Source: an uncultured Candidatus Saccharibacteria bacterium
GTDB taxonomy: Bacteria; Patescibacteriota; Minisyncoccia; Phycocordibacterales; JAKFXT01
Reading direction: 5' to 3'
NCBI GenBank assembly: GCA_964385825.1
Contig: CAYLPX010000003.1
Location: forward strand, 37,559-101,558
Length of the DNA: 64,000 nucleotides
A program made the translations under genes and the position numbers. Below the pieces are notes generated by a model. It ran no database searches and was not told where the DNA came from. It worked only from the letters and a program-made list of their open reading frames with translations. Below, piece by piece: positions 1 to 64,000 of this stretch. Positions within the stretch are counted from its first letter, which is position 1. Every line of letters starts with the position of its first letter.

Positions 1-881
1 TTAATATTTTGGATATTGGGTATAGTGTCTGGTGGAACATTTGGTGTGGTCGACGCAGCCGTGCCAGCTGGTGGATAATCACTTACCAAAATACTCCATG
101 GATCACCGATGGTGATTTTGGGAACTGCACATTGATCATCACTTGGTGGAGGCACAGAACAAACTTCGGCACTACCACATGTTTTTAGACCAGGATTAGT
201 CATACCGCAGCTATTAGGAGCCGAATTGCATGCACATTGAAGTGGAGGAATATCAACCGGGATGCCAGTAAACCTCACTACATAAGTTCCAGATGTGTAG
301 TCATACCCAACGGACGGAGTATTGATATCGGGTACAGATTTACAAGAAACAGTATAGGAAGCATCTGAAGCTATAGCTGGGGTCTGCATACTTCCGGAAA
401 CTGACCCTCCCATTAAGAAAGTTCGTCCGCCAGGTCCAGTAACCGTACAAGAATAAGGTGATTCAAAGTTAGACCACGAAGCAACTGAGAATCCGGATGA
501 AGGACCAACTTGGTTAAATCTCCAACTGAGCGTTGTCTGGCCCGCACCAGCAAAAAGTGGGGCTATGCCGAGTTTTTGTAATAACGGAGAAGAAAGTAGT
601 AATGCAAAAGGATTTGTACTTTGATTGGTAGCAACTATAGGGTTCGGATTAGCGCTAACGGTGATAGTACAATCAGACGCATCATGTTGATATCCGGATT
701 CACACGACGCAGGAAGTGACATACCCCCCTCACTCCCCGAAGGGGAAGCTGAGCTAAAACCCAGCTCAGATGATTGAGCACTAAGTGCAAATACCTGATT
801 GTCCCTAACATAAAAACCAAATACTAATGCCACAACTGCAAAAAAACCTATAGAAAGATTTCGTATGTCTTTTTTACTCAT
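1..881 (-). CDS. Partial (3'-truncated by window edge) secreted Cys-rich protein with N-terminal signal/TM segment
   Basis: Hand translation from ATG at 881 downward gives MSKKDIRNLSIGFFAVVALVFGFYV..., a hydrophobic N-terminus, then a Ser/Thr/Gly/Cys-rich extracellular region. The frame stays open to position 1. The ORF track missed it because it lacks a stop inside the window. Confidence 0.5.
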   Translation of the reverse strand, partial: MSKKDIRNLSIGFFAVVALVFGFYVRDNQVFALSAQSSELGFSSASPSGSEGGMSLPASCESGYQHDASDCTITVSANPNPIVATNQSTNPFALLLSSPLLQKLGIAPLFAGAGQTTLSWRFNQVGPSSGFSVASWSNFESPYSCTVTGPGGRTFLMGGSVSGSMQTPAIASDASYTVSCKSVPDINTPSVGYDYTSGTYVVRFTGIPVDIPPLQCACNSAPNSCGMTNPGLKTCGSAEVCSVPPPSDDQCAVPKITIGDPWSILVSDYPPAGTAASTTPNVPPDTIPNIQNI

Positions 882-940
882 GACGTAAAGTTATTACTCA
901 TATCATAGCACGTACGCCCCCTCTCAACACTTGTTATCCA

Positions 941-1666
941 CTACTTACCCCTCTTTTTAGCTAACTCAAGATTCTTTTCAATGACTGAAAGTGTTGTTTG
1001 GTATCCTTCACTATAAATATCTGCATTATTACCCGGATATGCCTTACCCCAAACAGAAGGAGGTAGTGATTTAAACATAGTAAGCCCTTCCGCTAAGTTT
1101 TTTTCAGCCTCTTCATACTTCTTCTCGTTTAAAAGCGCAATACCAAGCGAGTTAAGTAGCCATGGATTATGAGGATCCTTTTCTAGCCCCTCTCTGGCAT
1201 ATTTTTCAGCATTCGCGTAATCTCCTTCTTGGAAATAAACCCAAGAAAGATCATTATGTCCCGCCCAACTGTCTGGCTTCCATGCCAAAAAAGTTAAGAA
1301 GTCTTCTTCAGCTTTCTTAAAATCTTTCTGGTAACCATATACTAACCCCCGAATATAGTAAGAGCGCTTAAAATCAGGCTCTATAGCAATCTCCTGATTT
1401 ATCTCATCAATAGCCCGATAAAAATCAGAGCGTAAAAAATAAATGCGCCCCATTTGATAGTGCACACCCCTGTAGAGCGGGTCTTTAGCCAGGGCAAGGT
1501 TGTAGAAAAACATCGCCTTATCCAAATCATAAAACTTGCCGCCAAAGTAAAAGTTGCCAACTGCAAAGAGCGAGGAGGCTCTGTTTATATAAACGCCAAA
1601 ACCAAGCATAAATACCAGCAAACAAAGTATGGCCACTGTTTGAGATTTCCCAATCTTCTTTTCCAT
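941..1666 (-). CDS. Membrane-anchored tetratricopeptide (TPR) repeat protein
   Basis: N-terminal TM helix (VAILCLLVFMLGFGVYI) followed by repeated TPR-like helical motifs (LALAKDPLYRGVHYQMGRIYF..., AIEPDFKRSYYIRGLVY..., YANAEKYAREGLEKDP...). Confidence 0.65.
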   Translation of the reverse strand: MEKKIGKSQTVAILCLLVFMLGFGVYINRASSLFAVGNFYFGGKFYDLDKAMFFYNLALAKDPLYRGVHYQMGRIYFLRSDFYRAIDEINQEIAIEPDFKRSYYIRGLVYGYQKDFKKAEEDFLTFLAWKPDSWAGHNDLSWVYFQEGDYANAEKYAREGLEKDPHNPWLLNSLGIALLNEKKYEEAEKNLAEGLTMFKSLPPSVWGKAYPGNNADIYSEGYQTTLSVIEKNLELAKKRGK

Positions 1667-1683
1667 ACCGCCTAGTATAACCC

Positions 1684-2661
1684 TTAGTCCTCTACGTCCG
1701 AAGCTCCATGTTCTTTAGTTTTAAGTGCCTCGAGCATGCCATCTATTTCTCCACTCATGATTTTAGGCAAATTATGCCACGATTCCTTAATGCGGTGGTC
1801 AGTGATGCGATCCTGGGGGAAATTATAAGTGCGAATTTTTTCAGATCTATCCCCTGTTCCAATCTGACTTTTACGATCAGCTGAAAGCTTCTTAGCATCT
1901 TCCTCATCCTTGAGAACTTGAAGCTTTGCAGCAAGGATGGAGAGTGCCTTCTCTCTATTTTTCAACTGACTACGCTCTGAGGTTGAGCGTGCATCAATGC
2001 CTGTCGGCTTGTGTATAAGACGCACTGCCGTTTCCACTTTATTTACATTCTGCCCACCTGCCCCACCGGAGCGTGAAAATTCCATTTCAAGATCAGCTGG
2101 ATTGATTACGATTTGCGATTTTTTATGAATTGGCAAAATAACTACCGAAGCAGTTGAAGTATGTATTCGTCCATTCTTTTCAGTTCCTGGTATACGCTGC
2201 ACTCTATGTACCCCTGTTTCAAAACGCAGATCTTCATACACTCCGCGCCCGGTCATCTCAAATACCGCTTCTTTATACCCACCAAGAGGACTTTTAGATT
2301 CATCCACTATTCGAGTTTGCCACCCACGTATCTCTGCATAATTCTGATACATCCGAGCCAACTCTTCAGCAAAAAGAGCCGCCTCTTCTCCTCCTGCACC
2401 AGCACGAACTTCAAGGATAATTTCATTCGGAAACACCTGCTCACCCTCTTCTTCCTTTAGAATACTTTCCATTTGAGTAGCTACGGTTTCCATCTCCTCC
2501 TTAATCCGCTTCAAATCATCCTCTGCCATAAGAGTTAGCGCTGGATCGGTACTAATCATAGTTTTTACCTCCCCCTCCTCAGCTTGCAGCCTTAAATAGT
2601 GCTCCGCTAAATACGTAGTTTTGGGGTTATCTTTAAATTTTTTAAGTGTTTCCTCGTTCAT
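1684..2661 (-). CDS. prfA: Peptide chain release factor 1
   Basis: GGQ motif ([25 protein letters not shown]). RF1-type decoding region [18 protein letters not shown] (PxT tripeptide, not the SPF of RF2). Colinear with E. coli RF1. Confidence 0.85.
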
Positions 2662-2691
2662 AGTTTAAATCTCTCTATATAGTGTAGCAGA

Positions 2692-2726
2692 GAAAAAACC
2701 CGATGCCTTAGGAGCACGGGTTTTTC
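2692..2726 (-). terminator. Rho-independent terminator downstream of rpmE (A-run / GC hairpin / T-run, potentially bidirectional)
   Basis: aaaaaacccgatgccttaggagcacgggttttt: imperfect stem acccg(tgc)...(gca)tcgggt flanked by an A-run and a T-run, immediately 3' of the rpmE stop on the minus strand. Confidence 0.4.
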
Positions 2727-2734
2727 TTTGGTAG

Positions 2735-2962
2735 TTACTTATCTTTCTTGGCAACCTTCTTAGCAGCGGCTGCACGGGTCTTGAAGCGCTCTACACGTCC
2801 TGCGGTATCAAGTACCTTATCAGTTCCCGTATAAAATGGATGGCAAGAGCTACAAATTTCAACTTTAATATTCTCTACTGTTGAGCCAACAGTAAAAGTA
2901 GCCCCACATGCACAAGTTGCGGTTGTTTGCTCAAAGAATTCTGGGTGAATTTCTGCTTTCAT
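2735..2962 (-). CDS. rpmE: 50S ribosomal protein L31
   Basis: 75 aa, [10 protein letters not shown]...CACG...[10 protein letters not shown]: classic L31 length and Cys4 zinc ribbon. Confidence 0.9.
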
Positions 2963-3025
2963 AATTCGTTATTTAGAAGCACACTATACCAGAAAAAACA
3001 GGGCTTGCAAGGCCAACCAAAACGG

Positions 3026-4339
3026 CTATCTTCCCTCCAAAATATCAATCTGCTTTTGGAACTTATCAGCCAAATCAAGCACTTCATTACCATAGAATGC
3101 GTAGGCTGGCTTTGTCGCATTTTTCCACCCCGCCAGGTATCGCAAAGCAGCTAAACGCTCTGTTGAGCGGACTCCATTTTTAGCGCCATTATCTGTTAGA
3201 AGGAGCGCTGAGGCATAAAACGCATCACGAGGATCCCATGGATTCGGTGGTTTATTGCCGGTAATAGCTGTAATGCGATCTTTGTAGAGTACCCAAGTAG
3301 AAGGGATAAACTGCGCGGGCCCCATGGCTCCCCCATACCCGTACCAAGCTTTTTTAGACACGGGCATTTGATCAGGATCAAGCCCTAACTCCTTACAAAT
3401 CTGCTCGAAGATCGGCTTATCTCGAGTCGGATGCATATCTATATTCCAATTCCCTGTTCCCACGTTCTGTCCAAGATTTGATTCTTCAGCAATAATACCG
3501 AGAAGGAAGGCGGGGCGAATACCTAGCTTTCCCCCAACCTCTTTGGCGTAAGTATAAGCAACCTCAAATGAAATAGCTGCTGATCCTTGAAGTTGGAACA
3601 GTTCCTTTTTTATCTGTGCAGCGGTTAGTTTTTGTTGTGCTAGCACTAACTGGTACTGCTTCTCAAGACCCTTTGAAATTTTCAGAATATTATTCTTTTC
3701 CTTTTCTTGCTGTTCAATCTTTGTTTTCTCAAGCTGTTGAAGATGAAGTAGCTCTGTTTGCTCAGCCCTCTTATCCTCTAGAGTCTGTTTCTCTTCTTCA
3801 GTTTGACTCTTAGTATCACTAACCACACCAACTGAAGTTTGCAGGGAATCCTTGATAGCAACATACGAGTTGGCATCAGAGAAAAAGTTTGCCAAACTTT
3901 TCTTATTTACCAACATTAATTCAACTAAGGAGTAGTCATCGAGCTCCTGTGATTTGCGTAAAATTTGACCTAATGACTCCTTTTCCTTATCGAGCTTATC
4001 AGATAGTACACCGATAGTTTGTTGTTTGGCCCCAATATCATCAGAGAGCTGTTCTATTGTGAGACTGCGAGCTTTTATAGAAAGCTTCGCTTGGCTGATT
4101 TTGGCATCTAAAATAGCAATATCACCAGCCAGGGATTCAGATTCTTTTTGGCGATCCTCTAGAATTTTTTGTTGCTGGGCTATTTGGCTTTCAACATCTG
4201 CTAGCTGTTTTGTTAATTCTGCCCTCCGATCAGCAGAGAGTGATCCTGTGGGAGCGCTCTGCGCCAAAAGATTAAGTGGGGACAAGAGAAAAATACCCAA
4301 AAACCCGAAAATGAAAAAATAAGTATTTTTCATGAACAA
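3026..4339 (-). CDS. Secreted coiled-coil protein with C-terminal lytic murein transglycosylase (MltB/SLT_2-like) domain
   Basis: Signal peptide, then about 230 aa of Q/K/E/L-rich coiled coil. C-terminal domain carries the catalytic ES (IIAEESNLGQ) and the family-3 LT motif GGAMGPAQFIPSTW. Confidence 0.6.
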   Translation of the reverse strand: MFMKNTYFFIFGFLGIFLLSPLNLLAQSAPTGSLSADRRAELTKQLADVESQIAQQQKILEDRQKESESLAGDIAILDAKISQAKLSIKARSLTIEQLSDDIGAKQQTIGVLSDKLDKEKESLGQILRKSQELDDYSLVELMLVNKKSLANFFSDANSYVAIKDSLQTSVGVVSDTKSQTEEEKQTLEDKRAEQTELLHLQQLEKTKIEQQEKEKNNILKISKGLEKQYQLVLAQQKLTAAQIKKELFQLQGSAAISFEVAYTYAKEVGGKLGIRPAFLLGIIAEESNLGQNVGTGNWNIDMHPTRDKPIFEQICKELGLDPDQMPVSKKAWYGYGGAMGPAQFIPSTWVLYKDRITAITGNKPPNPWDPRDAFYASALLLTDNGAKNGVRSTERLAALRYLAGWKNATKPAYAFYGNEVLDLADKFQKQIDILEGR

Positions 4340-4382
4340 AAGTAAAAAGTTAAGAGATGCCCAGAGTTAGGAAACGTTGAGG

Positions 4383-4410
4383 TAAAAACAAAATACGGCA
4401 TCTCTGCCGT
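4383..4410 (-). terminator. Rho-independent terminator of rplY
   Basis: Plus strand acggcatctctgccgt (6-bp stem) preceded by taaaaacaaaat. On the minus strand this is hairpin + ATTTTGTTTTTA, about 40 nt after the rplY stop. Confidence 0.45.
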
Positions 4411-4448
4411 ATATTGTAGCATTTTTCAATTTTAACTTTTCCCCGTCT

Positions 4449-5111
4449 TTAGGCTTCCTCACCCTCAGCCGTTGCTGCTTCCTCCTTCTTACCCTTCTTT
4501 TCTACCTCAATAGCTGAAAGATCAACAGGGGCTGCTTCAACTTCCTCCTTAGCAACAGTAACTGAAGCCACAACTTCATCAGCCCCTTCTATAGCCACAA
4601 CTCCTGCTCCTAGTTTCAAATCCTTAACTGCAATGTGACTCTCAAGTGTAGTAAGTGAAGAAATATCAACCTCAATTACATGAGGAAGATTCTTTGGATC
4701 AGCCTCAACCTTCATTTCATGAAGCACCTTAACAACGATTCCCCCGAGCTTTACACAAGGAGCCTCTCCTACGAATTCAAGTGGTATATCGATCTGTACT
4801 TTCTTACCTTTTTCTAGAATATAAAAATCAGCATGACGAAGTTCGCCCTTAACAGGGTCGGTATCTACCTCACGGATAAGTGCCTCAAGCTTCTTACCAT
4901 CATGAGTAAGGGTTACAACACTAGACTCACCTGCCTTCTTGAAAACCTTTTTGAACTCAGCCTTAGAAACTGTAATAGGTGTAGACTTTTCCTTGTGGCC
5001 ATAGTAAACAGCCGCCATGGTTTCTCCCGGAAGGCGCTTACTAGTTTTGCCGAGCACCTCGCGAGGAGTGAAGGCTAATGAAAATTCGCTTTCTGACATA
5101 ATAGGGCGCAT
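4449..5111 (-). CDS. rplY: 50S ribosomal protein L25 / general stress protein Ctc
   Basis: L25/Ctc-like sequence (VYYGHKEK...GELRHADFY...) with acidic C-terminal tail. The start may be the Met 4 codons downstream (5099). Confidence 0.8.
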   Translation of the reverse strand: MRPIMSESEFSLAFTPREVLGKTSKRLPGETMAAVYYGHKEKSTPITVSKAEFKKVFKKAGESSVVTLTHDGKKLEALIREVDTDPVKGELRHADFYILEKGKKVQIDIPLEFVGEAPCVKLGGIVVKVLHEMKVEADPKNLPHVIEVDISSLTTLESHIAVKDLKLGAGVVAIEGADEVVASVTVAKEEVEAAPVDLSAIEVEKKGKKEEAATAEGEEA

Positions 5112-5167
5112 TATACTCTAAAATACAGAGTTAGCAACCACCCTAGGTAGAAAAGCGAGGGTTAGCC

Positions 5168-5464
5168 TTAAACAGTCACATCTATCGTTTTAGTAATCAA
5201 AAAAGCCTTATTTTTAGGGTTTTTTTCGTCCTCAATGAGCCCAACCTTAAACCCGATCTCAGAAGCCATGTTCAAAAGTCCTTTTTCAAGGGATGCTTGG
5301 AGAGTTAGCAACTTATCCCTTGTAAGAAAATCCTCCGGTACCAAGATTTCAAGCGATCCTGTCTTATCCAAATGTTCTTTATTGCGCGAAACATAAAGGA
5401 CCATGGCCTCTGCCCAAACCCCCTCTTCAGTTTTCTCTCCTTCGTGTAGGCGCACTCCTTCCAT
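5168..5464 (-). CDS. Hypothetical protein (98 aa)
   Basis: Complete ORF tightly packed between fba and rplY (3-nt spacing to fba). No recognisable motif. Confidence 0.4.
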   Translation of the reverse strand: MEGVRLHEGEKTEEGVWAEAMVLYVSRNKEHLDKTGSLEILVPEDFLTRDKLLTLQASLEKGLLNMASEIGFKVGLIEDEKNPKNKAFLITKTIDVTV

Positions 5465-5466
5465 GA

Positions 5467-6330
5467 CTACATTCCATTAAACAACTTAAGTCGTGCGGTA
5501 ACCGTTTCCTGCATAGCTTCAAGTGCCGGTTTCATAATCTTGTACGGTGCTACTTCATCCGGGTTTTCTGCCAAAAACTTTTTCACTGCATCACGATATG
5601 CCACACGAATCTCGGTATTAATATGAACTATGGCAACTCCACTTTTGATAACTCCCGTAAAATCTTCATCCACTGTTCCCGATCCTCCATGAAGTACAAG
5701 GGGAACTCCTGTTGAAAGTGCGATTTCCCGAGTACGTTCAATATTAAGCCGCGGATCTTTCACATTGCGAAGCATGCCATGAATGTTGCCAACAGATGGA
5801 GCAAAAAAGTCTATACCTGTTTCTTCTACAAAGCGCTTGGCCTCCTCAGGGGTAGTAAGATTCTCAAGTGACACCCCTTCTGGTATTTCATCCAGCACCT
5901 TAGAGGAAGTTCCAATATACCCGAGCTCTGCTTCAACCATAATTTCTCTGCCCGAGGCACGCGCATACTCCACACACTGCTTGGCAATTTTTGCATTTTC
6001 TTCAAAAGGAAGTTTAGCCCCATCAAAAATAACTGAATCAAAACCAGCATCTATTACTTCCTTCACTCGCGGAAATGAGTAGGTATGATCAGCGTTGAGA
6101 TAAATAGGATAATTAAATTCCTTTTGAATACTTCGCACCAACGCCACCACCTGTGGAATACCGATAAAATCTCTCTCTCCCTCTGATACCCCGATAATAA
6201 CTGGAACATTCAAACTTTGGCCCGCCCTAAAAATGGCCCACAACCCTTCTAAGTTACTAATATTAAAGTGCCCAACCGCTACTCCACGCGCTTTTGCGTC
6301 AAAGACTGTTTCCTTAAGTGATTTTTGCAT
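5467..6330 (-). CDS. fba: Class II fructose-bisphosphate aldolase
   Basis: GVAVGHFN near the N-terminus, LHGGSG motif, 287 aa: class II FBA/tagatose-bisphosphate aldolase family. Confidence 0.85.
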   Translation of the reverse strand: MQKSLKETVFDAKARGVAVGHFNISNLEGLWAIFRAGQSLNVPVIIGVSEGERDFIGIPQVVALVRSIQKEFNYPIYLNADHTYSFPRVKEVIDAGFDSVIFDGAKLPFEENAKIAKQCVEYARASGREIMVEAELGYIGTSSKVLDEIPEGVSLENLTTPEEAKRFVEETGIDFFAPSVGNIHGMLRNVKDPRLNIERTREIALSTGVPLVLHGGSGTVDEDFTGVIKSGVAIVHINTEIRVAYRDAVKKFLAENPDEVAPYKIMKPALEAMQETVTARLKLFNGM

Positions 6331-6383
6331 ACGTAATATTTTATCACATAAAAAAACCGAATACCTATGATAAAATTAAAACC

Positions 6384-7391
6384 ATGTTCGGCAAAAAAGA
6401 GGAATTTGATTTCGTAGCTGTTGGTGACATTGTCACTGATGCCTTCATTCGTTTGGAAGATGCCAAGGTTCACTGCACTGTAGACCATGAAAATTGCGAA
6501 CTCTCTATGCGCTTTGGGGATAAAATCCCTTATGAATTCGTTGAGGTTATACGGTCAGTAGGTAACAGCCCAAACGCCGCTGTTTCCGCCTCACGCCTCG
6601 GACTTAAAACAGCCCTTGTTAGTGACCTTGGGGATGATGATATCGCCAAAGACTCTATTGCAGCACTTAAGGGTAATGGCGTTGCCACAACTTTTGTTAG
6701 TCTACATGATGGGATGAAGAGTAATTACCATTATGTACTATGGTTTGAAGATGATCGCACTATTCTAGTTAAGCATTTTGACTATCCTTACTCCTTCCCT
6801 GATGTGGGTAATGCTAAGTGGCTTTACCTTAGTTCGCTTGGTGGCACCTCACTTCCCTACCATAAAGAAATCATTGAGCATCTCAAGAAATACCCTGAGA
6901 CAAAATTAGCTTTTCAACCAGGCACCTTTCAAATGAAACAAGGTATCCCAAAACTGCGTGAGATCTACACCAGAACTGAAGTATTTTTCTGCAACGTACA
7001 AGAAGCGCGTCGTATCCTAGGGGTTGAAAATGATCCAGTTGGAAGACTCCTTCGCCTCATCCACAGCGAAGGGCCAAAAAATGTAGTTATCACCGATGGT
7101 AAAGATGGTGCATATGCTTATGATGGGAAAAATGCTTGGTTCATGCCTCCCTACCCTGATCCTAAGCCACCATACGAGCGAACAGGAGCGGGCGATGCTT
7201 TTGCCTCAACCCTAACTTCAGCCCTAGCACTCGGCAAGAGTTTAGACGAAGCTCTAATGTGGGGACCTATTAACTCTATGTCGGTCGTACAACAAATAGG
7301 AGCACAGAAAGGACTCCTTAAGCGGGGAGATCTTGAAAACTTCCTCTCTCACGCACCTGCCAACTACAAACCACAAAAAATTACTGAGTAG
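6384..7391 (+). CDS. PfkB-family carbohydrate kinase (ribokinase-like)
   Basis: C-terminal PfkB signature GAGDAFAS and an N-terminal Gly-rich VAVGDIVTD. Start placed at the ATG at 6384 (MFGKKEEF...) rather than the ORF-track start at 6318, which would overlap fba. Confidence 0.75.
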   Translation: MFGKKEEFDFVAVGDIVTDAFIRLEDAKVHCTVDHENCELSMRFGDKIPYEFVEVIRSVGNSPNAAVSASRLGLKTALVSDLGDDDIAKDSIAALKGNGVATTFVSLHDGMKSNYHYVLWFEDDRTILVKHFDYPYSFPDVGNAKWLYLSSLGGTSLPYHKEIIEHLKKYPETKLAFQPGTFQMKQGIPKLREIYTRTEVFFCNVQEARRILGVENDPVGRLLRLIHSEGPKNVVITDGKDGAYAYDGKNAWFMPPYPDPKPPYERTGAGDAFASTLTSALALGKSLDEALMWGPINSMSVVQQIGAQKGLLKRGDLENFLSHAPANYKPQKITE

Positions 7392-8082
7392 AAAGTACAA
7401 TTCCTCTACCTGCGTAATACTCCGCAAATTCGGTAAATAGCATTGAATGGTTAATTTGGGTATGTGTACTAACAAAGCCGGAGGGGTTATTAATTAAAAT
7501 TACATTTTTGTTTTTGTCATAACCAGTCACTAAAACAAGATGTCCTCCCTTTTGGTTTACTGGAGCCGTATTGTACCCTCTTATATTTGGATTAACCGAA
7601 ACAATAACCAATTTACCTTGTGCAAGTGCATACAAAATACCTTTGATGCTTAATTTTGTATAAATATCTGCCTTTAAACCATATTTCTGAATCCAATCGG
7701 CAAACTCCCTATACCTCATACTAGAGATATCTTTTTTCTCTTCAATATAAACTCCGTTCTTTAAAGCATCTTCCGCTAACAGAACTACTTTAATATTCTT
7801 ATTTGTGAAGTATTGAAGTGCCATAGATACCGAAGCCATCCCGCACATAGTAAACGCCCACTGACTATATCGCTGTGAGGATGTGGCTCCTGTATCTTTC
7901 CAGTTTAAATCATCAACTGGAGAAAGTATTTTCTTTAAACTTAATTCAGCACTTAAAGGAGTAGCGAACTGACACACGTAAGGAACATTGTATTTTATTT
8001 CATCAGGTATTTTCCTAGCACGATTTTGAACTTCATATATAAAGTTTTTTACTTCTTGAAGTAAACGGAAAATAATTTTCAT
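7381..8082 (-). CDS. Papain-like cysteine peptidase, C39-like (Peptidase_C39_2-type)
   Basis: Candidate catalytic Cys in FTMCGMASVSMAL and downstream His in GGHLVLVTGYD. About 230 aa, typical of stand-alone C39-like domains. Confidence 0.5.
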   Translation of the reverse strand: MKIIFRLLQEVKNFIYEVQNRARKIPDEIKYNVPYVCQFATPLSAELSLKKILSPVDDLNWKDTGATSSQRYSQWAFTMCGMASVSMALQYFTNKNIKVVLLAEDALKNGVYIEEKKDISSMRYREFADWIQKYGLKADIYTKLSIKGILYALAQGKLVIVSVNPNIRGYNTAPVNQKGGHLVLVTGYDKNKNVILINNPSGFVSTHTQINHSMLFTEFAEYYAGRGIVLSTQ

Positions 8083-8109
8083 ATTTTAAATCTACATAGA
8101 GCCCATACC

Positions 8110-9096
8110 CTAGCGACTAAGTACTTTCTGCACTGCCTCCTTAATATGAGAAACTCCCATACCATAATGCTCTATCAGTTCCTCTGGGGTACCAGATTGA
8201 CCAAACTCATTGTGAACTCCAATGTATTCAATGGGTACTGGAAATACTTGTGAGAGATACTCTGCAACAGCGCTCCCCATACCTCCGGCTATTTGATGCT
8301 CCTCTACTGTTACTACCCTACCTGTCCGCTTCGCCTCGCGAAGTATAGTTTCAGTATCAAGGGGTTTTATAGTTGAAAGGTTTACCACCACCACTTCCAC
8401 TTTTTCTTTTTCTAGTTCTTTTGCAGCAACAAGTGCTTTATGTACCAAGGCACCTGTTGCAATAATAGTTACCTTTGGGTTTTCAGCATCCCAGAACACA
8501 TGTGCCTTCCCTATTTGAAATGGTGTCTCTGCTGTAGTCATAACCGGCGTTGGTTCGCGAGCAAGACGCAGGTATGCGGGACTTGGAACTTGGGCGAGCG
8601 CCAATGTAGCTTTTTTCGCCTCAAGCATGTCGCAGGGTGATATCACCATCATATTCGGTAACACCCGAGTTATCGCCATATCCTCCACCGCTTGATGAGT
8701 TGCGCCATCAGGCCCCACTGATACACCTGCATGGCTTCCGGCGATTTTGACATTACTGTTGTTGTAACAAACTGTTGTACGAATTTGTTCCCAGTTACGC
8801 CCAGGGCTAAACATGGCATAGGAAGAAATAAAAGTGATTTTCCCCATAGCTGCCATTCCCGAAGCAACCGAAGCCAAGTTTTGCTCGGCAATCCCTATTT
8901 CCACGAAACGATTGGGAAACTCTTTTTTGAAAATATGCATTGTCGTTGACTCAGTAAGATCAGCACAAAGCCCCACTACCCGTTCATCTAGTTGTGCGGC
9001 TTGTAATAGACCCTCTCCGAAACCTTTGCGGATAGGCGCCTGTTCACCGTCTTTGTCAAATAATTTACTATTTAGTTTTAAGTTTTTGTTTAACAT
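8110..9096 (-). CDS. tkt: Transketolase, C-terminal subunit (pyrimidine-binding + C-terminal domains)
   Basis: 328 aa matching the C-terminal half of transketolase (FGEGLLQAAQLDERVVGLCADL..., GIAEQN...). Partner N-terminal subunit lies upstream. Confidence 0.85.
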   Translation of the reverse strand: MLNKNLKLNSKLFDKDGEQAPIRKGFGEGLLQAAQLDERVVGLCADLTESTTMHIFKKEFPNRFVEIGIAEQNLASVASGMAAMGKITFISSYAMFSPGRNWEQIRTTVCYNNSNVKIAGSHAGVSVGPDGATHQAVEDMAITRVLPNMMVISPCDMLEAKKATLALAQVPSPAYLRLAREPTPVMTTAETPFQIGKAHVFWDAENPKVTIIATGALVHKALVAAKELEKEKVEVVVVNLSTIKPLDTETILREAKRTGRVVTVEEHQIAGGMGSAVAEYLSQVFPVPIEYIGVHNEFGQSGTPEELIEHYGMGVSHIKEAVQKVLSR

Positions 9097-9101
9097 ATTG
9101 T

Positions 9102-9281
9102 TTAGCCCCTCCCCAAGTCACAGATATTTTTCTGCTGAAAAATTCTGCAACCCCGCCTCGCGCCGTCGCGCTGCGGCCTTGGAATACTCCAAGTATTCGT
9201 ATCCCAACCCTTACGAATAGGAAGTTGCTCTACATCTTTATCGAACACTTTTTCATTTAATTTTGAAGATTGATTAAGCAT
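9102..9281 (-). pseudogene. Fossil duplicate of the tktB 5' end fused to GC-rich sequence (59-codon ORF)
   Basis: Hand translation gives MLNQSSKLNEKVFDKDVEQLPIRKGWDTNTWSIPRPQRDGARRGCRIFQQKNICDLGRG*. The first 25 aa match the real TktB N-terminus MLNKNLKLNSKLFDKDGEQAPIRKG at 18 of 25 positions, with many synonymous third-position differences. The remainder is G+C-rich and unrelated. Stop lies 5 nt before the real tktB ATG. Confidence 0.45.
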
Positions 9282-9612
9282 AAAAATATCTAAAGAGAAT
9301 TAAACTCAGAGCAACAATTGGAATGGAGTAACTTAAGGAAACTAACAACTTACTACCTTCTACTTCCTTTTTTAAAAAGGAAACTAAATCAATTAAAAAG
9401 CCAATTAGTACAAAAACTATATTAAGTAATGTAAATATAGCAGTAAAAAATTCTGGCCACTCTTGGCTAACTCCCCTTGAAGTATAGATGAGGTCATGCT
9501 CATTTAATATGTATGCAAGTATGGTCATAAAAAACTGAATCATAATAACCCAGAAAGCAAGTCTCAAAAAAATATTCTGTTTAAAGATACTTATATTCAT
9601 ATTTTTATTCAT
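9274..9612 (-). CDS. Small integral membrane protein (112 aa)
   Basis: Start chosen at ATG 9612 (MNKNMNISIFKQ...). It overlaps the stop of the upstream transketolase subunit (ATGAATAA). Three predicted TM helices. Confidence 0.5.
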   Translation of the reverse strand: MNKNMNISIFKQNIFLRLAFWVIMIQFFMTILAYILNEHDLIYTSRGVSQEWPEFFTAIFTLLNIVFVLIGFLIDLVSFLKKEVEGSKLLVSLSYSIPIVALSLILFRYFYA

Positions 9613-10474
9613 GCTCAGCTTTAATTTTCCCACCAAGTGTTCGTAGTTCCCGAAGCGCCATCTCTGCCTCTTCTTTCTTTGGTGGCTTGCCATGCCACTC
9701 TGGGCGATGTTCAAACTCAAGAACTCCTTTTCCAGGGATGGTGTGAGCAATAATGACCGAAGGTTTTTCAAATACTGCCTGCGCCTCATTAAACGCGCGA
9801 TCAATAGCGGCAATATTGTGCCCGTCTACTTCCTCCACATGCCAGTTGAACGACTCCCACTTAGCGCGGAGTGACTCAAGCGGCATGATGTCTTCAGTGA
9901 ATCCATCGATCTGAATATTGTTGCGATCTACTATAGCTATGACGTTGTGCAATTTCTCTTTTCCGGCAAGCATAATAGCCTCCCAATTCTGACCTTCATC
10001 AAGTTCTCCGTCTCCCATAAAACAATAAAAGAATTTCTCGGTCGCGCGGCCAAAATCTATCCTGTCTGCGAGTGCCATGCCGACTGCCTGCGAAAGCCCC
10101 GAACCAAGTGGACCAGAGGAAGTTTCAAGTCCAGGGAGTGCTTCTTTATGTGGGTGCCCCTGAAGACGCGAACCAAACTTACGAAGGGTTTTAAGTTCAG
10201 AGACAGGGAAATATCCAGCGTGAGCCATAGTGGCATAAAGTACTGGGCAAATATGTCCATTACTCAAAATCACCCGATCGCGCTTATCCCATGTTGGTTT
10301 CTTTGGATCATGACGAAGGGTGTGAAAGTATAGTGTAGTAAAAATGTCTGCCATACCAAGTGGTCCTGCCGTGTGTCCTGAACCAGCTTCAAGGAGCATT
10401 TCAATAATAGACTTACGAATATCATTCGCTTTTAGTTCCAGCTCCTTTATTTTTTCATCACTTAAATGTTGCAT
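9605..10474 (-). CDS. tkt: Transketolase, N-terminal (thiamine-diphosphate-binding) subunit
   Basis: GSGHTAGPLGMADIFTTLY, GHICPVLYA, GDGELDEGQNWEA: TPP-binding half of transketolase. Confidence 0.85.
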   Translation of the reverse strand: MQHLSDEKIKELELKANDIRKSIIEMLLEAGSGHTAGPLGMADIFTTLYFHTLRHDPKKPTWDKRDRVILSNGHICPVLYATMAHAGYFPVSELKTLRKFGSRLQGHPHKEALPGLETSSGPLGSGLSQAVGMALADRIDFGRATEKFFYCFMGDGELDEGQNWEAIMLAGKEKLHNVIAIVDRNNIQIDGFTEDIMPLESLRAKWESFNWHVEEVDGHNIAAIDRAFNEAQAVFEKPSVIIAHTIPGKGVLEFEHRPEWHGKPPKKEEAEMALRELRTLGGKIKAEHE

Positions 10475-10476
10475 AA

Positions 10477-10923
10477 CTATAAGCTTCTATAATTTATTTT
10501 ATAAAGATGAAAAATAAAACGGAAAAGACTGTAAACAACAGCTGCTTCTGTGGCCAAATAACCTATTGAGAGCTCATCAGTAAGTGGGAAAATTGGATGC
10601 GCTAAAAACGTAGTGTCCGTATTAGAAAAAGTGATTACATACCAAAATTTTATTATCAAAACAATCAAAATTATAGATAGCAATTGTAAAATTGCGATAT
10701 ACGCCCTTAAAAACAACTTCATCTCTTTATTCTTAAAAGTTCCTGTATAGATAAAAAAATAGTTCACGAGTAAAAAAAGTATAAGACAAGGGGCGATAAA
10801 AAATAAATAGTTTACGGGACCAAAAATTTGAGACAGTACCCCATAGTAAGCTATCCCTACAGTTAAATACACCGCAGAATATATAGTCAACAAAAAATCT
10901 AAAAAAGTAATTATTTTTTTCAC
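10477..10923 (-). CDS. Integral membrane protein (148 aa, 4-5 TM)
   Basis: Highly hydrophobic ORF 2 nt upstream of the tkt N-terminal subunit, in the same operon. Confidence 0.5.
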   Translation of the reverse strand: MKKIITFLDFLLTIYSAVYLTVGIAYYGVLSQIFGPVNYLFFIAPCLILFLLVNYFFIYTGTFKNKEMKLFLRAYIAILQLLSIILIVLIIKFWYVITFSNTDTTFLAHPIFPLTDELSIGYLATEAAVVYSLFRFIFHLYKINYRSL

Positions 10924-10927
10924 ATTA

Positions 10928-11638
10928 TTAATTAAAATTTTGCAAGACGCGGATAGCTTCTTTCACATTTCCCGACTTAAGTAAGTACGAACCAGAAACA
11001 AGTCGTGTGGCACCTGCTTCTATGAGTAGCGGCGCTGACTCATCATTAACCGCTCCGTCAATACTGATTATAAGATCAGGGTACTTTGCTTTCAAAGTTT
11101 TTACTCGCGCTACTGCCTCCTTTGCAAAGGGTTCGCCTTGGTAGCCTATATGCGCTATACCCATATGTTGCACAAAATCTACATAGGGAATGTATTTATC
11201 AAGATCACCAAGTGAGGTTGCTACATCTATTGCCACACCCACCTCAGGCGCCAGTGCCATAGTCTCCCTTGTGCCATACTCCTCACGAATTTTTTTAATG
11301 GTTTCAAGTATCATATTACTACTTTCAATGTGGAGTATAACGCGCGTTGCCCCAGCCTTAATCCACTCTAGAGCATCCTCTTCAGGATGACTTACCATGA
11401 GATCGATTTCATAGTTCACCTTTTCCCACTCCGGAAGTCCGAACTCTTCAGCAATTACACTCTGAAGCTCTCCTTCATCATTTTTATATGGCCAGGTTTT
11501 TTCTTTCACAAACCTACCATCCATAATATCGAGCTGAATATTTTCAACATAGGAAGAAAACCGAGCTGCTTTATCTTCTAAATCAGTCCAATTTTCTGGC
11601 ATTATCGCCGGAATGATTTCAATTGAATTATTGTGCAT
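10928..11638 (-). CDS. rpe: Ribulose-phosphate 3-epimerase
   Basis: DIMDGRFV motif and TIM-barrel layout of Rpe (HIESS..., ISIDGAVN). Confidence 0.85.
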   Translation of the reverse strand: MHNNSIEIIPAIMPENWTDLEDKAARFSSYVENIQLDIMDGRFVKEKTWPYKNDEGELQSVIAEEFGLPEWEKVNYEIDLMVSHPEEDALEWIKAGATRVILHIESSNMILETIKKIREEYGTRETMALAPEVGVAIDVATSLGDLDKYIPYVDFVQHMGIAHIGYQGEPFAKEAVARVKTLKAKYPDLIISIDGAVNDESAPLLIEAGATRLVSGSYLLKSGNVKEAIRVLQNFN

Positions 11639-12080
11639 CTATTTTATCTATTCTACGAACATGACGTTCGTCACGACCAAAGGGTAATTCGAGCCACATT
11701 TTTACCGCACTTTCAGCTTCAGGTTCATTCAAAAAACGAGCACCGAGGGAAAGAATATTGGCGTTATTGTGTTCACGCGAAAGACGGATAATCTCTTCAG
11801 TTCCGCCATAGTACACCGTAGCGCGTATCCCCTTGTACCGATTTACCACCATGGCTTCGCCTTGCCCTGAGCCACCGAGGATAATCCCGCGCGTTGCATC
11901 AGGATCGCGCAGTACCTCCTCTGCCACAAGCCGAACGTAATCAGGGTAATCATCAATTGGATCAAGTGAGAAAGGACCCTTATCAACCACCGTAAACCCT
12001 AGAGACTTCACATATTCTGCTAAGTGATTCTTAAGTTCAAACCCCGCATGGTCGGACGCTATATAAACAGTTAAAGCCAT
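11628..12080 (-). CDS. rpiB: Ribose-5-phosphate isomerase B
   Basis: RpiB/LacAB family, 150 aa (MALTVYIASDHAGFELK..., GIILGGSGQGEAMVVNRYKGIRA). Confidence 0.85.
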   Translation of the reverse strand: MALTVYIASDHAGFELKNHLAEYVKSLGFTVVDKGPFSLDPIDDYPDYVRLVAEEVLRDPDATRGIILGGSGQGEAMVVNRYKGIRATVYYGGTEEIIRLSREHNNANILSLGARFLNEPEAESAVKMWLELPFGRDERHVRRIDKIDAQ

Positions 12081-12082
12081 AC

Positions 12083-13114
12083 TTAAATATATTTTCCAGA
12101 CGCAATGACATGCTCAACAAGTGCATGAGTATACCCCATTTCGTTGTCATACCAAGCACATACCTTAACTAGGTTCCCGTCTATAACACGCGTAAGCCCA
12201 AGGTCTGCAATAGAAGCATACACACTTCCTACGATATCAGAGGACACGAGTGGTTCATCAGTATATGAAAACACTTTCTTCCAGCGTTCCTCTCCCGCTG
12301 CTTTTCTAAATAAATCATTTATTTCCTCAACACTTGTATTACGCTTGGCAATAAAAGTAATGTCAGCAATAGACCCTGCTGGAATAGGTACGCGCATTGA
12401 AATGCCATCAAACTTACCAAGGAGATCAGGAAGTGCTTTCGCTACCGCTATAGCTGCCCCCGTTGAAGTAGGTACTATGTTTTGTGCAGCTGCACGCCCC
12501 TCCTTCCAATCCTTTTTAGCTGGACCGTCCACAATAGACTGACTGGCAGTGTATCCATGCACCGTTGAAAGTACCGCCTTCTCAATACCAATGGCTTCGT
12601 GGAGTATTTGCATTACGGGACTTGCTGAGTTAGTAGTACAGGAAGCGTTAGAACTTATGGACACATCAGCAAGTGCTGAATCATTGATCCCCATTAAGAC
12701 TGTTGCTCCTGGGGCGTCCGTTGTGGGTTCATCCTTAACTGGTGCGGTGATAACTACACGCTTCGCGCCAGCCGCTAAATGTACCTTGGATTTCTCATAA
12801 CTAGTAAAAAGGCCAGTAGACTCAATAACAATATCTACACCCATGGCCCCCCAGGGAAGCAATGTTGGCTCCTTCTGACTTACAAACGCGATTTTCTTAC
12901 CATTAACGATAATATAGTTTTGCTCCCCCTTCTCAGTCGTAACTTCAAAACCACTTCTGCCATATACAGTGTCATATTTGAGGAGATACGCTAAATTATC
13001 CACGTCCCCTAAGTCATTTATAGCGACAATATCCAACTCTGGACGAGTACTAGCTATCTTAAAAAATGCACGCCCGATTCTACCAAACCCATTAATTGCA
13101 ACTTTGATTGCCAT
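12083..13114 (-). CDS. gap: Glyceraldehyde-3-phosphate dehydrogenase (type I)
   Basis: NGFGRIGR Rossmann start and ASCTTN active-site Cys motif. Confidence 0.9.
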   Translation of the reverse strand: MAIKVAINGFGRIGRAFFKIASTRPELDIVAINDLGDVDNLAYLLKYDTVYGRSGFEVTTEKGEQNYIIVNGKKIAFVSQKEPTLLPWGAMGVDIVIESTGLFTSYEKSKVHLAAGAKRVVITAPVKDEPTTDAPGATVLMGINDSALADVSISSNASCTTNSASPVMQILHEAIGIEKAVLSTVHGYTASQSIVDGPAKKDWKEGRAAAQNIVPTSTGAAIAVAKALPDLLGKFDGISMRVPIPAGSIADITFIAKRNTSVEEINDLFRKAAGEERWKKVFSYTDEPLVSSDIVGSVYASIADLGLTRVIDGNLVKVCAWYDNEMGYTHALVEHVIASGKYI

Positions 13115-13222
13115 AAAAAATAATCGTTACTGATATAAGTCCCTTCAGTATACCAAGAGGAAAGTCCCCTTCCTAGTAGGAAAATATAAGAAATCTTGTG
13201 GTAGGATAGATATACTTTACCT

Positions 13223-13630
13223 ATGCTATTAAAGGCCCTGTCCATCCTCTTAATACTTGTACTTGCGGGACTCGCGTATTTTTTTGTTGTATCAGAATAC
13301 CTCTTCGTAACTAAGACAACTGGACTTCCGCTTTCCCTCCTTACTTATCGGGGGGGAGATACCTCGGGCGACACTACTGCTACTGTATATCAATTCCACA
13401 TCAGCACTGCGCAATTTGAAAAACTTGCTCCCTCCTTTAAAAAAGTAGTTCCTGAAGGGTATGGATACAGCCTATTTACGAGTTTGACGATGACCAGGAA
13501 CCCTTCTTTCGCTCCACCAGAAAAAGGAAAGGATGTGTTGATCGCTAAAGGAGAAAACGGGAATACTGCTTGGTTAGCCTATTTTGATGAAAAATCAGAG
13601 AAACTTTGGATACTTATCTCCCACGCTTAA
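13223..13630 (+). CDS. Hypothetical membrane-anchored/secreted protein
   Basis: N-terminal TM (ALSILLILVLAGLAYFFVV), no known motifs. Confidence 0.45.
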   Translation: MLLKALSILLILVLAGLAYFFVVSEYLFVTKTTGLPLSLLTYRGGDTSGDTTATVYQFHISTAQFEKLAPSFKKVVPEGYGYSLFTSLTMTRNPSFAPPEKGKDVLIAKGENGNTAWLAYFDEKSEKLWILISHA

Positions 13631-13633
13631 AAA

Positions 13634-14104
13634 CTATTTCGAGCTTTGAGTGGTAATCTCGAGCTTTCCACTTTCAAGTTTAACCCCCTGCTTATCTTTG
13701 TATGTCCAGAGAGTAAAGGTTGTGCTGCCAACTACAAATTCATATGGAGGATTGGGTAATTGACCATTTCCTATTTTAAGCCGTTCCTCCTTCCCTTGTA
13801 GATCTGTAATTATATAATCGTCGGTTTGAACACTGGCCACCTCCCCACCTTCAGAAACAATACCAAACCTACCAAGTGAAGTTAGCGTAAAATCCTTAAA
13901 CTTTATTGGTTGCCCCTTTTCATAACTCACTGGAAAGTTATAGGGATGAATCATGTTTCTATCATAGCCACCACCCATTATTGAAGGTGTTTTTTCTACT
14001 GCATAACGAGCGTACGCTAACACACCACCAATAATTACAATACTGAGGACAAGGATTCCAATAATCATATATTTTTTATGTATACTCATTACTTTATAAA
14101 ACAA
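13634..14104 (-). CDS. Hypothetical membrane-anchored protein
   Basis: N-terminal TM (MIIGILVLSIVIIGGVLAY), convergent with the previous gene. Confidence 0.45.
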   Translation of the reverse strand: MFYKVMSIHKKYMIIGILVLSIVIIGGVLAYARYAVEKTPSIMGGGYDRNMIHPYNFPVSYEKGQPIKFKDFTLTSLGRFGIVSEGGEVASVQTDDYIITDLQGKEERLKIGNGQLPNPPYEFVVGSTTFTLWTYKDKQGVKLESGKLEITTQSSK

Positions 14105-15313
14105 TTATTCTCTACTTTGTTTACCTGAAAACTGCTCCGGACTCAGTGTTTCCCTTTTAGTAACGACCATAGTTCCATTCACCAGCTCCTTGATTATATG
14201 CACATACGAGCAGTTTGCATCAACTGAACAATCGCCATCTTGAGGCATATTCTGACTCTCCTCCCTTATTAAAACATACTTACCATTGCGGAATTGATAG
14301 GTTTCATCATAAAACAGATCTCCTATCCCTCGGCCCAAATTATCTGAAGTGATAGTTTTTTTAGACAAATCTTCACTTGGGTTCACTATACTACTTAATA
14401 ATGGAGTGGCGTCAAACATATATGTCTTTGGGTTATATACATAATAATCATAATAAAAATTATATGCACCTGAAGAAGTCCGCACTTTCATATCAAGATA
14501 TCCATCATAGTTAATATCCAGAAGTTCAACTGCATCAACTAATAAGAATGGGCCATTTCCATATAAGTTAGTTATGGAAATACCGTTTAACTCTGCCTCA
14601 TCGACTAAAGTTAATTTCCCCCCACTGCTATTACTTACTTCCAAATTACCATTATCAAGAAATGAAAATGTTACAGGCGGCTCAGCTTTCCCCATCGAAA
14701 GTACACAGGAAAAAGGCAGTAACACCGATGAATCTATCGTCCCACCCTGAAGTAGCGCTTCACACATCTCTTTATTTTCTTTAGCACCTCTTACAAAACT
14801 TTTCTGACTTTCATGTAGGTTAGTACCAGTTCTAACAAATTGAATTTCTTCCCCATATTCACTCTCATCAATTACCCCATCTTTATCTGAACTCTTGAGA
14901 ATAAACTTATTACTCGATGGAAACGTAAGGACATACGTATTCTCCACTACTTCATCTTTTGTGCTATATGAAAGTTCCTCTAAAACAAGGTTTCCATTGC
15001 CACTTTCTTTAATTTTAAAACGTCCAACCTGCCATAAAGAAGCTGGTTCATCTGTTTTTGTATACGTGCGCATATACGCACCCCTCTCAGTACTAACAAA
15101 CCCTCTGTATTCAGGACTGACGTCAGGCTTTGAAAAATCAATAACCGTACCCCACTTTTTTTGGTACACGACTTTCCATGTTCCCAGAATTCTTTCCTCT
15201 GGTGTTTTCTGAACCAAGCTATATTTTATCCCTAAAAATAAAATGGCTATAACCACTAAAATAAGAACTCCTTTAAATACTCTTAGTATTCCCTCATTTT
15301 GTATGTCATTCAT
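14105..15313 (-). CDS. Hypothetical N-terminally anchored extracellular protein (402 aa)
   Basis: Single TM near the N-terminus. Tyr/Asp-rich beta-like region (NYDGYLDMKVRTSSGAYNFYYDYYVYNP). No assignable domain. Confidence 0.5.
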   Translation of the reverse strand: MNDIQNEGILRVFKGVLILVVIAILFLGIKYSLVQKTPEERILGTWKVVYQKKWGTVIDFSKPDVSPEYRGFVSTERGAYMRTYTKTDEPASLWQVGRFKIKESGNGNLVLEELSYSTKDEVVENTYVLTFPSSNKFILKSSDKDGVIDESEYGEEIQFVRTGTNLHESQKSFVRGAKENKEMCEALLQGGTIDSSVLLPFSCVLSMGKAEPPVTFSFLDNGNLEVSNSSGGKLTLVDEAELNGISITNLYGNGPFLLVDAVELLDINYDGYLDMKVRTSSGAYNFYYDYYVYNPKTYMFDATPLLSSIVNPSEDLSKKTITSDNLGRGIGDLFYDETYQFRNGKYVLIREESQNMPQDGDCSVDANCSYVHIIKELVNGTMVVTKRETLSPEQFSGKQSRE

Positions 15314-15318
15314 ATGTG

Positions 15319-16218
15319 TTAAAAAATAAGTGACTGCTGATCAAAACCAGGGTCTTCTTCTGCATTTGCAACCCACACGAAGTTGTCACTTCCCTCATGA
15401 AATTCAAAATAGTAGACTCCATCAGCATAAAAGCCATATTCTCCATTAGTATTGCAGCTATCCTCGGGTATCCCTCCGTCTGCTTCTTTTTCTAATTTAT
15501 CAAAATAAATAGCGTCCGGCGTTATTTGAAAAGCTCTTTTGCTTTTATCTGCAAACCCTTTTGCAGAAAAACCTGGTGCCCGCTCTTTCACTACGCAATG
15601 TTCTCGTTCATATGAAGTGGGTAGTGTGTCTATAAATAAACGCTCTAGTACATGCTCTGGTGCTTCTCCACTTCTTTTTTTGAATAACTCTACTATCCTC
15701 GTCTTTGCTGTTGTTCCATCGTCATAGGTGATTTTCCGCTCCAACCCCCTTTCATCAAGCATAACCTCCAATGCATAGGTGCCAACCTTACATGATTCAA
15801 CTTTTGCAGAAATAATAGTATCAGTAAGTTCCCTCCACACACACCCACTCTGTAGTTGACCTGCCTCATTCCTTTGTGAGAATTTTAGAGAACCCTCCCA
15901 TTCCCATACATAAAGCCCTACCATAAAGATACACACGGCAATAAAAGGACTATAAAACCAAAACTTACCAAAAAGACTTTTCGGTAACCCTTGCCCCGCG
16001 TTCCTAATACACTTCCAACCAGCAAATAGTGAAATTGGAGTAAAGGCCACTAAACCAAAAGCAGTGAGAAGAACCCCTATATTACTTGTTGCCGTTGGTG
16101 AATCAAAAAGTAAGACCCTAAAAAATAAAATAGTTACAATATTCCCTAAGCCCAACACAATCCAAAATCCCCCAATGCACCACTTGAACCATCTTTTCCA
16201 ATTTTGAGATTGATCCAT
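15319..16218 (-). CDS. Hypothetical polytopic membrane protein with soluble C-terminal domain
   Basis: Three to four N-terminal TM helices followed by a Cys-containing soluble domain. Confidence 0.5.
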   Translation of the reverse strand: MDQSQNWKRWFKWCIGGFWIVLGLGNIVTILFFRVLLFDSPTATSNIGVLLTAFGLVAFTPISLFAGWKCIRNAGQGLPKSLFGKFWFYSPFIAVCIFMVGLYVWEWEGSLKFSQRNEAGQLQSGCVWRELTDTIISAKVESCKVGTYALEVMLDERGLERKITYDDGTTAKTRIVELFKKRSGEAPEHVLERLFIDTLPTSYEREHCVVKERAPGFSAKGFADKSKRAFQITPDAIYFDKLEKEADGGIPEDSCNTNGEYGFYADGVYYFEFHEGSDNFVWVANAEEDPGFDQQSLIF

Positions 16219-16240
16219 AAGTTAGAATATGCGCTGAACC

Positions 16241-16480
16241 CTAATTTTGAGTGATGCTTTTACGAAGATGGCAGGTATCATAGGTATTCTTATCAACCTC
16301 CACACCTTCAATCAAAGCATCCGTTAATAATTTTTGATTGAAAGGTACTTCCGTTTCCCCAGTCTCACCATAAAACTTACAATAAAACTTTTTAGTAGCC
16401 CCGTCATAGCGAAACATTACATCATCAAAGTTGTAATCTATGTATACATCACTATCTTTAAGATTTTCCTTAATTCCCAT
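16241..16480 (-). CDS. Small hypothetical protein (79 aa)
   Basis: Complete ORF in operonic spacing. Confidence 0.35.
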   Translation of the reverse strand: MGIKENLKDSDVYIDYNFDDVMFRYDGATKKFYCKFYGETGETEVPFNQKLLTDALIEGVEVDKNTYDTCHLRKSITQN

Positions 16481-16488
16481 ATAAATAC

Positions 16489-17175
16489 TTACTTAACATA
16501 TTTTTCTAATTCCCCAAGTAATGTTTCAAGAGTCTCCATTTTCTTTGGATTAAGGAGGATTTTGCACCTTTCTTTATTATCATCGAAGAAATCTCGTGTG
16601 TCACGCGCCCAACTTGAGGTTGTAAGTCCGATCATATTGTCGAGTATCCTCCTTTCATCAGTTCGCTTTGCTTTATTTTCAAATTCAAAAGAACGATTAA
16701 GCTCAGTAACTAAAAAATTAATCTTTTCTTCAAGCTTATCAGGATTATGATCACCCTCAACACCAAACTCTTTATGAAACTCATTGAGTGCATTCACTAT
16801 CCCAGTGAGCCACTCTACCCTAGCCCTATCAGTTATCACCTTTGCCGCAGGAACAAGCTCGGCTTCTCTTTTGTTTAGTTTATTAATAACCGCTAACACT
16901 TCTTTAACAAGCTTTTTATCTTCCCCCTCTTTCACTGTAGAGACCCAATCAAGAGTAGTGAAATCAAGCTTATTGTCTTTATCTAAAAGATCTCTAAGTT
17001 CTTTAATCTTTGCCTTATCCCCCACCGCATCAAGAAAATTATCAAGATCTTGTCCTAAAAAATCAGCACTTTCTCCCACCTCTATAACATCCTCCATGAA
17101 ATCCGCTTCTTTCTGTAGGAAATTTTTCTTTATACTTGCCTCAAGAAGTGCTCTAGGGGTTTTTTTGGTTGGCAT
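16489..17175 (-). CDS. Hypothetical cytoplasmic protein (228 aa), acidic/helical
   Basis: Complete ORF, no motif recognised. Confidence 0.45.
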   Translation of the reverse strand: MPTKKTPRALLEASIKKNFLQKEADFMEDVIEVGESADFLGQDLDNFLDAVGDKAKIKELRDLLDKDNKLDFTTLDWVSTVKEGEDKKLVKEVLAVINKLNKREAELVPAAKVITDRARVEWLTGIVNALNEFHKEFGVEGDHNPDKLEEKINFLVTELNRSFEFENKAKRTDERRILDNMIGLTTSSWARDTRDFFDDNKERCKILLNPKKMETLETLLGELEKYVK

Positions 17176-17187
17176 AATACTTAAAAA

Positions 17188-18609
17188 TTAACCTAGTAGT
17201 CCCTTAATCAAATCCTTAAGCATCTGTGGATTGGCACTGCCCTTACTTTTCTTCATCCCCTGACCCACCAAAAACATAAGGGATGATTCTTTCCCACTCT
17301 TATACTCGGTTACCGCTACTTCATTTTCGGCTATCACTTCTTCGGCTATCTTTTTAAGTGCCTCAGGATCGCTCCTTTGTAATAGCCCTTTTTCTTCAGC
17401 TAGTTTTTCCGGATCAGCATCCGTTTCAAAAAGTAAAGCTAGCAAATCCTTGGCTCCGCGAGAGGAAATCTTACTCTCCGCCGTCATACTAATAAGGCTC
17501 GCAAAGTTTTTAGGAGTTACGGCAAAATCCTTACCAGTGCTTTTGGTAAGTCCTGCCAAATCTGAACTTATATAGTTTGAGGCGAGTACCATAAGCTTCT
17601 CGTTGTTTAACATACCAGAGACTGTATCGAAAAAGTTTCCATAGCGCTCATCATTAACATACATTTCTGCATCCTCATTTTTTAGTCCTAACTTTTGGTA
17701 CCGCGCGCGACGTTCCCATGGTAGCTCTTTTATTTCTGCACGAAGCTTCTCTCGACTAAACTCCGGGATTTCGCTGATGAGTAACTTTGGCAAATCAGGA
17801 TCGGGGAAATAGCGATAATCATTAGAATTTTCTTTAATACGCTGGCTAAATGTTTTCTGTTTAGTTTCATCCCATCCGCGAGTTTCTTGTAGCACTGTTT
17901 CCCCACGATCAAGCAGCTCACTCTGACGAGTAATTTCATAAGCAATAGCCCCGGCCACTGCTCGGAAGGAATTAATGTTTTTTATTTCTGCCTTAGTCCC
18001 CCGCTTACCCTCCTCTGCTACTGAAATATTCACCTCCACACGCATCTGCCCCTTTTCCATATTAGCTTCACCTGCCCCTAAGTATCGAAGTAGTAATTGT
18101 AGCTCCTTACCAAAACGAACTGCTGTTTCCGCATCATGAATAACTGGTTCAGTTACGAGCTCCATGAGTGGTACCCCTGCACGATTGTAATCAACTAAAC
18201 TAAAGTCACCCTGATCATGACTTGAACGAGCAGTATCTTCTTCAAGGTGCACTCGAGTTATAGCAACTCCTGCAAGCTCTCCTCCGCTAACTAATGGGTA
18301 CTTGTACTGACTAATCTGATACCCCTTTGGAATATCAGGATAAAAATAGTTTTTACGATCAAACTCAGTAAAATCTGCTAGTTTCCCCTGTACTGCCGTG
18401 CCCACCTTCAGTACATGCTTTACAGCCTCTTTATTAATAACAGGGAGCGTTCCCGGATGTGCCATACAAATAGGACAGATGTTCACATTCGGACGCTTTT
18501 CATCAGGGTCGTTCCTACTATTACAAAACATCTTAGTTAGTGTTTTGAGCTCTGCATGGACCTCCAGTCCGATAGTTGGGATGTATTTTGACATTGCTAG
18601 ATTATACAA
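17188..18609 (-). CDS. gatB: Asp-tRNA(Asn)/Glu-tRNA(Gln) amidotransferase subunit B
   Basis: MSKYIPTIGLEVHAELKT... N-terminus and full-length colinearity with GatB. The start may be the second Met (18594). Confidence 0.85.
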   Translation of the reverse strand: MYNLAMSKYIPTIGLEVHAELKTLTKMFCNSRNDPDEKRPNVNICPICMAHPGTLPVINKEAVKHVLKVGTAVQGKLADFTEFDRKNYFYPDIPKGYQISQYKYPLVSGGELAGVAITRVHLEEDTARSSHDQGDFSLVDYNRAGVPLMELVTEPVIHDAETAVRFGKELQLLLRYLGAGEANMEKGQMRVEVNISVAEEGKRGTKAEIKNINSFRAVAGAIAYEITRQSELLDRGETVLQETRGWDETKQKTFSQRIKENSNDYRYFPDPDLPKLLISEIPEFSREKLRAEIKELPWERRARYQKLGLKNEDAEMYVNDERYGNFFDTVSGMLNNEKLMVLASNYISSDLAGLTKSTGKDFAVTPKNFASLISMTAESKISSRGAKDLLALLFETDADPEKLAEEKGLLQRSDPEALKKIAEEVIAENEVAVTEYKSGKESSLMFLVGQGMKKSKGSANPQMLKDLIKGLLG

Positions 18610-18630
18610 AAATCTCCTAGAATACTGAAA

Positions 18631-19599
18631 TTAAGCCCCTAAGATCTTGGTTATTTCCTCACTTAGTGTTTTTACAGCGCTATCATCAAGTACTGAAACT
18701 GTTAGCACTATTTTTGCTAACTTCTTAGCTTCTTTTACTTTTTCCTTTATAACTGATGGGTCTACCATATCAGTTTTAGTAAGGATAATAACCTCCTCCT
18801 TTTTAATCAGTGCAGGAGCATACTTACGAAGCTCTTCTCGCACTGTAGTATAGGTTCCCTTAATATCCTCGGTTTCAAGCGAAATACAATGAAGTAGAAC
18901 TCGGGTGCGAGTAATATGCCGAAGAAACTTATGCCCCAATCCCCTACCCTCACTTGCTCCTTCAATGAGTCCCGGAAGATCTGCCAAAATAAGTCCATAG
19001 AGGCTACCCAAGTTTGGCTCAAGGGTCGTGAACTGGTAGCTTCCAATTTTTGCCTTGGCATTGGTAAGTGCGTTAAGAAGACTGGACTTACCAGCATTCG
19101 GTAGTCCGATAAGTCCCGCGTCCGCAATAAGCCGAAGTTCAATACTAAAATTACCCTCCTCACCCTTCTCCCCCGGTGTCCATTCAGTTGGTGAACGGTT
19201 AACAGAACTTTTGAAGTGGTCGTTGCCAAGCCCCCCTCGGCCACCATGGAGTAATATTTCTTTTTGCCCCTCTTCGAGTATCTCAACAGCTCGGCCAGTA
19301 TCAAGATTGCGAATCTGTGAGCCGAGTGGCACTTCAAGAAGAAGATCATCACCCTGCGCACCCTGCTGCTTATTCTTAGATCCTGGTTCACCATCCTTTG
19401 CGGCAAGCTCCTTCACATTGCGATAGCGAATGAGAAGACCCAAATCACGTACACCAACAGCATACACATCACCCCCCTTGTTACCATTGCCACCTGATGG
19501 GCCGCCAAGCTGAATCCCTTTTTCATGACGCCAACGAACAACCCCATCGCCCCCGCGACCGGCCTTGAGGTATATTTTCATTTCATCAATAAAAGCCAT
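18631..19599 (-). CDS. obg: GTPase Obg (minimal form lacking C-terminal extension)
   Basis: Gly-rich Obg fold (AGRGGDGVV..., GGRGG) plus G1 motif GLPNAGKSS. 322 aa, so only the Obg and G domains are present. Confidence 0.85.
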   Translation of the reverse strand: MAFIDEMKIYLKAGRGGDGVVRWRHEKGIQLGGPSGGNGNKGGDVYAVGVRDLGLLIRYRNVKELAAKDGEPGSKNKQQGAQGDDLLLEVPLGSQIRNLDTGRAVEILEEGQKEILLHGGRGGLGNDHFKSSVNRSPTEWTPGEKGEEGNFSIELRLIADAGLIGLPNAGKSSLLNALTNAKAKIGSYQFTTLEPNLGSLYGLILADLPGLIEGASEGRGLGHKFLRHITRTRVLLHCISLETEDIKGTYTTVREELRKYAPALIKKEEVIILTKTDMVDPSVIKEKVKEAKKLAKIVLTVSVLDDSAVKTLSEEITKILGA

Positions 19600-19668
19600 A
19601 GAAAATTACTTAGTGTTGCCACCTTACCCCAAAAAAGCTTATTTCTCAAGCAAGACCAGCTTTTTTAA

Positions 19669-20007
19669 CTAGAAGATTTTGTGAGCGATAGCAGAAACAA
19701 CTGCAACTATAAGTGCTCCGATAAAGGCTGGTACAAACCCCGCAACCACAAAACCCTTAACGAGGAGGGTCACTCCCCAGAACAACACTGCATTAATAAC
19801 TAGGGTAAACAAACCAAGGGTTAAAAGATTGAGTGGTAGCGTTAACAATAAAAGAATGGGGCGAATAATGAGGTTAAGTAACCCCAGCACCACAGCCACA
19901 AGCACTGCAGTCCCGAACCCATCAACTGAAACGCCACTTACTAAGTGAAACTGGGCGATAGCAAAAACAGCAAACGCGATAGTCAAAAGTCTAAGTATTA
20001 TTTTCAT
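19669..20007 (-). CDS. DUF360 / phage-holin-4-like small membrane protein
   Basis: 112 aa, four TM segments with small-residue (Gly/Ala) motifs. Paralogous to the adjacent gene. Confidence 0.5.
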   Translation of the reverse strand: MKIILRLLTIAFAVFAIAQFHLVSGVSVDGFGTAVLVAVVLGLLNLIIRPILLLLTLPLNLLTLGLFTLVINAVLFWGVTLLVKGFVVAGFVPAFIGALIVAVVSAIAHKIF

Positions 20008-20010
20008 ATA

Positions 20011-20367
20011 TTATGAGGTTATTTTATGCATCACTGACTGCGCAATTGAAATAATAAGTGCCGCCAAAAATGCTGAAAGAAGTCCATCAACTTGGAATTG
20101 TGTTGGGTCCATAAACTTAGCTATAAACCAGAGTACTCCCGTACTCAAAATAACAGTAAAGACCCAAAGTGTGAGTAAAATAACTGGTACATGAAAAGTA
20201 ACGAGAAAAGTGCGTGCAGCCACACTTAAAAGCCCCATGAGACTTGCAACAACAAGGGCGCTGGAAAAACCACCTATAACTATTCCTGGAATTAAATTGT
20301 AGGTAGCAAGGAGGTAAATAACTCCCGTTGTAACTAATACATGAATTAAAATCTTTTTGGGTTCCAT
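20011..20367 (-). CDS. DUF360 / phage-holin-4-like small membrane protein (tandem paralog)
   Basis: 118 aa, same topology. 3-nt intergenic spacing. Confidence 0.5.
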   Translation of the reverse strand: MEPKKILIHVLVTTGVIYLLATYNLIPGIVIGGFSSALVVASLMGLLSVAARTFLVTFHVPVILLTLWVFTVILSTGVLWFIAKFMDPTQFQVDGLLSAFLAALIISIAQSVMHKITS

Positions 20368-20369
20368 GG

Positions 20370-20819
20370 CTATATAGTAGGATTAGTAATTTCGTCGTGA
20401 GCCATAAAGAGCATAATAGAGGCACAGAAAAGTATTGTTGAAGCTGCTGCTGAAATAAGACAATAGATGCAGAAGGCTTGTATTACGAATCCCTGAAGAT
20501 ATATAAACCAAAGCGAAAAGATAAACCCAACAAGTCCGCCAAGTAGGAAAAGTTGCTTCATAAAGCGTCGCTTTATGAACAGTAACGCACCAAACACTCC
20601 CACCATAACTCCATAGAATACAAGTCCAAAGGCAGGGAGCGGAATTCCAAAGACATGCGAGTATGGACTTTTGGCCACCGTGTTACAGCCATCAAAAATA
20701 AAGCAGTTAATGGGATCCGCCGTAATGTACTTGTAAAACAGAAAAGCTGAATCGGCCAAACCGATAAGTAGCATTAGCGCTGCAACCCATAAAATTATTT
20801 TTTTGGCGTTTGAGGTCAT
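20370..20819 (-). CDS. Vitamin K epoxide reductase (VKOR) family protein
   Basis: Loop Cys pair (NCFIFDGC) and intramembrane CXXC (AFCIYCLIS) in a 4-5 TM protein. Confidence 0.6.
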   Translation of the reverse strand: MTSNAKKIILWVAALMLLIGLADSAFLFYKYITADPINCFIFDGCNTVAKSPYSHVFGIPLPAFGLVFYGVMVGVFGALLFIKRRFMKQLFLLGGLVGFIFSLWFIYLQGFVIQAFCIYCLISAAASTILFCASIMLFMAHDEITNPTI

Positions 20820-20822
20820 AGT

Positions 20823-21266
20823 TTATTTTGTTTCTTCCCTTTCTAGCTTAGTAACTGCCTCGCGGAGTTCTTTAAGCTCCTTTTGTACTTCAAGTAAAAT
20901 ACTTTCTTCCCGAGATACATTACTCTGAAGACGCTTTAGTACATTCCCCTCTCGATCAACCTCATCTTCTGTCTTTTCAATAAGCTTTTTCTCACGCTTA
21001 AGTCCAGAAATAAGGATAGTGTCTCCAACAAAGAAAGAAGTGAAAAGACCAGTGAGCAGCAACACGATAGTACTAATAATGAGTGAACTTACGTAAGAAA
21101 GTCCATGTCCTTCCGCATTAAAACCATAATCAGCCAATCCCCATACCGAGCGCCAAAAAATAACAATGGAAGTAGCCGCGATTAACGAATACGCAATAGG
21201 ATAATGTGCCAACTTAGCACGAACCCTATCTTCTAATTTATCAAAAAATTTATACACGCCGCGCAT
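20823..21266 (-). CDS. Membrane protein with C-terminal coiled-coil
   Basis: Two TM helices, then an E/K-rich heptad-like tail. Confidence 0.45.
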   Translation of the reverse strand: MRGVYKFFDKLEDRVRAKLAHYPIAYSLIAATSIVIFWRSVWGLADYGFNAEGHGLSYVSSLIISTIVLLLTGLFTSFFVGDTILISGLKREKKLIEKTEDEVDREGNVLKRLQSNVSREESILLEVQKELKELREAVTKLEREETK

Positions 21267-21285
21267 ATCTATAACTATAACATAG

Positions 21286-21942
21286 CTATTTCTGCTTCAG
21301 TAAACGTCTTTTCTTAACATAGAGATAAGTGATATACACCACAACAAGTAGAATAAGTGCTGCAAAAGCCCGATCTTGAAGCATGGTGACTCTTGAAAGG
21401 TGCGCTCGGTAATACCCTCCAATCTGCCAGCCAATAAAACCGAGCATAGTCGCGCGAATGATAATTCCACAAAACGTGATGAGAATAAAGCGCAAAGGGC
21501 TCCACTTCATAAGTCCACAAAAGGCATTCACAAGAGCGCTTGGGAAAAGTGGTACCGCTCGAGCAAAAAAAACAAGAAGCTCATCATACGTCCCAAGGGA
21601 GAGTCTTTCCTCCAAACGCTTAATACTTGTAGGGGTGAGATGTAGATACTTGCCAAACCGTTTTACAGCCTCTTCCCCAAAACGGTAAAACAGTCCGTAT
21701 ACAAACAGCGTTCCCAAAGTAAAACCGGCAGATACCGGTAACACCACCTCCGTAAAGAAGATGGCGATAGTGTGCTCATGTACAGGCGTCCCCCCGAGTA
21801 CAAAAAAACCACTCATCACCATCACCACGGTTGCCGCAAAAGGAATAAATGCCTCTTCCACAAAAGCAGCGAAAAAAATACCTACCGCTCCATACGCGAT
21901 AACTAAACCCTCTATGCTATTTAATATGTGAGCGACTAACAT
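21286..21942 (-). CDS. DedA/TVP38 family membrane protein
   Basis: Typical DedA N-terminal region (GAVGIFFAAFVEEAFIPF) and re-entrant helix pattern. Confidence 0.7.
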   Translation of the reverse strand: MLVAHILNSIEGLVIAYGAVGIFFAAFVEEAFIPFAATVVMVMSGFFVLGGTPVHEHTIAIFFTEVVLPVSAGFTLGTLFVYGLFYRFGEEAVKRFGKYLHLTPTSIKRLEERLSLGTYDELLVFFARAVPLFPSALVNAFCGLMKWSPLRFILITFCGIIIRATMLGFIGWQIGGYYRAHLSRVTMLQDRAFAALILLVVVYITYLYVKKRRLLKQK

Positions 21943-21963
21943 AAGTGAGCCCCTCCCTGTCGC

Positions 21964-22629
21964 CTAACGAGGAGTGGTTGTGGCTGTGGTGGTTCCCACC
22001 TTAGCCAAGGCTTCATTGATAATCCGAACAAACTCGTCCTTACTTCCTGGAGTTTGGATCTTCTCTCCATTAAGGAAAAAAGTAGGAGTTCCCTCTACCC
22101 CAAGCTTCACACCTGCCTTATAACTATCAGAAATCTTAGCTCTAATAGTTTTGTCATTATAGTCAGCAGTAAACTGGTCCATATTTAAGTTAAGTGACTT
22201 AGCGTATCCACTAAAAACAGTGAACGGATCATTTGAGTTTTCCCAATTCTTCTGGTTAGTAAAAAGTAGATTGTACATTTCCCAGAACTTACCCTGTTTT
22301 CCAGCAGCTTCAGCAGAAAGAGCGGCGGGATAGGCGTTGGCATGCTGATTAAGTGGCATATGACGATAGACGTAGGTTATGGAACCACCAACTTCCTTTA
22401 GCACCTCCTCCAAAATCGGATAATACGCACCACAAGCTGGGCACTGGAAGTCTGCATATTCCATAACTACCACCCCCCTTTCTGTTCCCCTTGTCCAATC
22501 AGAATCAGTAACTGTTGCGGTGGGAAGTGGTTCATTCCCTGAACTCTTATTCTTTACATAAGCGGCTGTACCCACAAATATCACAAAAATAGCAATAACA
22601 GCCAAAACAAGATAAAAACTTTTTTGCAT
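21964..22629 (-). CDS. Membrane-anchored DsbA-like thioredoxin (thiol:disulfide oxidoreductase)
   Basis: N-terminal TM and CPAC thioredoxin motif (DFQCPACGAYY). Confidence 0.7.
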   Translation of the reverse strand: MQKSFYLVLAVIAIFVIFVGTAAYVKNKSSGNEPLPTATVTDSDWTRGTERGVVVMEYADFQCPACGAYYPILEEVLKEVGGSITYVYRHMPLNQHANAYPAALSAEAAGKQGKFWEMYNLLFTNQKNWENSNDPFTVFSGYAKSLNLNMDQFTADYNDKTIRAKISDSYKAGVKLGVEGTPTFFLNGEKIQTPGSKDEFVRIINEALAKVGTTTATTTPR

Positions 22630-22711
22630 ATCAATTTGGAAATTAGTTTTAAGTAGGCCTTAGTGTAACAAATCAACAAGCATTAGTCTAAAGCCCTTTT
22701 TATGAGACTTT

Positions 22712-23149
22712 TTACAAAATTAGTCTCTTGGGAGGTGTCAAAATAAGCTCGGGGTTTTCTCTCCACATTTCCCCCTTATCTATGTAAAGCTCAAGTTCGT
22801 TATTATCCGGATCCGCTATGTAGATACTTTCAGTTACTGTATGATCACTCATGCCAACAATAGTTACCTGCTTCTCCAGTAGTTCGCGATACACTGCCTG
22901 CAATGCCTCGTGCGTATCTCCAACCTTAAATCCGATATGATAAAGCCCGGGTCGTACACTACCAAGGGACTGAGGTTTCCCACCCACTTCTATAAGCAAT
23001 AGCTCATGATGGGTGCGGCCACTACTAAAAAGTGCTGTATGCACACTTCGGGCGACTTCGCGAAAACCCAACGTATCACGATAAAAATCAGCCAGTCTCT
23101 TTAGGTCTGTTACATAGAGCACTACATGCCCCAATTCTTTTATTTGCAT
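22712..23149 (-). CDS. VOC family protein (glyoxalase/bleomycin-resistance/dioxygenase fold)
   Basis: Glyoxalase-like segments (LGHVVLYVTDL...FYRDTLGF, HIGFKV). Start moved to Met at 23149 to remove an unsupported 17-aa extension. Confidence 0.6.
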   Translation of the reverse strand: MQIKELGHVVLYVTDLKRLADFYRDTLGFREVARSVHTALFSSGRTHHELLLIEVGGKPQSLGSVRPGLYHIGFKVGDTHEALQAVYRELLEKQVTIVGMSDHTVTESIYIADPDNNELELYIDKGEMWRENPELILTPPKRLIL

Positions 23150-23154
23150 ATTGG

Positions 23155-23589
23155 TTAATCTGGGAACAAAAAGAAAGCACACGTAAACGCCCCAAGCCAT
23201 CCAAACGTTGAAATGGCCCCACTTATAAGCAATGGTAATTTCTCACTCATCGCTAATGTACTAAAAGGACGGGTAAGCGCCACCTTCATGAGACTATTAA
23301 TGACAAAAGCATTAATAATAAGCATACTTACAAAAAGCATTTTAAAATAAAAAGCCGGACGAGTTAGCAAAAACTTAAATGCTGGATAGGCCAAAAGACT
23401 ACCAGTTACAATCATTGCTAGGAGTCCATAGGATACAAAGTGATGGTAACGGCGTACTTTTTTCTCATCAAGCATCATTTCCTTGCCGCGCATCCAATTA
23501 AACCCTTGGTGATCAGCAAGAACAATTCCCACGAACGTAATAGCGAGTGAAAGCAAGTGTATAGGAAGTAATACGGCCGAAGAAATCAT
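23155..23589 (-). CDS. Hypothetical integral membrane protein (144 aa)
   Basis: Four hydrophobic helices. Confidence 0.45.
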   Translation of the reverse strand: MISSAVLLPIHLLSLAITFVGIVLADHQGFNWMRGKEMMLDEKKVRRYHHFVSYGLLAMIVTGSLLAYPAFKFLLTRPAFYFKMLFVSMLIINAFVINSLMKVALTRPFSTLAMSEKLPLLISGAISTFGWLGAFTCAFFLFPD

Positions 23590-23612
23590 TTTTTTATTTT
23601 AACACGAGTGTG

Positions 23613-26135
23613 TTACTTCTTACTCATTAACTGTTGATGCTCCTCTGTATTAAGTTCACCACATTTCTTATACTTTTTACCAGAACCACATGGACACATA
23701 TCATTGCGCCCTATTTTGTCACTCTGTATTCCCCCTTCGCTCACTACTGTATTACCTGCACTTGATCCCCCAGTAATAGACTGCGCGCTTTCATGCACCA
23801 GTTCTAGATTCTTTGTTTCTTCAGTCCGAAATAGCCCAGCATCAATATGAGGTAAAAGACGAGCCAATTCATACTGCATACCAGTTTCCATTTCTTTAAA
23901 AATACGTAGTCCTTCTTTTTTGTACTCTACCAATGGATCGCGCTGCCCATACGCACGCAAGTTAACTGAAGAACGTAAATAGTCCATTGCTTCAAGGTGG
24001 TCAACCCAAAAAGTATCTATCACCTGGAGCATAAGACGCCGCACATTCTGGTAGAAAAAGTCAGCTCCCATATGCTGCTTTTTTTCTGCTACTAATTTTT
24101 CTAGTGCCTCATCGCCAAGAATAACTTCAGCCAGTAATCCATCTAGTACCTCATAATCCCCAAGGAGTGCATTACGACGTTTCTCATAAATAGAAGTTCT
24201 TTGGTGACTTAACACATCATCGTACTCAAGAATATTTTTGCGCGAATCAAAATGGAATCCTTCTATCTTAGTTTGGGCGGATTCGAGAGAGCGAGTAATA
24301 AGTCGGTTTTCAATAGGCTGGTCTTCGGGAATACCAAAACGCCCCATCATAGTTTTGATAGTATCGGACGCAAAAATGCGCATAAGCGGATCTTCAAGCG
24401 ACACAAAAAACTCTGTTTCTCCTGGATCTCCCTGACGCCCCGAACGCCCACGAAGCTGGTTATCTATACGACGTGCTTCATGGCGCTCAGTTCCTATAAC
24501 CATAAGCCCCCCAAGCTCTTTCACTTTTTCATACTGCTCGGGTGTTGAAGGATTCCCCCCAAGCTTAATATCCACCCCACGCCCCGCCATGTTGGTTGCA
24601 ATAGTTACCTGCCCCACACGACCCGCTTGAGCAATTATTTCTCCTTCATGCTCGTGATTTTTAGCGTTTAATATTTGATGTGGTACCCCTTCACTCTTTA
24701 AATATGCCGAAAGTACTTCATTTTTCTCTATTGAAACAGTACCAATCAATACCGGTTGCCCTTTTTCATGAAGTTCTTTTACTCGACGAGCCAAAGCTTT
24801 CATTTTCCCCTTCTCAGTTTGAAAAATCATGTCGTCGTGATCAATACGTGCAATCACTCTATTAGTAGGAATGGAAACTGTGTTAAGTCCATACACCTTA
24901 TAGAACTCCTCAGCTGAAGTCATAGCTGTTCCTGTCATACCAGAAAGCTTCTTATAGAGTCTAAAGTAATTCTGGTAGGTAATAGAAGCAAAAGTGCGTG
25001 ATTCTTTCTGTACTTCTACCCCTTCTTTAGCTTCAATAGCCTGATGAAGTCCCTCTGACCACCGACGTCCTGGTTGTAGTCGCCCCGTAAACTCGTCCAC
25101 TATGACTATTTCCCCATCCTTAACCACATATTCTTTGTCTTTTTCAAACAAGGCCTGTGCGCGTACAGCAGTCTCCAGATGATGTACATACTTCACCCCC
25201 TTTTCAGTATAAATATTCTCTACTCCAAGCAGCTTTTCAGCATGAGTAATCCCCTCATCAGTAAGAGTGATGGCTTTCAACTTCTCATCTACCAAAAAGT
25301 CCTCATCTTTTTTGAGCTTTTTCGCGATAACTGCGAATGTCTGATAAAGATCAGCACTATCAGAAGATGGAGCAGAGATGATAAGCGGCGTGCGTGCCTC
25401 ATCTATAAGTATAGAGTCAATTTCATCCACAATAGCAAAATGTGGCTCTCTCTGACGCAATGCTTCAGCTTCGTACTCTAGGTTGTCGCGCAAATAGTCA
25501 AAACCAAACTCACTGTTCGTACCATACGTAATATCTGCCAAATATGCTTCCTTACGTGATGTAGGTCGTAGAAAATCGTGCACCACTTTAAATGAACCGA
25601 GGGTGTCACGTTCTTCATCCTCCTCCTTAGTGGTAGCACTCTTATCATAGAGATAAGAAGCATCATGATTTAAAACCCCAACAGACAGCCCAAGAAAGTT
25701 ATATATTTCCCCCATCCACACCGCATCACGTCGCGAAAGGTAGTCATTCACCGTAACTACGTGCACCCCCTTCCCAAGTAAAGCATTGAGATAGGCAGGA
25801 AGTGTCGCTACCAGTGTTTTACCTTCACCGGTACGCATTTCAGCAATACCTCTATTATTGAGGATAACACCACCAATAATCTGTACATCAAAGTGGCGCT
25901 CATTGCGAACCCGCTTGGCCGTTTCGCGAACCACGGCATAAGCTTCTGGCAAGACTTTTTCCAGCTCTTCCCCCTCCAAAAGACGCTTTTTAAACTCATC
26001 AGTTTTTGCCCGAAGTTCACTGTCTGTGAGTGCTGAAATAGCACCCTCAAAAGAATTAACCTCCTTAAGTACAATTTCGGCCTCTTTTATAGCCTCCGCT
26101 CCTGTATTTCCTATATTTTTGAGCCATTTAAACAT
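23613..26135 (-). CDS. secA: Preprotein translocase subunit SecA
   Basis: 840 aa. DEAD-motor motifs (MRTGEGKTLVATLPAYLNAL, VTVNDYL) and C-terminal zinc finger CPCGSGKKYKKC. Confidence 0.95.
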   Translation of the reverse strand: MFKWLKNIGNTGAEAIKEAEIVLKEVNSFEGAISALTDSELRAKTDEFKKRLLEGEELEKVLPEAYAVVRETAKRVRNERHFDVQIIGGVILNNRGIAEMRTGEGKTLVATLPAYLNALLGKGVHVVTVNDYLSRRDAVWMGEIYNFLGLSVGVLNHDASYLYDKSATTKEEDEERDTLGSFKVVHDFLRPTSRKEAYLADITYGTNSEFGFDYLRDNLEYEAEALRQREPHFAIVDEIDSILIDEARTPLIISAPSSDSADLYQTFAVIAKKLKKDEDFLVDEKLKAITLTDEGITHAEKLLGVENIYTEKGVKYVHHLETAVRAQALFEKDKEYVVKDGEIVIVDEFTGRLQPGRRWSEGLHQAIEAKEGVEVQKESRTFASITYQNYFRLYKKLSGMTGTAMTSAEEFYKVYGLNTVSIPTNRVIARIDHDDMIFQTEKGKMKALARRVKELHEKGQPVLIGTVSIEKNEVLSAYLKSEGVPHQILNAKNHEHEGEIIAQAGRVGQVTIATNMAGRGVDIKLGGNPSTPEQYEKVKELGGLMVIGTERHEARRIDNQLRGRSGRQGDPGETEFFVSLEDPLMRIFASDTIKTMMGRFGIPEDQPIENRLITRSLESAQTKIEGFHFDSRKNILEYDDVLSHQRTSIYEKRRNALLGDYEVLDGLLAEVILGDEALEKLVAEKKQHMGADFFYQNVRRLMLQVIDTFWVDHLEAMDYLRSSVNLRAYGQRDPLVEYKKEGLRIFKEMETGMQYELARLLPHIDAGLFRTEETKNLELVHESAQSITGGSSAGNTVVSEGGIQSDKIGRNDMCPCGSGKKYKKCGELNTEEHQQLMSKK

Positions 26136-26211
26136 TGAGGCATTCTAGCACAAAGGAGGGGGTGTCTCCATAAAAAATAGAATACTCAGACCCCTCGGGA
26201 ATCCTCGAGGC

Positions 26212-26316
26212 AAGTGTTCGCTTCGTCTCCTTCGCCGTCAGCAGCTTCCGGCATAAGTGTTCGCTTCGTCTCCTTCGCCGTCAGCAGCTTCCGGCATAAG
26301 TGTTCGCTTCGCTCCC
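26212..26316. repeat. 43-bp GC-rich tandem direct repeat, 2.4 copies
   Basis: aagtgttcgcttcgtctccttcgccgtcagcagcttccggcat occurs exactly at 26212-26254 and 26255-26297. A diverged partial third copy (aagtgttcgcttcgctccc) follows. Confidence 0.85.
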
Positions 26317-26321
26317 TTAAA

Positions 26322-26352
26322 AGCAAAAAACCCTCTTGCGAGGGGTTTTTGC
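26322..26352. terminator. Bidirectional rho-independent terminator
   Basis: aaaaaaccctcttgcgaggggttttt: GC stem ccctc/gaggg with a 4-nt loop, A-run on one side and T-run on the other. Confidence 0.5.
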
Positions 26353-26376
26353 TTGAAGTGAGAAGTTTGAAGACTA

Positions 26377-26439
26377 GTTCTTCTTTTTCTTTGACTTCTT
26401 GGCTGCCTTCTTAGCTGCCTTCTTTTTCTTTGCTGCCAT
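26377..26439 (-). CDS. Candidate lysine-rich micro-ORF (20 aa, MAAKKKKAAKKAAKKSKKKN)
   Basis: ATG at 26439 to TAG at 26374-26376 by hand translation. Followed about 25 nt later by the bidirectional terminator. No SD. Could be a small basic peptide or chance. Confidence 0.25.
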
Positions 26440-26702
26440 AATATTGGTATCAAAAATTATTAAATGAACAGTGTGTTGGCGACCCCTCTTTAAAGCACTA
26501 TGATTTAAAAAAAATAAATGTTGTGTTCTCTAAAGAGTTTGTTCAACTCACTGCTACTTCTAATACATATTATGATGCGTGTTGTATGTTCTCACAATAT
26601 TTTTTTTCATTTTTATGTGGATAACTTTTTTATTTTGTAAAAAATTTTTTTAAATTATATTTTTTATTTTTTTATTTCTATCTATAAAATATTTTTTACG
26701 TA

Positions 26703-27737
26703 CTACGGAGCCTCCACAATGCATACCTCTTCTTCTAATTGCACTCCACTTTTTTCAAACACCAATTGTTTAATATTATTTTTCAACTGCACTACATCAC
26801 TTCCACTTGCACCTTCTTTTGTTACTAGAACTAGCGCCTGCTTCTCCCACACAAAGGCTCCCCCAAGCGAAATACCTTTAAGATTAGCCACTTTATCTAT
26901 TAGATACGCAGCTGACACCTTCACCGTATCCTCCCCCTCCTTCCAGAGCGGTAAGTCATGATACTTTTCTTTTAAAGCTTCCGCTCGCTCCTTACTTATA
27001 ATTGGATTCTTAAAAAAGGACCCAGCTGTTCCATACTCACCAATAGACGGGAGCTTGCTGTTACGTACTGCAATCACCGCGCTACGAACCATAGAAGCAT
27101 TCATAGATACTATGTCCACATAATGACTATGTATATAAGTAATAAGATCAGGATAAGTAACTTCTACTGATTGCTCCTTCAAAAAACAAAATGTAACACT
27201 AAGCACTATTAAATTTTTTCCCTCTTCCTTTTTAAAGATACTACTTCTATATCCAAATAAGCACGACAATGCTGGTAACACCTTCACCGTGTTACTGTTG
27301 CAATCAAACACCGTAACCTCTTTCACGAAATCCTTGAGTTCCCTGCCATAGGCTCCAATGTTCTGCACTACTGCCCCTCCCACTGTTCCTGGAATAAGCG
27401 AAAGATTTTCGAGGCCCACAACACCTCTCTCCACTGTATCTGCCACAACCTCATCCCATAGTTCCCCTGCACATGCAGTGAGTAGCACCCCCTCTTCGCA
27501 CTCTATATAAGTTTTACCCCGTAATACTATATGGATAACAAGCCCCCTAAACCCAGAGTCCAAGAACAAAGTATTAGATCCCCCTCCCAGCACATGAACC
27601 TGGAGTCCCTGTTCCTGGCTGTAAACTAGCGCTTCTTTAAGTTCTTCTATAGTTCGAACTTCTACAAAAAAATCCGCCATTCCTCCAACCCTAAGAGTTG
27701 CATAGGAAGAAAGTGGAACATTGGTGAGTATCTTCAT
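26703..27737 (-). CDS. murB: UDP-N-acetylenolpyruvoylglucosamine reductase
   Basis: FAD-binding N-terminus (LRVGGMADFF...LGGGSNTLF) and MurB C-terminal domain. Start placed at Met 27737 (MKILTNV...). The ORF-track start at 27893 adds 52 non-conserved residues. Confidence 0.75.
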   Translation of the reverse strand: MKILTNVPLSSYATLRVGGMADFFVEVRTIEELKEALVYSQEQGLQVHVLGGGSNTLFLDSGFRGLVIHIVLRGKTYIECEEGVLLTACAGELWDEVVADTVERGVVGLENLSLIPGTVGGAVVQNIGAYGRELKDFVKEVTVFDCNSNTVKVLPALSCLFGYRSSIFKKEEGKNLIVLSVTFCFLKEQSVEVTYPDLITYIHSHYVDIVSMNASMVRSAVIAVRNSKLPSIGEYGTAGSFFKNPIISKERAEALKEKYHDLPLWKEGEDTVKVSAAYLIDKVANLKGISLGGAFVWEKQALVLVTKEGASGSDVVQLKNNIKQLVFEKSGVQLEEEVCIVEAP

Positions 27738-27910
27738 AAGAAAATGAGGTACTGCCCATATATGGCCCCCGGGTGCTAGCTCCAAAACAAATGTCTTATG
27801 TGAGTGCAGCCGGAGGCCGTATATATGCACTACCTCGTCTATAAGTATAACAGAATAAGAAAAATGAGAACTAGTGCGAAAGTTACTTGGCATGATAACT
27901 AACTAACAGG

Positions 27911-27936
27911 CACGAAAATGCCCCCTTACGGGGGCG
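27911..27936 (-). terminator. Rho-independent terminator downstream of the ligase/TPR gene
   Basis: gcccccttacgggggc: perfect 6-bp GC stem with a tetraloop, followed on the minus strand by ATTTTCGTG. Confidence 0.5.
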
Positions 27937-28029
27937 CTTTCGCAGACATTCGTTAGGTACCAACAACTTTGTTAGCACTCACAAGAAGGAGTATAGCAAG
28001 TTTTGCTTAAAAGTCAAGCTTATAAGCTA

Positions 28030-30216
28030 CTAAAGCTTCCCCCCAGCTCTAAGCGTATCTGCTGCTTTTTGATACTGAGCAGAAGTTGCAGGGTTAGTCT
28101 CAATTTTAGCCGCCGCCACGAACTCAACTATAGCCTGTACTGTATTTCCTGTTTGGTAATACGCAGAAGCTAAGCCTGCACGTGTACGCGCATCAGTTGG
28201 ATTCTGCTTAACCTTTTCCTGCCAAATATCAACCACCTCACTGAAATGCTTTGTTTGGAAATACGCCTGTGTAAGACGGTCGTCCACCGGTGTTGCTCCA
28301 TTTAGTCCACCTTTAAGTACACTCTTAGCCTGATCAACATCCCCTGCATAGATAAAGCCAATAGCATAAAGGGTTCTTGCTTCATCGTTTTCTGGTGCCA
28401 AATCAAGTGCTTGTTTTAGGTAGGTAAGCGCTTCATTAAACTTACCAGCATTTTCGTATGTTGAGGCGAGCTCATAGAGAATCATTTGTTTTTGCGGAGA
28501 AAGTTCAAGAGCCTTAGTTAATTGTGTAATAGCATTATTAGTGTCGCCATAAGAAGCAAGCATTGCCCCATAAAACAGACGGTGACGAGCGTCATTCGGT
28601 GCTTCTGTAACCATAATGTCATATTCTCGCTTAGCCAAATCAAAGTAAGCTTGCTTCTCTTTAATATCTACCGACGTTTGATACCGAAGGTTGTACACTG
28701 TCTGCATCAACTGTTCACGGATTTCTTGGTCGCCAAAACTATGATGCGCTAAAGCACTTTCAAAATACCCCTTGGCTTCAACTGGATTCTTTACATTACT
28801 TAATGCAGAAATGAGTTCAGTATTTGCTGCATAAGCCTTGCCATTAACTGCATAAATTGTAATCAATGCTAAAACTACAATGAGTGGGGCTATAACTCCA
28901 TTCACTCTACTTTCACTCGCTGTTAAGAATGAAGACATACTGCGAATCTTGGTACTAAATGGGCGCGCCACATCAAAGTGTAGATACGCGAGGAACAACG
29001 TAAAGAATAGATAACTTACTAAGTTATCAAACACGAAGATATTATGGAATAAGTACGCCAAGAAAAGCCCGGTAATTAGAGAACGCTCAACAAAGGTAAG
29101 GTCTCCATGCTTCCAGATTGCATATAGTCCAAGACCAAAAAGAGAAAGATACGAGAGGAGGCCGAAAATACCGCCAGCAATCAACCAATCTAGAAATACA
29201 TCATGAGTGCGGTCAAACCATGGCTCCTTGTTATACATTTCTGGAGCGTAATATTTATTGAAGACATAGTTAAAATTCTCCTGCCCCCATCCAAATAGTG
29301 GCTTTTCCTTAAATCCCTTAAGCGCCATAGGCCACACATACCCGCGAGACTGCGTTTGACTCTCACTCCAAGAAATAGTAGCGAAACGCTGCAGTACAGG
29401 ACTCTTTTGCACAAATGAAGAATCTTTAATAACAATAAACCCACCGATCAAGAGAAGTATTCCTGCTACCAGTCCGATTGAGAGTTTACGTAACCCTTTT
29501 GTTTCTTTACCAAAAAGCGCAATGAGGAGCGCAGTTGCTAGTAATCCTCCCAATAAACCGAGGATGGCTCCACGAGTTGCTGTGTGGTACAGAACAATTA
29601 ACTGCCCAACTACTAACAAGCCATATGTCCATTTCAGGATAAGATCAGTCTCACGACGAGCAATGAAAATGAGGGCAATGAAAATATGAAATACGAGGTA
29701 AATAGCTAAATAGGTTGCGTTTCCAAGGGTTCCATCAACACGTACTCCTCCTTGGTTAATAGTTAGTTTGCCAGCTAACTGCAAGAAACTATAAAAAACC
29801 ATTATAAAGCTTACAAACAATGAGGTTTGAAATAGTGCATTCCAAAGTTTGCGTGTCTGAAGCACACTCCCAAGAACTATAAAGTAAGCGAACAGGTGGA
29901 GCATGGTTATATATCCCTCCATGCGTTCAAAGTTACTCCAAAAACTCTTGTAGGGATTTTCAGCAAAAATAGTTGCGACCCCCATAACCACAAGGAAACC
30001 AAAGAAGGCACCAAAAATACTTGAGTACTTTGGCCGATAGTCACTATCTCGAAGTGCAAGTATTGCCCAGAGAGCAAAAATAATCTCAACCAGTACACGG
30101 AATGCAAAATTCTTTCCAGTAATGAACGGAAAGAACATATTACTGGCTACATAAAGCGGAATAAACGGGATGATAAAGACACCAGTTAATATAAGGGATC
30201 GCAGTGTGCTGTTCAT
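28030..30216 (-). CDS. O-antigen ligase/polymerase-like (Wzy_C) polytopic membrane protein fused to C-terminal TPR repeats
   Basis: About 12 TM helices with the Wzy_C-like segment (LYHTATRGAILGLLGGLL). About 300-aa C-terminal periplasmic TPR array (multiple A..Y..G/ L..A...P repeats). Confidence 0.6.
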   Translation of the reverse strand: MNSTLRSLILTGVFIIPFIPLYVASNMFFPFITGKNFAFRVLVEIIFALWAILALRDSDYRPKYSSIFGAFFGFLVVMGVATIFAENPYKSFWSNFERMEGYITMLHLFAYFIVLGSVLQTRKLWNALFQTSLFVSFIMVFYSFLQLAGKLTINQGGVRVDGTLGNATYLAIYLVFHIFIALIFIARRETDLILKWTYGLLVVGQLIVLYHTATRGAILGLLGGLLATALLIALFGKETKGLRKLSIGLVAGILLLIGGFIVIKDSSFVQKSPVLQRFATISWSESQTQSRGYVWPMALKGFKEKPLFGWGQENFNYVFNKYYAPEMYNKEPWFDRTHDVFLDWLIAGGIFGLLSYLSLFGLGLYAIWKHGDLTFVERSLITGLFLAYLFHNIFVFDNLVSYLFFTLFLAYLHFDVARPFSTKIRSMSSFLTASESRVNGVIAPLIVVLALITIYAVNGKAYAANTELISALSNVKNPVEAKGYFESALAHHSFGDQEIREQLMQTVYNLRYQTSVDIKEKQAYFDLAKREYDIMVTEAPNDARHRLFYGAMLASYGDTNNAITQLTKALELSPQKQMILYELASTYENAGKFNEALTYLKQALDLAPENDEARTLYAIGFIYAGDVDQAKSVLKGGLNGATPVDDRLTQAYFQTKHFSEVVDIWQEKVKQNPTDARTRAGLASAYYQTGNTVQAIVEFVAAAKIETNPATSAQYQKAADTLRAGGKL

Positions 30217-30320
30217 AGCAAAAAATGGTTAAAAAACGGTTGTTTCTGTGGGCACACTATAGCATTCTCCCCCCATGCCTAGCAAAGTAACCTACTCTCC
30301 CGTACTATAGTTATATTCCT

Positions 30321-31568
30321 ATGACTTCAAAACAGTGGTTTACTAGCCTCCTGCGCAAAAGTGAGTCTATATTCAAAACCGACATGGTATACGCCACTTC
30401 AGGTGGCTTTTGGCTTACGTTTGGGCAAATTTTTACCAACGTTTTCTCCCTCGCTCTTTCGATTGCCTTTGCAAACCTTATTTCAAAAGAAGACTACGGA
30501 ACCTATCGCTACATCCTTTCTGTTGCTGGGATTATTGGCTCCTTCTCCTTAAGTGGCCTTTCAACGGCAGTAACACGGGCTGCTGCCAAAGGTGTACATG
30601 GCGGCTTAAAACAAGCTTTCATAGCCAATATGAAATATGGCTTTATCCTCTCCCTCGCCATGTTTATGGGGGCCCTCTACTACTACCTACAGGGCAATAT
30701 TACATTAGCGCTCGGATTGCTGTTTGCAGGAACACTCTCACCACTTGCTGATAGCGGCGAATTGTTCAATGCATTTTTAAATGGAACTAAGGAATTTAAA
30801 AAGGGAGCCTTCTATAGGATTGTTAGAGCTTTAACCAACTCTTCGCTTTTAATCGCAACTATTTTTATTTTTCCGAACCCGATTGCTCTTAGTTTTGTTT
30901 ATTTTGCTGGCAACGCTGGCACAGCTTACCTTCTCTATCGTTATACCTTAAAACACAGTGTCCACAACAACACCCAGGATCCAGACATGCGCCAAGTGGG
31001 TATCCATGTGAGTATCACCAACGCCCTTGCTGCCTTTGTTGATCAAATCGACGAAATCCTTGTCTTCCATTACTTAGGTGCCGCCCAACTCGCTATCTAT
31101 ACCTACGCCCTTATTTTTCCAAACACCATTTTAGGATTTGTAAAAAATATTAGCATTCTTGCCGTTCCAAAATTCGTGAAGATTAGTCTTGCTGAAGGAA
31201 GACGACATGTAAGAGAAAAGCAACTATCCCTTTTCCTCCTTAGTGCCCCAATAGCTATAGCCTACATTGTCCTAGCGCCACTATTCTTTCATACTTTTTT
31301 TCCAAAGTACGAAGCTTCAATTTTATATTCCCAAGTGTTCGCTTTAAATATTTTTATAACCGGGGTACTTATTACATCATTTTTGGACGCGCATAAAGCG
31401 ATACACGCTCGCTACTGGCTCATACTGTATTCAAATGCTTTTAAGTTAGTAGCCGTCTTTTTAGGAATATATTTCTACGGCATCTGGGGAGCAATAGCTG
31501 CGCGCATACTAGCCAAATACCTCGGAGTGGTGCTTGGATACAGAGCGATCAAGCTTGTTTCATCCTAG
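30321..31568 (+). CDS. Polysaccharide flippase (Wzx / MOP superfamily)
   Basis: 415 aa, about 12 TM helices. Sits in a polysaccharide locus, divergent from the ligase gene. Confidence 0.6.
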   Translation: MTSKQWFTSLLRKSESIFKTDMVYATSGGFWLTFGQIFTNVFSLALSIAFANLISKEDYGTYRYILSVAGIIGSFSLSGLSTAVTRAAAKGVHGGLKQAFIANMKYGFILSLAMFMGALYYYLQGNITLALGLLFAGTLSPLADSGELFNAFLNGTKEFKKGAFYRIVRALTNSSLLIATIFIFPNPIALSFVYFAGNAGTAYLLYRYTLKHSVHNNTQDPDMRQVGIHVSITNALAAFVDQIDEILVFHYLGAAQLAIYTYALIFPNTILGFVKNISILAVPKFVKISLAEGRRHVREKQLSLFLLSAPIAIAYIVLAPLFFHTFFPKYEASILYSQVFALNIFITGVLITSFLDAHKAIHARYWLILYSNAFKLVAVFLGIYFYGIWGAIAARILAKYLGVVLGYRAIKLVSS

Positions 31569-31641
31569 TCTTTGAATATTACGTGTAAGAAAAGAGATTA
31601 GTCTTATAACTACAGACTCTTAATACTTGAGACGGAGTTTT

Positions 31642-32445
31642 TTACTTCTTCACTGCAACACAGGCATAACCCAAACTAAAGTTTTTTTGCCAATCAAGTT
31701 TATCGAGATAAAAACAGAGAAATGGGATGTAGTACCCAAGGATTAACTGGAACACTATATAAAAAGGAATAAGCACGAAGGAAAGCGGTGTATAACGGAA
31801 CTTCGGCTTAAAATGTATTCCCCTTTTAAATCCAGTGAAAGCATGTTGATAGAACAAATATGAAGGAAGGAGCGAGCTAATTTTACCAAGCACCCAGAAT
31901 ACCCCACCCCGCGGACTTATGCTCTCAACAGTGAGTCCCGCATGTTCAAAAAGTGAACGCAATCCATACGGAGTAAAAAAGAAAAAATTGTACGGCGCGC
32001 CATGCACATGTGAAATTTGTGGAGTAGTGAGATACAAAGTCCCCCCCACCTTCAACACTCGAGCCATTTCACTCACCACTTTCTGTGGGAACTCCACATG
32101 TTCAAGCACCTGTGTATTTACAATGACATCGTATTGATTATCAGGAAGCGGGATATCATCCAAGCTACAGGTAAAAGTGTGCTTTCCCTTACTTTCACTG
32201 TCAAAAATATCTTCGAAATCTGTCGACTCATAGCGTGTAAAATCAAGCGCATGCTTATAGCGAAACGATCCAGCACCAGCATCAAGAAGACGGTCACTTT
32301 TCTTAAGGCGTGGCACCAAATCATTAAATACAAATTGATCAATACCAAACCGTTCCGGGTCTGCCCTGTCCTTTACAAAGCGTGGAGTAATAAGGTCCGG
32401 TAAGCGAATAAGAAACTCGTATCCTTTCAGTAAAAAGTTATGCAT
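31642..32445 (-). CDS. Class I SAM-dependent methyltransferase
   Basis: Motif I LLDAGAGS and post-I acidic residue. VLEHVEFP...LKVGGTLYL as in Methyltransf_11. Start set at Met 32445, overlapping the upstream stop (ATGCATAA). Confidence 0.6.
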   Translation of the reverse strand: MHNFLLKGYEFLIRLPDLITPRFVKDRADPERFGIDQFVFNDLVPRLKKSDRLLDAGAGSFRYKHALDFTRYESTDFEDIFDSESKGKHTFTCSLDDIPLPDNQYDVIVNTQVLEHVEFPQKVVSEMARVLKVGGTLYLTTPQISHVHGAPYNFFFFTPYGLRSLFEHAGLTVESISPRGGVFWVLGKISSLLPSYLFYQHAFTGFKRGIHFKPKFRYTPLSFVLIPFYIVFQLILGYYIPFLCFYLDKLDWQKNFSLGYACVAVKK

Positions 32446-33277
32446 GCGGTTCTTTAAAATGAGTATTAATAAATGATCGGATACGGCGTTTCCAAATACT
32501 CTCCTGCACACTCTCCAAATCAAAAAGAGGTTCTTTCATTTCCCCAATAAGATTCACAAAATAGCGAGGGATGGAGGTTACTTCACGCGGGGTTACACCA
32601 TGAACTGAATCAAGATGGTTTACAAACAATACAAAAACATTCCGTTTGTAAGGCACTGTTTCAACTACTTCTACATACCTATCGCTTATGCCCTGACCAA
32701 AAAATAACCTATTCTTTTTATCCTTATAACGAAATACTTGCAAGTTTCCTCCCACTGTTTCATCCCCCTCGGGACGTAAATAAAAAAGAGCTCCGTAAAG
32801 TTTCTTTGGATCATCAACATGAGCCTCGCGTACACTTGAGGATTTCTTTACAACTGGTGTATTGATAGAGATATGCGCATCAAGAAGTATTGTTTTGGTA
32901 TCAAAGGTATCCAAATACCGGTGTCCCACCTTCCATTCCTCTAACTTTCCAAACTTATTCTGAAGATCGGGATACAGTTTTTCAATTGAAGGTTTAAAAA
33001 GTGACACAAACTGTTGCCAAAATTCCGGGCTCGCCTGCTTCTCTATAAAAGATTTCCAAAGTGGTGAGACACCACCCTGCTTTGCAATATCGGCCACCGT
33101 GTAATCAAAACGTTTATTGTTTCCAAGGGGTTGATGATGGGTGAGCGTTTCAACTGACGGCATCTCACGTACTAACTGATCACAAAACTCGGGAGAGACT
33201 GCATCAGTAATAACTATATACGGATATGGATCAGTGCGTATATCTGTAACTTTCGCTTTTGCCAATAATGTTTCCAT
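32438..33277 (-). CDS. Putative Fe(II)/2-oxoglutarate-dependent oxygenase
   Basis: HxD (AHVDDP) ... distal His (SVHGV) ... Arg-x-Ser-like (REVTSIPR) spacing typical of the 2OG-Fe(II) oxygenase fold. Confidence 0.4.
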   Translation of the reverse strand: METLLAKAKVTDIRTDPYPYIVITDAVSPEFCDQLVREMPSVETLTHHQPLGNNKRFDYTVADIAKQGGVSPLWKSFIEKQASPEFWQQFVSLFKPSIEKLYPDLQNKFGKLEEWKVGHRYLDTFDTKTILLDAHISINTPVVKKSSSVREAHVDDPKKLYGALFYLRPEGDETVGGNLQVFRYKDKKNRLFFGQGISDRYVEVVETVPYKRNVFVLFVNHLDSVHGVTPREVTSIPRYFVNLIGEMKEPLFDLESVQESIWKRRIRSFINTHFKEPHA

Positions 33278-33373
33278 GAGAAATATCCTACTATACTCTC
33301 ACCATTACCACAAAAATGGCATTATAATCTCCCTTCTTTTTTGTTCCTGAAAACAAAACCATACCCATACACC

Positions 33374-34855
33374 CTACGCTTTAAAAAGGCCTTCTGTTTC
33401 GCCTATGGTAGTTAACGCTTGTAATAAACTTTTTGCTTCAAGAGGTAACAGTCTATTCCTGTGTTTCTCTAGCTCTTCCTTTGGAGTATTACTTATTTCT
33501 ATAAGAGTACTGCAGGAAATATCTGCAGTTACTAGTGTTGCCAAATCATTTTTATACATACCCTCCCCATAATCAGAACTAGTTTTTATTATGGCAACTG
33601 GTAAACCCTTAAGTACTGCGTCATAAAGAAAGGTGGAATAAACTCCACAAACCACATCCGCCTTCAAAAATGCCTCCTTAGTATTGGAAAGTACTCTAAA
33701 ACGTGGGTGTGAGAAATTGTGTAGATCATATTCACGTAGCTGTACTATGTCTTCCATATCAGCTCGTGTTTTAAACATAACTGAAACAGTGGGGCACTCC
33801 AGCACATGCAAAATCCACGCAGTCACTTCCCCCTTAGGAGCATCTGTCTCATAAGGAATAAGTACCTGTACCTGATCACTCTTTTCTTTAACTATTAAAG
33901 CATTATCCTGCAGAACTTCTTTGTAACCAGAAACCATAACAGACTCTTCTTTAAATAGACTATCAAGACGCGCCAATTCTTCCTTCCAGTACTCTGACCA
34001 AACTAGAGCCCTAAAAGGAGTAATACTTTTACCTTCAAATATCGGCTGCTTTAAAAAACCTCGTTGATACTTGGTAATATGTCCATGCTGAAGGCTGTAG
34101 TAGTGTATATCGAGCTCTTTCGCACTAAGCATTAGTTCGTGATAATACCGATACTCATCGATTGCAAAAACAACTTTAGTGCGTAAAACTTTTAAAACCA
34201 ATGTGAGTAAAGCAACTTTTCTCGGAAAAAAAGAAACTCTTTGCAACATACGGCGTACGCAATGCTTTGCAAATTCTCTCTCAAATGGTTCAAAACTTGA
34301 GAAATCAATAGTCGCCAAATCTCTAACTTTAGGGGTTACCCCGAGTACTGGCCCAAACAAAAAAAGTAAACTATCAATAGACTCAAGGAACAAACCAACT
34401 CGACCGCGAGTAAATAGTCGCCCGAATATCCCAAGTTGAGGAGTAGTATGAAATAGCTCCACATAGGGAACCTTCTTTGTAAAAAGAAATTCATAAAGCC
34501 CTTCAAGGCGAAAATCATTCTGATAAGTACTACTACTTATTCTATCCATTGAATAAACAAGTGTTCGTTTATTAGTGAGCCTTGCATACGAAAGACTAAG
34601 TGGTAGGTAGAGAACCATACACACTCGGACAATGAGAATTTTAATACCAATGATCAATGAATCCTGCTTTGTCGTAAAGGTTTTAGTTTTACTAAATTTT
34701 TTTACATCCTCAAAAATCATTTGCTCACAAACCTCAGCAAGATTGTAGCCACCATAAAAATATGCATTGGAAAGTGGTTTTGCATTGACGGTGAGTTTGT
34801 GGAGACGTTCCATGAACTCTACGGCATAGGGATAATCAATGTACACTTCTTTCAT
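33374..34855 (-). CDS. Putative CDP-glycerol glycerophosphotransferase-like (TagF/TagB family) polyol-phosphate/capsule transferase
   Basis: C-terminal region resembles the TagF core (QVLIPYETDAP; ADVVCGVYSTFLYDAVLKGLPVAII...DYGEGMY vs ILITDYSSVFFDFALLNKPIIFY...EEYRGFY). Start placed at Met 34855. Confidence 0.4.
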   Translation of the reverse strand: MKEVYIDYPYAVEFMERLHKLTVNAKPLSNAYFYGGYNLAEVCEQMIFEDVKKFSKTKTFTTKQDSLIIGIKILIVRVCMVLYLPLSLSYARLTNKRTLVYSMDRISSSTYQNDFRLEGLYEFLFTKKVPYVELFHTTPQLGIFGRLFTRGRVGLFLESIDSLLFLFGPVLGVTPKVRDLATIDFSSFEPFEREFAKHCVRRMLQRVSFFPRKVALLTLVLKVLRTKVVFAIDEYRYYHELMLSAKELDIHYYSLQHGHITKYQRGFLKQPIFEGKSITPFRALVWSEYWKEELARLDSLFKEESVMVSGYKEVLQDNALIVKEKSDQVQVLIPYETDAPKGEVTAWILHVLECPTVSVMFKTRADMEDIVQLREYDLHNFSHPRFRVLSNTKEAFLKADVVCGVYSTFLYDAVLKGLPVAIIKTSSDYGEGMYKNDLATLVTADISCSTLIEISNTPKEELEKHRNRLLPLEAKSLLQALTTIGETEGLFKA

Positions 34856-34868
34856 AGTAGGAATACTT

Positions 34869-35903
34869 TTAAAGAACCGAAGGAATAATATGATGCATAT
34901 GAATAACCCCAATAAGTTCCCCCTTAGGAGTAGTTACAAAAAGACTCATCACTTTTTTATCACGCTCCATTTCAGCTAGTGCCTCCTTTAATGTCGCATC
35001 CTTGCTGATTACCTTTGGTTGTTTGGTCATTATGGTGTTAATACTGCGCACAGTTAAATCCGCACCCTCTATAACTGCTCGACGAACATCTCCATCGGTA
35101 AGTACTCCTAAAAGCTTGTTGGTCTTTGATACTACAGCCACTATTCCCTGCTTCTTTTGTGAAAGCTCAAGAAGTGCTTCTTTACATGAGGCCTTTTCAT
35201 ACACCTTAGGAATATCTTCCCCCACCTTCATAACCGCTTCCACTTTTTCAAGCTGAAGGCCGAGAGATCCTGCTGGATGAAGTTTGGCAAAAGCCTTATG
35301 AGTAAAAGTTTTAGGATCAACGAGGGATGAAGCTAGCGCATCGGCAACAATAAGCGCGAGTGTAGTTGAAGCCATGGGAGCTAATTCATGGGTACTCCCC
35401 TCATTACTTATGGGAGTTAAAATTGCAATATCAGATATCTTGGCAAGCAAACTTGTTCCCCTCCCCGTCACCGCAATTATCTTAGCCTTTGTTTCTTTTT
35501 TAATATGGCGAAGGGTTTTTAAAAGTTCTACGGTTTCTCCAGAATAGGAAAAAGCAATAATTACATCATTATCAGCCACTACCCCTACATCCCCATGAAG
35601 GGCGTCAGTGGGGCTCAGTACGAAGGCTCGCTTTCCAAGGCTGGTCAGTGTTGCAGCACACTTCGCAGCAATAAAACCAGATTTCCCCACTCCCGTTGTA
35701 ATAACAAGTCCTGAACTACTCCCGATCAGTAAAGAAGCGGCCAAAATACTTTCTTTGCTTTCCCTATAAACCCTGGGTAGACTTTTCTCCGCCGCGTCAA
35801 AAACCCGCTTTATACGGGCTTTTGCGGAGTCCTTAGACCCCCCTTTCCTGGTCGTAGTAGGCATTATAGTTGGGTAAAAATTGCTTGTAAGTAATGCTAC
35901 CAC
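34869..35903 (-). CDS. kpsF: KpsF/GutQ-family sugar-phosphate isomerase (arabinose-5-phosphate isomerase-like; SIS + tandem CBS)
   Basis: SIS domain (GVGKSGFIAAKCAATLTSLG, SYSGET) followed by two CBS motifs. Confidence 0.75.
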   Translation of the reverse strand: MVALLTSNFYPTIMPTTTRKGGSKDSAKARIKRVFDAAEKSLPRVYRESKESILAASLLIGSSSGLVITTGVGKSGFIAAKCAATLTSLGKRAFVLSPTDALHGDVGVVADNDVIIAFSYSGETVELLKTLRHIKKETKAKIIAVTGRGTSLLAKISDIAILTPISNEGSTHELAPMASTTLALIVADALASSLVDPKTFTHKAFAKLHPAGSLGLQLEKVEAVMKVGEDIPKVYEKASCKEALLELSQKKQGIVAVVSKTNKLLGVLTDGDVRRAVIEGADLTVRSINTIMTKQPKVISKDATLKEALAEMERDKKVMSLFVTTPKGELIGVIHMHHIIPSVL

Positions 35904-35981
35904 ATAAACTATATTGGCTAAGCATAAGTGACATACTAGGGAATAGAGGAGTTAGAGAAGAAAATGATATGCTAATACTAT

Positions 35982-37772
35982 ATGTGCGGAATTAACGGTT
36001 TTATCGGAAAAAACGAAGCAGAACTTCAGTCAATGAATGCGGCTCTTTTCCATCGCGGACCAGACTTTGAGGGTTCCTTTTTTGATGAACACATTTCTCT
36101 TGGCCACACCCTACTCTCTATACGCGATGTCACAGAAGCGTCAAAACAACCTTACTGTAAAGATACTTCTCCATGGGTACTTCTTTTCAATGGCCAAATC
36201 TATAACACCAAGGACCTTAAAAAAAAGCTTGATCCCTCTTATGCTGCTGTAGAACTTGATACAGCTATTCTATTCGGCATTATTGAAAAATATGGTTGGA
36301 ATTTTATAGACCATATACATGGCATGTACGCGATTACGCTCTACAACAAAGAAGAGGGGCTACTCAAACTGTATCGTGACCCGACCGGACAGAAAGGTTT
36401 GTATTATTACCATAAGAATAATGAACTTATCTTTAGTTCAGAAATAAAGGGAATACTAGCGCACAGTAATGTAAATAAGATGGTTGATGAGGAGGCGGTG
36501 TCTCTTTCACTTAACTTTGGCTATCTCTTTGGAAACAAAACCCTATTTTCATACATTAGAAAACTGGAACCATCTTCTTGTTTCTCGTACTCACTTAAAA
36601 CAAAGCAGTCCTCTTACTCCTTTTTTGAAAGCACTGCCCCCTCGTATTATGACAACGATCCAGAAAAAGCTTTTCAAAAACTAATTGATGAGCATTTGCT
36701 TAGTAAACAGGACGTGGCCATCAACCTTTCAGGAGGTCTTGATTCCTCCCTCCTATTCTTCCTTATGCAAAAAAATGGCCACCAAACAACTTCCTACACC
36801 ACCCGCTTTGATATACAAGAAGGAAACTTCAACCATGACGCTGATCTAGCAAAACAACTAGCAAAAGAGTACGGAGCCAACCACCGAGAAATACTGGTAA
36901 CAAAAGATTCGTATTTTGATAATTTTATAGAAAGCTATAGAACCATTGAGGAACCTAATTACAACGTATCCCTACCTACATACCTTATTACTGCAAAAAC
37001 CGAAGGAAGGAATGGTGACCATAAAAGAGTTATCCTCTCTGGGGACGGGGGCGACGAACTTTTCTGTGGCTACTCATACTACAAAACTGCAAACACTATG
37101 CAAAACCAAATGCGCTGGCTCACACCACCTCTCTATAATCTACTTAAGAACTATCGCAACCACACTTCATATGACTTCTCTCGTATGGAAGATAGGTGGT
37201 CGTTCTTCAAAAAGTTCACCAACCCACCAAGCACGCAAAACTTTAACCATAGAGAAGACATTGCAAAGGCCCTTCGCCCGCTATACGACCTTTACGCCAA
37301 CAAGGACAAAAAGGGAGCATACCCCATGATGTTCGCCGACAGATTTCTCTGGCTTCCAGGTGAAAACTTTATCCGAAGTGACAAACAATATATGAGTCAA
37401 TCCGTTGAACTACGCTCCCCACTTTCATATCACCCATTTCGCCTTCATTTTGATACACTACTAAAGAGCGACGAATACCGTGGGGAGACCATGAACAAGC
37501 TACTCCTCCGTCGCCTCTTTACTGACAAGCTCCCTGACTACATTACAAAACGTGCCGAAAAGACTGGCTGGCGGGCTCCGATAGAACACTGGTACGATAA
37601 GCGTTTTAAAAATCTTTTCCTCGCAATCATTAATAACAAACGTGAGGGTGGCATAGTCGACTGGCCACGCATTAAAAAACAGTTGGAAAGCAAGGACTCG
37701 TGGCCTGGGAAAAAGTTTCACCTTTATCTCTCACTCGCCATACTTGCTGACAACTACCAGATAGACCTATGA
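35982..37772 (+). CDS. asnB: Asparagine synthetase B-like glutamine-dependent amidotransferase
   Basis: N-terminal nucleophile MCGINGF and PP-loop SGGLDSS. 596 aa. Confidence 0.8.
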   Translation: MCGINGFIGKNEAELQSMNAALFHRGPDFEGSFFDEHISLGHTLLSIRDVTEASKQPYCKDTSPWVLLFNGQIYNTKDLKKKLDPSYAAVELDTAILFGIIEKYGWNFIDHIHGMYAITLYNKEEGLLKLYRDPTGQKGLYYYHKNNELIFSSEIKGILAHSNVNKMVDEEAVSLSLNFGYLFGNKTLFSYIRKLEPSSCFSYSLKTKQSSYSFFESTAPSYYDNDPEKAFQKLIDEHLLSKQDVAINLSGGLDSSLLFFLMQKNGHQTTSYTTRFDIQEGNFNHDADLAKQLAKEYGANHREILVTKDSYFDNFIESYRTIEEPNYNVSLPTYLITAKTEGRNGDHKRVILSGDGGDELFCGYSYYKTANTMQNQMRWLTPPLYNLLKNYRNHTSYDFSRMEDRWSFFKKFTNPPSTQNFNHREDIAKALRPLYDLYANKDKKGAYPMMFADRFLWLPGENFIRSDKQYMSQSVELRSPLSYHPFRLHFDTLLKSDEYRGETMNKLLLRRLFTDKLPDYITKRAEKTGWRAPIEHWYDKRFKNLFLAIINNKREGGIVDWPRIKKQLESKDSWPGKKFHLYLSLAILADNYQIDL

Positions 37773-38623
37773 AGAAAGGATTCTTTATTCAAGCCAACAA
37801 AAAGCAAATACTTGGTGCCTATTTAGCTAAGTACGCTTTTGAGAAAACATACAAAGGTTCTGATCCTATACCAGTTACTATCATGCTGGTTGAGGACATA
37901 CCCATCTTCCAAAAATTCTCTAACAGCTCTTTTATTCGTAAGGCTGGAACTGGTGATATAAGAAAAATAGATGGAAATGATTTACAGTCTTTTACCCTCA
38001 CGCGTTTTATGCCACCCGAACTGATGGGTTTTGAAGGGCGAGCCGTCGTCATAGATCCAGATATTTTTGCCCTAAAAGACATTAGTGAACTATATGAAAT
38101 GAACTTGGGTAGTGCACACCTTGCTGCTTGCCGCAAAAAAGATGCTTGGGATTCTAGTGTTATGGTGCTCGACTGTGCCAAGCTTACTTCTTGGAGAGTT
38201 GAGAACTGGCTAGATAAACTTTCAAACGGAGAAATAGACTATGACAGCATCATGACAATCAAGAATGAACATAATGTGCTTGAGATTCCGAGAAAATGGA
38301 ATAACCTTGATATGCTAAGTGAGGATACCTACATGCTCCACACTACCAACCGCATTACTCAACCATGGCGTACCGGACTTCCTATAGACTTCACACGTAA
38401 CCCCATGCCCAAATACTTTGGCCTTATTCCCCGTGAACCAATACACAAACTGCTTGGCAAATATAAAACCACCTACCAACCTCACCCTGATAAAAAAATT
38501 GAAAACTGGTTCCTAAGTCTTGTTAAAGATGCACTTGCTGACGGGGCTATCACCAAAGAGCAGGTTCAGCATGAAGTGAATGAAGGACATGTCCGAAAAG
38601 ACATTTTTGAGATTGTAAAATAA
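37769..38623 (+). CDS. Hypothetical protein with DxD-containing region (possible GT-A-like nucleotide-sugar transferase), translationally coupled to asnB
   Basis: ATGA start/stop overlap with asnB. VVIDPDIF DxD-like motif. No confident family. Confidence 0.4.
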   Translation: MKKGFFIQANKKQILGAYLAKYAFEKTYKGSDPIPVTIMLVEDIPIFQKFSNSSFIRKAGTGDIRKIDGNDLQSFTLTRFMPPELMGFEGRAVVIDPDIFALKDISELYEMNLGSAHLAACRKKDAWDSSVMVLDCAKLTSWRVENWLDKLSNGEIDYDSIMTIKNEHNVLEIPRKWNNLDMLSEDTYMLHTTNRITQPWRTGLPIDFTRNPMPKYFGLIPREPIHKLLGKYKTTYQPHPDKKIENWFLSLVKDALADGAITKEQVQHEVNEGHVRKDIFEIVK

Positions 38624-38742
38624 CTCTAACAACTGTCTTAAGGCCCAAAAGGAATTTTAGGAAATCGTAGACTTTTCATGAAATAAACGTATTATTTACC
38701 TGGGTAAATGTAACTAAATACAATCCGTACCAAGGGGGAATC

Positions 38743-39096
38743 ATGGAACCCAGACTAAGTGGTGATGAAAATGCGGAGATAAAGAAGGTAGTTCAGCTCT
38801 CGTGGGTGGCCCCACTCGGCCTTGCCCTCCTTCTCTTTTTTTTCCTAATCGGGTTGATTTATGAATCACTAAAACCAACCTTCAGTATTTGCGGTGTTCT
38901 TGAATCCCACTCACGAGAGTCTTATTCACGGGAAACAAGAATTCAATTCAAAAATGGAGAAAACGTAGTCCTATACCGACTCTTCAAAACAGATCTTGTT
39001 GTGGGAAGAAAGTATCGTGTTGTATACCAACCCGCGGGGCATGAAAATCGACTTAACTTCGCCCAAAAGTTTACTGAGGTTGAGTCATGTCAGTAA
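38743..39096 (+). CDS. Small membrane protein (117 aa)
   Basis: Single TM (LGLALLLFFFLIGLIY) and a short soluble domain. Followed by a strong terminator. Confidence 0.4.
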   Translation: MEPRLSGDENAEIKKVVQLSWVAPLGLALLLFFFLIGLIYESLKPTFSICGVLESHSRESYSRETRIQFKNGENVVLYRLFKTDLVVGRKYRVVYQPAGHENRLNFAQKFTEVESCQ

Positions 39097-39119
39097 AAAA
39101 TACTACCCCTTTAGTAAAA

Positions 39120-39150
39120 CCTGGCCCACGCTTGCGTGGGCCGTTTTTTA
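39120..39150. terminator. Bidirectional rho-independent terminator
   Basis: ggcccacgcttgcgtgggcc (8-9-bp GC stem) followed by tttttt. Lies between convergent genes. Confidence 0.55.
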
Positions 39151-39151
39151 T

Positions 39152-39550
39152 TTACCCAATAGATTTTGATTTAAAATACCCCAGAAGAATTTCTCTAATG
39201 TGTGGTGGCATACTTATATGCTCTATCTCCTCTTGGTTAAAATACCCAAGTCCACGACCTTCATAAAGGGTGAATGGTTCGTTAAAATCTTCAATACGCG
39301 AGAGAAAAACTGCGCGCTCCGTCTCCTCATTACTGTACGTATTAAAATACTCTCCCCCATCTTTCAAAAAGTCTCGCTGTAGTTCTTCTTTATACTCCCT
39401 CATTATCGCCTCCTCCATTGTCTCCCCTTCTTCTACTGAGCCACCAAAGAGGTTCCAGTTACCTGGAAAACGAGGGGCGTCGTATGTCTTTTGTTGCAGT
39501 AATACTAACCCCTTACTATCACGTGGAATAATAAGTGCTACTTTTCTCAT
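39152..39550 (-). CDS. NUDIX hydrolase
   Basis: Nudix box GGSVEEGETMEEAIMREYKEELQ. Confidence 0.75.
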   Translation of the reverse strand: MRKVALIIPRDSKGLVLLQQKTYDAPRFPGNWNLFGGSVEEGETMEEAIMREYKEELQRDFLKDGGEYFNTYSNEETERAVFLSRIEDFNEPFTLYEGRGLGYFNQEEIEHISMPPHIREILLGYFKSKSIG

Positions 39551-39553
39551 ATA

Positions 39554-40219
39554 TTATTTCCTTGTTACTTTTGCAAGTGTCAGTTCTAACTTCCCCCAAT
39601 TAGGGTTATAGAAAATATCAAGAATAGGGAGGATTTCTACAGTAAACTTATTCCTATCTATAGCATCAACAATTGGCTTAGATCCATCTTTTCTATTGAG
39701 CCAGTAATCATCAAATATAACTGCCGTCTTATCGTGCATTAATTTTTCGCTCCATTCCCAATCATTTTTAATCGTCTCATAGCTATGTCCTCCATCAATA
39801 AAAATAACATCCATCTTTGGTAATGTCGGAACTGCTTCCGGCATACTTTGGAGTGTGTTGCCTTTTATAAGCGTAATACGGGCTCCGGTTTTTTCCAGCC
39901 GCTCTTTAATGGCAACTTCGGGGAGCGGCTGCTTTGATATTTCATATGCGTACTGCTTCTCATCCATTGGCTCAAAAAGATCAAACCCTGTATAGGAAAT
40001 ATCACTAGGGTTATGTTTTTTGAGTGCGGCCTCAATCATTTGGAGTCCTCGCTTGCCGCGATACGTGCCAATCTCCATCAACTGCTTAGCTTCCAGATTT
40101 TCAATAGTTTGAAAAATCTGGTCATACCGATTCGGTCTACCCCCATATAAACCTAAGGCTTTTCGGATAAAAGCCTTCGCTGTTTTTATGAAAATTTCAA
40201 GAGCGCTATGATTGTTCAT
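39554..40219 (-). CDS. Class I SAM-dependent O-methyltransferase (Methyltransf_24 / TylF-like)
   Basis: MEIGTYRGKRG motif I and FIDGGHSYE. Start set at Met 40219 (the ORF-track start 40276 would overlap the upstream GT by 71 nt). Confidence 0.55.
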   Translation of the reverse strand: MNNHSALEIFIKTAKAFIRKALGLYGGRPNRYDQIFQTIENLEAKQLMEIGTYRGKRGLQMIEAALKKHNPSDISYTGFDLFEPMDEKQYAYEISKQPLPEVAIKERLEKTGARITLIKGNTLQSMPEAVPTLPKMDVIFIDGGHSYETIKNDWEWSEKLMHDKTAVIFDDYWLNRKDGSKPIVDAIDRNKFTVEILPILDIFYNPNWGKLELTLAKVTRK

Positions 40220-41327
40220 AAGCCGCAAGATGTAAATCAACTGTCTTCTCCCAGGTAAACTCTTTTTGGAACTCAATTGAATTTCTACCGAACTCTTCTT
40301 CTTTTCCAGAGAGGATCATATCAATCTTATTCGCAATATCCTGGCTGTCGTGTTGTGTCACCAAATAACCATTGAACCCATCACGGAAGGCCTCTTCCGT
40401 ACCATTGTCTCTACTACCAACTACCGGCTTACCGAATTGCTCTGCTTCTAGAAAAACAATCCCGAAACCTTCAAATGATTCTTCCATACTATTACTTGCC
40501 ATTACGAACATATTTGCCGTTTGATAGAAAAAGGCTAGGTCTTCATCACTTTTTGCATCAGTTACGATACGCATATGCTTCTCAATATTTTTTTCTTTCG
40601 CGTAGGAAAGCATAGAATCAACATACACCTTGTTATCTTTCACTGATCCAACCATGCAGTAGAGAATTGAGGGATACTTTTCTTTCAAAATATCTATCGC
40701 CTTTAGCACATCAAAATGCCCTTTACGCTGCTTTAATTGTCCAACCGTTAGGATAATAGGGTGCTCATCTTTAATATTGAACTTTTCACGTAACGTCACT
40801 AGTCTCTCAGGCGAAACTTTTGGTAGCGGTGTTGAGCCCCAATGAACTAAAGTAAAATTAGAAACCTTTATCTTTTCGAGCATTCTCTTCTTGGTATACT
40901 CTGACATAACAAAAATACGCGCAGTCCGCTTCAGTGCCCTCGTTAAGAAAAAACGCTTTAGTACATAGTTAAACGGGACCACAGAATAAGTTCCAACTCC
41001 TGTAACAAATAATTTCTTATTTGTCCCAAGTACTGCTCCATAGCCATAGAGGAGAAATGGCCAAAGATCAAACGCATGAACAACGTCCACATCTTTTGCC
41101 AAACGTCGCGCAGTTAGTATATTTTTAAAAACAGAAATAAAGGAAAGTTTAGCGTGGAGTTCCGAATACTCTTTGCAATTACCCTCTACGACCGCCTCAC
41201 CATCTTTTTTATAAGTCAGAACAGAAGTTCTGTGACCCCGCCGTGCAGTCTCAAAGCACACCGAACGAGCATAACGTCCCCAGCCAGAATTCGGCAACAT
41301 ATTCACAGTTATAGCTAAAACACGCAT
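40206..41327 (-). CDS. Glycosyltransferase family 4 (GT-B, Glycos_transf_1)
   Basis: N-terminal GT4 domain plus C-terminal E...E motif region (FEGFGIVFLEAEQFGKPVV). Confidence 0.8.
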   Translation of the reverse strand: MRVLAITVNMLPNSGWGRYARSVCFETARRGHRTSVLTYKKDGEAVVEGNCKEYSELHAKLSFISVFKNILTARRLAKDVDVVHAFDLWPFLLYGYGAVLGTNKKLFVTGVGTYSVVPFNYVLKRFFLTRALKRTARIFVMSEYTKKRMLEKIKVSNFTLVHWGSTPLPKVSPERLVTLREKFNIKDEHPIILTVGQLKQRKGHFDVLKAIDILKEKYPSILYCMVGSVKDNKVYVDSMLSYAKEKNIEKHMRIVTDAKSDEDLAFFYQTANMFVMASNSMEESFEGFGIVFLEAEQFGKPVVGSRDNGTEEAFRDGFNGYLVTQHDSQDIANKIDMILSGKEEEFGRNSIEFQKEFTWEKTVDLHLAAYEQS

Positions 41328-41401
41328 AAGAATTGGAAACAGTATAGCAAACTTGTATTGTAAAGTCTTGAATTATTGGTCCTTTCTGTTACCATGAAAT
41401 T

Positions 41402-42379
41402 ATGACGAAAATCAAAAAATTACTCTCCAAAATTGTTAATGCTAAGCCAACCATGTTCTCCTCGTCAGTTGCGTTAAATATTTGTGGCTACCATTTTGTA
41501 AGAATCTTCGCCTTCTACCTCCACCGCAAAGTGCGCATCCCGCAAACCATTGATCCTCGTTTTGCATCATATATAAAAACTATAGACGATGAAGGAATGG
41601 TTGCTATACCCAACTTCTTTTCACCTACTGATTACGAGAAGATCAAAAACGCCTATGACAGGCTAACACCACAGTTTGAGGATGATCCTTCAGAAATTCC
41701 GATTCCCCGTGTTAACCGACTTTTCTTGTGGGACAAACGATTCCCCAAAGATGTTGCCGAGTTATTCGTAAAAAATGAAGCCATAGGTGCCGTTGCTCGC
41801 GGCTATCTTAATAGGGTTCCACGACTTCCCATGCAAGCTGACTTCACAAGGATTTCCTGCAAAGAATCTGAGATTAATCTTCCAAGTAATGGTGGGACCA
41901 ACAACATACACTTTGATGCGCCACTACGAGTACTAAAAGCTTTTTACTTCATTACCGATACCGATGAGAATAATGCTGCCTTCCGTTTCGTGAAAGGTTC
42001 TCATAAACGAAACACTTTGAAGCGACTCCTTCTTGAATACAAAATGAGTATTCGCTATGCGCTTAACAAATATAACCCTAACCATGGCGGCGAATATCTT
42101 GATAACGAGCCTTGGGTAAAGCTCTCACAAAGGGAAGTTGATGAGCATAACCTTGAACCCGTTCCGATGCCTGTAAAAGGCAATACCATTGTTCTTGCCG
42201 ATGTTGGCGCCTTCCATCGCCGTGGCTCGTTTCTAAAGGAGGGAGTTCGCGACGCTCTTGAGATTAATTTCCGAAGTGTAGAGACGCTCCACAATGATTT
42301 CTACCCTCTTATTACATGGCTAAAAAGATTAACCGGGACTAAACAGTCAAACAGCATCATTCGCGAAGCAACTTATTAA
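41402..42379 (+). CDS. Phytanoyl-CoA dioxygenase (PhyH)-like Fe(II)/2OG oxygenase
   Basis: HxD (IHFDAP) and distal His/Arg (GAFHRRG) spacing as in the PhyH family. Confidence 0.55.
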   Translation: MTKIKKLLSKIVNAKPTMFSSSVALNICGYHFVRIFAFYLHRKVRIPQTIDPRFASYIKTIDDEGMVAIPNFFSPTDYEKIKNAYDRLTPQFEDDPSEIPIPRVNRLFLWDKRFPKDVAELFVKNEAIGAVARGYLNRVPRLPMQADFTRISCKESEINLPSNGGTNNIHFDAPLRVLKAFYFITDTDENNAAFRFVKGSHKRNTLKRLLLEYKMSIRYALNKYNPNHGGEYLDNEPWVKLSQREVDEHNLEPVPMPVKGNTIVLADVGAFHRRGSFLKEGVRDALEINFRSVETLHNDFYPLITWLKRLTGTKQSNSIIREATY

Positions 42380-42384
42380 AACCC

Positions 42385-43371
42385 CTATTCGTCTAACCGA
42401 GGGTTTGCCACGTACCACTCTATGGTTTTTTTAAGCCCCTCCTCTATAGTGGTCTTAGGTTCCCATCCTATATCATTTTTAATTTTATGTAATGAAGAGA
42501 GCCGTCTATTCACACTTCCTTTAAGTCCCGGCTTTCCATCAAACTTCTTAGGTTCCCAGCCCATAAGCTTGCAGATGGTTAATGCTAGGTTTATACCCTT
42601 CTTTTCCTCCTGTGAACCAACATGATAAATATGCCCATCGGTCTTTTCTGACTCCATGATGCGCACCATAGCATCAACCGCATCATCAATATAACAATAG
42701 GAACGCTTTTCCTGTTCGCCATGAAGGGGAAAAGGATCTTTCCTATCTATGGAACGCAAAATAAACTCTGGAATCACATGTTCATATCCTTCACGTGGGC
42801 CAAAAAAATTGTGTGGCCTTACAATAGACATACGAAACTTGTATGCATTCGCATAATGGATAAATAATTGCTCACCGATTATTTTAGCTCCCGCATAAGA
42901 CCATCGTGGATTAAATACATCGGGTATAACGAGTGGGACATTTTCTGGTGTTGGAATCTGAAGCACATTAAATGACTCCCTCGCGCCACCATACGCCTCA
43001 CACGATGAGGTGAATATAATCTTCCCATCTTTATTTTTCGTACGAAACCACTCAAGAGCATTAATATTCATAAGTGTATCGCTACGCAATATTTCATGTG
43101 GCATGGTATAAAAACGCCTGGTACCGTTAACTGCCGCCAAATGATACACATAGTCATACCCCTCCCCCACCTTTTCCCACGACTCTTTTTCTGCCAAATC
43201 AAGTACAAGTAGAGAAACTCGTGGATGCTCCAGTAACGCTTCAAAAGTCTTATCTCGTATGCCCCGAGAAAAATCGTCCACAATAACAACTGTATGTCCG
43301 TCGTCCAATACTCGCTTGGCTACATGATACCCAATGAATCCCGCGCCACCTGTAATAAGAATCTTTTTCAT
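42385..43371 (-). CDS. NAD-dependent nucleotide-sugar epimerase/dehydratase (extended SDR)
   Basis: TGGAGFIGYHV Rossmann motif and YAGAK catalytic dyad. Confidence 0.8.
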   Translation of the reverse strand: MKKILITGGAGFIGYHVAKRVLDDGHTVVIVDDFSRGIRDKTFEALLEHPRVSLLVLDLAEKESWEKVGEGYDYVYHLAAVNGTRRFYTMPHEILRSDTLMNINALEWFRTKNKDGKIIFTSSCEAYGGARESFNVLQIPTPENVPLVIPDVFNPRWSYAGAKIIGEQLFIHYANAYKFRMSIVRPHNFFGPREGYEHVIPEFILRSIDRKDPFPLHGEQEKRSYCYIDDAVDAMVRIMESEKTDGHIYHVGSQEEKKGINLALTICKLMGWEPKKFDGKPGLKGSVNRRLSSLHKIKNDIGWEPKTTIEEGLKKTIEWYVANPRLDE

Positions 43372-43372
43372 A

Positions 43373-44296
43373 TTATGTAAAATGTTTTGTAATACTGTGC
43401 CAAAGAGCCTTTAGCGCCACCTTACCTGATATATGTCGATCGGGCCACTCCGAAAACCACTCTGGCATTGAGGGATACTGTTTTTCAATTTCCTGATGAG
43501 CCATATTTGATTTATACACTCCTTCAATCAGAGAAACATCCTTACCCTTCTTCTTGTACCAATTAAAAAAAGCTCGCGTGTCCTTTGGCAAACAGTGCCC
43601 CCCGAAACTTTTTCCATAGCGCATATAGAAACGGTGGTTGAACATAAAGTTAGTTACCCGCTCTATCGACTGCAAGCTTTCTTTGGAATTTGGTGATCCC
43701 ATAGTATTACCGAACTCATTCACAAAAGCTATACGGACCGAGTTCCAAATATTCGAAAGATATTTGATATATGAAGCCTCCTCCGGTGTTCCAGTAAATA
43801 CTTTATGAGCCTTCTCTCTCCATATTGTAAAAAAAGAAGGCTCTTCTTTTTCAGTATTACTACCCACGATAAAGAAAAATGGTTCAATACTTTCTTCAAC
43901 TGCTTTTTTCTCATGTAAAAACTCAGGTACATAAAAATCAAAAGAAAGATCTTTGAGAAGATCCGGTAAAACCGTAGAGCGTAAAACAACTTTACCTTTT
44001 GCGTCCTCAAGTGAAAGGAGGGCTGATTTTATTAGAGAAATATCTTGCACCCCCTCCTCGGACACCCTATCTCCTACGGACACAACGTAACAAGTGTTAT
44101 CGCTATCCTTTTCAAGAACGTTCGTAAGTGCTGGGATAGTGTTATATACCTTCTCATACTTATTTTTATAGTGAAGGACGGGGGCCTGGTTCACATCAAA
44201 AAAAGAAACAGAATAACCCATCATCTTTAAAGATAATGCGTTCGCTTGTCCAACCCAGCCATAGCCAACAACAACAATTTCTTCCTTATTAGGCAT
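43373..44296 (-). CDS. UDP-glucose/GDP-mannose dehydrogenase family protein (short form, 307 aa)
   Basis: NAD-binding VVVGYGWVGQ and catalytic-Cys motif GGHCLPKD. Lacks most of the usual C-terminal UDP-binding domain. Confidence 0.6.
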   Translation of the reverse strand: MPNKEEIVVVGYGWVGQANALSLKMMGYSVSFFDVNQAPVLHYKNKYEKVYNTIPALTNVLEKDSDNTCYVVSVGDRVSEEGVQDISLIKSALLSLEDAKGKVVLRSTVLPDLLKDLSFDFYVPEFLHEKKAVEESIEPFFFIVGSNTEKEEPSFFTIWREKAHKVFTGTPEEASYIKYLSNIWNSVRIAFVNEFGNTMGSPNSKESLQSIERVTNFMFNHRFYMRYGKSFGGHCLPKDTRAFFNWYKKKGKDVSLIEGVYKSNMAHQEIEKQYPSMPEWFSEWPDRHISGKVALKALWHSITKHFT

Positions 44297-44367
44297 GCTT
44301 TTATTTTATTAAGATATATAAACCTATAACCCCACGTAGAACCTTAAAGTCACGCTAGGAAATAAGG

Positions 44368-45006
44368 CTAAAGCCGTATCATAAACTGTCTATTTTTTTC
44401 CGTCACGGTGAGGCCTTTCTCTTTAGCAAATTGGTCCACCGCCTGCCTTACCTCATCTATATGGTAATCATCGCCACACAGAAGTCCCCCCTTCTTTACC
44501 TTGGGATAATAATTCTGCAAATCTAGCACCACCTGCTTGTATGAATGATCCCCATCAATATACAGAAAATCAAAAAAATCATTGGGGAAGTCGAGCACAG
44601 CATCGTCTGATGTTTTGCGAACAATAACTACCTGCCCTCTCGTAATCTGACTTTCAAATTTTTCTGCTACAGTATTATGTCGTATGTCTTGCGCTTTTTG
44701 AGAATATTTCTCTTCTGTTCGATCTGGTATCCCCTTCCATGGATCAATAAGGTATAGCTTCTTTGGTTTACCAATACGCACTATGCGCTCTGCAAAAATA
44801 CCATTATAGGTTCCAATCTCACCTGCAACACTATCCCTTTTCATCATGCGCACCAAAAAGTCTCGCGGGTATGGAAGATATGGGTTAACTAAAAGATATA
44901 CCCACTTAAGGTACGGCTTGAGTGCTCTTCCTATAGGGTTAGTGTTGGCAAAATCCTTAAGATCTTTCTGGATTTTGTAGTCGTTTTTGTAGAATTTTGG
45001 AGCCAT
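44368..45006 (-). CDS. Class I SAM-dependent O-methyltransferase (Methyltransf_24 / TylF-MycF-like)
   Basis: GEIGTYNG and YIDGDHSY motifs. Start set at Met 45006 (MAPKFYKN...) to avoid overlap with the upstream gene. Confidence 0.55.
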   Translation of the reverse strand: MAPKFYKNDYKIQKDLKDFANTNPIGRALKPYLKWVYLLVNPYLPYPRDFLVRMMKRDSVAGEIGTYNGIFAERIVRIGKPKKLYLIDPWKGIPDRTEEKYSQKAQDIRHNTVAEKFESQITRGQVVIVRKTSDDAVLDFPNDFFDFLYIDGDHSYKQVVLDLQNYYPKVKKGGLLCGDDYHIDEVRQAVDQFAKEKGLTVTEKNRQFMIRL

Positions 45007-45049
45007 GTGAGTCACAGTATAGTATGAAGAAGTAGATTTAAAAAGCCCC

Positions 45050-45739
45050 TTACATGCGAGTAACCAAAAAGTGAAAAGTGTCAAAATAGACCGTTCGTAA
45101 AATCTTATAGAACATAAGTAATATAGATCGTATAAGGAGATTTTTGTATTTTTCTTTAATTTTCTTTTCACGAATATCTATCGCCATAAAGCCTACCCCT
45201 TTAAATAAAGTTTTAGCCTCGTTATAGGTAGTGTAGTGCATTTCGCTCAATTTTTGTCTTCCCGCCTCTCCCCCCTCATTCTTTCCTCTCTCCAGGAACC
45301 TTATCACCATCTCGGACCATGCTCGAGGCATCCAGTTTATACCGTAGAGATGATAGTGAGGGTCTTTGAAACCAAAACGGTTTGGGATACTGACATACGC
45401 TTTCCCACCCTTAATGAGCACCCTATTGAGTTCCTCTAAAACCTTAACTGGATTCTCTACATGCTCCAGCACTTCCGATAGATTAGCAAAAGTAAATTCA
45501 CTGTTACCAAAAGGGAGTTTTTCTCCAACCCCTTCCGTAATCACAACCCGAACACCTGCCTCACTTGCCAGCCCCTGCGCTTCTTTGATATAGGCTGGGT
45601 TGAGCTCAAGTCCAACCCCATTCCCTCCTCGCTTAGTTAATGCAATGAGAAACCTTCCCCTCCCCGCCCCAAGATCAAGAACCTTATCAGTAAGTAAGGT
45701 AGGGACCAATCTCAATAATTCAGTAATGTGTTTATCCAT
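45050..45739 (-). CDS. Class I SAM-dependent methyltransferase
   Basis: VLDLGAGRGRF motif I and VLEHVENP. Confidence 0.7.
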   Translation of the reverse strand: MDKHITELLRLVPTLLTDKVLDLGAGRGRFLIALTKRGGNGVGLELNPAYIKEAQGLASEAGVRVVITEGVGEKLPFGNSEFTFANLSEVLEHVENPVKVLEELNRVLIKGGKAYVSIPNRFGFKDPHYHLYGINWMPRAWSEMVIRFLERGKNEGGEAGRQKLSEMHYTTYNEAKTLFKGVGFMAIDIREKKIKEKYKNLLIRSILLMFYKILRTVYFDTFHFLVTRM

Positions 45740-46838
45740 GGATATATTTTAAAATATGCTGTGCTCGCTCTTTCCAAGAAAAGCTTCTCACCAATTCCTG
45801 CGCCCGCTTTGCTCGCACACTCGCTTCATCCTTGTTTTTATACACCTCAAGAATCTTTTCTGCTAGTGCCTCACTATTATCAGCTTCAAAAAGAAAACCA
45901 GTGTTTTCACTCAAGACCTCACGAAGTGAAGGGATATCAGCCGCAACAATAGGTACTCCGCTTGCCATATACTCAAAAATTTTAAGCGGCGATGTATATT
46001 CACGAGAAATTGTGTCCTTCGCGGTATTTGGAATAACCAAAAGATCAGCAACTCGTTGCAGGTTGGCTATCTTATTTTTTTCTATTCTTCCAAGAAAACG
46101 TACTTTGGGATATTGTCGCTGTAGCACTTCCACTTCCTCAGTAGTCCCTCCCGCTATTACAAAGACAAAAGATTCCATCTCTTTCTTAAGACTAGTCTCA
46201 AGTAGAGTATCCATCCCCTTCCATCCTCCCAATTTACCTGTGTAGAGCACCAAGAAATCTTCTTCCCTAACTTTGTACAAATCGCGCACAGCCGCTCTAT
46301 CAACATCTCCAGTATAGGCATCCAAGTTAACTCCATCATGAGCTACAAAGAGCTGTGCCTCTCCTATACCTTTTGATTTATAAAACTTAGAAAGACCAGA
46401 ACTTATAACCACAAATGGTGTTTTAAACGCGGCCAACCCCCGAATAAAAAAATTCCACTGTCCGGTGTGACTTTCAAAAATTACTTTCTTCCCCAATATC
46501 TTTGCAATGAAGAGCACTGCTTCATCCCTTCCATACACAACTCCACCTTGATTACGTACAAGGTACCAAAAAGCACTCATCATAAAAGTGAGCCAAGTTA
46601 CTACATACCCCACTATGCCAAAACGAATAATATCAAACACCGGCAGTTTTTTAATGGTGAAGTTTTTTTCAACTCCATAATAGAGAAATGGATCTTGTGT
46701 TTCTTTGTTATGCCTATTTGGCACAAGTAACACTACCTCCTCACCTAAAGCTGAAAAGGCACTACACATTTCCATAATTTGGATACCATGGGCTTTTTCG
46801 GTTGGAATACGGGCATTAGCAACGTAAAGAAGTTTCAT
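45732..46838 (-). CDS. Glycosyltransferase family 4
   Basis: GT4 architecture (MKLLYVANARIP... N-terminus, C-terminal EY...SGVPIVA). Confidence 0.8.
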   Translation of the reverse strand: MKLLYVANARIPTEKAHGIQIMEMCSAFSALGEEVVLLVPNRHNKETQDPFLYYGVEKNFTIKKLPVFDIIRFGIVGYVVTWLTFMMSAFWYLVRNQGGVVYGRDEAVLFIAKILGKKVIFESHTGQWNFFIRGLAAFKTPFVVISSGLSKFYKSKGIGEAQLFVAHDGVNLDAYTGDVDRAAVRDLYKVREEDFLVLYTGKLGGWKGMDTLLETSLKKEMESFVFVIAGGTTEEVEVLQRQYPKVRFLGRIEKNKIANLQRVADLLVIPNTAKDTISREYTSPLKIFEYMASGVPIVAADIPSLREVLSENTGFLFEADNSEALAEKILEVYKNKDEASVRAKRAQELVRSFSWKERAQHILKYIHG

Positions 46839-46839
46839 A

Positions 46840-47454
46840 TTACTTATTCTTCAACACAAAGAAATGATGGTATTGATTTTCAAAAGGAACGTAATCTTTT
46901 ATAACAACAAAATATTTCTTTAATACCCATCGTATATACCAAGGCGCATATCCTTCTTTACCTACTTCCCAATAATGCTCCCCATCAAATTTGTGAATTT
47001 TGTAAAACCAAAGCTTCCAAGCAAACTTAATCTCTGGCACAAAAGGTATTTTAAATAAAAATTTCACCGGTGGTCCAAAATGAGGCAGACTCAAAATAAC
47101 AGCACCTTTTGAAACTCGCTTTAATTCTTTAAGAGCGGTTTCAAACTGTAAATACGGTAAATGCTCAAGAACTTCAAAAGCACAAACTGTATCAAAGGTA
47201 TTATCTTCAAACGGAAGAGCGAGTACTGAACCCACCACATCTGGATGTAAATCCTCCGCAACATCAAGTGTGGTGTATGCAATATTAGTATGTGTTTTGA
47301 TGTAATCCCTCACTACCCCCTCTCCAACTCCAATTTCAAGAATTGTTTGAGGCTCTGTGGTCAATAATTCTTTAATTTGATAATAGTAACTACTCCACCG
47401 AGCCAAATCGGTGTATTTCCCAAACGAGTAATGTTCTTTATTTACCTGTTTCAT
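46840..47454 (-). CDS. Class I SAM-dependent methyltransferase
   Basis: LEIGVGEG motif I and FEVLEHLP. Start set at Met 47454. The ORF-track start 47508 is an alternative. Confidence 0.55.
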   Translation of the reverse strand: MKQVNKEHYSFGKYTDLARWSSYYYQIKELLTTEPQTILEIGVGEGVVRDYIKTHTNIAYTTLDVAEDLHPDVVGSVLALPFEDNTFDTVCAFEVLEHLPYLQFETALKELKRVSKGAVILSLPHFGPPVKFLFKIPFVPEIKFAWKLWFYKIHKFDGEHYWEVGKEGYAPWYIRWVLKKYFVVIKDYVPFENQYHHFFVLKNK

Positions 47455-48478
47455 ATATAGCGATAATTTTCCCCACAAGAGTTTGATAAGCATAGGCTGG
47501 AACCACAAGACTGCGCAAGTCTATTCTCTCTTCCCTAGTCATACGTATAGCCGAAACTACCTTTTCTACCAACTCCCCACTGTCCCCTAAAGTAACCAGG
47601 GATTGCTCAGCAAATGGTCCAAAAAGGCCCTGTAACCCTTGATTTGAGGCTATAACAGGCACACCGCAAGATAGTGACTCAAGTACCGCCTTATCCAATC
47701 CACCCGTCGGAGTGAGGTTAAGCGTAATACTGGCTCTGTTGTAGTACTGAGGTAATTCACCCCCAGGAATGGCCCCCAAAAAATGAACCTTCTCTCCTAG
47801 CCCCAAGTCCTCAACCATAGCTAAAAGCTTTGCATAATACGGGTCACTTTTTTCCGGCACCTTACTAATGACAGTGAGTGTCACTCCTTGCCCCAACTGA
47901 TTTTCAATTTGAGGAATGGCTTCGATCATCAGCTCAATGTGTTTAATAGGAGCAATACGAGAAACTGTTACTATCTCAACTTTTTCTCTACTTACTTCCC
48001 GTGGACTGAATAAGTCTGTATTAATCCCATGCCCTACCACATGCACTTTTTTAGAGGGAATAGTAAAACTCTCCTTAACAGCGGTAAAAATATCGTGTGC
48101 AAAAAAATGCGCTATACGTAGCTTAAAATTCACCTGTTTGTGGGTATACCATAGGCCAATCCGCTTCCCAAAAAGTCTCCAGAGTAGTCCACCAAGCACT
48201 ACATATTCTGGGTTCATAAATACAAACACCTGATCGTACGAAAATATTTTTTTGAGAATAATTTTAAAAAATCTATAGAGGTAAGTTACTCTCCCCCTTC
48301 CCTCATTTTTACCAAGCGAAAAAACTTCTACATTTTTTGGCAATGTGTAACTTCCCGTACGAAGAGCAATAACCGTTACTGATTCATACCGCTTAGCAAA
48401 TTCGCGAACCCAATCAAGGAAAAAAACAAAGTGATCGTCCTTTTCATCTATTGCTTGAGTTGTAATAAGTAACTTCAT
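47438..48478 (-). CDS. Glycosyltransferase family 4
   Basis: GT4 C-terminal motif region (ESLSCGVPVIAS). Confidence 0.8.
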   Translation of the reverse strand: MKLLITTQAIDEKDDHFVFFLDWVREFAKRYESVTVIALRTGSYTLPKNVEVFSLGKNEGRGRVTYLYRFFKIILKKIFSYDQVFVFMNPEYVVLGGLLWRLFGKRIGLWYTHKQVNFKLRIAHFFAHDIFTAVKESFTIPSKKVHVVGHGINTDLFSPREVSREKVEIVTVSRIAPIKHIELMIEAIPQIENQLGQGVTLTVISKVPEKSDPYYAKLLAMVEDLGLGEKVHFLGAIPGGELPQYYNRASITLNLTPTGGLDKAVLESLSCGVPVIASNQGLQGLFGPFAEQSLVTLGDSGELVEKVVSAIRMTREERIDLRSLVVPAYAYQTLVGKIIAIYETGK

Positions 48479-48481
48479 ATA

Positions 48482-49618
48482 TTATTGTTCCGCTTTCTGC
48501 CAAAGATCCTTAATGCGAAGTAATCGTTCTGCTTTTGCACGCTCTACGTAGTGAGTTACTATTTCAAGCGCCTTAGTAGCCTTCGCCACACACTCCTCAT
48601 TGTGTAAAAGCATGTACGCCAGCTGTTGCTTAAAATCAGCCACATCATCTACCTTAGTGATGGTAATGGTATCTCCTGAGAAAACTTCTCCCGCAATTCC
48701 AACATCAGTAGTTAACACGGGGCATCCTGATATTGCCGCCTCAAGTATGGTTCTACCATACCCCTCATAATTTGAAGTATTGAGAAAAATGTCAGCACTC
48801 TCAAAATAAGGAGTAACCATATCCTGTCTACCCTCAAATACCACCTTCTCCTTGAGTCCTAAATTTTTAGCAAGTGTTACCAAATTACCCCTTTCTCTCC
48901 CAGCACCAACAATAACTAACCCTAAACCAGGGTTAGTAACAACTAGTTCCTTAAGCACATACAGTGCAAGAGGAATGTTCTTCTCACTTTCTAAGCGACT
49001 AACCATTAGCAGTATTGTTTTAAACTGCGGATATTTTTTTTGAAGAAAATCACTACGTACCAATCTCTCTTGTATTTGTAGATCAAGAGCTACTGGTATA
49101 ACCGCTATTTCTGTATTGAGTTTAAACTCTGGGCCTAATTTATAATCTCTTTCCAATTCTTTCTTAATACGCTCTGACACCACACGTACCACTTTTGCAG
49201 TAAGTAATACTCTATGAGCTATAGCAATTCTTACTCTGTTAAGTAAAGATTGTTTTTTAAAATAAGGGCTGCCAAGATCAGTATGTATCTGTACTTCAAA
49301 CCCAGCCCCAAGCTTGCGTGCTACAGATTCTGCAACAAGACCTATTTCAAAAGGATCCTGTGCTGTAACTACCGTAATACCTTTTCCCCTAAGTCTTTTG
49401 GCTATACGTAATACACCAAGTCCATAAAACAACTTGCTAAAAGAATTAGTTGGGTAAAGAAACATATTCCCAACTTTTTGAGTATTTCTGTTGCCCCCTT
49501 TCGTACAAACAATAATATGGAGTTCGTCAGTAAGTGAAGCGTAACTTTCCATACGTTTACACTCCTTACTTTGTAAGTCTAAAATATGAGCATCTGTTGA
49601 AATCATCAGTACCTTCAT
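48482..49618 (-). CDS. Glycosyltransferase family 4
   Basis: GT4 (EGYGRTILEAAISGCPVLTT). Confidence 0.8.
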   Translation of the reverse strand: MKVLMISTDAHILDLQSKECKRMESYASLTDELHIIVCTKGGNRNTQKVGNMFLYPTNSFSKLFYGLGVLRIAKRLRGKGITVVTAQDPFEIGLVAESVARKLGAGFEVQIHTDLGSPYFKKQSLLNRVRIAIAHRVLLTAKVVRVVSERIKKELERDYKLGPEFKLNTEIAVIPVALDLQIQERLVRSDFLQKKYPQFKTILLMVSRLESEKNIPLALYVLKELVVTNPGLGLVIVGAGRERGNLVTLAKNLGLKEKVVFEGRQDMVTPYFESADIFLNTSNYEGYGRTILEAAISGCPVLTTDVGIAGEVFSGDTITITKVDDVADFKQQLAYMLLHNEECVAKATKALEIVTHYVERAKAERLLRIKDLWQKAEQ

Positions 49619-50709
49619 ACTAGTGTTTTAAGTAGCTTCTCAACCATATGCTCTTCTTTAAATTGCTCAAGCTTCCTTTTACCCGCTACTCCAAACTGTG
49701 TCTGAAGCATAGTATCTCCACAAAGCTTTAGTAACGCCGCTTCTAACTCCTCCTTATTTTTGGTGGTAACTAACAAACCGTCCTTACCATCTTCTATAAG
49801 CTCAGGATTCCCTCCCGCAGTTGATGAGATAACCGGCGTACCGAGTGAGAGTGCTTCAAGGAGTACGTGTGAGAAACCTTCATAGGAACTTGCGAGTACA
49901 AAACAGTCAGCCGCTTTAATTCTTTTGTGTAATTCTTGCTGCGGAACTTTGCCAATAAAAGTTACTTTTTCCTCTATCCCAAGTTCTCGCGTGAGCTCCA
50001 TAAGTGCTCTTTTCTCTGGTCCTTCATCAATGATGAAAAGTTTTGCGTCTTTATATGTTTTACTTAATTCTGTAAAAGCCATAATGAGTGTCGGAAATTC
50101 TTTCCAGGGAACTAATCTACCAGCAGATACTATGGTTGGGTACGTATAGGCATATGTCTTTCGTAACTCTTCTTTAGTTTCTGTAATAATCGGAGCATTA
50201 AAGGCATTAAAAATGACTTCTATGCTCTCTGGTGCTATCCCCCAAGCAGTTACTACCCCTTTGAGATAGTTACTAGGAACGATTATTTTCTTAGCTTGAT
50301 TAGCTACAAGCTTTTCTACAAAACGGAACATTTCTACGGAAAGTGGATATTTCTTTTTATTTTTTACAAAGTCATCAAGACTTTCTTTTATCCCATACCG
50401 CGCCTGCCCCTGTTCCCACGCATAGTCCCCCACGATTTTAAGAAAGAAAGGTTTATCTTGTACCTTTGATGCAAGTAGAGCTGGGAGTCCCACAGAAACC
50501 GGATCTTGTGCATAAAGAAGATCTGCTCCACTTACAGCCTTCTTTAACCTTAAGAAAAAGACAAAGTGGCGTATAACCTTTGGATACTTAAGCACCTCAC
50601 CAAAAGAAACAACCTCTACCTTCATCCTATAGGAAGGCAGCCGACTTTCCAAAAGACGGCTGTAGGAAACTGGCCCACCGAAACTACCTGTAGCAATAAC
50701 TATCTTCAT
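49615..50709 (-). CDS. Glycosyltransferase family 4
   Basis: GT4 (EGFSHVLLEALSLGTPVISS). 4-nt overlap with the downstream gene. Confidence 0.8.
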   Translation of the reverse strand: MKIVIATGSFGGPVSYSRLLESRLPSYRMKVEVVSFGEVLKYPKVIRHFVFFLRLKKAVSGADLLYAQDPVSVGLPALLASKVQDKPFFLKIVGDYAWEQGQARYGIKESLDDFVKNKKKYPLSVEMFRFVEKLVANQAKKIIVPSNYLKGVVTAWGIAPESIEVIFNAFNAPIITETKEELRKTYAYTYPTIVSAGRLVPWKEFPTLIMAFTELSKTYKDAKLFIIDEGPEKRALMELTRELGIEEKVTFIGKVPQQELHKRIKAADCFVLASSYEGFSHVLLEALSLGTPVISSTAGGNPELIEDGKDGLLVTTKNKEELEAALLKLCGDTMLQTQFGVAGKRKLEQFKEEHMVEKLLKTLV

Positions 50710-50868
50710 TAATGGTAATTACTATAACAAAGGAAAGGGGCAAAAAGATACTCTCCACAGTAGCTTAAAAACTAGTCTAGTAATAAGGTTTATAGTAGGA
50801 TGTAAGCTGTTTATCTACCATTAATTACCGAGTAGATACTCTGACTAAAAACCACCCACTACCCATAT

Positions 50869-51696
50869 ATGACTATCTATAAACTAAAAATCTTATTAAA
50901 AGCATACCGAACCATTGGAAAGCTGGTTGTGACACGCATTACAGGAGGAGGAAGAACTGATGCCAATGTTAAAGCAGAATATGGACATCTCTGGGACCAA
51001 AGTGGAAAAGATGAAAAAAAATACATCGGTATTCCACAGCCATACTATAAATATAATCGCCTTGCACTGCTCCGTCGTATAGACAGAAAGAAATCTTTAA
51101 TAGAACATCTCAATGATACTATTGCGTCACTTCAACCAAAAACTATTCTTGAATTAGGTAGTGGAGCTGGTATGAATGTGCTTTGTCTCGCTCTCCTCAA
51201 CCCACATATTTCTTTCACTGGCCTTGAATACACTGCAGAAGGAATAGAGACTTCGAAGAAATTGATAGCTAACCCACCACTTAGAATACTTTCCTTTACC
51301 CTTGGCATGAGCGAAGAGGAAATCCTGTCACGACTTCCCAAGATACAACTAACTTTTATACAAGGAGATATGCGAGCACAGCCCTTTAAAGATGGATCAT
51401 TTGACTTTGTTTTTACCTATCTAGCCGTAGAACAAATAGCCAGAAATTGTAACGAGTGTTTTAGAGAAGTCTATCGAGTAATAAAACCTAAAAGTATGGG
51501 TCATGCCCTTTTCGTTGAAAGCTTCAAAGAAGCTCAAAAGACTTATACCCAACGACTTGTTCTGTGGGCGTCTGATTACTTCCGCTACAGCATACGCGTT
51601 GTAGAAAAAGAAAACCTCCGTGTAGTACGGTATCAAGAAATGGATTTCCAAAACCTCCAACTAGGCCTCGGATCCCTCCTTGTTGACCATCCTTAA
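50869..51696 (+). CDS. Class I SAM-dependent methyltransferase
   Basis: ILELGSGAGMN motif I, FVFTYLAVEQ. Confidence 0.65.
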   Translation: MTIYKLKILLKAYRTIGKLVVTRITGGGRTDANVKAEYGHLWDQSGKDEKKYIGIPQPYYKYNRLALLRRIDRKKSLIEHLNDTIASLQPKTILELGSGAGMNVLCLALLNPHISFTGLEYTAEGIETSKKLIANPPLRILSFTLGMSEEEILSRLPKIQLTFIQGDMRAQPFKDGSFDFVFTYLAVEQIARNCNECFREVYRVIKPKSMGHALFVESFKEAQKTYTQRLVLWASDYFRYSIRVVEKENLRVVRYQEMDFQNLQLGLGSLLVDHP

Positions 51697-52895
51697 ATAA
51701 CTGTATCGAACACTTCTTCTTTCATCTGCTTTGCAATACGATTCCAATCATATCGCTCCATAGCCAAGGTTTTAGCATTACTAATAATTTTTGCCCGTAA
51801 GGCTGTATCTTCTAAGCAATGTTTTACCTGGCGCGCTATCCCCTCTGGATCCTTCATATCTACAACATAGCCAGTTGGCATTTTGTCACGGTTTAATTCA
51901 CTGTCATATAGATAATCAGCAATCCCCCCTGCCTGAGTCGCGATAACTGGTATTTCCGCAACCATCGCTTCAACAAACGAAATGCCAAAACCCTCCGAAA
52001 GTGATGGTCGAATAAAAATATCACACGCCTTCAAATACTTTGGCATATCAGCATGACTTAGCTGCCCCATAAAACGAACCCTCTTTTCTACCCCCTCACT
52101 TTTTGCAAGCGCTCGAAGCATAGCCTCGTCCGGCCCCAGTCCATACACTAAAAAGTAAATATTCTCCGGCAGTAGTTTCATGGCCTTAATCACATCATCA
52201 GTTGCATTCTTCTTAACCAAACGCGATGTGGTAATCAGAAATACATCACCTTCCTTTTTCCCCAAAGAATCCTGTACGTCTTTAATTTCAGCAAAAGTAT
52301 ATTCCTGCGAAAAATGCTTAGCGTTTACTCCATTTGGCACGACCACAACTTCCCCCTTAAAGCCTAATCGCTTTATCTGCCTTGCCAAATGCGTTGCAGC
52401 AGCTACTGCACCATCTGCTTTACTAAAAAGCCAGGTGAACAATGGACCGAGTAATCTTGTTTTTCTCTCATAATGTTCAAAAGGATCTCCATCATCCGAT
52501 CGAACGATATACGGAATACCGGGAAAACATAGTTTAAAGAAAAGTGCGCTAAAAGAAGCGTAGCTCGTCATTGTAGACATCACTGCATCATAGGGTTTAC
52601 GACGATGAAGCACTACCGCATAGAGAAAGGCCCATGCGGGATATATATACTTGTTGAGAGAGAGTGGGAAATTTTTAGCGTCTGATACCGTTGCCCCGCG
52701 TTTTGTAAACCCAACACGAAACATGTCTATATGTCCGAACCGTTCAAACTTTGGCAACTCACTCCGCAAACGAAGTGTGATCATATCAAAATGATACTCC
52801 TCTTCACTAATACGATCCGTTACTTCCTTAACGGCAACTTCAGCCCCGCCAATAAAGGGGTGGTAGGTTAATGTGAAAAGTAGTACCCGCTTCAT
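51693..52895 (-). CDS. Glycosyltransferase family 4
   Basis: GT4 (EGFGISFVEAMVAEIPVIAT). Confidence 0.8.
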   Translation of the reverse strand: MKRVLLFTLTYHPFIGGAEVAVKEVTDRISEEEYHFDMITLRLRSELPKFERFGHIDMFRVGFTKRGATVSDAKNFPLSLNKYIYPAWAFLYAVVLHRRKPYDAVMSTMTSYASFSALFFKLCFPGIPYIVRSDDGDPFEHYERKTRLLGPLFTWLFSKADGAVAAATHLARQIKRLGFKGEVVVVPNGVNAKHFSQEYTFAEIKDVQDSLGKKEGDVFLITTSRLVKKNATDDVIKAMKLLPENIYFLVYGLGPDEAMLRALAKSEGVEKRVRFMGQLSHADMPKYLKACDIFIRPSLSEGFGISFVEAMVAEIPVIATQAGGIADYLYDSELNRDKMPTGYVVDMKDPEGIARQVKHCLEDTALRAKIISNAKTLAMERYDWNRIAKQMKEEVFDTVI

Positions 52896-52900
52896 GGGTT

Positions 52901-53950
52901 TTAAAGATCATTAAGTGCTCGCGCCTCTTGAACATGAGCGCGATATCCTTCAAATATTTTCTGCATAGCGACAGTCATGGTAACTTCAGGTTTCCACCCA
53001 AGTTCCTTCTCTGTATTATCTATTTTAGGAACTCGATTTTTAACATCCTGATATCCCTTACCATAAAAACCTTCAGGAGTTGTTACGATAATTTTTACTT
53101 TATGGGAATATTTTTTATACTCTTCGTATTTATTAGCGAGAGTGAGCATAGTTTCGGCCAATTTCTTAATTGACCAATTATTTTTAGGGTTTCCGATATT
53201 ATAGATTTTGCCCGATGCCACCCCACCCTTGTTTTCAATAATTTTCATAAGTGCAGAAACGCCATCATCAATATAGGTAAAGGCTCTTTTCTGCAGGCCG
53301 CCATCAACTAATTTAATATTTTCGCCACGTACTATCTGCCCTAAAAACTGAGTGATAACTCGTGAACCACCTTCTTTCTTTGTCGAAAGCCTATCAAGCC
53401 CAACTCCAATCCAGTTAAAAGGACGGAAGATAGTGAAATCAAGTCCACGCTCAATACCGTATGCCCAAATAACTCTATCTAGCATTTGCTTACTGCAAGA
53501 ATAAATCCAGCGCTGCTTGTCGATCGGACCAAGTACAAGTGAAGATTTGTATGGATCAAACTCTTTATCTGGTGACATACCATAGACCTCTGAGGTAGAT
53601 GGAAAAATAAGTCGCTTCTTATGCTTTGCCGTCATACGAACAATAGGCAGGTTCGCTTCAAAATCAAGCTCAAAAGTTCGCAGCGGCTCCTTCACATAAC
53701 TCATGGGAGTAGCAATAGCAACAAGCGGTAACACCACATCGCCCCATTTAATCTGCTTTTCTATCCAAGCGGCGCTTTTAGTGATATCCCCCTTTACAAA
53801 TTCAAACCTTTTATGTTTTAAAAATTCTTTGACACGATCGGACTCTAGATCCATACCCCGCACCTGCCAATCCGTGGTTTCTAGTATGCGCTTAGTAAGA
53901 TGATGCCCTATAAAGCCGTTTACTCCCAAAATTAATATCTTTTTAGCCAT
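52901..53950 (-). CDS. UDP-glucuronic acid decarboxylase, ArnA C-terminal-domain-like (UDP-4-keto-pentose / UDP-xylose-apiose synthase family)
   Basis: Rossmann [10 protein letters not shown] and near-identity to the ArnA decarboxylase core ([24 protein letters not shown] vs E. coli [24 protein letters not shown]). Confidence 0.7.
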   Translation of the reverse strand: [349 protein letters not shown]

Positions 53951-53997
53951 GCAGAATACTGTAACAAAATTAAGGTGGTTATGCTATGTAAACCCAT

Positions 53998-54025
53998 GAA
54001 AAAGGCCGGATGTCACCGTCCGGCC
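53998..54025 (-). terminator. Rho-independent terminator of the island-1 ORF
   Basis: ggccggatgtcaccgtccggcc (7-bp perfect GC stem) preceded on the plus strand by gaaaaa (a T-run on the minus strand), 18 nt after the ORF stop. Confidence 0.5.
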
Positions 54026-54042
54026 GACCAGCCCCACAACGT

Positions 54043-54264
54043 TCATCCCAGGGCTGCTGCTGTGGCATCCTCGCGGAGACCATGTTGCCTGCCGTATTCC
54101 TCATGCTGGAGGCTACGGTCTTTCCGCGCCTCCCTGAGCGCCAAGAGGAACGCCGTCCTATCTGCAAGGGTCCCGAACTTCAGGGTAATCCTGAGACCGG
54201 TTTCCTCCACAAAGTCGACATCCGGCGGCAAGTTAATCACCGCGGGGCCAGTTTCTTGGTTCAT
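54043..54264 (-). CDS. Small GC-rich ORF P1 (73 aa, unknown function) with strong SD
   Basis: MNQETGPAVINLPPDVDFVEETGLRITLKFGTLADRTAFLLALREARKD... Upstream is CCTAGAGGAGAGTGTCATG (GGAGA, 6 nt, ATG). Codon usage (CTC, CGG, GCG, CCG) is unlike neighbouring genes. Confidence 0.4.
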   Translation of the reverse strand: MNQETGPAVINLPPDVDFVEETGLRITLKFGTLADRTAFLLALREARKDRSLQHEEYGRQHGLREDATAAALG

Positions 54265-54299
54265 GACACTCTCCTCTAGGGTGGGTTCTGATCAATACA

Positions 54300-55151
54300 C
54301 TACAATAAAAGTTCGCTTTTGACTATAGAGACTAATTTTTCTGCCGCTTCCATGTCATTCGCTTGTGGGGATACCTCTGCTATATTATTTTTTACAAAAT
54401 ATTCACCCGATACCCCACTAGCCTTAGGACTACTAGCCAGATACACACTAGTTTCTGCCCCCGCTTTTGGAGAAATAGTAGTAAGAGAAAACAAACCCCT
54501 CACTACTATGTTTGAATTTCTCATTCCCTCTTTTAAAAGATTAGTACGGACTACTCCAGGGTGGAGTGCATTAACTGTCACACCACTTTCCTTTAACTCT
54601 TTAGCAAAGATTTTTGTCCAAAGAATGAGTGCGAGTTTTGAATTACTATAAGCCCTGTAGTGATCAAAATGTTTCCTACTTTCTAAATCACCGAGATTAA
54701 TTTCGCCCTGTGCATGCATAGTAGAAGAAACATTAATAATACGTGCTGGTGCCCCCGCTCTTAAAAGAGGTAGCAGAAGGTTTGTTAGCAGGAATGGGGA
54801 AAGAAAGTTGACCTGCCAGTTAAGTTCATGTTTGTCTCCGGTTTCAATACGCTCTTGCGGCATAACTCCCGCATTGTTAATAAGAACATTGAGTTGTGTA
54901 TATTTTTCTTTAAACTCCTCAACAAATTTCCTTATTGAAGCAAATGAGGCAAGATCTACTAAATAGTATGCTACGTTTGCATTCGGCATTTCTCGCTTCA
55001 TTTCTGTTAGTACACTCTCACCGTCCTCAACGTTGCGCGCAGTAAAAACAACCTGGGCTCCGAGTGTAGCAAGCCCCCGTACCGTTTCTTTACCGATGCC
55101 ACTTGTTCCACCTGTAACAAGGCATACCTTCCCTTCCATACTGTTATTCAT
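54300..55151 (-). CDS. Short-chain dehydrogenase/reductase (SDR) family oxidoreductase
   Basis: TGGTSGIG cofactor motif, NNAG, and YxxxK (YSNSK). Confidence 0.8.
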   Translation of the reverse strand: MNNSMEGKVCLVTGGTSGIGKETVRGLATLGAQVVFTARNVEDGESVLTEMKREMPNANVAYYLVDLASFASIRKFVEEFKEKYTQLNVLINNAGVMPQERIETGDKHELNWQVNFLSPFLLTNLLLPLLRAGAPARIINVSSTMHAQGEINLGDLESRKHFDHYRAYSNSKLALILWTKIFAKELKESGVTVNALHPGVVRTNLLKEGMRNSNIVVRGLFSLTTISPKAGAETSVYLASSPKASGVSGEYFVKNNIAEVSPQANDMEAAEKLVSIVKSELLL

Positions 55152-55183
55152 ATATAGATACTACTATACTTAAAGGTCTATAG

Positions 55184-56605
55184 TCACTCTTCATCTTCCA
55201 AAATAGTATATTGATCTACCTCCTCACGAGTACGTCTCACGTACACCACAGCCCCTGAAACCACTCCACAAAAAGCCAATACTCCCATGAGCCAAACCCA
55301 TGTTTTAGACTGATCTTTTTTGGTCTCTTTATCTTTGGGCACTACCTCTTGTGACTCCAGTGCATTTACTACAGTTGCTACATTACTTGAAGAAATAGTT
55401 TTACTTTTAGCTTGTATTTTTGCTAAAGCATTAGAAGTATTCGCTACGGATGCTTGTATTCCTATAGTTCTACTCGGCACAGGAAGGCCACTCGCATAAA
55501 AAAGAGTAGGTGTCATGTTTCCTAAAAACTGACTAACACTGTTGGCAATTTTTATAGTCTTATTTGCCCCAATGAGCGTTCCACTCGGGACTAAGAACTT
55601 TGTATCGCCCGCTTCTAATTGGAAGCGTGAAATATCAAGTTCATTTGTTCCATTATTTTTTATCTCAGTATACCCCTCTTTCCCAGGTATAAACTGTGAA
55701 ATGCTAAGTGTAGGATCTACTACTTTTATGAGTACCCTATCCCCCTGCGAATATTCGCCCGATGTCACGTCAAGGGTAACAATATACTCTCCCAGAAAAT
55801 GATACGTGTGAGCTACCTGCCTTCCCTCCCTAACTTCCCCATCACCAAAATTCCAAACAAAATGGGCATTTGGCAACGGTTCTTTATTAACCCCAAGTGC
55901 GCTGCCCACAAAAACAGTCTCGCTCCCTAAAAGAGTGGACCTATCCTTGCCTGCATCAGGAAAAATTTGTTGTTCGGTTTTATAGTGGCTAGCAACAACT
56001 TCACCACTTCCCCCGCCTAAAGAAGTTGAGTTATTGCTTGAGGTACTGGTAGTATCAGTAGAAGTTGTAGTAGTACTCGCAGGCGGAGTTATACCGGGAC
56101 CTGAAGTATTCATGGCTCCAGGAGTTGGGTTCCCACTTTTAAAACCGCCCCCATTTCTATTCAAACTCATACCATCCCCCGCGCCACCCGTATCACTACT
56201 ATATGAAACTGTATCCATATCAGCATCTCCACTACGAAGTACCAATGTCTCGCCAGTATTTGAAAGCGAAAAAGAACTATCAAAAATAGTTCCGCTAAAC
56301 CCAGGATTATCTGCTAGAAACTTAGACGGGGTATCGGCTACCACCGCATAACTATTCGCAGGGACTACCGCAGAACCCTGGCTTACTTCGAGCTTATGAT
56401 TAGTTTCTGCCTCACGCAGTGTCCACTTAGACATATCTACCGCCTCTCCTCCATCATTGTAAAGCTCTATCCACTCTCTGCCGGTGTCAGTCCCCGGAAG
56501 ATCGTACATGATTTCATTAATCAAAACACTCGCTCCGGCAAACTTGAAAAACAAAAAATAACAAAGAAAAATAGAGAATACGCGTATACCCTTAATTAGT
56601 TTCAT
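55184..56605 (-). CDS. Surface protein with lamin-tail domain (LTD) and PKD domain, N-terminal signal peptide and C-terminal TM anchor
   Basis: LTD signature VLINEIMYDLPGTDTGREWIELYN. PKD-like FVWNFGDGEVREGRQVAHTYHFLGEYIVTLDVTSG. Ser/Thr-rich linker. C-terminal TM WVWLMGVLAFCGVVSGAVVYV. Start set at Met 56605, which gives a canonical signal peptide; the ORF-track start is 56653. Confidence 0.6.
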   Translation of the reverse strand: MKLIKGIRVFSIFLCYFLFFKFAGASVLINEIMYDLPGTDTGREWIELYNDGGEAVDMSKWTLREAETNHKLEVSQGSAVVPANSYAVVADTPSKFLADNPGFSGTIFDSSFSLSNTGETLVLRSGDADMDTVSYSSDTGGAGDGMSLNRNGGGFKSGNPTPGAMNTSGPGITPPASTTTTSTDTTSTSSNNSTSLGGGSGEVVASHYKTEQQIFPDAGKDRSTLLGSETVFVGSALGVNKEPLPNAHFVWNFGDGEVREGRQVAHTYHFLGEYIVTLDVTSGEYSQGDRVLIKVVDPTLSISQFIPGKEGYTEIKNNGTNELDISRFQLEAGDTKFLVPSGTLIGANKTIKIANSVSQFLGNMTPTLFYASGLPVPSRTIGIQASVANTSNALAKIQAKSKTISSSNVATVVNALESQEVVPKDKETKKDQSKTWVWLMGVLAFCGVVSGAVVYVRRTREEVDQYTILEDEE

Positions 56606-58487
56606 CATGCTCAACATGAAGCATAGCGCGAAGTTTATCTTCAGGAATTTCATTCACCACTCTTCCTACTTCTTCTTTAGAAGTAGTTAAGTTTTCCCTA
56701 ACTGGTTCTTTAGTTTCTTCTCCACTCTCCCCATCATCCATAACTATTTCTTCCTTTTTCTTAAGTGACGCCAGAACTGCAGCGAGAGCTTGCTTATTAG
56801 CGGTATTAGTATTCTGTCGGCGAGAACCTTCTTCCCTCCGCCCTTCCACAGGGGGCCGATCTCTTTTCACCTCTTCTTTTTTTTCTGCCCTGGGTACTGA
56901 TACTTGAGGCACAGCTTCCGGCGCCTTATGCGTCTGTGTTTCTTTAACCACAGGCTTCTCCTCTTGGTGTTCTTCGGGAATAGTGGCCCCTACAACACTT
57001 GCCAACGTTTGACGAAGCCCTTCAAGATGAAGATGTGAGCCAACTTCCTTTATTTTTTCCTCAACCACATGACTTAAGGTTTCGTGGTTTTCCTTTTTTG
57101 GTCCTGCTTTTCTATCCTCTCTTCGTGGATGCTCGCGCCCCTCCTGTTGTCGCTCCTCAAATTTATTCTCCTTCTTCTCTCCCTTTGGCGGTACGCTTGT
57201 ACTTAATGTCTGCTTTACAATATCCTCCTCCACGACGCTACGCTTTTCACCAAACTGCTCTTGTGAAGTGCGAATTACTTCTTCTTTATATGAAATAACT
57301 GGCTTTGCAACTGGGGGCATAGTAACAGCAGAAAAAGGTTGCGAGCCCACTCCATCAATCATGAGCTTGAGGTATATTTGCGCGAATCCAAGATTCACAA
57401 AGTCTTCTGCGATAAATGTGGGCATGAATTCTTTCTCGAAAATCTCTGCATCGAATGGTCCCACCCGAAATACAATCATGGTCCCCACGTTACCAAAAAT
57501 AGCTGCTCGTACCTCCTCTGACATTTGTTCAATGTATTGATGCGCCACTGTGAGGTTTAATTTGTACTTACGAGCTTCTGAAAGAATGTCAGCAAAACTC
57601 TCATTAGCAAAAGACTGGAACTCATCTACATAGAGATAAAAATTAGGAAGTCGTGCCATCCGTGATTCTGGTACATCAGCGCGACTCATAGCTGCTAGAT
57701 AAATCTTAGTAATGAGCATGCTTCCCAAAAGGTTGGCATTGCTCTCTCCTACACGACCTTTAGAAAGATTGATGATCAGAATTTTTTTCTCGTCCATCAT
57801 CCTTCGAAGATCAAAAGAAGATTGTGGCTGGCCAATAATATTACGAATGAGAGGATTACTGGTGAACTGCCCCACCTTGTTTTGAATAGCCGGTGTCGCT
57901 TCTGCGGCAAATCGATCGGTGTACTTTGCAAACTCATCTACCCAAAAAGACTTCACTGTCGGATCAGTTATATTATCCACCACTTTTTTACGGAAATCCT
58001 TGTCAGAGAGCATCTTGTTAATAGCAAGAAATGTAGCTCCTGGATACTCAAGTAGAGCAAGGAGTGTATTGGAGAGAATGTACTCCATACGAGCACTCCA
58101 AGCATCCACCCAGATTTTCTTAAAGGCGCTCATAAGCCCCGATACCACTAAATGTCGCTTATCTATACCAACATCTTCCATCACATTGAAAGCAATCGGG
58201 TACTCCATATCAAAAGGAGCAAAGTAGAGTACGTCCTTGATGCGGTGCTCTGGTACGTAATCAAGTAGGAGTTCTGCTGTCTTGCCGTGTGGATCTATAA
58301 AAGCCAGCCCCTCACCATTCTGAATATCTTGAATGGCCATGTTTTCAAGAAGTGTAGACTTCCCCATCCCCGTCTTACCAATAACATACGTATGACGAGT
58401 TCTGTCTTTCGCTTTAATACCAAAAGGTACTCGACGATTGCGAGCGTCTGTAGTTGCAAAATAGGTTATGCGATTTTCATCAGGCAT
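56592..58487 (-). CDS. TraG/TraD/VirD4-family (type IV secretion coupling-protein-like) soluble P-loop ATPase with long charged C-terminal tail
   Basis: Walker A GKTGMGKST and IDPHGK (cf. TrwB/TraD ..DPKG..). Walker B YLYVDEFQ. About 250-aa E/K/R-rich low-complexity C-terminus. Start set at ATG 58487 (MPDENRITYF...); the longer ORF-track extension runs into GC island 2. Confidence 0.5.
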   Translation of the reverse strand: MPDENRITYFATTDARNRRVPFGIKAKDRTRHTYVIGKTGMGKSTLLENMAIQDIQNGEGLAFIDPHGKTAELLLDYVPEHRIKDVLYFAPFDMEYPIAFNVMEDVGIDKRHLVVSGLMSAFKKIWVDAWSARMEYILSNTLLALLEYPGATFLAINKMLSDKDFRKKVVDNITDPTVKSFWVDEFAKYTDRFAAEATPAIQNKVGQFTSNPLIRNIIGQPQSSFDLRRMMDEKKILIINLSKGRVGESNANLLGSMLITKIYLAAMSRADVPESRMARLPNFYLYVDEFQSFANESFADILSEARKYKLNLTVAHQYIEQMSEEVRAAIFGNVGTMIVFRVGPFDAEIFEKEFMPTFIAEDFVNLGFAQIYLKLMIDGVGSQPFSAVTMPPVAKPVISYKEEVIRTSQEQFGEKRSVVEEDIVKQTLSTSVPPKGEKKENKFEERQQEGREHPRREDRKAGPKKENHETLSHVVEEKIKEVGSHLHLEGLRQTLASVVGATIPEEHQEEKPVVKETQTHKAPEAVPQVSVPRAEKKEEVKRDRPPVEGRREEGSRRQNTNTANKQALAAVLASLKKKEEIVMDDGESGEETKEPVRENLTTSKEEVGRVVNEIPEDKLRAMLHVEHDETN

Positions 58488-58550
58488 GAAAAAAAGAAAT
58501 GAACGTAAGTACCTAAAGTATAGTCTAATTTGAAGTAGTTGTCTCCAAAT

Positions 58551-58576
58551 GAAAAGCCCGCAGCCGAAGCTGCGGG
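58551..58576 (-). terminator. Rho-independent terminator of the island-2 ORF
   Basis: cccgcagccgaagctgcggg (8-bp perfect stem, cgaa loop) preceded on the plus strand by gaaaag (T-run on the minus strand), 18 nt after the ORF stop. Confidence 0.55.
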
Positions 58577-58594
58577 TTCCGAAACACCAAGGCC

Positions 58595-58819
58595 CTACTG
58601 CGGCCGCATGGGAACGTACGCGCCGTTCCTGAAACACCCCTTCGTGAAATTCGTCACCGGCATTGCGCGGAGCTCCGCCTCGGCAATGCCAGCCGTCGTC
58701 GGATTACCGCTGAACCGCCGCCTTGCCCGGCGCAGCGCCACCTTCTTCTTGTGGAGCGTAGCGCCATTCACCGGCCGCCGGTTTTGCTTTCCGTCGTTTC
58801 CAGGTTGCTTCAAGGGCAT
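58595..58819 (-). CDS. Small GC-rich ORF P2 (74 aa, basic, unknown function) with strong SD
   Basis: MPLKQPGNDGKQNRRPVNGATLHKKKVALRRARRRFSGNPTTAGIAEAELRAMPV... Upstream is CCTCTAGGAGACTTACATG, the same GGAGA-N6-ATG geometry as P1. Confidence 0.4.
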   Translation of the reverse strand: MPLKQPGNDGKQNRRPVNGATLHKKKVALRRARRRFSGNPTTAGIAEAELRAMPVTNFTKGCFRNGAYVPMRPQ

Positions 58820-58901
58820 GTAAGTCTCCTAGAGGAACAATGCAAAACCCCCATGGTTTCGCATCGCGATATGGTAGCAGAAGACCTACACCTACACAAG
58901 T

Positions 58902-59171
58902 CTACAGCTCTTCTTTTTGGGTAACCAAAGGCTCTGTAACTCCTTCGCCTGGAGTCTCCACATGAGTTACTCCGCCAACTACCTTTTTCATTTTTTTACC
59001 ACCAACACTAGTTGTCTTCCTTTTTCCATGCCTTTCTCTGTAGCTAATGTACGCAATTATTACCCCAAAAATGATATAGAAAGGATTTTTCCAGGCATTA
59101 GGGATAGAAACAAAGGGGGTGGCTAACACCACAATACCTATGGCCAATATAAAAACGAGATTCTTGCTCAT
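58902..59171 (-). CDS. Small membrane protein (89 aa)
   Basis: Two TM helices, then a basic/Gly-rich tail. Confidence 0.4.
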   Translation of the reverse strand: MSKNLVFILAIGIVVLATPFVSIPNAWKNPFYIIFGVIIAYISYRERHGKRKTTSVGGKKMKKVVGGVTHVETPGEGVTEPLVTQKEEL

Positions 59172-59271
59172 AAACCTAGTATAAAATAATTAATCATTTT
59201 TTCCAATCTTACTATTACCCACCGTATAATTGTGTATTATTCAACCTGTACGATACAATTATTACATATAT

Positions 59272-59871
59272 ATGTTTCCTCTCTTTAGACCCTTTAGAAA
59301 AAAGACCTCAGAACGTGGCTTTACTTTAGTGGAACTCATGGTTGTAGTAATGATTGTAGCTATTATTGCAAAAATAGTACTTTCGTCAGTCAACCAAAGC
59401 CGAGCTATAACACGCGATAAAATAAGAAAAGATGCCTTAGTCCAACTTAAAATGGCACTAGAGGCTTACTTTGACGCTAATGGCTCATACCCAAGTACCG
59501 GTGATACCTATAATGCGAGCACCAATACATGGACACTTACGTGGTACACCTCAGAACCAGGATTCCCCAACCTTTCAAATGGCCCAGGTAATAATGGAAT
59601 TTGGATTCCCGGGTTAGCCCCTACGTATATATCTGCGCTCCCCCGTGACCCCGATAGTTCGAAAGTGGGACCAGGTGTTTGTACATCACTTACCAACCCA
59701 AAAGCTAGTTACCTGTACACTTCAGATGGACGTCATTACTCAGTTGGCTCAATCTGTTCTGGTGAAACTGGTTTTAGAATCACTGATCAATTCGCTATCG
59801 ATACGCCAACCATTCATCGCTGGCAATACATGTGGACCATCTGTAATGATCGAATTTCCTGCGCTTGGTAA
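59272..59871 (+). CDS. Type IV pilin / pseudopilin-like protein (prepilin N-terminal methylation motif)
   Basis: GFTLVELMVVVMIVAIIA: a class III signal peptide with Gly at -1, Phe at +1 and the conserved Glu at +5. Start set at ATG 59272. A TATAAT hexamer lies at 59225-59230. Confidence 0.65.
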   Translation: MFPLFRPFRKKTSERGFTLVELMVVVMIVAIIAKIVLSSVNQSRAITRDKIRKDALVQLKMALEAYFDANGSYPSTGDTYNASTNTWTLTWYTSEPGFPNLSNGPGNNGIWIPGLAPTYISALPRDPDSSKVGPGVCTSLTNPKASYLYTSDGRHYSVGSICSGETGFRITDQFAIDTPTIHRWQYMWTICNDRISCAW

Positions 59872-59872
59872 T

Positions 59873-60550
59873 TTATTGGAGTCCCTCAACCATTACCACA
59901 AACTCCCCTTTTTGTTTTATTTCATTATCCTTGAAATAGGTAAAAACTTCTTCAGCACTTCCACTAACTATTTCCTCAAACATTTTTGTGAGCTCTTTAG
60001 CCACTACTACTTTTCGAGTAGGCTCTACTGCTTCCTCTAATTTTTCTAATGTTTTTATGAGACGATGCGTTGATTCATAAAAAGCAACCGTTCTCCCTGA
60101 TATTGCTATTTCTTTAAACAATGTTTCTCTCCCTTTCTTATGTGGTAAAAATCCCAAAAAAAGAAATTGATCTGCCGGAATGCCCGAAATAGATAGTGCA
60201 CTGATAAGCGCTGAAGGTCCGGGGATAACTACCACTTCAATACCGGCCTCGCGAGCTGCCGCCACAAAACGAAATCCTGGATCAGAAATCGCAGGAGTCC
60301 CCGCATCAGTCACCAGGGCGATACTTTCATATTCATCAAATAGCCCAGTAATCTCTTCGCTTAATTCTCCCTCTTTGTGCGCATCCAATCTTTTGGTTTT
60401 TGTTTTGATTTCATAGCGATCTAACAACTTCTTCGTCACTCGTGTGTCTTCGCAGAGTATAAGATTTACCTCCTTAAGCACACGAAATGCCCGAAGAGTA
60501 ATATCCTCCATATTCCCTATAGGGGTCCCAATTACATAAAGTCTTAACAT
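59873..60550 (-). CDS. rsmI: 16S rRNA (cytidine1402-2'-O)-methyltransferase
   Basis: Tetrapyrrole-methylase fold with the RsmI N-terminus (YVIGTPIGNMEDITLRA...LCEDTR). Confidence 0.85.
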   Translation of the reverse strand: MLRLYVIGTPIGNMEDITLRAFRVLKEVNLILCEDTRVTKKLLDRYEIKTKTKRLDAHKEGELSEEITGLFDEYESIALVTDAGTPAISDPGFRFVAAAREAGIEVVVIPGPSALISALSISGIPADQFLFLGFLPHKKGRETLFKEIAISGRTVAFYESTHRLIKTLEKLEEAVEPTRKVVVAKELTKMFEEIVSGSAEEVFTYFKDNEIKQKGEFVVMVEGLQ

Positions 60551-60555
60551 CCCCG

Positions 60556-60583
60556 AACTCTATACAAATAAAACAGCGGGGGC
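60556..60583 (-). terminator. Rho-independent terminator of P3a
   Basis: gcgggggcaagcccccgc (7-bp G/C stem) with a T-run on the minus strand (plus-strand aaataaaaca), 13 nt after the stop. Confidence 0.5.
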
Positions 60584-60595
60584 AAGCCCCCGCAC

Positions 60596-60859
60596 CTATG
60601 GAGTAGCATCGAGCTCCGCCCTCATTCCGGACGATAACCCCCCACTCCCACCGCCGTTCATGAGCCTCCCCCAATCCATAGCAAAACCATGAGCTACGAA
60701 CTTATTGCCATGTGTTTGATCAAAAAACTTTCGAACAACAGTGTAGAGGGGCGAAGAACAATCAAGAAGCGCGTAGCCAGACCCGCGTTCGTCATCGCAG
60801 ATCCGCACTAAGTTATAGGGAGACTCCGGTCCCCATGAGATTCCTGGAGCATTTTTCAT
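60596..60859 (-). CDS. Small GC-rich ORF P3a (87 aa, Gly-rich C-terminus, unknown function)
   Basis: MKNAPGISWGPESPYNLVRICDDERGSGYALLDCSS...GGGSGGLSSG. A G-rich SD-like stretch (AGGGGAACAGCATG) precedes the start. Confidence 0.35.
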   Translation of the reverse strand: MKNAPGISWGPESPYNLVRICDDERGSGYALLDCSSPLYTVVRKFFDQTHGNKFVAHGFAMDWGRLMNGGGSGGLSSGMRAELDATP

Positions 60860-60968
60860 TGCTGTTCCCCTGCAAAATTATCTTTTTAAAAATTAGCACA
60901 TGAAAACATAATTGACCACAAGAAGGAGTGCCCAGTATAGTATGAATCCAGTTCTTTTGGAGATTGCA

Positions 60969-61196
60969 ATGGAAGAATCCATCCTCGCCGACAGGGTAAC
61001 CCCCTTTCAGCGAAAAGTGGCAAACCTCGCCGAACTCACCGTGTTTTTTGGTGGAGCCAAGGTTTGGACAGCGTGGGAGCCAATCCTTGAGGGCCTTGCG
61101 CTTTCACATGGCGTCGATCAAGAAGAAGCCTCGGCCTGTTTCTTCCTAGCGGTCGCAAGCTTCAGCGAAAACGGCCTCCCCGACGAAGCCCTCTAG
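60969..61196 (+). CDS. Small GC-rich ORF P3b (75 aa from MEESIL..., unknown function)
   Basis: Start chosen at ATG 60969 because it is preceded by GGAGATTGCAATG, the same GGAGA-N5-ATG geometry as P1 and P2. The ORF-track start is 60912 and an alternative ATG lies at 60942. Confidence 0.35.
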   Translation: MEESILADRVTPFQRKVANLAELTVFFGGAKVWTAWEPILEGLALSHGVDQEEASACFFLAVASFSENGLPDEAL

Positions 61197-61215
61197 GGCT
61201 TCTGCCGCCCAACCT

Positions 61216-61247
61216 GCGCCCGAGAAACTCGGGCGCTTATTACTTTA
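61216..61247 (+). terminator. Rho-independent terminator of P3b (abuts the murC stop)
   Basis: gcgcccgagaaactcgggcgc (9-bp perfect stem) followed by ttattacttta. Confidence 0.5.
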
Positions 61248-62538
61248 TGAGACTCTCCCCTACCTTATATATATCCCCTGCGCCCATAGTGATAATGACC
61301 ACATTACTATCAGCATTTTTTGTTTTGAGGCGCTCTACGATTTCTTCTAAACTATCAAAGCTTTTAGCAGTAGTTTTTTGGGCTATTTCCTCCACCAACA
61401 TTTCTGAAGTAATACTCTCATCCTTTAATTCTCTCGCTGCATAGATAGGAGCAAGAAGAACAATATCAGCCATACTTAAGGCTTCTATAAAATCCTGCTT
61501 TAAAAGCTTAGTGCGCGAATACAGATGCGGTTGGAACACTACAACAAGTTCCTTACCCACAAACTTCTCACGTGCTGCTTGCAATGTTGCCGCTATTTCT
61601 GTTGGATGATGCGCATAGTCGTCATATATAAGAGCACCGCCTTCTGTTTCTCCTTTGTACTCAAACCGTCGCCAGGTGCCAGAAAAATTCTGCAGGGACT
61701 CTTCGGCTGTTTGTTTCTTGATACCGAGTACTTCCCCTACCGCAAGCACCGCTCCGGCATTACTACGATTATGAGCACCAGGCACTTTAAGCTCCATTTC
61801 ATTTTGTATATAGGACGTGTAATCAATTACTTTGCATTTTGCCTCTGCTACTACTTCACTCAAATTTGGAGCCATAGGATTACAAATGAGAAAACCATCT
61901 TCCGGAATCTTCGCCACCAATTCACCAAAAGCACTTTGGATATCAGAAATATCTTTGTAGTAATCTAAATGATCTCCGTCAATGTTAAGTATGACTAGAA
62001 TTTTCGGAGTGAAGTTAAGAAAATGGCGCATATACTCATCGGCCTCAACTACAAAGTATTTACTCTTGCCGGCTCTAAAGTTACTTTTAGTTTTAGCTCG
62101 AATAGAACCAACTACCACCGTTGGATCAAACTCTGCATCTTCTAGTACATCGGCAAGCATGGCTGTTGTAGTTGTTTTTCCATGCGCACCCGAAACTGCA
62201 ATGAGGTAATGCTCGCTAGCTACTTTTCCAAGTGCCTCAAAATATGAAAGTGCTGGAACCCCTAATTCCTTCGCCCGTACTCGTTCCACATTATGTTCTT
62301 TAACTGAATCGCTATAGACAATAAGATCTGCGTCGCTCGGTACATTAACTGCAACTTGGCCAATAAGAACCTCAACCCCTCTTCCCCTTAGCATTTCTAC
62401 AGTTTTTGACTCAGCAGAATCAGACCCACTAATTACTTTCCCTTGTTCTAAAAAAAGTTGAGCGAGTGCAGACATCCCCACCCCCCCAATACCAATGAAA
62501 TATATTTTATTTATTTTTTGAAAGTCTGTATTGGTCAT
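61240..62538 (-). CDS. murC: UDP-N-acetylmuramate--L-alanine ligase
   Basis: IYFIGIGGVGMSALA N-terminal Rossmann motif and the GKTTTT P-loop of Mur ligases. 432 aa. Confidence 0.9.
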   Translation of the reverse strand: MTNTDFQKINKIYFIGIGGVGMSALAQLFLEQGKVISGSDSAESKTVEMLRGRGVEVLIGQVAVNVPSDADLIVYSDSVKEHNVERVRAKELGVPALSYFEALGKVASEHYLIAVSGAHGKTTTTAMLADVLEDAEFDPTVVVGSIRAKTKSNFRAGKSKYFVVEADEYMRHFLNFTPKILVILNIDGDHLDYYKDISDIQSAFGELVAKIPEDGFLICNPMAPNLSEVVAEAKCKVIDYTSYIQNEMELKVPGAHNRSNAGAVLAVGEVLGIKKQTAEESLQNFSGTWRRFEYKGETEGGALIYDDYAHHPTEIAATLQAAREKFVGKELVVVFQPHLYSRTKLLKQDFIEALSMADIVLLAPIYAARELKDESITSEMLVEEIAQKTTAKSFDSLEEIVERLKTKNADSNVVIITMGAGDIYKVGESLIK

Positions 62539-62992
62539 ATTGATTTAGTATCTTATCTACACTTGGTACTCTATCCGACGGTAATTCATCTCTTTCAAAC
62601 CAATTGGCTTCCATTATTTCTCCATTATCTATTTTAAAGTAAGGGGAATCAACTTTAGCATAATAAACCTCAACAGTGTCCTGTTTGTAATATATTGCTT
62701 GGCTATATGTATAGAAAAAATCAGCGTCAAAAACTTTTACTCCAGCCTCCTCGTAAGCTTCCCTTATTGCTGCCTGCTTAAACGTCTCCCCCCTATCTAC
62801 CCCACCACCAGGAATGGTCCAACACTTATGGCCATAGGAAATTCTAATTAATAAGAATTTATTCCCATACTGGATTAAACATTTTGCCCCTTTAGTTTCT
62901 GGCCGAAAAATAAACCAATAACAAATCCTAATCGGATTAGCAATTCTATAGAACCATTTTTTTGATATATTTTTTAGATTCCAATCTCGCAT
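62507..62992 (-). CDS. NUDIX hydrolase
   Basis: Nudix box GGGVDRGETFKQAAIREAYEEAG. Overlaps the murC start by about 30 nt. Confidence 0.7.
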   Translation of the reverse strand: MRDWNLKNISKKWFYRIANPIRICYWFIFRPETKGAKCLIQYGNKFLLIRISYGHKCWTIPGGGVDRGETFKQAAIREAYEEAGVKVFDADFFYTYSQAIYYKQDTVEVYYAKVDSPYFKIDNGEIMEANWFERDELPSDRVPSVDKILNQYDQYRLSKNK

Positions 62993-63009
62993 ATTCTATA
63001 GACTATCAA

Positions 63010-64000
63010 CTATAATCTACCAACTATCCTATTGAACTGCTCGCCGCGGTCATACTCGTTTTTGAAAAGTCCAAATGAGGCACAGGCAGGACTTAAAAGC
63101 ACTATATCTCCCTTCTTGGCTAACTCCTTAGCTTCTTCGAGCGCATATTTCATAGAGTTATATTCAACTGCTGGAACTTTCATCTTACTCCACATAACCT
63201 TAAGCCGCTCAGTCCCTGTACCAAATAGGAAAATAACCGCCTTACAATACTTCGGGATTATTTTAAGTAGCTCATCAAAAGAAAGATTCTTATCGCTCCC
63301 TCCCATAATGAGAACGATGTTCTTCTTTTTGATGTCTCCTAATGCACGCAGTGCTGCGATGGTTGCATCCGGTGTAGTAGCTGTTGTGTCATTATAATAA
63401 CTAACACCTTTCACCGCTCGTACGAACTCAAGACGCCCTGGAACTCCCACAAAACTTTTCACTCCTTTTTTAATAACACTATCGTTAATACCAAGCCTGC
63501 GAGCAACAATTACTGCTATAGCTACGTTATAGAGGTTATGTGCACCTTTAAGTTTGGTAGGGAAATCTTTAACCGAAGTTGGAGCAGTTATAAAGTTTCC
63601 CTTAAACTCCTTCATCATAGGAGCAACCTGCTTTCCCACCACACACCAATCACCCTCTTTCTGGTACATAAAAATGTTAGCTTTATCTTTGAAGTAAAGA
63701 CTTCTATCATTTTTGTAATAGGCCAAATGATCGTCCATAAAGGTCGTGAAGACGGCCACTTGCGGACTTATTTCACTATCACCGAAACCTTGCAGTTGCC
63801 ATGAATCAAGCTCAAAAACAGCGTAGTCAGCACTTTTTGCTTTAGGAAGTAGAGCGAGGGTTGAAACACCAACTACATTCCCACCAAGCAAGACTTTTTT
63901 CTTTGCAGTGGTTAAGATGTGATAAATAAGATGTGTTACGGTGGACTTACCCCGTGTTCCCGTAATTCCTATAAGCGGAACATCAGTAAGTTTCGCAAAA
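63010..64000 (-). CDS. murD: UDP-N-acetylmuramoylalanine--D-glutamate ligase (5' end outside window)
   Basis: The frame stays open to the window edge. Upstream residues include the Mur-ligase P-loop (IGITGTRGKST), and the C-terminal domain is MurD-like. Confidence 0.8.
   Translation of the reverse strand, partial: FAKLTDVPLIGITGTRGKSTVTHLIYHILTTAKKKVLLGGNVVGVSTLALLPKAKSADYAVFELDSWQLQGFGDSEISPQVAVFTTFMDDHLAYYKNDRSLYFKDKANIFMYQKEGDWCVVGKQVAPMMKEFKGNFITAPTSVKDFPTKLKGAHNLYNVAIAVIVARRLGINDSVIKKGVKSFVGVPGRLEFVRAVKGVSYYNDTTATTPDATIAALRALGDIKKKNIVLIMGGSDKNLSFDELLKIIPKYCKAVIFLFGTGTERLKVMWSKMKVPAVEYNSMKYALEEAKELAKKGDIVLLSPACASFGLFKNEYDRGEQFNRIVGRL

Follow-up and report, generated by a model that had tools for sequence, protein, structure and literature searches.

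A truncated tktB duplicate, split by a conserved structured element, beside the intact gene in a patescibacterial genome

Immediately upstream of the intact tktB gene in the 64,000-nucleotide stretch of DNA analysed here (the window) lies a second, fossil tktB start, which is genuine and statistically solid. The fossil is split by an 89-nt insert, here called E, one of a family of conserved, structured elements for which neither Rfam 15 nor the searchable literature has an entry. Typically, E lies within a truncated duplicate of an essential gene whose intact copy is kept, as seen at tRNA genes and at tktB, and the window holds the protein-coding version of this rule. On balance, we favor reading the locus as the tktB case of a recurrent architecture in which a truncated essential-gene duplicate, split by E, stands beside the intact gene (Table 1).

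Table 1. Features of the tktB locus in window coordinates
Feature	Position	Strand	Basis or remark
tktA, encoding the N-terminal transketolase subunit; upstream in the operon	9605..10474	(-)	ORF of 289 aa; Pfam Transketolase_N on the identical L001 gene
Membrane-like orphan ORF, 112 aa, between tktA and the fossil	9274..9612	(-)	Its stop codon and the fossil ATG overlap (ATGCTTAA)
Fossil tktB 5′ end, part 1: codons 1-25 and first base of codon 26	9206..9281	(-)	Identity to 9096-9022
Element E, 89 nt	9117..9205	(-)	Covariance-model match, fold, excision restoring FGEGL
Hairpin 1 of E, arms TTGGGATAC / GTATTCCAA, loop GAATACTTGGA	9179..9207	(-)	5′ arm begins at the fossil/E junction
GC-rich 28-mer: P2/P3 and foot of P4 of E	9151..9178	(-)	
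Fossil part 2: remnant of codons 26-30	9103..9116	(-)	12/15 nt identical to resident codons
Leader ORF, 59 codons, from the fossil ATG through E to a TAA ending 5 nt before the tktB ATG	9102..9281	(-)	
Resident tktB, intact (transketolase C-terminal subunit, 328 aa)	8110..9096	(-)	
Recombination tract common to the window and L096	8985..9252	(-)	92-98% identity; edges approximate (60-nt windows)

The 59-codon open reading frame (ORF) given in the preliminary description is present, and its first 25 residues agree with residues 1-25 of TktB at 18 positions (48 of 75 nucleotides). When the 185-nt interval was shuffled 20,000 times, neither value was reached, the maxima being 9 of 25 residues and 40 of 75 nucleotides (nucleotide mean 30.1, s.d. 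1.8), and the next best match to the TktB N terminus in the six frames of the window was likewise 9 of 25. Codons 1-25 of the fossil and the resident gene comprise 11 synonymous, 7 non-synonymous and 7 identical positions. The differences had been described as mostly synonymous, which holds by codon (11 of the 18 differing codons) but fails by nucleotide, because synonymous codons hold just 12 of the 27 nucleotides that differ. They are of all types and are not confined to template adenines. Part 1 of the fossil is 21/25 identical to the N termini of relatives that do not carry E. Its ATG overlaps the stop codon of the preceding membrane-like ORF. The earlier proposal stands that the upstream segment is an orphaned original start, the dead 5′ end of a tktB that formerly began right behind the preceding gene. 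That ORF matched only itself in a protein search, and its position is taken by unrelated ORFs or by none in other lineages. Its own start (MNKNMKLNE) was considered as an older tktB fossil and set aside, as only 4-5 residues match.

The homology had been thought to stop at a GC-rich segment. Instead, it ends at 9206/9205, ~28 nt before the GC-rich core, and resumes past the insert. Only 7 positions of the 27 nt that follow fossil codon 25 match tktB, whereas excision of exactly 89 nt (9205-9117) joins GGT-T to TT-GGG-GAG-GGG-CTA. Nucleotides 9116-9103 together with T9206 then read TTT GGG GAG GGG CTA, that is FGEGL, the counterpart of resident codons 26-30. The fossil after excision reads MLNQSSKLNEKVFDKDVEQLPIRKG-FGEGL-NN-M (MLNQ...PIRKG-FGEGL), and the real tktB ATG lies six nucleotides past its second part. 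Because excision restores both the reading frame and the homology, the fossil represents tktB codons 1-30 split after codon 25. The exact length of the excised segment also rules out a 1-nt deletion in the remnant that follows E in the window.

The window's own population is represented by at least 14 independent assemblies that are 100% identical over the region and are therefore uninformative for a comparison of strains; no polymorphism between empty and filled sites was recovered. Protein searches with the 59-aa and 112-aa ORFs found no pre-insertion allele of the window type. Among sister genomes, L097 (TktB 92% identical) has tktB directly after tktA, and L016 and L098 (89% and 88%) have it behind a different membrane ORF, in each case without a fossil. 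The arrangement in the window is not unique. L096, from the same sample series and with flanking genes only 78-79% identical to those of the window, combines a membrane ORF of the L016 type and a fossil that is an L016-type start (MLIPTLNQ...) with the window's insert after the same codon (5 differences in 113 nt) and the window's new start. In L100/L101 (TktB 76% identical), a third, unrelated membrane ORF precedes a third fossil (MLNENAKLNPKIFDEDVEKVPVGK) and a homologous insert, and the L100 fossil has a 1-nt deletion.

With the further carriers L118, L125 and L174, E is found in six tktB lineages, after the same codon where this is readable and always with a fossil. A second N-terminal segment is confined to carriers (the window, L096 and L100/L101) among ~88 tktB loci, and the ~85 loci without E have no fossil. 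The remnants after E elsewhere read FGEGL in L096 and FGKGLL in L125, and the junctions between remnant and linker differ among tktB carriers. TktB N termini come in forms of 21, 23 and 25 residues; fossil and resident starts are both good matches to real N termini of other lineages, of different types within each carrier. A reading in which the fossil is native and the resident start unusual in every carrier was therefore dropped, as both match real N termini equally well.

In the inferred structure, the element consists of hairpin 1, a 3-bp helix (P2), a tandem G.A, a GCGC-GACG-GCGC hairpin (P3), which has an optional extra pair in some copies, and a 16-bp hairpin (P4) with an AGCA loop. In the window, the E region folds with z = -3.9. 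Structure statistics were obtained from 48 distinct cores aligned with MAFFT, in which 96.1% of cells pair, compared with 32-56% when the partners are slid. Double compensatory changes affect 9 pairs, compared with 1-4 in the slid controls, and none of 500 shuffles reached any of the observed pairing measures. The pair at columns 35-63 is an invariant G.U (48/48 sequences), so the fold is strand-specific, the strand being the sense strand of the neighboring gene. The middle pair of P2 is C-G, U-A or A-U among copies. Copies with the extra P3 pair, which MAFFT misregisters, have G-C at this position by eye, so that apparently all four Watson-Crick combinations occur. The gapped search pattern fixed 21 nucleotides of E and thus partly imposed the conservation at those columns.

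The 5′ end of E varies more in sequence than in pairing. The stem of hairpin 1 differs in L100 (CTGAAATGC/GCATTTCAG) and in L125 (CTGGAATGC/GTATTCCAG) with its pairing kept. About two-thirds of the copies have such a local hairpin of arbitrary sequence ahead of the core, whereas about one-third have a closing stem (P1) instead, the 5′ arm of which is complementary to the copy's own 3′ flank. P1 stems reach -9 to -17.5 kcal/mol in ~13-18 of 50 copies (permuted mean -5.4), although the signal across all copies is modest (p=0.02).

Downstream of the fossil, the ORF of the window differs from that of L096 by four substitutions, three within E and one just 3′ of it. Mapped onto the structure of the 48 cores, the three convert A-U to G.U, G-C to G.U and U.G to C-G, whereas all four are non-synonymous in the leader ORF. 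Selection thus acts on the fold of E rather than on the leader peptide. Another reading, with the spacer as a donor gene's 3′ end (frame +2 reads ...EYSKAAARRREAGLQNFSAEKYL*), was dropped because the spacer is a conserved fold and its substitutions ignore all frames. A consensus scan found neither a promoter nor an intrinsic terminator inside E.

A covariance model built from the copies of E (R1) matches the window at 9116-9181 (88.6 bits, E=3e-21) and, with filters off, finds no other copy there. The GC-rich piece had been likened to the islands at 54-61 kb, but nothing else in the window matches the 28-mer at up to 3 mismatches, and kinship of E with the other GC-rich stretches of the window was rejected. 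Looking for the segment in metagenomes, as had been suggested, proved productive. A scan with a 29-mer gave no match, and the gapped pattern matched 70 stretches, of which ~60 are true copies. At E<=0.001, the covariance model gave 82 matches in the metagenome loci. Of these, ~75 fall on the strand of the element itself, and individual contigs hold several diverged copies. In other tktB loci, the model also found weaker, shorter variants. No copy was found in a viral contig collection. E is widespread and is provisionally ascribed to Patescibacteria.

Rfam 15 gave no match at the gathering threshold in the window, chance-level matches only (E>2) in 8950-9450, and, for 16 further loci, no hit to E with E<=0.1, so that a TPP riboswitch or other known leader has no support from it. 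The searchable literature yielded no instance of the core sequence and no account of such an element or architecture. Around 56 copies, no transposase, reverse transcriptase (RT), TnpB or integrase recurs within 3 kb; the recurrent proteins are TktA/TktB and two small conserved unannotated proteins only. Possible functions include a small RNA co-transcribed with tRNAs and a selfish DNA or RNA element.

The same architecture is found at many tRNA genes. A tRNA gene lies within 300 nt of 28 of the 53 unique copies, in contigs with one tRNA per ~5 kb, and all 28 are co-oriented with it. Where E is upstream of the tRNA, the order is leader and tRNA 5′ part, E, a short diverged continuation, and then leader and intact tRNA. 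Duplicates of this 5′-fragment kind are found in L112 (37/40), L124 (34/40), L129, L148, L156 and L169, and a near-identical repeat at a tRNA is also present in L150 (36/40). Where E is downstream, a duplicate of the tRNA 3′ fragment follows it in 12 of 18 copies (z 6-16); these duplicates are exact, lie shortly or in several cases immediately after E, and often start in the T-loop. Since the repeats at tRNA sites are nearly identical, they are recent and local. Hairpin 1 often abuts the tRNA 3′ end. We also considered E as a tRNA intron; its deletion in silico restores a tRNA in 1 of 53 copies, a doubtful case, and E is thus not intron-like in behavior.

The comparison with L096 reveals how the formed block moves. 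Sliding identity between the window and L096 is 92-98% only at ~9250-8985 (~270 nt), whereas the flanks are 75-83% identical. The shared tract spans E and the remnant together with the fossil's 3′ half on one side and the new start with ~40 codons on the other. Downstream of the tract, L096 is 95-100% identical to L016. Within it, the 3′ half of the L096 fossil matches the fossil of the window (GTA/CAA/CTT) and not the window's resident start, and the resident start of L096 with its 40 codons is entirely donor-like. A tract at 92-98% against a background of 78-83% indicates that the block moves by homologous recombination, and because both of its ends lie in homologous sequence, the transfer was a double-crossover import of a pre-formed block. 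The whole block is thus exchanged between diverged Paceibacteria by homologous recombination. As fossil and resident start are of different allele types, DNA from diverged relatives has been involved, and such differences within carriers are expected if blocks are passed around. The earlier proposal of incoming DNA from a diverged relative is borne out to this extent, with a visible tract and differing allele types, but the imported piece is not a GC-rich element plus intact tktB. Nor does a pair of one homologous and one illegitimate junction fit, since both tract ends are homologous and the joint between fossil and GC-rich DNA is the 5′ boundary of E, which recurs.

The leader ORF is open in all five complete carriers and, counted from the real ATG, its stop lies at -5, -5, -6, +7 and +7 nt; in L100, the frame across E is a different one. 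Among 5.8 billion proteins, the 59-aa product matched only itself. Relatives share the arrangement, as noted above, but the peptide is not conserved among them, which speaks against a functional small protein at this position. The second part of the fossil contains GGGGAGGGG, that is GGAGG, a Shine-Dalgarno-like motif ~10 nt before the real ATG, and we infer that this FGEG-coding remnant serves as the tktB Shine-Dalgarno sequence. Translation in this operon probably still starts at the fossil ATG. Ribosomes arriving from the upstream ORF would then read through E and stop at the real ATG, leaving tktB translationally coupled. The open leader ORF could be taken to fit such coupling, weakly so because two of the three E frames are stop-free, the carriers are few, and the window and L096 are not independent.

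In the mechanism that we favor, insertion of E into an essential gene would be survivable only if the event left an intact copy as well, which would explain why only partial-duplication outcomes are seen. The founding event might be single-crossover integration ('ends-in' or circular) of a gene fragment bearing E, or a homology-anchored event whose other end joined just outside the gene. Once formed, the block would spread to related genomes by double crossover, with gene sequence on either side serving as arms, which would make the fossil and the resident start different alleles. The fossil pattern of L096 contradicts a simple circle model there and indicates that this transfer, at least, brought in a ready-made block by double crossover. 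The insertion nucleotide is the same in six lineages with differing remnant/linker junctions, which could reflect target specificity of E rather than spread by recombination alone. More tentatively, and as a possibility that we would not yet call probable, E may be a so far undescribed kind of selfish structured element of Patescibacteria, enzyme-free in its vicinity, that rides truncated duplicates of essential, highly conserved genes (tRNAs, tktB) and homes into the same gene of other genomes by its flanks or by a flank-templated closing stem, a poison plus built-in spare copy that would let the host survive.

The main rival to this recombination-based account is target-specific, non-autonomous transposition of E, guided by RNA or a trans-acting enzyme, as for an IS200/IS605-type mini-element or a retro-element. 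The insertion chemistry itself would then make the flank duplication and, in one-third of copies, the inverted copy of the 3′ flank seen as P1. The identical point of insertion in tktB (GGYT^T) despite differing remnant/linker junctions, the preference for D-loop and T-loop positions of tRNAs, and the near-identical and hence recent in-place duplicates at tRNAs would all follow. The same is true of P1 stems, whose 5′ arm complements the 3′ flank with T-loop bases included, and the T-loop site GGTT^CGA resembles, by eye, the tktB site GGTT^TCGGA. The identical insertion point, differing junctions and flank-matched stems are the reason that transposition is kept as the main rival. We nonetheless consider it rather unlikely, as no transposase, TnpB, RT or integrase family recurs within 3 kb of E, the copies have neither common terminal inverted repeats (TIRs) nor a target-site duplication of fixed length, the duplicated flanks vary from ~30 to ~100 nt, the P1 signal is modest over all copies, and plain homologous recombination accounts for the window and L096. 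A one-off homology-facilitated illegitimate recombination (HFIR), in which GC-rich DNA with intact tktB entered through a homologous end downstream and an illegitimate end at codon 25, is much less probable still. In its favor, the two starts are alleles that have diverged at many synonymous sites, the locus has evidently recombined with diverged relatives, and the process is documented in naturally transformable bacteria (PMC3240628). Yet the junction is identical to the nucleotide and the insert is 89 nt in six lineages with different fossils, the fossil goes on beyond the insert, the insert is one of a conserved structured family with ~60 copies elsewhere, and the visible transfer tract is homologous at both ends. 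Moreover, HFIR typically deletes recipient DNA, whereas the locus shows a duplication (PMC3240628).

E might instead be a host RNA gene or cis-regulatory leader, inherited vertically, with the gene fragments incidental; it could, for instance, be a small RNA processed out of tRNA co-transcripts or control the translation of tktB. Its strand-specific fold with the invariant G.U, its co-orientation with all 28 adjacent tRNAs, the hairpin 1 that often abuts the tRNA 3′ end, its place directly before the tktB ribosome-binding region, and substitutions that keep the structure and not the peptide would all suit such a role. We find this improbable, because E is missing from ~85 of ~90 tktB loci, those of the closest relatives L097 and L016 included, which rules out a regulator conserved with tktB. 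Contigs can also hold several copies in differing contexts, and the strict tie to truncated duplicates of neighboring genes would be unexpected of a resident RNA gene. An expressed E is compatible with a mobile one. That the 59-codon ORF encodes a functional small protein is hardly credible, even though each of the five complete carriers keeps an intact frame from the fossil ATG and several assemblies call it as a gene. Besides the missing homologues, L100 reads a different frame across E and has the 1-nt deletion in its fossil, four of the four differences between the window and L096 in the E part and the tail after it are non-synonymous, and the sequence of the tail is dictated by a conserved nucleic-acid fold.

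The favored architecture shares features with several known systems without coinciding with any of those compared here. HFIR creates an illegitimate joint with 3-10 bp of microhomology, usually with a recipient deletion of similar size, and single-crossover integration of a circular molecule, the main by-product documented there, yields partial duplications of 109-950 bp (PMC3240628). HFIR would be plausible in Patescibacteria, which are believed to import DNA. Similar to HFIR, foreign DNA at the tktB locus is anchored by homology to a resident gene, with mosaic junctions and orphaned gene pieces. Unlike HFIR, with its one homologous end, the tract common to the window and L096 is homologous at both ends, and a duplication takes the place of the deletion, with the supposed illegitimate joint being the conserved boundary of an element in six lineages. 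The candidate illegitimate joint is that between remnant and linker, GGGGCTA/AACAAT. Campbell-type integration gives the same order of gene fragment, insert and intact gene with direct repeats (tktB codons 1-30; tRNAs), and survival would be limited to the orientation that leaves the essential gene intact. It would also leave reciprocal donor/recipient hybrid repeats, a pattern that L096 does not have. Phages, integrative and conjugative elements and genomic islands that integrate at tRNAs and bring a substitute for the gene end they displace resemble E in their tRNA neighborhood and in leaving a truncated duplicate of the target by the intact gene, a duplicate that can be a diverged allele in both cases. 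In contrast to these, E is 89 nt long, has no integrase within 3 kb, is associated with both 5′ and 3′ fragments, is inserted in the D-loop, T-loop and variable region as well as in a protein-coding 5′ end, and is a covarying fold rather than an att core.

REP/REPIN sequences, MITEs and palindrome-associated IS200/IS605 elements are, like E, short, multi-copy, hairpin-rich and non-coding, with enzyme-free surroundings. E differs from all of these in its strand-specific fold with a conserved G.U and in lying inside essential-gene fragments rather than in free intergenic space. An alignment of 49 copies shows no common TIR of the MITE kind, and the flanks repeat over ~30-100 nt with a short diverged continuation of the target between. 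Neither RAYT nor the TnpA and TnpB of IS200/IS605 elements was seen within 3 kb of 56 copies, and the 5′ flanks (…AAGGGTT, …CTTAG, …CAGCTGG) have no fixed short motif. A group I or II intron is not indicated, with no Rfam intron match on E in 17 sources, a length of 89 nt and an intact gene copy always adjacent; the group I introns of patescibacterial tRNAs described in the literature are unrelated to E. By inspection, the junctions GTTGGGA, GTTGGGG and GCTGGAA misfit the GTTRRRY of integron attC sites, and no RYYYAAC partner was seen. For a diversity-generating retroelement, no RT was found within 3 kb and the differences are not adenine-specific. In Vibrio cholerae, type VI secretion system (T6SS) effector modules reportedly displace one another sequentially, leaving orphan immunity genes and gene remnants. 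Both cases involve recombination-driven replacement at a conserved locus with tandem fossils of the previous allele, whereas the T6SS modules are of kilobase size, are selected through interbacterial competition and include no structured mini-element.

If the favored reading is correct, E would add a new and abundant structured element to a bacterial radiation that ranks among the largest and the least understood. It would account for 'pseudo-starts' and tRNA fragments that are annotated as hypothetical small proteins in Patescibacteria, and would give a direct view of ~270-nt tracts moving between genomes that are ~20% diverged. It would also offer a tractable example of how a mobile insert can sit in essential genes while the host survives. 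With the covariance model (66 positions, 23 pairs), the family can be searched for, which brings within reach tests of whether E acts as RNA or DNA, of a trans-acting partner and of its copy number per genome.

Short, diverged relatives of E, the conserved, structured 89-nt element that splits the dead duplicate of the tktB 5' end (the fossil), are found directly beside tktB, the transketolase C-terminal subunit gene, in the Paceibacteria genomes L084 and L089. They are on the strand opposite to the gene and consist of a GAGCGCGACGGCGCGAG hairpin and an AGC-loop hairpin; neither genome has a fossil. In a further locus, L053, the TktB N-terminus contains an in-frame insertion (…FDKDPATGVASVLEVPIRKG) that immediately precedes the conserved PIRKG and lies near the E insertion point. 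At the other end of the gene, the E carrier L096 loses its similarity to every relative over the final ~60 codons of tktB. The protein predicted there ends in an aberrant C-terminus; possible causes are a frameshift, a chimeric assembly or a further insertion.

Three loci (L106, L120 and L128) have a shorter E-like piece between a tRNA and E, for example ...GGGATTCGAAAGCCGGAATATCTCGCAC..., which resembles both ends of E joined with the middle missing and may be either a deletion derivative of E or a second related element. Two copies of E stand in tandem in L137. The 12-kb L110 holds at least five; in two of them the 5' side is extended by the same segment (CATCAATGGGTAGTGAGTAGAGAT), which in turn occurs as a tandem repeat.

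The pentose-phosphate operon of the window includes three small extra genes, all absent from the closest relatives, L016 and L097. At the junction between tktA, the N-terminal subunit gene, and tktB, three lineages have one membrane ORF each, unrelated to one another, and two lineages have none.

Across the entire 64-kb window, no tRNA genes were found and no Rfam family reached its gathering threshold. Against a window G+C of 41%, five other short stretches reach at least 75%; none of them is a copy of E. The window also contains a tandem repeat.

Positions of features in the window and in related or E-bearing loci
Feature	Position	Strand	Remark
233-aa Peptidase_C39_2-like ORF	7381-8082	(-)	between tktB and pfkB
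Orphan 112-aa membrane ORF	9274-9612	(-)	precedes fossil
148-aa membrane ORF	10477-10923	(-)	between rpe and tktA
Tandem repeat, 43-nt unit	26212-26318		two exact copies and a partial third
G+C-rich stretches	3311-3342, 19535-19571, 38801-38830, 54004-54035, 58655-58746		
Short E relatives	L084:4047-4103, L089:2916-2972	(-)	opposite strand
TktB insertion	L053:3001-3080		
Divergent tktB end	L096:~5800-5945		window-equivalent below ~8290
Tandem E copies	L137:28-242		149 nt apart
16S rRNA gene with group I introns	L129:2917-4266		

The E-bearing contig L129 has group I introns inside its 16S rRNA gene, a typical trait of Patescibacteria. Introns in tRNAs have likewise been described for Patescibacteria (PMC13011429).

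Follow-up and report, generated by a model that had tools for sequence, protein, structure and literature searches.

The Wzy_C domain is common to O-antigen ligases, Wzy polymerases and O-oligosaccharyltransferases. CPR bacteria are regarded as being without lipid A. In this study, we analyzed a stretch of 64,000 nucleotides (64 kb; hereafter the window) from a Paceibacteria/Parcubacteria (CPR) bacterium. Our results support positions 28030-53950 as one Wzx/Wzy_C-type glycan-biosynthesis locus in this CPR (Patescibacteria) genome. In the complete reading, to which we assign a probability of roughly 0.55, it is a surface-glycan locus composed of a core conserved within the lineage and an arm that varies, and KpsF and an unannotated protein, U490, constitute a Kdo-like module in it.

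Gene families and related loci

Gene families were assigned by profile searches with Pfam and NCBIfam, which bore out overall the gene inventory of the original prediction for this DNA. For comparison, 35 related loci (33 genome-contig loci plus L007-L009) and 4 extra metagenomic loci were used (~39 in total), all of which belong to Patescibacteria. Coordinates refer to the window and are followed by the strand.

Organization of the locus

The genes of the locus are densely packed, with starts and stops that overlap or nearly abut. GT4 glycosyltransferases or class-I methyltransferases account for 12 of the 25 locus genes versus 0 of 36 ORFs elsewhere in the window (Fisher p = 3e-6). When the other ORFs of the window (110 aa or longer) were scanned with Pfam, no priming transferase (Bac_transf or WecA-type), no ABC exporter and no aminotransferase was detected, so that these absences, noted previously, are real; KdsA and KdsB were likewise not found, and tblastn for relatives of these two was also negative. 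Pentose-phosphate genes are present in the window. The two NUDIX hydrolases described earlier were located at 39152-39550 (-; PF00293, 51 bits) and, by the Pfam scan, at 62507-62992. Next to the former lies a small membrane protein of 117 aa (38743-39096, +) with one hydrophobic segment and no Pfam/NCBIfam family match, whose membership in the locus is uncertain. A pilin-like gene and a gene for an LTD/PKD surface protein are situated a few kb from the locus.

Comparison with the related loci revealed a modular structure, i.e. a conserved core plus two or three recombining sub-modules. The core adjoins murB/secA and comprises the GT8-like gene, AsnB, KpsF, U490, an Fe/2OG oxygenase, a methyltransferase, Wzx and Wzy_C-TPR. 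Among the 35 related loci, a GT8-like gene was counted in 23, a MetW-like methyltransferase in 25, Wzx in 28, Wzy_C in 20 and SecA in 18. The variable arm contains the six GT4 genes, five further methyltransferases, the PhyH oxygenase, the truncated UGDH-like and UXS-like SDR genes and the ArnA-type synthase. Conservation across related genomes thus holds for the core beside murB/secA, but not for the GT4/methyltransferase arm. Three modules recur (the core; UGDH-short/SDR/GT4_1/MT24/PhyH; GT4_5-4-3-2) and are combined differently in other genomes.

Export and core genes

The Wzy_C membrane protein (O-antigen ligase/polymerase-type; 28030-30216, -; Wzy_C 73 bits, many TPR families) has about 12 hydrophobic (TM) segments followed by a soluble C-terminal TPR tail; its membrane domain has no homologue among PDB sequences. 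Orthologues with 38-48% identity occur in 20 of the 35 loci, adjoining Wzx. The Wzx-type flippase (Polysacc_synt; 30321-31568, +) matched PF01943 with 45.8 bits (cut-off 28.2). Both proteins agree with the predicted O-antigen-ligase/TPR fusion and flippase.

The GT8-like putative glycosyltransferase (37769-38623, +) has a VIDPD motif and a Glyco_transf_8 score of 20.6 bits, below the cut-off. With orthologues of 48-58% identity in the loci that possess it, its gene is the most conserved core partner. It forms an operon with the AsnB-type glutamine amidotransferase (35982-37772, +; Asn_synthase and GATase_7), divergent from KpsF-U490. The predicted AsnB assignment was confirmed by TIGR01536 (296 bits, cut-off 267). 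In 16 of the 35 loci, AsnB and U490 are no more than 10 kb apart, and most of these 16 have AsnB next to the GT8-like gene.

Of the two Fe/2OG oxygenases postulated before, the PhyH-family enzyme (41402-42379, +) exceeded the cut-off (PF05721, 29.3 versus 22 bits) and has orthologues of 44-50% identity near U490 in four loci (L025, L030, L033, L040). The Fe(II)/2-oxoglutarate dioxygenase 2OG_a (32438-33277, -) remained below it (2OG-FeII_Oxy_3, 24.1 versus 27 bits), but the HxD...H and R motif is invariant in its family (H153, D155, H226, R238) and its AF2 model (pLDDT 94.7) has a 2OG-oxygenase fold. The best Foldseek matches were PolD and PasI, whose substrate is an eight-carbon sugar acid, followed by prolyl hydroxylases. 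The 2OG_a gene is located directly downstream of U490, as in L014, L031 and L043. It is followed by the class-I SAM methyltransferase MT_a (31642-32523, -; Methyltransf_11/23), whose true start is likely near 32445; an orthologue with 64% identity was found in the same position in L014, and one of 268 aa in L043.

The variable arm

All six proposed GT4 glycosyltransferases were matched by Pfam: GT4_1 (40206-41327, -; Glycos_transf_1, 122 bits), GT4_2 (45732-46838, -; Glyco_trans_1_4, 81.8 bits), GT4_3 (47438-48478, -; Glyco_trans_1_4, 68.5 bits), GT4_4 (48482-49618, -; Glycos_transf_1, 90.6 bits), GT4_5 (49615-50709, -; Glycos_transf_1, 139 bits) and GT4_6 (51693-52895, -; Glycos_transf_1, 132.7 bits). 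GT4_3 is frameshifted in the strain variant L002, in which a T run at about 48318 differs in length (T6/T7).

The number of six methyltransferases was also correct, but only one of them matched TylF where at least two of the TylF/MycF type had been expected. This O-methyltransferase (44368-45171, -; TylF 37.3 bits, Methyltransf_24 58.4 bits) is called as 44368-45006 (212 aa) on the identical contig L001. MT24_b (39554-40276, -) matched Methyltransf_24 only (PF13578, 57.5 bits); in L025, L030 and L040 it is accompanied by GT4_1, PhyH, the short UGDH and the SDR. The remaining class-I enzymes are MT11_c (45050-45739, -; Methyltransf_11, 66.9 bits), MT11_d (46840-47508, -; 42.9 bits; called as 46840-47454 on contig L001) and MT11_e (50869-51696, +; 53.3 bits). 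A methylated, hydroxylated and amidated glycan, as proposed originally, is a reasonable expectation given the six methyltransferases, both Fe/2OG oxygenases and AsnB.

A pentose branch derived from UDP-GlcA is well supported by sequence similarity. The predicted ArnA-C-terminal-like decarboxylase (52901-53950, -) is a putative bifunctional UDP-4-keto-pentose/UDP-xylose synthase (NF008872, 597 versus 294 bits; PDB 3SLG 533 bits, ArnA about 380 bits), for which no counterpart was found in the related loci. The further epimerase/dehydratase is an extended SDR epimerase/dehydratase/decarboxylase (42385-43371, -; Epimerase, 163 bits) resembling UXS, RmlB and GalE; it is below every equivalog cut-off, and its PDB matches to these three enzymes score about 100-113 bits. 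It starts 2 bp away from where the gene for a truncated nucleotide-sugar 6-dehydrogenase-like protein (43373-44296, -; 307 aa) stops. This UGDH-like protein, previously taken for a UDP-Glc dehydrogenase, retains the NAD domain (UDPG_MGDP_dh_N) and the central domain, including the catalytic Cys and 'GGHCLPKD', but lacks the C-terminal nucleotide-binding domain, and TIGR03026 gave 113 bits (cut-off 190). Its role as in-locus source of UDP-GlcA is therefore doubtful. Orthologues in other CPR loci have 307-322 aa.

U490 and its gene neighborhood

U490 (33374-34855, -; 493 aa) had been described as a TagF-like transferase. It has no Pfam (including Glyphos_transf, PF04464, even at E <= 10), NCBIfam or PDB sequence match, and the profile of its family, which has at least 401 clusters at 50% identity, matched nothing among PDB sequences either. 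A confident AF2 model (pLDDT 93.1, pTM 0.91) predicts a GT-B fold of generic type, in which a membrane helix is conserved: Foldseek matched it to GT-B enzymes (UDP-GlcNAc 2-epimerases, GT1, MurG; E about 1e-9), and the hydrophobic helix around residue 84 is kept in 95% of 160 family members. The earlier reported overlap with KpsF is a longest-ORF artefact, abolished by an internal ATG at 34855.

The predicted KpsF/GutQ-family sugar-phosphate (arabinose-5-phosphate) isomerase with SIS and two CBS domains (34869-35903, -) was verified by TIGR00393 (235.6 bits, cut-off 203.7); in 13-14 of the 35 related loci, its gene immediately precedes that of U490. It is the sole Kdo-pathway gene of the window, where KdsA-like, KdsB and KdsC genes are absent. 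At least one Kdo-pathway-type gene (KpsF, KdsB, KdsC-like phosphatase or DAHP/Kdo8P-synthase-family enzyme) is present within 10 kb of U490 in 23 of the 35 loci, in about 21 of these upstream on the same strand within about 3 kb; 12 loci have none within 10 kb. The relatives' KdsB (NF003952, 242 bits, cut-off 193) adjoins U490 or is one gene off in nine loci (L008, L009, L024, L026, L030, L036, L038, L045, L046). The gene order is kdsB ... kpsF-DAHPS-U490 in L035, the last three being contiguous, and DAHPS-kdsB-KdsC-like-U490 in L024 and L026, where the KdsC-like protein scored 95 bits with TIGR01670 and 99 bits with the KDN-9-P phosphatase model. In three loci, Capsule_synth (KpsS/C-type) genes follow U490.

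Because of these neighbors in 23 of 35 loci, we read KpsF-U490, from gene context, as a Kdo-like ulosonic-acid module, not a polyol-phosphate module, and propose U490 as a Kdo-like ulosonic-acid transferase. It differs from the known Kdo transferases in showing no homology to them (no Pfam match; hhalign probability of 0.9% with Capsule_synth genes of the same loci). Since the linked synthase scored as DAHP synthase type I-beta (412 bits) and below the cut-off for Kdo8P synthase (123 versus 242 bits), the sugar could be another ulosonic acid than Kdo.

Proposed pathway

In the proposed pathway, KpsF would convert ribulose-5-P to arabinose-5-P, from which a DAHP/Kdo8P-synthase-family enzyme, a KdsC-like phosphatase and KdsB would form a CMP-activated 3-deoxy-ulosonic acid, in the simplest case CMP-Kdo; the genes for this second step adjoin U490 in relatives and are absent from the present window. 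The membrane-anchored U490 may then move the ulosonic acid onto a membrane-bound acceptor. UDP-GlcA would be decarboxylated to UDP-4-keto-pentose/UDP-xylose, and the GT4 and GT8-like enzymes would assemble the chain on the cytoplasmic face. O-methylation by the methyltransferases, hydroxylation by the Fe/2OG enzymes and amidation of a carboxylate by AsnB are the presumed modifications. Finally, the lipid-linked unit would be flipped by Wzx and either polymerized or ligated to the final acceptor by Wzy_C-TPR.

Alternative explanations

A TagF-like CDP-polyol phosphotransferase, with KpsF supplying pentose/pentitol phosphate for a teichoic-acid-like polyol-phosphate decoration, shares with U490 the GT-B-type two-Rossmann fold and the membrane association, and would need a cytidylyltransferase for its CDP-activated donor such as the one preceding U490 in several relatives. 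That enzyme, however, scores as KdsB above the cut-off and not as TarI or TagD, and is accompanied by a KdsC-type phosphatase and a DAHP/Kdo8P-family synthase; CDP-polyol genes were not found, and the neighbors identified for U490 include no homologue of a TarJ-type polyol-phosphate reductase. Together with the lack of any sequence match and the absence of TagF from the 50 best structural matches, this speaks against the TagF assignment and makes polyol-phosphate decoration, as originally suggested, improbable. It is also quite unlikely that U490 is a NeuC/WecB-like UDP-sugar 2-epimerase/hydrolase providing the sugar from which a nonulosonic or another ulosonic acid is made. UDP-GlcNAc 2-epimerases including NeuC are its top Foldseek matches, and a PEP-condensing synthase-family gene (weak NeuB match), a CMP-sugar synthetase and a KDN-9-P-phosphatase-like HAD enzyme are among the neighbors. 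Yet TM-scores are only 0.40-0.47 and are equalled by GT1 and MurG glycosyltransferases, Epimerase_2 is not matched in Pfam, the conserved membrane helix is unusual in soluble epimerases, the precursor of Kdo already comes from KpsF, and the cytidylyltransferase fits KdsB far better than PseF/NeuA-type models.

Wzy_C-TPR could instead be a PglL/PilO-type O-oligosaccharyltransferase that transfers the lipid-linked oligosaccharide to pilins or other surface proteins without polymerization. Such a role would affect only the final step and does not conflict with the Kdo-like module. The shared Wzy_C domain, the presumed lack of lipid A and the pilin-like and LTD/PKD proteins nearby are in line with it, and the conservation of Wzy_C-TPR beside a varying glycosyltransferase arm is more readily explained by an enzyme tolerant of different glycans than by a polymerase specific for one repeat unit. 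As the acceptor protein is not encoded within the locus, the membrane domain has no PDB sequence homologue and none of the sequence features examined separates ligase, polymerase and oligosaccharyltransferase, we regard it as possible, though rather unlikely. Very unlikely is a chance adjacency of unrelated operons in the 26-kb stretch. The different combinations of the three modules, the NUDIX and 117-aa genes in mid-locus and the UDP-xylose synthase without counterpart would be explained by it, but all three modules are glycan-related and recur beside the same core in L025, L030, L033, L040, L011 and L029, and both the tight packing and the GT4/methyltransferase enrichment speak against it. 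The locus is thus composite in the sense of being modular, not in that of unrelated operons.

The Wzx/Wzy_C locus with its Kdo-like KpsF-U490 module therefore represents a common type of system, Wzx/Wzy glycan biosynthesis, in a little-studied lineage, and contains one enzyme family that is without annotation.

Gene content of the locus and its surroundings

An ORF listing combined with Pfam and NCBIfam scans of the window reproduced the inventory of the original prediction almost gene for gene. The locus (28030-53950) starts with a 728-aa protein of about 12 TM segments, in which a Wzy_C domain (PF04932, 73 bits vs. a cut-off of 31.7) is fused to TPR repeats (28030-30216), next to a Wzx/Polysacc_synt flippase (30321-31568; PF01943, 45.8 bits vs. 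28.2, and also PF13440). The KpsF/GutQ-family isomerase (34869-35903; TIGR00393, 235.6 vs. 203.7; SIS 76.5 bits, CBS 61.5 bits) and AsnB (35982-37772) were recovered as well, together with all six GT4 glycosyltransferases (GT4_1 to GT4_6, numbered along the window) and all six class-I SAM methyltransferases. At least two of these methyltransferases had been called TylF-type; the TylF model was matched by one only. The overlap described between KpsF and the neighboring gene, which had been called TagF-like and is here termed U490 (493 aa; 33374-34855, minus strand), was an artefact of choosing the longest ORF. The cluster also contains a GT8-like protein with a weak match (37769-38623), a NUDIX hydrolase (39152-39550), an extended SDR (42385-43371), a UDP-glucose dehydrogenase (UGDH)-like protein (43373-44296, minus strand), two Fe/2OG-type oxygenases (32438-33277, minus strand, termed 2OG_a, and 41402-42379), and a UDP-4-keto-pentose/UDP-xylose synthase of the ArnA C-terminal type (52901-53950, minus strand; NF008872, 597.4 bits vs. 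294).

With six GT4 enzymes, the GT8-like protein, the UDP-xylose synthase, the SDR and the UGDH-like protein, several glycosyltransferases and nucleotide-sugar enzymes are encoded in one cluster. GT4 and class-I methyltransferase genes account for 12 of the 25 locus genes, whereas none of the 36 ORFs in the rest of the window is of either kind (Fisher p = 3e-6). We assign a probability of about 0.9 to the reading as a surface-glycan locus, while our confidence in the assignments of the individual tailoring enzymes is low. As originally predicted, no initiating phosphoglycosyltransferase (WbaP/Bac_transf or WecA/Glycos_transf_4) was matched by Pfam in any window ORF of at least 110 aa, and neither an ABC exporter nor an aminotransferase was found among the window ORFs with Pfam. 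The priming transferase may be encoded outside the window.

Outside the locus, the window carries housekeeping genes (RF1, L25, aldolase, transketolase, Rpe, RpiB, GAPDH, GatB, Obg, VKOR/DsbA, SecA, MurB, and Mur ligases). Scanning the window for tRNAs and against Rfam gave no RNA genes, and no clear foreign island was seen in the composition profile (GC 0.39-0.41 in the locus, 0.38-0.45 outside). Separate genes encode the N- and C-terminal parts of the transketolase (8110-10474 and 10928-12080), Rpe and RpiB are close by, and this pentose-phosphate cluster could feed ribulose-5-P to KpsF. Two tandem small membrane proteins of the Phage_holin_4_2 family (19669-20367 and 20370-22629) adjoin VKOR, VTT-domain and DsbA-like genes. 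Directly past the locus (55184-59871) are genes for a surface protein with LTD and PKD domains, for a VirD4/TraG-like coupling ATPase, and for a pilin-like (N_methyl) protein, which may belong to a surface or uptake apparatus and could be targets of glycosylation.

Survey of related loci

For comparison, 33 genome loci that encode a relative of U490 were fetched, along with several metagenomic loci. ORFs were called and labeled by similarity to window proteins, the remainder was clustered, and cluster representatives were scanned against Pfam and NCBIfam; 35 loci (L-numbers) were compared. Relatives of the locus came only from MAGs of Patescibacteria/CPR (Paceibacteria, Parcubacteria, Minisyncoccota), with SecA 58-67% identical. 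Five loci (L020, L026, L035, L038, L042) and many third-party assemblies labeled "Saccharibacteria" or "Gammaproteobacteria" have CPR/Paceibacteria-type content, a SecA about 60% identical and the same synteny. Judged by this gene content, these labels are probably wrong.

The exact UDP-xylose synthase protein occurs on 15 metagenomic contigs, six of which were retrieved; where these align with the window, the identity is 99.9-100%. In L002, a near-identical contig from another sample, a T6 to T7 homopolymer change at about window position 48318 frameshifts GT4_3 (47438-48478), and 11 substitutions are tightly clustered at 49202-49268 inside GT4_4 (48482-49618). These differences could be strain-level or phase-type glycan variation, or else sequencing error.

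Conserved core and variable arm

The related loci have a core with the order GT8-like(-) [AsnB(-)] / [KpsF or KdsB](+) U490(+) [MetW-like methyltransferase](+) ... Wzx(-) Wzy_C-TPR(+) [MurB] SecA. Its members were found at different frequencies among the 35 loci: Wzx in 28, the MetW-like methyltransferase in 25, the GT8-like gene in 23, Wzy_C in 20, SecA in 18, and AsnB in 16. Two sub-modules of the window also recur, namely the truncated UGDH-like gene with SDR, GT4_1, Methyltransf_24 and PhyH (L025, L030, L033, L040; 44-58% identity), and GT4_5-GT4_4-GT4_3-(AsnB-like)-GT4_2 (L011, L029, L031, L020). The original prediction had considered that the locus might prove to be a composite of unrelated operons. 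Since its glycan sub-modules recur together with the core across genomes, the locus is modular yet coherent and, as judged from gene content and order, no chance juxtaposition of genes.

Fe/2OG oxygenases from three different families are recurrent neighbors in the related loci. So are FkbM and TylF methyltransferases, genes resembling GDP-mannose dehydratase, and a radical SAM/SPASM gene; the latter encodes a protein of about 320 aa and lies between the GT8-like gene and KpsF/U490 in L017, L018 and L041. GT9 (heptosyltransferase-family) genes are present in 13 related loci (e.g. L010, L014, L016, L019, L028, L044, L046), and a heptose-1-P adenylyltransferase of the RfaE-domain-II type adjoins the core in three. 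These GT9 and RfaE-type genes form an LPS-inner-core-like set in CPR genomes and are absent from the window. Other decoration genes lie between Wzx and Wzy_C in L045 (11478-13981) and L046 (9024-11036): one of these two loci carries an ATP-sulfurylase/APS-kinase fusion and a sulfotransferase, implying a sulfated glycan in this one locus, the other a GFO_IDH_MocA/2-hydroxyacid-dehydrogenase fusion.

U490 is a predicted GT-B enzyme without a TagF signature

U490 had been taken for a TagF-like polyol-phosphate transferase (Glyphos_transf, PF04464). It matched no Pfam family at E <= 10, and thus not PF04464, and no NCBIfam model, and searches of PDB sequences with the single sequence (phmmer) or a 32-sequence profile returned nothing. 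A word-indexed search gave 35 relatives, none with a Pfam domain. In an exhaustive profile search, the family comprised at least 401 clusters at 50% identity at E <= 1e-30 and 2,459 at E <= 1e-3; the best 150 of these 2,459 clusters were all core family members.

The AlphaFold model of U490 (pLDDT 93.1, pTM 0.91) has a two-Rossmann GT-B fold. Its Foldseek matches in the PDB were UDP-GlcNAc 2-epimerases, GT1 antibiotic glycosyltransferases and MurG (E ~1e-9, TM 0.40-0.47), and no TagF entry was among the best 50. A hydrophobic helix near residue 84 is conserved in the family (mean Kyte-Doolittle value 2.15; above 1.6 in 95% of 160 members), which indicates that U490 is membrane-associated. Conserved residues are D114, R116, E133, D233, Q256-H257-G258, E336, K362, R364, and S407-T408.

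U490 thus shares a GT-B-like two-domain build and membrane association with the TagF/TarF CDP-glycerol glycerophosphotransferases. The modeled fold would fit TagF but equally any GT-B enzyme, and nothing specific favors TagF. In contrast to these enzymes, U490 has Kdo-type neighbors and no sequence match at any threshold: genes for CDP-glycerol or CDP-ribitol synthesis (TagD/TarI/TarJ) were not detected in the window with Pfam, and the cytidylyltransferase linked to U490 in the relatives is of the KdsB type. The TagF assignment was rejected on these sequence and structure searches.

Known Kdo transferases are WaaA (GT30), KpsS/KpsC (GT107), and WbbB (GT99). U490 agrees with them in the modeled GT-B-type fold and, in 23 of 35 related loci, in its linkage to genes for CMP-Kdo synthesis. 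Pfam gave no match of U490 to the known Kdo transferase sequence families Glycos_transf_N and Capsule_synth. A distant relationship to KpsS/KpsC was rejected by hhalign, where a 160-sequence U490 profile compared with the Capsule_synth genes of three related loci reached a probability of 0.9%.

Kdo-type genes beside U490

In 23 of the 35 loci at least one Kdo-type gene (KpsF, KdsB, a KdsC-like phosphatase or a DAHP/Kdo8P-synthase-family enzyme) lies near U490; in the remaining 12, none was found within 10 kb. KpsF is located directly upstream of U490 in 13-14 of the 35. A cytidylyltransferase scoring as KdsB (NF003952, 242 bits vs. a cut-off of 193) adjoins U490 or is one gene off in L008, L009, L024, L026, L030, L036, L038, L045 and L046. 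The fullest arrangements are (DAHP_synth_1)-kdsB-(KdsC-like HAD phosphatase)-U490 in L024 and L026, and kdsB ... kpsF-(DAHP_synth_1)-U490 in L035, where the last three genes are contiguous and kdsB lies about 0.9 kb further upstream. The KdsC-like phosphatase reached 95 bits with TIGR01670 and 99 bits with the model for KDN-9-P phosphatase. Capsule_synth (KpsS/C-type) genes occur in three related loci. The Kdo-type complement of the window is KpsF alone, which stays under the cut-offs of the equivalog models (KdsD, 216 vs. 505; GutQ, 208 vs. 481); KdsA and KdsB were not found anywhere in the 64 kb.

Genes for a CMP-activated 3-deoxy-2-ulosonic acid are followed by one for a membrane GT-B enzyme, and U490 is most simply read as the transferase for that acid. 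We consider the chances that KpsF-U490 is an ulosonic-acid module about even. The acid may not be Kdo itself, because the linked PEP-condensing synthase (L024, L026, L035, L010, L020, L037) scores as a DAHP synthase of type I-beta (412 bits) and not as a Kdo8P synthase (123 vs. a cut-off of 242). By these scores, either a DAHPS-type enzyme may have been recruited for arabinose-5-P, or another ulosonic acid may be the sugar; the linkage to KpsF favors an eight-carbon acid derived from arabinose-5-P.

Sugar supply and tailoring enzymes

The UDP-Glc dehydrogenase of the original prediction is present as a gene but truncated. In the 307-aa protein, the NAD motif (GxGxxG) and the cysteine of the catalytic "GGHCLPKD" stretch are intact, but about 120 aa are missing at the C-terminus, namely the domain responsible for binding the nucleotide part of the sugar substrate. 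The alignment to TIGR03026 spans positions 2-297 of the 413 in the model (score 113 vs. 190). The truncation is conserved in other CPR genomes (307-322 aa), where an SDR always follows the gene, which by its conservation is a real gene with uncertain substrate. The truncation weakens the step from UDP-Glc to UDP-GlcA in the proposed pentose branch and thereby the supply of UDP-GlcA, whereas the decarboxylase step is solid: the NF008872 match spans residues 3-347 of the 349 residues of the UDP-xylose synthase, and the protein matches PDB 3SLG with 533 bits. It is thus a full-length, high-scoring member of the group formed by the ArnA C-terminal domain, Ralstonia RsU4kpxs and Burkholderia PbgP3 (3SLG). 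Unlike in the Arn systems, there is no ArnB aminotransferase, formyltransferase, ArnC or ArnT, so that a fate of the product in a glycan, via UDP-xylose or a different pentose, is more likely than one as Ara4N on lipid A. With its score to 3SLG, the synthase is far nearer to characterised proteins than any other locus protein. No counterpart was found in the related CPR loci, and proteobacterial proteins are the closest relatives found, as seen in the matches to the NF008872 model and to PDB chains of PbgP3 (Burkholderia) and ArnA (E. coli); horizontal acquisition is possible.

Of the two 2OG oxygenases predicted, both are present. One, 2OG_a (32438-33277), is below the Pfam threshold, yet an invariant HxD...H and R motif in its family and its model (pLDDT 94.7, 2OG-oxygenase fold) validate it as an oxygenase. 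The best structural matches were PolD and PasI, followed by prolyl hydroxylases (TM ~0.5). The substrate of PolD and PasI, both Fe/2OG enzymes, is the phosphate of an octosyl (eight-carbon) sugar acid. For an oxygenase encoded downstream of U490, this likeness, a fold-level resemblance only, is suggestive in a Kdo context. KdoO, the Fe/2OG-dependent Kdo 3-hydroxylase that makes Ko, was also considered; its likeness to the present case lies in an Fe(II)/2OG dioxygenase gene adjoining a putative Kdo-handling enzyme and in the HxD...H motif. Neither oxygenase matched PF11004 (Kdo_hydroxy) at E <= 10, KdoO was outside the 50 best folds for 2OG_a, and this assignment was rejected.

Comparison with known systems

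The locus is a Wzx/Wzy-type polysaccharide locus and as such of a known kind. With the O-antigen and capsule loci of this type (Salmonella/E. coli rfb, S. pneumoniae cps) it shares Wzx, a Wzy_C protein, a run of GT4 genes, nucleotide-sugar modifying and tailoring enzymes, and the division into a conserved and a variable part across genomes. In contrast to these loci, the window is without a priming phosphoglycosyltransferase, Wzz and export genes, and Wzx and Wzy_C, there the most variable part, are conserved here. What distinguishes the locus is its CPR host, the conserved Wzx and Wzy_C-TPR pair with its TPR fusion, the unusually high density of methyltransferases, the truncated dehydrogenase, and an unannotated GT-B family in the core.

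In group 2 capsules, KpsF, KpsU, KpsC and KpsS provide a poly-Kdo linker on lipid. The KpsF-family isomerase adjoining a candidate transferase resembles regions 1/3 of the E. coli group 2 kps cluster; related loci add a CMP-Kdo synthetase of the KdsB/KpsU type and, in three cases, the Capsule_synth genes. The differences are that no homology of U490 to KpsS/KpsC was detected, that no ABC transporter (KpsMT) is present, and that KdsB is absent from the window; export here appears to be Wzx-type. LPS core (waa) loci encode the Kdo transferase WaaA, GT9 heptosyltransferases, GT8 and GT4 core transferases, and the ligase WaaL. Here, a Kdo pathway, GT8-like and GT4 enzymes, and a Wzy_C/WaaL-type protein form a comparable core-plus-ligase set, which in 13 related loci is extended by a GT9-family gene plus RfaE-type heptose activation. 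Unlike in waa loci, there are no lipid A genes, no match to WaaA (GT30) and, in the window, no GT9 gene. By analogy, the module may work like the group 2 KpsF/KpsU/KpsS/KpsC set or the Kdo step of the LPS core; U490 was negative in the membership tests for GT30, GT107 and TagF.

Proposed pathway and biological meaning

In the pathway that we propose, KpsF would form arabinose-5-P from ribulose-5-P, with Rpe, RpiB and transketolase encoded upstream in the window. Enzymes encoded elsewhere in the genome would convert arabinose-5-P to a CMP-ulosonate, and U490 would transfer the ulosonate at the membrane. The ArnA-type enzyme, perhaps with the SDR, would supply UDP-4-keto-pentose/UDP-xylose, and GT4 and GT8-like enzymes would extend the chain. 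The six methyltransferases would O-methylate and the two oxygenases hydroxylate the glycan, while AsnB would amidate a carboxylate of a uronic or ulosonic acid. After flipping by Wzx, the product would be polymerised, or ligated to an acceptor, by the 12-TM Wzy_C-TPR protein. Since Wzy_C is conserved while the glycosyltransferase arm varies, a role as ligase or oligosaccharyltransferase is at least as plausible as one as polymerase.

A further reading, which we consider unlikely, is a two-part, LPS-like lipoglycan in Paceibacteria. Its conserved core would contain a Kdo-like ulosonic acid placed on a membrane lipid by U490, and would be extended by the GT8-like enzyme and, in some genomes, by a GT9 enzyme. 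A variable, heavily methylated and pentose-containing chain would be built by the GT4/methyltransferase arm, flipped by Wzx and ligated to the core by a WaaL-like Wzy_C-TPR protein. AsnB and the Fe/2OG enzymes might then modify the ulosonic acid itself, by amidation or Ko-like hydroxylation. U490 would represent a previously unrecognised family of membrane-anchored GT-B glycosyltransferases, a new Kdo-transferase family and candidate new CAZy family. CPR bacteria are assumed to be monoderm and without LPS, and the lineage is considered to have no outer membrane.

A large part of bacterial diversity belongs to the CPR/Patescibacteria, which live attached to host cells; to our knowledge, their envelope chemistry is almost unknown. 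A literature search gave nothing relevant on Kdo-type glycans, KpsF, O-antigen ligases or heptosyltransferases in CPR/Patescibacteria, or on this locus. The locus now described is an envelope-glycan locus that is conserved within the lineage next to murB/secA and has a variable decoration arm differing between strains, as expected of a surface structure in host or phage interaction. For an unannotated family of enzymes with at least 400 sequence clusters, a function as ulosonic-acid transferase is proposed. If this function is not confirmed, the locus would be an ordinary, though methyltransferase-rich, polysaccharide cluster; if true, a new glycosyltransferase family would be gained, and Kdo-type sugars would be shown in a lineage assumed to be without LPS.

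Follow-up and report, generated by a model that had tools for sequence, protein, structure and literature searches.

Four small genes in G+C-rich islands

The window, i.e. the whole stretch of 64 000 nucleotides analysed here, has a mean G+C content of 0.414 (sd 0.054) in 150-nt windows, and values of 0.62 or more occur in three strong islands only. A sequence-only reading of this DNA had described G+C-rich islands with small ORFs in an AT-rich genome. The 150-nt windows confirmed the islands, three of them as strong; that of P3 is much weaker (ORF G+C 0.52), and the genome, at about 41% G+C, is only moderately AT-rich. Each island holds one small ORF, and these four ORFs, P1, P2, P3 and P4, encode 73, 74, 87 and 75 amino acids, respectively. 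The features are as follows.

53964-54290, strong G+C island, maximum 0.65 (150-nt windows)
54004..54025, minus strand, intrinsic terminator of P1, 7-bp GC stem and T-run, 17 nt past the stop codon
54043..54264, minus strand, P1, 73-aa orphan ORF, G+C 0.59, GC1/2/3 0.66/0.45/0.66
54270..54274, minus strand, GGAGA of P1, 5 nt upstream of the ATG
58521-58878, strong G+C island, maximum 0.67 (150-nt windows)
58557..58576, minus strand, intrinsic terminator of P2, 8-bp stem with UUCG loop, 18 nt past the stop codon
58595..58819, minus strand, P2, very basic 74-aa orphan ORF, pI 11.8, G+C 0.63, GC3 0.79
58825..58829, minus strand, GGAGA of P2, 5 nt upstream of the ATG
58842..58862, minus strand, conserved 8-bp hairpin between the gene for an 89-aa membrane protein and the GGAGA of P2
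60521-60726, weaker G+C island (P3), 0.57 (150-nt windows)
60576..60593, minus strand, intrinsic terminator of P3, 7 GC pairs, 2 nt past the stop codon
60596..60859, minus strand, P3, 87-aa ORF, G+C 0.52
60865..60870, minus strand, GGGGAA of P3, a weaker SD-like motif, 5 nt upstream of the ATG
60877..60941, both strands, back-to-back promoter-like sites of the divergent P3/P4 pair
60906-60877, minus strand, promoter-like site of P3, TTTTCA-18-GATAAT
60912-60941, plus strand, promoter-like site of P4, TTGACC-18-TATAGT, the top match of the region (10/12), conserved in the related locus L014
60959..60963, plus strand, GGAGA of P4, 5 nt upstream of the ATG, identical in L014
60966-61300, strong G+C island, maximum 0.62 (150-nt windows)
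60969..61196, plus strand, P4, 75-aa acidic helical protein, G+C 0.57
61216..61236, plus strand, intrinsic terminator of P4, 9-bp stem, 19 nt past the stop codon

Of 71 genes called crudely in the window, all but P1-P4 have a GC3 of 0.28-0.43; that of P1-P4 is 0.49-0.78, which bears out the deviant codon usage claimed earlier. The four proteins show no relationship among themselves (phmmer E>0.2), as had also been stated, and P1 and P2 do flank the SDR / LTD-PKD / VirD4-like block, which measures 4.19 kb. A fifth gene of the same type lies just beyond the window edge. The GGAGA reported for three of the four ORFs is present in P1, P2 and P4, with a spacer of 5 nt throughout rather than of 5 or 6, and the weaker SD-like stretch of the fourth is the GGGGAA-N5-ATG of P3. 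Terminators had been placed 13-20 nt past the ORFs, which holds for P1, P2 and P4 (17-19 nt) and not for P3 (2 nt). A strict scan of the 64 kb for perfect GC hairpins with a T-run returned six terminators, four of which are those following P1-P4. Because a 1-nt indel separates the window from L014 upstream of P4, the ATG at 60942 is not its start codon. The AlphaFold model of P4 is a three-helix bundle (pLDDT 77).

The host accounts for the outlier status of the islands, since its 16S rRNA has no CCUCC, its A+T-rich genes are mostly leaderless and strong terminators are rare in it. The 3′ end of the organism's own 16S rRNA, encoded 5 kb beyond the window, reads ...GCTGTTCGTGGATTATTTCAAGAG; CCTCC is absent from this end and from the spacer, and the CCUCC anti-SD is likewise absent in 36 related loci. 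Loss of the anti-SD has been reported for a subgroup of Parcubacteria (PMC9297842). None of the other 17 JGI-called gene starts in a 20-kb stretch has an SD. The earlier description of the genome as SD-less stands, its own 16S rRNA being without CCUCC. In many of these 17 starts, TATAGT/TATACT boxes precede the ATG by 6-14 nt. Lacking GGAG and showing a -10-like box between -20 and -11, the ordinary genes of this organism look leaderless.

Conservation at fixed sites

In the sister genomes L014 and L094, G+C-rich islands with homologous ORFs, GGAG motifs and terminators are found at the same positions as in the window. The P1 homologues (L014, 10245-10472; L094, 4790-5020) lie at the same site, after an SDR gene and before an epimerase gene; phmmer gives E=5×10−9 for L014 against L094 and 5×10−3 for the window against L094. 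They are preceded by GGGAGAG-N4 (L014) and GGAGG-N5 (L094), and the terminator hairpin is near-identical in L014. P2 has homologues in L013 (97%), L014 (5678-5875; 40-44%) and L094 (159-377), each directly upstream of a VirD4-like gene and aligned with in-frame gaps. Here the SD-like motifs are GGGAG-N8 in L014 and GGAGA-N5 in L094, and the terminator stem is kept in L014. The 8-bp hairpin upstream of the P2 GGAGA recurs in L094, and between the window (GCGAAACC..GGTTTTGC) and L014 (GCGAAGCC..GGTTTCGC) it shows a compensatory change. For P3, a full-length homologue with 45% identity (P0006, E=1.9×10−9) lies between murC and rsmI in L174; it has GGAGA-N6-ATG and a terminator, yet a normal G+C of 0.38. 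Normal composition in a relative, which the earlier reading itself had named as speaking against its interpretation, was thus found for P3 only, the islands being still G+C-rich in L014 and L094.

What the common synteny demonstrates is that P1-P4 are inherited vertically at fixed intergenic sites common to sister Paceibacteria/Parcubacteria genomes; since the sites are shared by L014 and L094, any import must be old. The new kind of miniature mobile cassette inserting at intergenic sites that had been proposed is therefore very improbable. It drew on the common outward format and similar size of the units (73-87 aa) and on their intergenic location, with two of them flanking a 4.2-kb block; one may add that the small ORFs occupying the slot ahead of the VirD4-like gene are unrelated from lineage to lineage, and that L013 compared with the window is a recombination mosaic. 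But no terminal, inverted or direct repeats, target duplications or shared ends were found at the islands, every unit is single-copy, Pfam detects no integrase, transposase or recombinase in about 30 kb around, the hairpins are plain terminators, not attC-like, and L014 and L094 have homologous contents at the same sites. The sharpness of the compositional jumps could also suggest that the assembly is chimeric or contaminated with DNA of a high-G+C organism. The chance of this is practically negligible: JGI, ENA and Logan assemblies contain the locus in 12 contigs or more, with an identity of 99.97% or higher and the same junctions, so that it is not a chimera, and the sister genomes show the same architecture.

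Protein-coding genes rather than RNAs

In A+T-rich genomes, G+C-rich intergenic islands are often RNAs. The islands could accordingly be structured non-coding RNAs or cis-regulatory leaders (attenuators), with the ORFs as by-products of G+C-rich sequence, all the more as each of P1, P2 and P3 is followed, beyond its terminator, by a gene in the same direction, the islands hold several open frames, and the folding z-scores of whole islands are -1.6 to -2.7. These z-scores are, however, non-significant once the terminators are removed (+0.4 to -1.7 for the ORF bodies, with a single exception at -2.6), and past the terminators the downstream genes still have conserved promoter-like boxes. Rfam has no match to the P1-P4 islands, even at E≤10, and a tRNA search of them found none. 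Substitutions follow codon periodicity in P4, where differences at the three codon positions number 18/15/35, and in P3 (34/30/57). P4 is 68% identical to its L014 homologue, with a pN of 0.21 against a pS of 0.65; P2 of the window differs from that of L013 by four synonymous and two non-synonymous changes; and the start-aligned frames of P1 and P2 are open across three diverged lineages. An RNA or leader function in place of coding is thus very unlikely. The islands contain genuine single-copy small protein-coding genes of four unrelated orphan families, each with a short 5′ leader. The earlier view of them as expression-ready micro-genes is supported. P1-P4 evolve faster than the neighbouring genes; they are vertically inherited, fast-evolving orphan protein genes, neither mobile cassettes nor RNAs.

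P1-P4 are probably small accessory or regulatory proteins. The toxin, immunity or anti-defence roles put forward for them found no backing, searches of Pfam, NCBIfam, PHROGs and PADLOC being all empty. Many Parcubacteria have a small variable ORF where P2 lies, immediately before the VirD4-like ATPase gene.

A clade-wide association of GGAG with G+C content

A positioned GGAG, i.e. one starting at -14 to -8, was scored in 2.2 Mb of related Parcubacteria loci. It precedes 25.7% of G+C-rich small ORFs (n=113, a set inflated because G+C-rich DNA, being poorer in stop codons, is favoured when long ORFs are picked), as compared with 0.6% of conserved small ORFs of normal G+C (n=155) and 2.4% of ORFs of at least 150 aa (n=1604); Fisher's test gives p=2.5×10−11. 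The positional peak is sharp, at -10. Among ORFs of at least 121 aa, GGAG reaches 18-21% at dGC≥0.08 versus 1.5-2%. Terminators follow 55% of the G+C-rich GGAG-bearing ORFs versus 4% of the conserved normal-G+C small ORFs. One G+C-rich member with GGAG is the nucleoside phosphorylase PpnP (Pfam E=6×10−26), which shares about 40% identity with a protein of Acinetobacter. For 91 of the 113 G+C-rich small ORFs the other loci yielded no relatives, and members of the class also adjoin rRNA genes.

Origin of the genes

We consider, with a probability a little above even, that P1-P4 are old horizontal acquisitions with retained donor-type expression signals. The acquisition would have preceded the split of the window, L014 and L094 lineages, the donors would have been SD-using bacteria or elements of higher G+C, and SD, G+C-rich codons and hairpin terminator would have been kept, so that the 'format' would be the standard bacterial one in exotic surroundings and not that of a cassette system. 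That G+C excess, GGAG and terminators go together across the clade, the PpnP gene included, is most simply explained by a foreign origin. To this extent the earlier idea of import holds; no donor or phage homologue came to support it. For P1, P2 and P4 none was found among 5.8 billion protein clusters or in viral contigs, and for P3, 1.84 billion cluster representatives searched exhaustively with HMMER contained a sole relative, which lies in a Parcubacteria contig of identical synteny. Against import also stand a GGAG with no known reader when the anti-SD is absent, and the G+C of P3, raised in the window and not in L174, for which one old import gives no simple explanation. Moreover, synonymous sites are saturated between the window and L014 (pS 0.65-0.85), and still none of the three lineages has lost the high GC3 (0.53-0.79), or any homologue its GGAG; to call the genes pure relics is therefore insufficient, and something maintains these features.

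An alternative is a native expression class maintained by selection, with no foreign origin needed: a leadered monocistronic minority in anti-SD-less, leaderless Parcubacteria, with a positioned GGAG whose reader would be not the 16S tail but a protein, some other RNA or an mRNA structure, and with G+C-rich bodies maintained for an mRNA-level property. The conservation of GGAG with the same spacing in every P1-P4 homologue despite saturated neutral divergence, a GC3 0.2-0.45 higher than in neighbouring genes in three lineages, the sharp peak at -10, the failure of the searches to yield donors, and the retention of GGAGA and terminator by the L174 homologue of P3 at normal G+C all fit. This explanation is nevertheless unlikely, though a serious contender: the association of G+C with GGAG extends to larger ORFs and to a common bacterial enzyme, PpnP, a pattern that resembles imports; no GGAG reader is known; RNA structure in the ORF bodies does not exceed the expectation from composition; and the isolation of 91 of 113 members is expected of accessory imports. 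Another way to explain SD motifs conserved where the ribosome has no anti-SD would be T-DNA-like transfer to a host or partner cell and expression there, hence a host-type promoter, SD, codon usage and terminator. The P4 promoter is of the textbook sigma-70 type, and VirD4-like, LTD-PKD and pilin genes lie nearby. We hold this to be highly improbable, as the genes lie scattered between housekeeping genes and neither border nor oriT-like repeats accompany them, other members of the class sit beside rRNA genes, one of them encodes a salvage enzyme of use to the symbiont itself, and direct evidence of transfer is absent.

Comparison with known systems

In the SD-blind Bacteroidia, rpsU of Flavobacterium johnsoniae is reported as an SD-bearing exception (PMC13000453), and is a parallel to a few genes with a strong positioned SD where the others make no use of it; in both cases a few SD genes in a lineage that does not use SD would suggest a special regulatory use. 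In Bacteroidia the anti-SD is canonical and sequestered, whereas the 16S tail here has no CCUCC, and the exception is a ribosomal protein instead of orphan small proteins. Integron gene cassettes are likewise compact units of a single ORF each, whose cargoes are unrelated and whose 3′ ends form hairpins. Unlike them, P1-P4 have no attC, integrase, attI or array; each has a promoter of its own, they are spread over conserved sites, and they end in GC stems followed by T-runs. Islands of G+C-rich structured RNA resemble them in their sharp 300-nt intergenic G+C peaks ending in terminators, and differ in that P1-P4 have no RNA family match or excess folding energy and show coding-type substitution patterns.

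Horizontally acquired genes and ORFan islets of atypical composition are the subject of the amelioration concept of Lawrence and Ochman. P1-P4 share with such islets a local G+C and codon usage that depart strongly from those usual in the genome, a patchy, lineage-restricted distribution and the lack of recognisable families, and PpnP, one member of the clade-wide set, is an ordinary gene of bacteria. They differ in that the units are very small (one gene of 73-87 aa) with several close together, that they are kept at fixed sites through saturating divergence, and that GC3 and GGAG are undecayed in a recipient with no anti-SD. The normal G+C of the P3 homologue in L174 is as amelioration predicts.

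G+C-rich islands with one compact gene each

The mean G+C content of the 64-kb window is 0.414 (sd 0.054, 150-nt windows), and only three stretches reach at least 0.62 in such windows: 53964-54290, 58521-58878 and 60966-61300. A fourth and weaker island lies at 60521-60726. Each island holds one compact ORF:

P1: 54043-54264, minus strand, 73 aa
P2: 58595-58819, minus strand, 74 aa
P3: 60596-60859, minus strand, 87 aa, in the weaker island
P4: 60969-61196, plus strand, 75 aa

The start of P4 is placed at 60969 because a 1-nt indel lies between an upstream ATG (60942) and the GGAGA motif. A previous, sequence-only reading had described all the islands as far richer in G+C than their surroundings; the sliding-window analysis bears this out for P1, P2 and P4, but the island of P3 is weak. 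GC3 is 0.49-0.79 in P1-P4 as compared to 0.28-0.43 in the other 67 of the 71 genes crudely called in the window, a deviation in composition and codon usage from the recipient genome of the kind expected after horizontal transfer. The four proteins, as had been claimed, proved unrelated to one another in pairwise comparison.

All four ORFs have a purine-rich, GGAGG-like motif 5-10 nt before the start, as do Shine-Dalgarno (SD)-led genes, and it is conserved in the homologues found on three related contigs (L014, L094 and L174). The motif is GGAGA-N5-ATG for P1, P2 and P4, with a constant spacer where N5 or N6 had been noted, and GGGGAA-N5-ATG for P3. At their 3′ side are perfect GC stems of 7-9 bp followed by T-runs. 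A strict scan found six perfect GC-hairpin and T-run terminators in the window, four of which follow P1-P4; the distance of 13-20 nt from the stop codon put forward initially fails for P3, whose terminator begins 2 nt after the stop. No SD is present at any of the 17 other JGI-called gene starts in this stretch of the window, many of which have TATAGT or TATACT 6-14 nt before the ATG; promoter-like boxes also precede P3, P4 and P5, a fifth such gene located outside the window. Between the gene for an 89-aa protein and the GGAGA of P2, there is a conserved hairpin (58842-58862, minus strand), which is present in L094 and in which a compensatory change of A-U to G-C is seen in L014; it may be the terminator of the upstream gene or a 5′ stabiliser of the P2 mRNA.

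Conservation at fixed sites and coding status

P1-P4 are genuine small genes for orphan proteins, each with a terminator of its own; they are inherited vertically and evolve fast. The organism belongs to the Parcubacteria/Paceibacteria, and two sister genomes, represented by contigs L014 and L094, encode VirD4-like proteins respectively 80% and 67% identical to that of the window; L094 was, among the matches listed, the sole useful relative added by a metagenome scan with the VirD4-like protein as anchor. The gene order in L014 is murC-P4-rsmI-89aa-P2-VirD4-LTD-SDR-P1-epimerase, and its G+C islands fall exactly on the three homologous sites. The P2 and P1 sites are found in L094 and are G+C-rich there as well. 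Between the window and L014, the terminator and downstream promoter regions at the flanks hardly differ in sequence.

Amino-acid identity between the window and L014
P4: 68%
P2: 40-44%
P1: 28%
Neighbours with recognised (Pfam) domains: 52-95%
89-aa membrane protein: 42%

Homology of P1 is supported by E-values of 5e-9 (L014 vs L094) and 5e-3 (window vs L094). In L014 and L094, no homologue has lost its hairpin terminator or its GGAG, which is located 4-8 nt from the ATG; the GC3 of these homologues is 0.53-0.79 vs 0.26-0.43 for the neighbouring genes. P3 is not present in L014; an exhaustive search found a homologue of 84 aa (45% identity) in L174, between murC and rsmI, which has GGAGA-N6-ATG and a terminator, yet a normal G+C content of 0.38 and a GC3 of 0.31.

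Comparison of orthologues reveals purifying selection with codon periodicity. For P4, pN is 0.21 vs a pS of 0.65 and differences at the three codon positions number 18/15/35; the corresponding counts are 34/30/57 for P3, and the periodicity is weaker for P1 (32/35/45) and P2 (34/24/41). Between P2 and a 97% identical variant in contig L013, four changes are synonymous and two non-synonymous. Furthermore, the start-aligned frames of P1 and P2 are open in three deeply diverged lineages; from base composition, we estimate at about 1/10 the chance that a given 70-codon frame stays open at around 60% G+C.

The L013 contig (SRR32910815) appears as a recombination mosaic when compared to window positions 58458-60690: the 89-aa gene and P2 are 97% identical and rsmI 80%, with a pilin gene in between that cannot be aligned (43% amino-acid identity). 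This pattern points to an allele replacement at the pilin gene and to a recent exchange spanning P2. In L015, a contig from a more distant relative, runs of N cover the SDR-epimerase junction (11677-11766), directly after a AAGGAGACGAT motif, and, between murC and rsmI, some of a 262-aa ORF (4130-4230).

Artefact, structured RNA or mobile element

An assembly artefact is rejected, the locus being at least 99.97% identical in at least 12 independently assembled contigs (JGI, ENA, Logan); records of P1 exist for 16 contigs and, at NCBI, for a 104.5-kb contig. Structured RNAs could also give compact G+C-rich islands, and the folding z-scores of the whole islands are indeed low (-1.6 to -2.7), because it is mostly the terminators that contribute. 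ORF bodies resemble control genes, with z-scores of +0.4 to -1.7 and one of -2.6, none of them significant. No island matches Rfam at the gathering score (only noise appears at E≤10), and ARAGORN finds no tRNA or tmRNA in them; a known structured RNA is thus rejected as well.

The proposal of a new miniature mobile cassette had to be abandoned. A repeat search found neither terminal nor direct repeats flanking the islands, only short matches at chance level; no recombinase domain exists among the genes called over about 30 kb; each unit is single-copy, the units are unrelated and their sites are fixed in the sister genomes. This rejects an element of the MITE or IS type. As for integrons, a cassette has an attC at its 3′ end, whereas P1-P4 end in a GC stem and a T-run and share no inverted-repeat sites, and an integron has an adjacent intI, an attI and a tandem array, whereas P1-P4 are dispersed among housekeeping genes.

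An SD-like motif in a host lacking the anti-SD

Contig L175, from the same strain, runs 10 kb beyond the window and includes the organism's own 16S rRNA gene (L175 4200-5692, about 5 kb past window position 64000). The 16S tail (L175 5644-5700) ends ...GGAUUAUUUCAAGAG, its 3′ end being GTCGTAACAAGGCACGGGTAGCGGAAGCTGTTCGTGGATTATTTCAAGAG. The CCUCC anti-SD, complementary to the SD-like motif, is lacking from it; a displaced anti-SD in the 16S-tRNA spacer of L175 can be rejected too, since CCTCC is absent there. The same replaced tail is found in 36 out of 36 related loci in which the 3′ end of the 16S gene is included. A subgroup of Parcubacteria was already reported to have lost the anti-SD motif (PMC9297842).

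Upstream of 1358 long ORFs of the clade, GGAG is depleted and enrichment is confined to -10-like boxes at -20 to -11; the same scan found no motif complementary to the new 16S tail. When TATAAT, TATAGT and TATACT are searched in the window and related loci, 219 of 472 matches fall into the single 10-nt bin from -20 to -11 relative to the ATG. Box position and GGAG depletion together indicate that the ordinary genes have mostly leaderless or very short-leader mRNAs. The genome is therefore SD-less, as was first supposed, both in its 16S rRNA and at the 17 other starts. It is because of this background, a host without anti-SD whose ordinary genes are mostly leaderless, that P1-P4 look exotic; their format would otherwise be the ordinary bacterial one.

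A minority class of genes across the clade

The initial observation of the islands, confirmed for the window by G+C content, GC3, GGAGA and terminators, extends to the clade: in a data set of 2.2 Mb (162 related loci and the window), some G+C-rich genes, a minority made up mostly of small orphans, have strong terminators and a GGAG at a sharply defined position.

ORFs with GGAG starting at -14 to -8
ORFs of at least 150 aa (n = 1604): 2.4% (background 2.3%)
Conserved small ORFs of normal G+C (n = 155): 0.6%
Small intergenic ORFs at least 0.10 above locus G+C (n = 113): 25.7% (background 2.2%)

For the G+C-rich small ORFs the GGAG peak is sharp at -10 (odds ratio 53, p = 2.5e-11). A terminator lies within 60 nt of 55% of the G+C-rich ORFs bearing GGAG vs 4% of the conserved small genes of normal G+C, and the link between G+C and GGAG persists among ORFs of at least 121 aa (18-21% vs 1.5-2%). 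One member has a known identity: a PpnP (pyrimidine/purine nucleoside phosphorylase) gene after murC in contig L028 (2440-2760), which has a G+C content of 0.50 in a locus of 0.37, reads AAGGAGA-N5-ATG at its start and is followed by a terminator. It is likely a horizontal acquisition and provides a named example of the P1-P4 gene format.

P5: L175 3503-3727 (island 3440-3775), between the secF terminator and the 16S gene, outside the window, 74 aa

P5 is Cys-rich (MICDTHGVRECTCRCHTHPEMRCGGCC...) and has a TATAAT box, GAGGA-N8-ATG and a strong terminator.

Many relatives have a G+C-rich small ORF with a positioned GGAG between the 16S gene and the first tRNA gene that follows it (a tRNA-Ile in the typed cases): L121 4183-4485, L172 587-883, L081 527-709, L080 1399-1656, L037 458-688, L120 3103-3333, L051 4713-4895 and L065 836-1117. 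According to Rfam these ORFs are outside the rRNA; L121/L172 and L120/L081 are homologous pairs of membrane-type proteins. In L175, past the 16S gene and its terminator, the region 5990-6480 contains a single intact tRNA gene (6290-6362) together with tRNA-like pieces that recur: two copies of a stretch of about 38 nt lie near 6021 and 6210, and the tRNA 3′ half is repeated near 6437. Such pieces may represent tRNA copies that are split, interrupted by an intron or decayed.

Origin of the genes and persistence of GGAG

Word-index and exhaustive HMMER searches with P1-P4 returned only the proteins themselves, their matches in the sister genomes and repeat-protein artefacts (P0007-P0009), and no relatives were found in viral contigs. 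These results are weakened by inconsistent public gene calls, due to which such genes are easily missed or mis-stranded in databases: JGI calls give an antisense 71-aa ORF in place of P2 (58595-58819) and extend P4 to 84 aa by starting it at the upstream ATG (60942), and Logan calls give P2.

An import, as the sequence-only reading proposed, is plausible and best accounts for the format of the genes; the source would be SD-using bacteria or elements of higher G+C. It would, however, be old, predating the split between the window, L014 and L094. For none of P1-P4 are the closest relatives found in a different lineage. The genes might then be pure relics of such an import, but this is countered by the lack of donors and by the GGAG and high GC3 having outlasted saturated neutral divergence, which together argue that both features are maintained by selection. 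One speculative idea is that these anti-SD-less Parcubacteria with mostly leaderless mRNAs possess a separate group of leadered, G+C-rich genes in which selection preserves the GGAG. The motif would then be recognised not by the 16S tail but by an initiation factor, an RNA, or the ribosomes of a partner cell receiving the genes or mRNAs. We consider this idea rather improbable; if true, it would imply that CPR bacteria have a second route of translation initiation or a system for expression across cells.

The residual puzzle is thus a conserved SD-like motif without an anti-SD. In the literature, we found no published account of the consequences of anti-SD loss for Parcubacteria genes, nor of this gene class. 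If the genes are import relics, horizontal acquisitions in CPR genomes could be detected by a simple sequence signature, and the decay of expression signals would have a clock; if they are functional, the use of an SD-like motif by an anti-SD-less ribosome becomes a testable question.

Possible functions and the slot upstream of the VirD4-like gene

Roles in toxicity, immunity or anti-defence had been suggested, but neither P1-P5 nor their homologues match any entry in Pfam, NCBIfam, PHROGs or PADLOC. Type II toxin-antitoxin, defence and anti-defence systems were rejected for this lack of a family match and for gene arrangement, P3 and P4 being divergent, with no operon, and P1 and P2 solitary. 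P2 is strongly basic (pI 11.8). The predicted structure of P4 is a three-helix bundle (pLDDT 77) with no significant fold match in the PDB, the best being a KorA-like HTH at an E-value of about 1. The single-sequence model of P1 (pLDDT 60) is too poor for use; judged by eye from its sequence, P1 is a candidate RHH-like protein.

These findings draw attention to small proteins left unannotated, or inconsistently annotated, beside a conserved locus of VirD4-like, pilin and surface-protein genes. P2 occupies a slot that lies 85-125 nt before the VirD4-like ATPase gene and is separated from it by a terminator. At about 90 loci, this slot usually contains an ORF of 50-110 aa followed by a terminator (e.g. 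L019 9675-9908, L103 8260-8466, L018 160-381 and L167 3573-3770). The ORFs are often 0.1-0.2 above the G+C content of their locus; 58 out of 93 are singletons and most are mutually unrelated, and a short motif resembling xDILG and Arg-rich C-termini are common to some of them.
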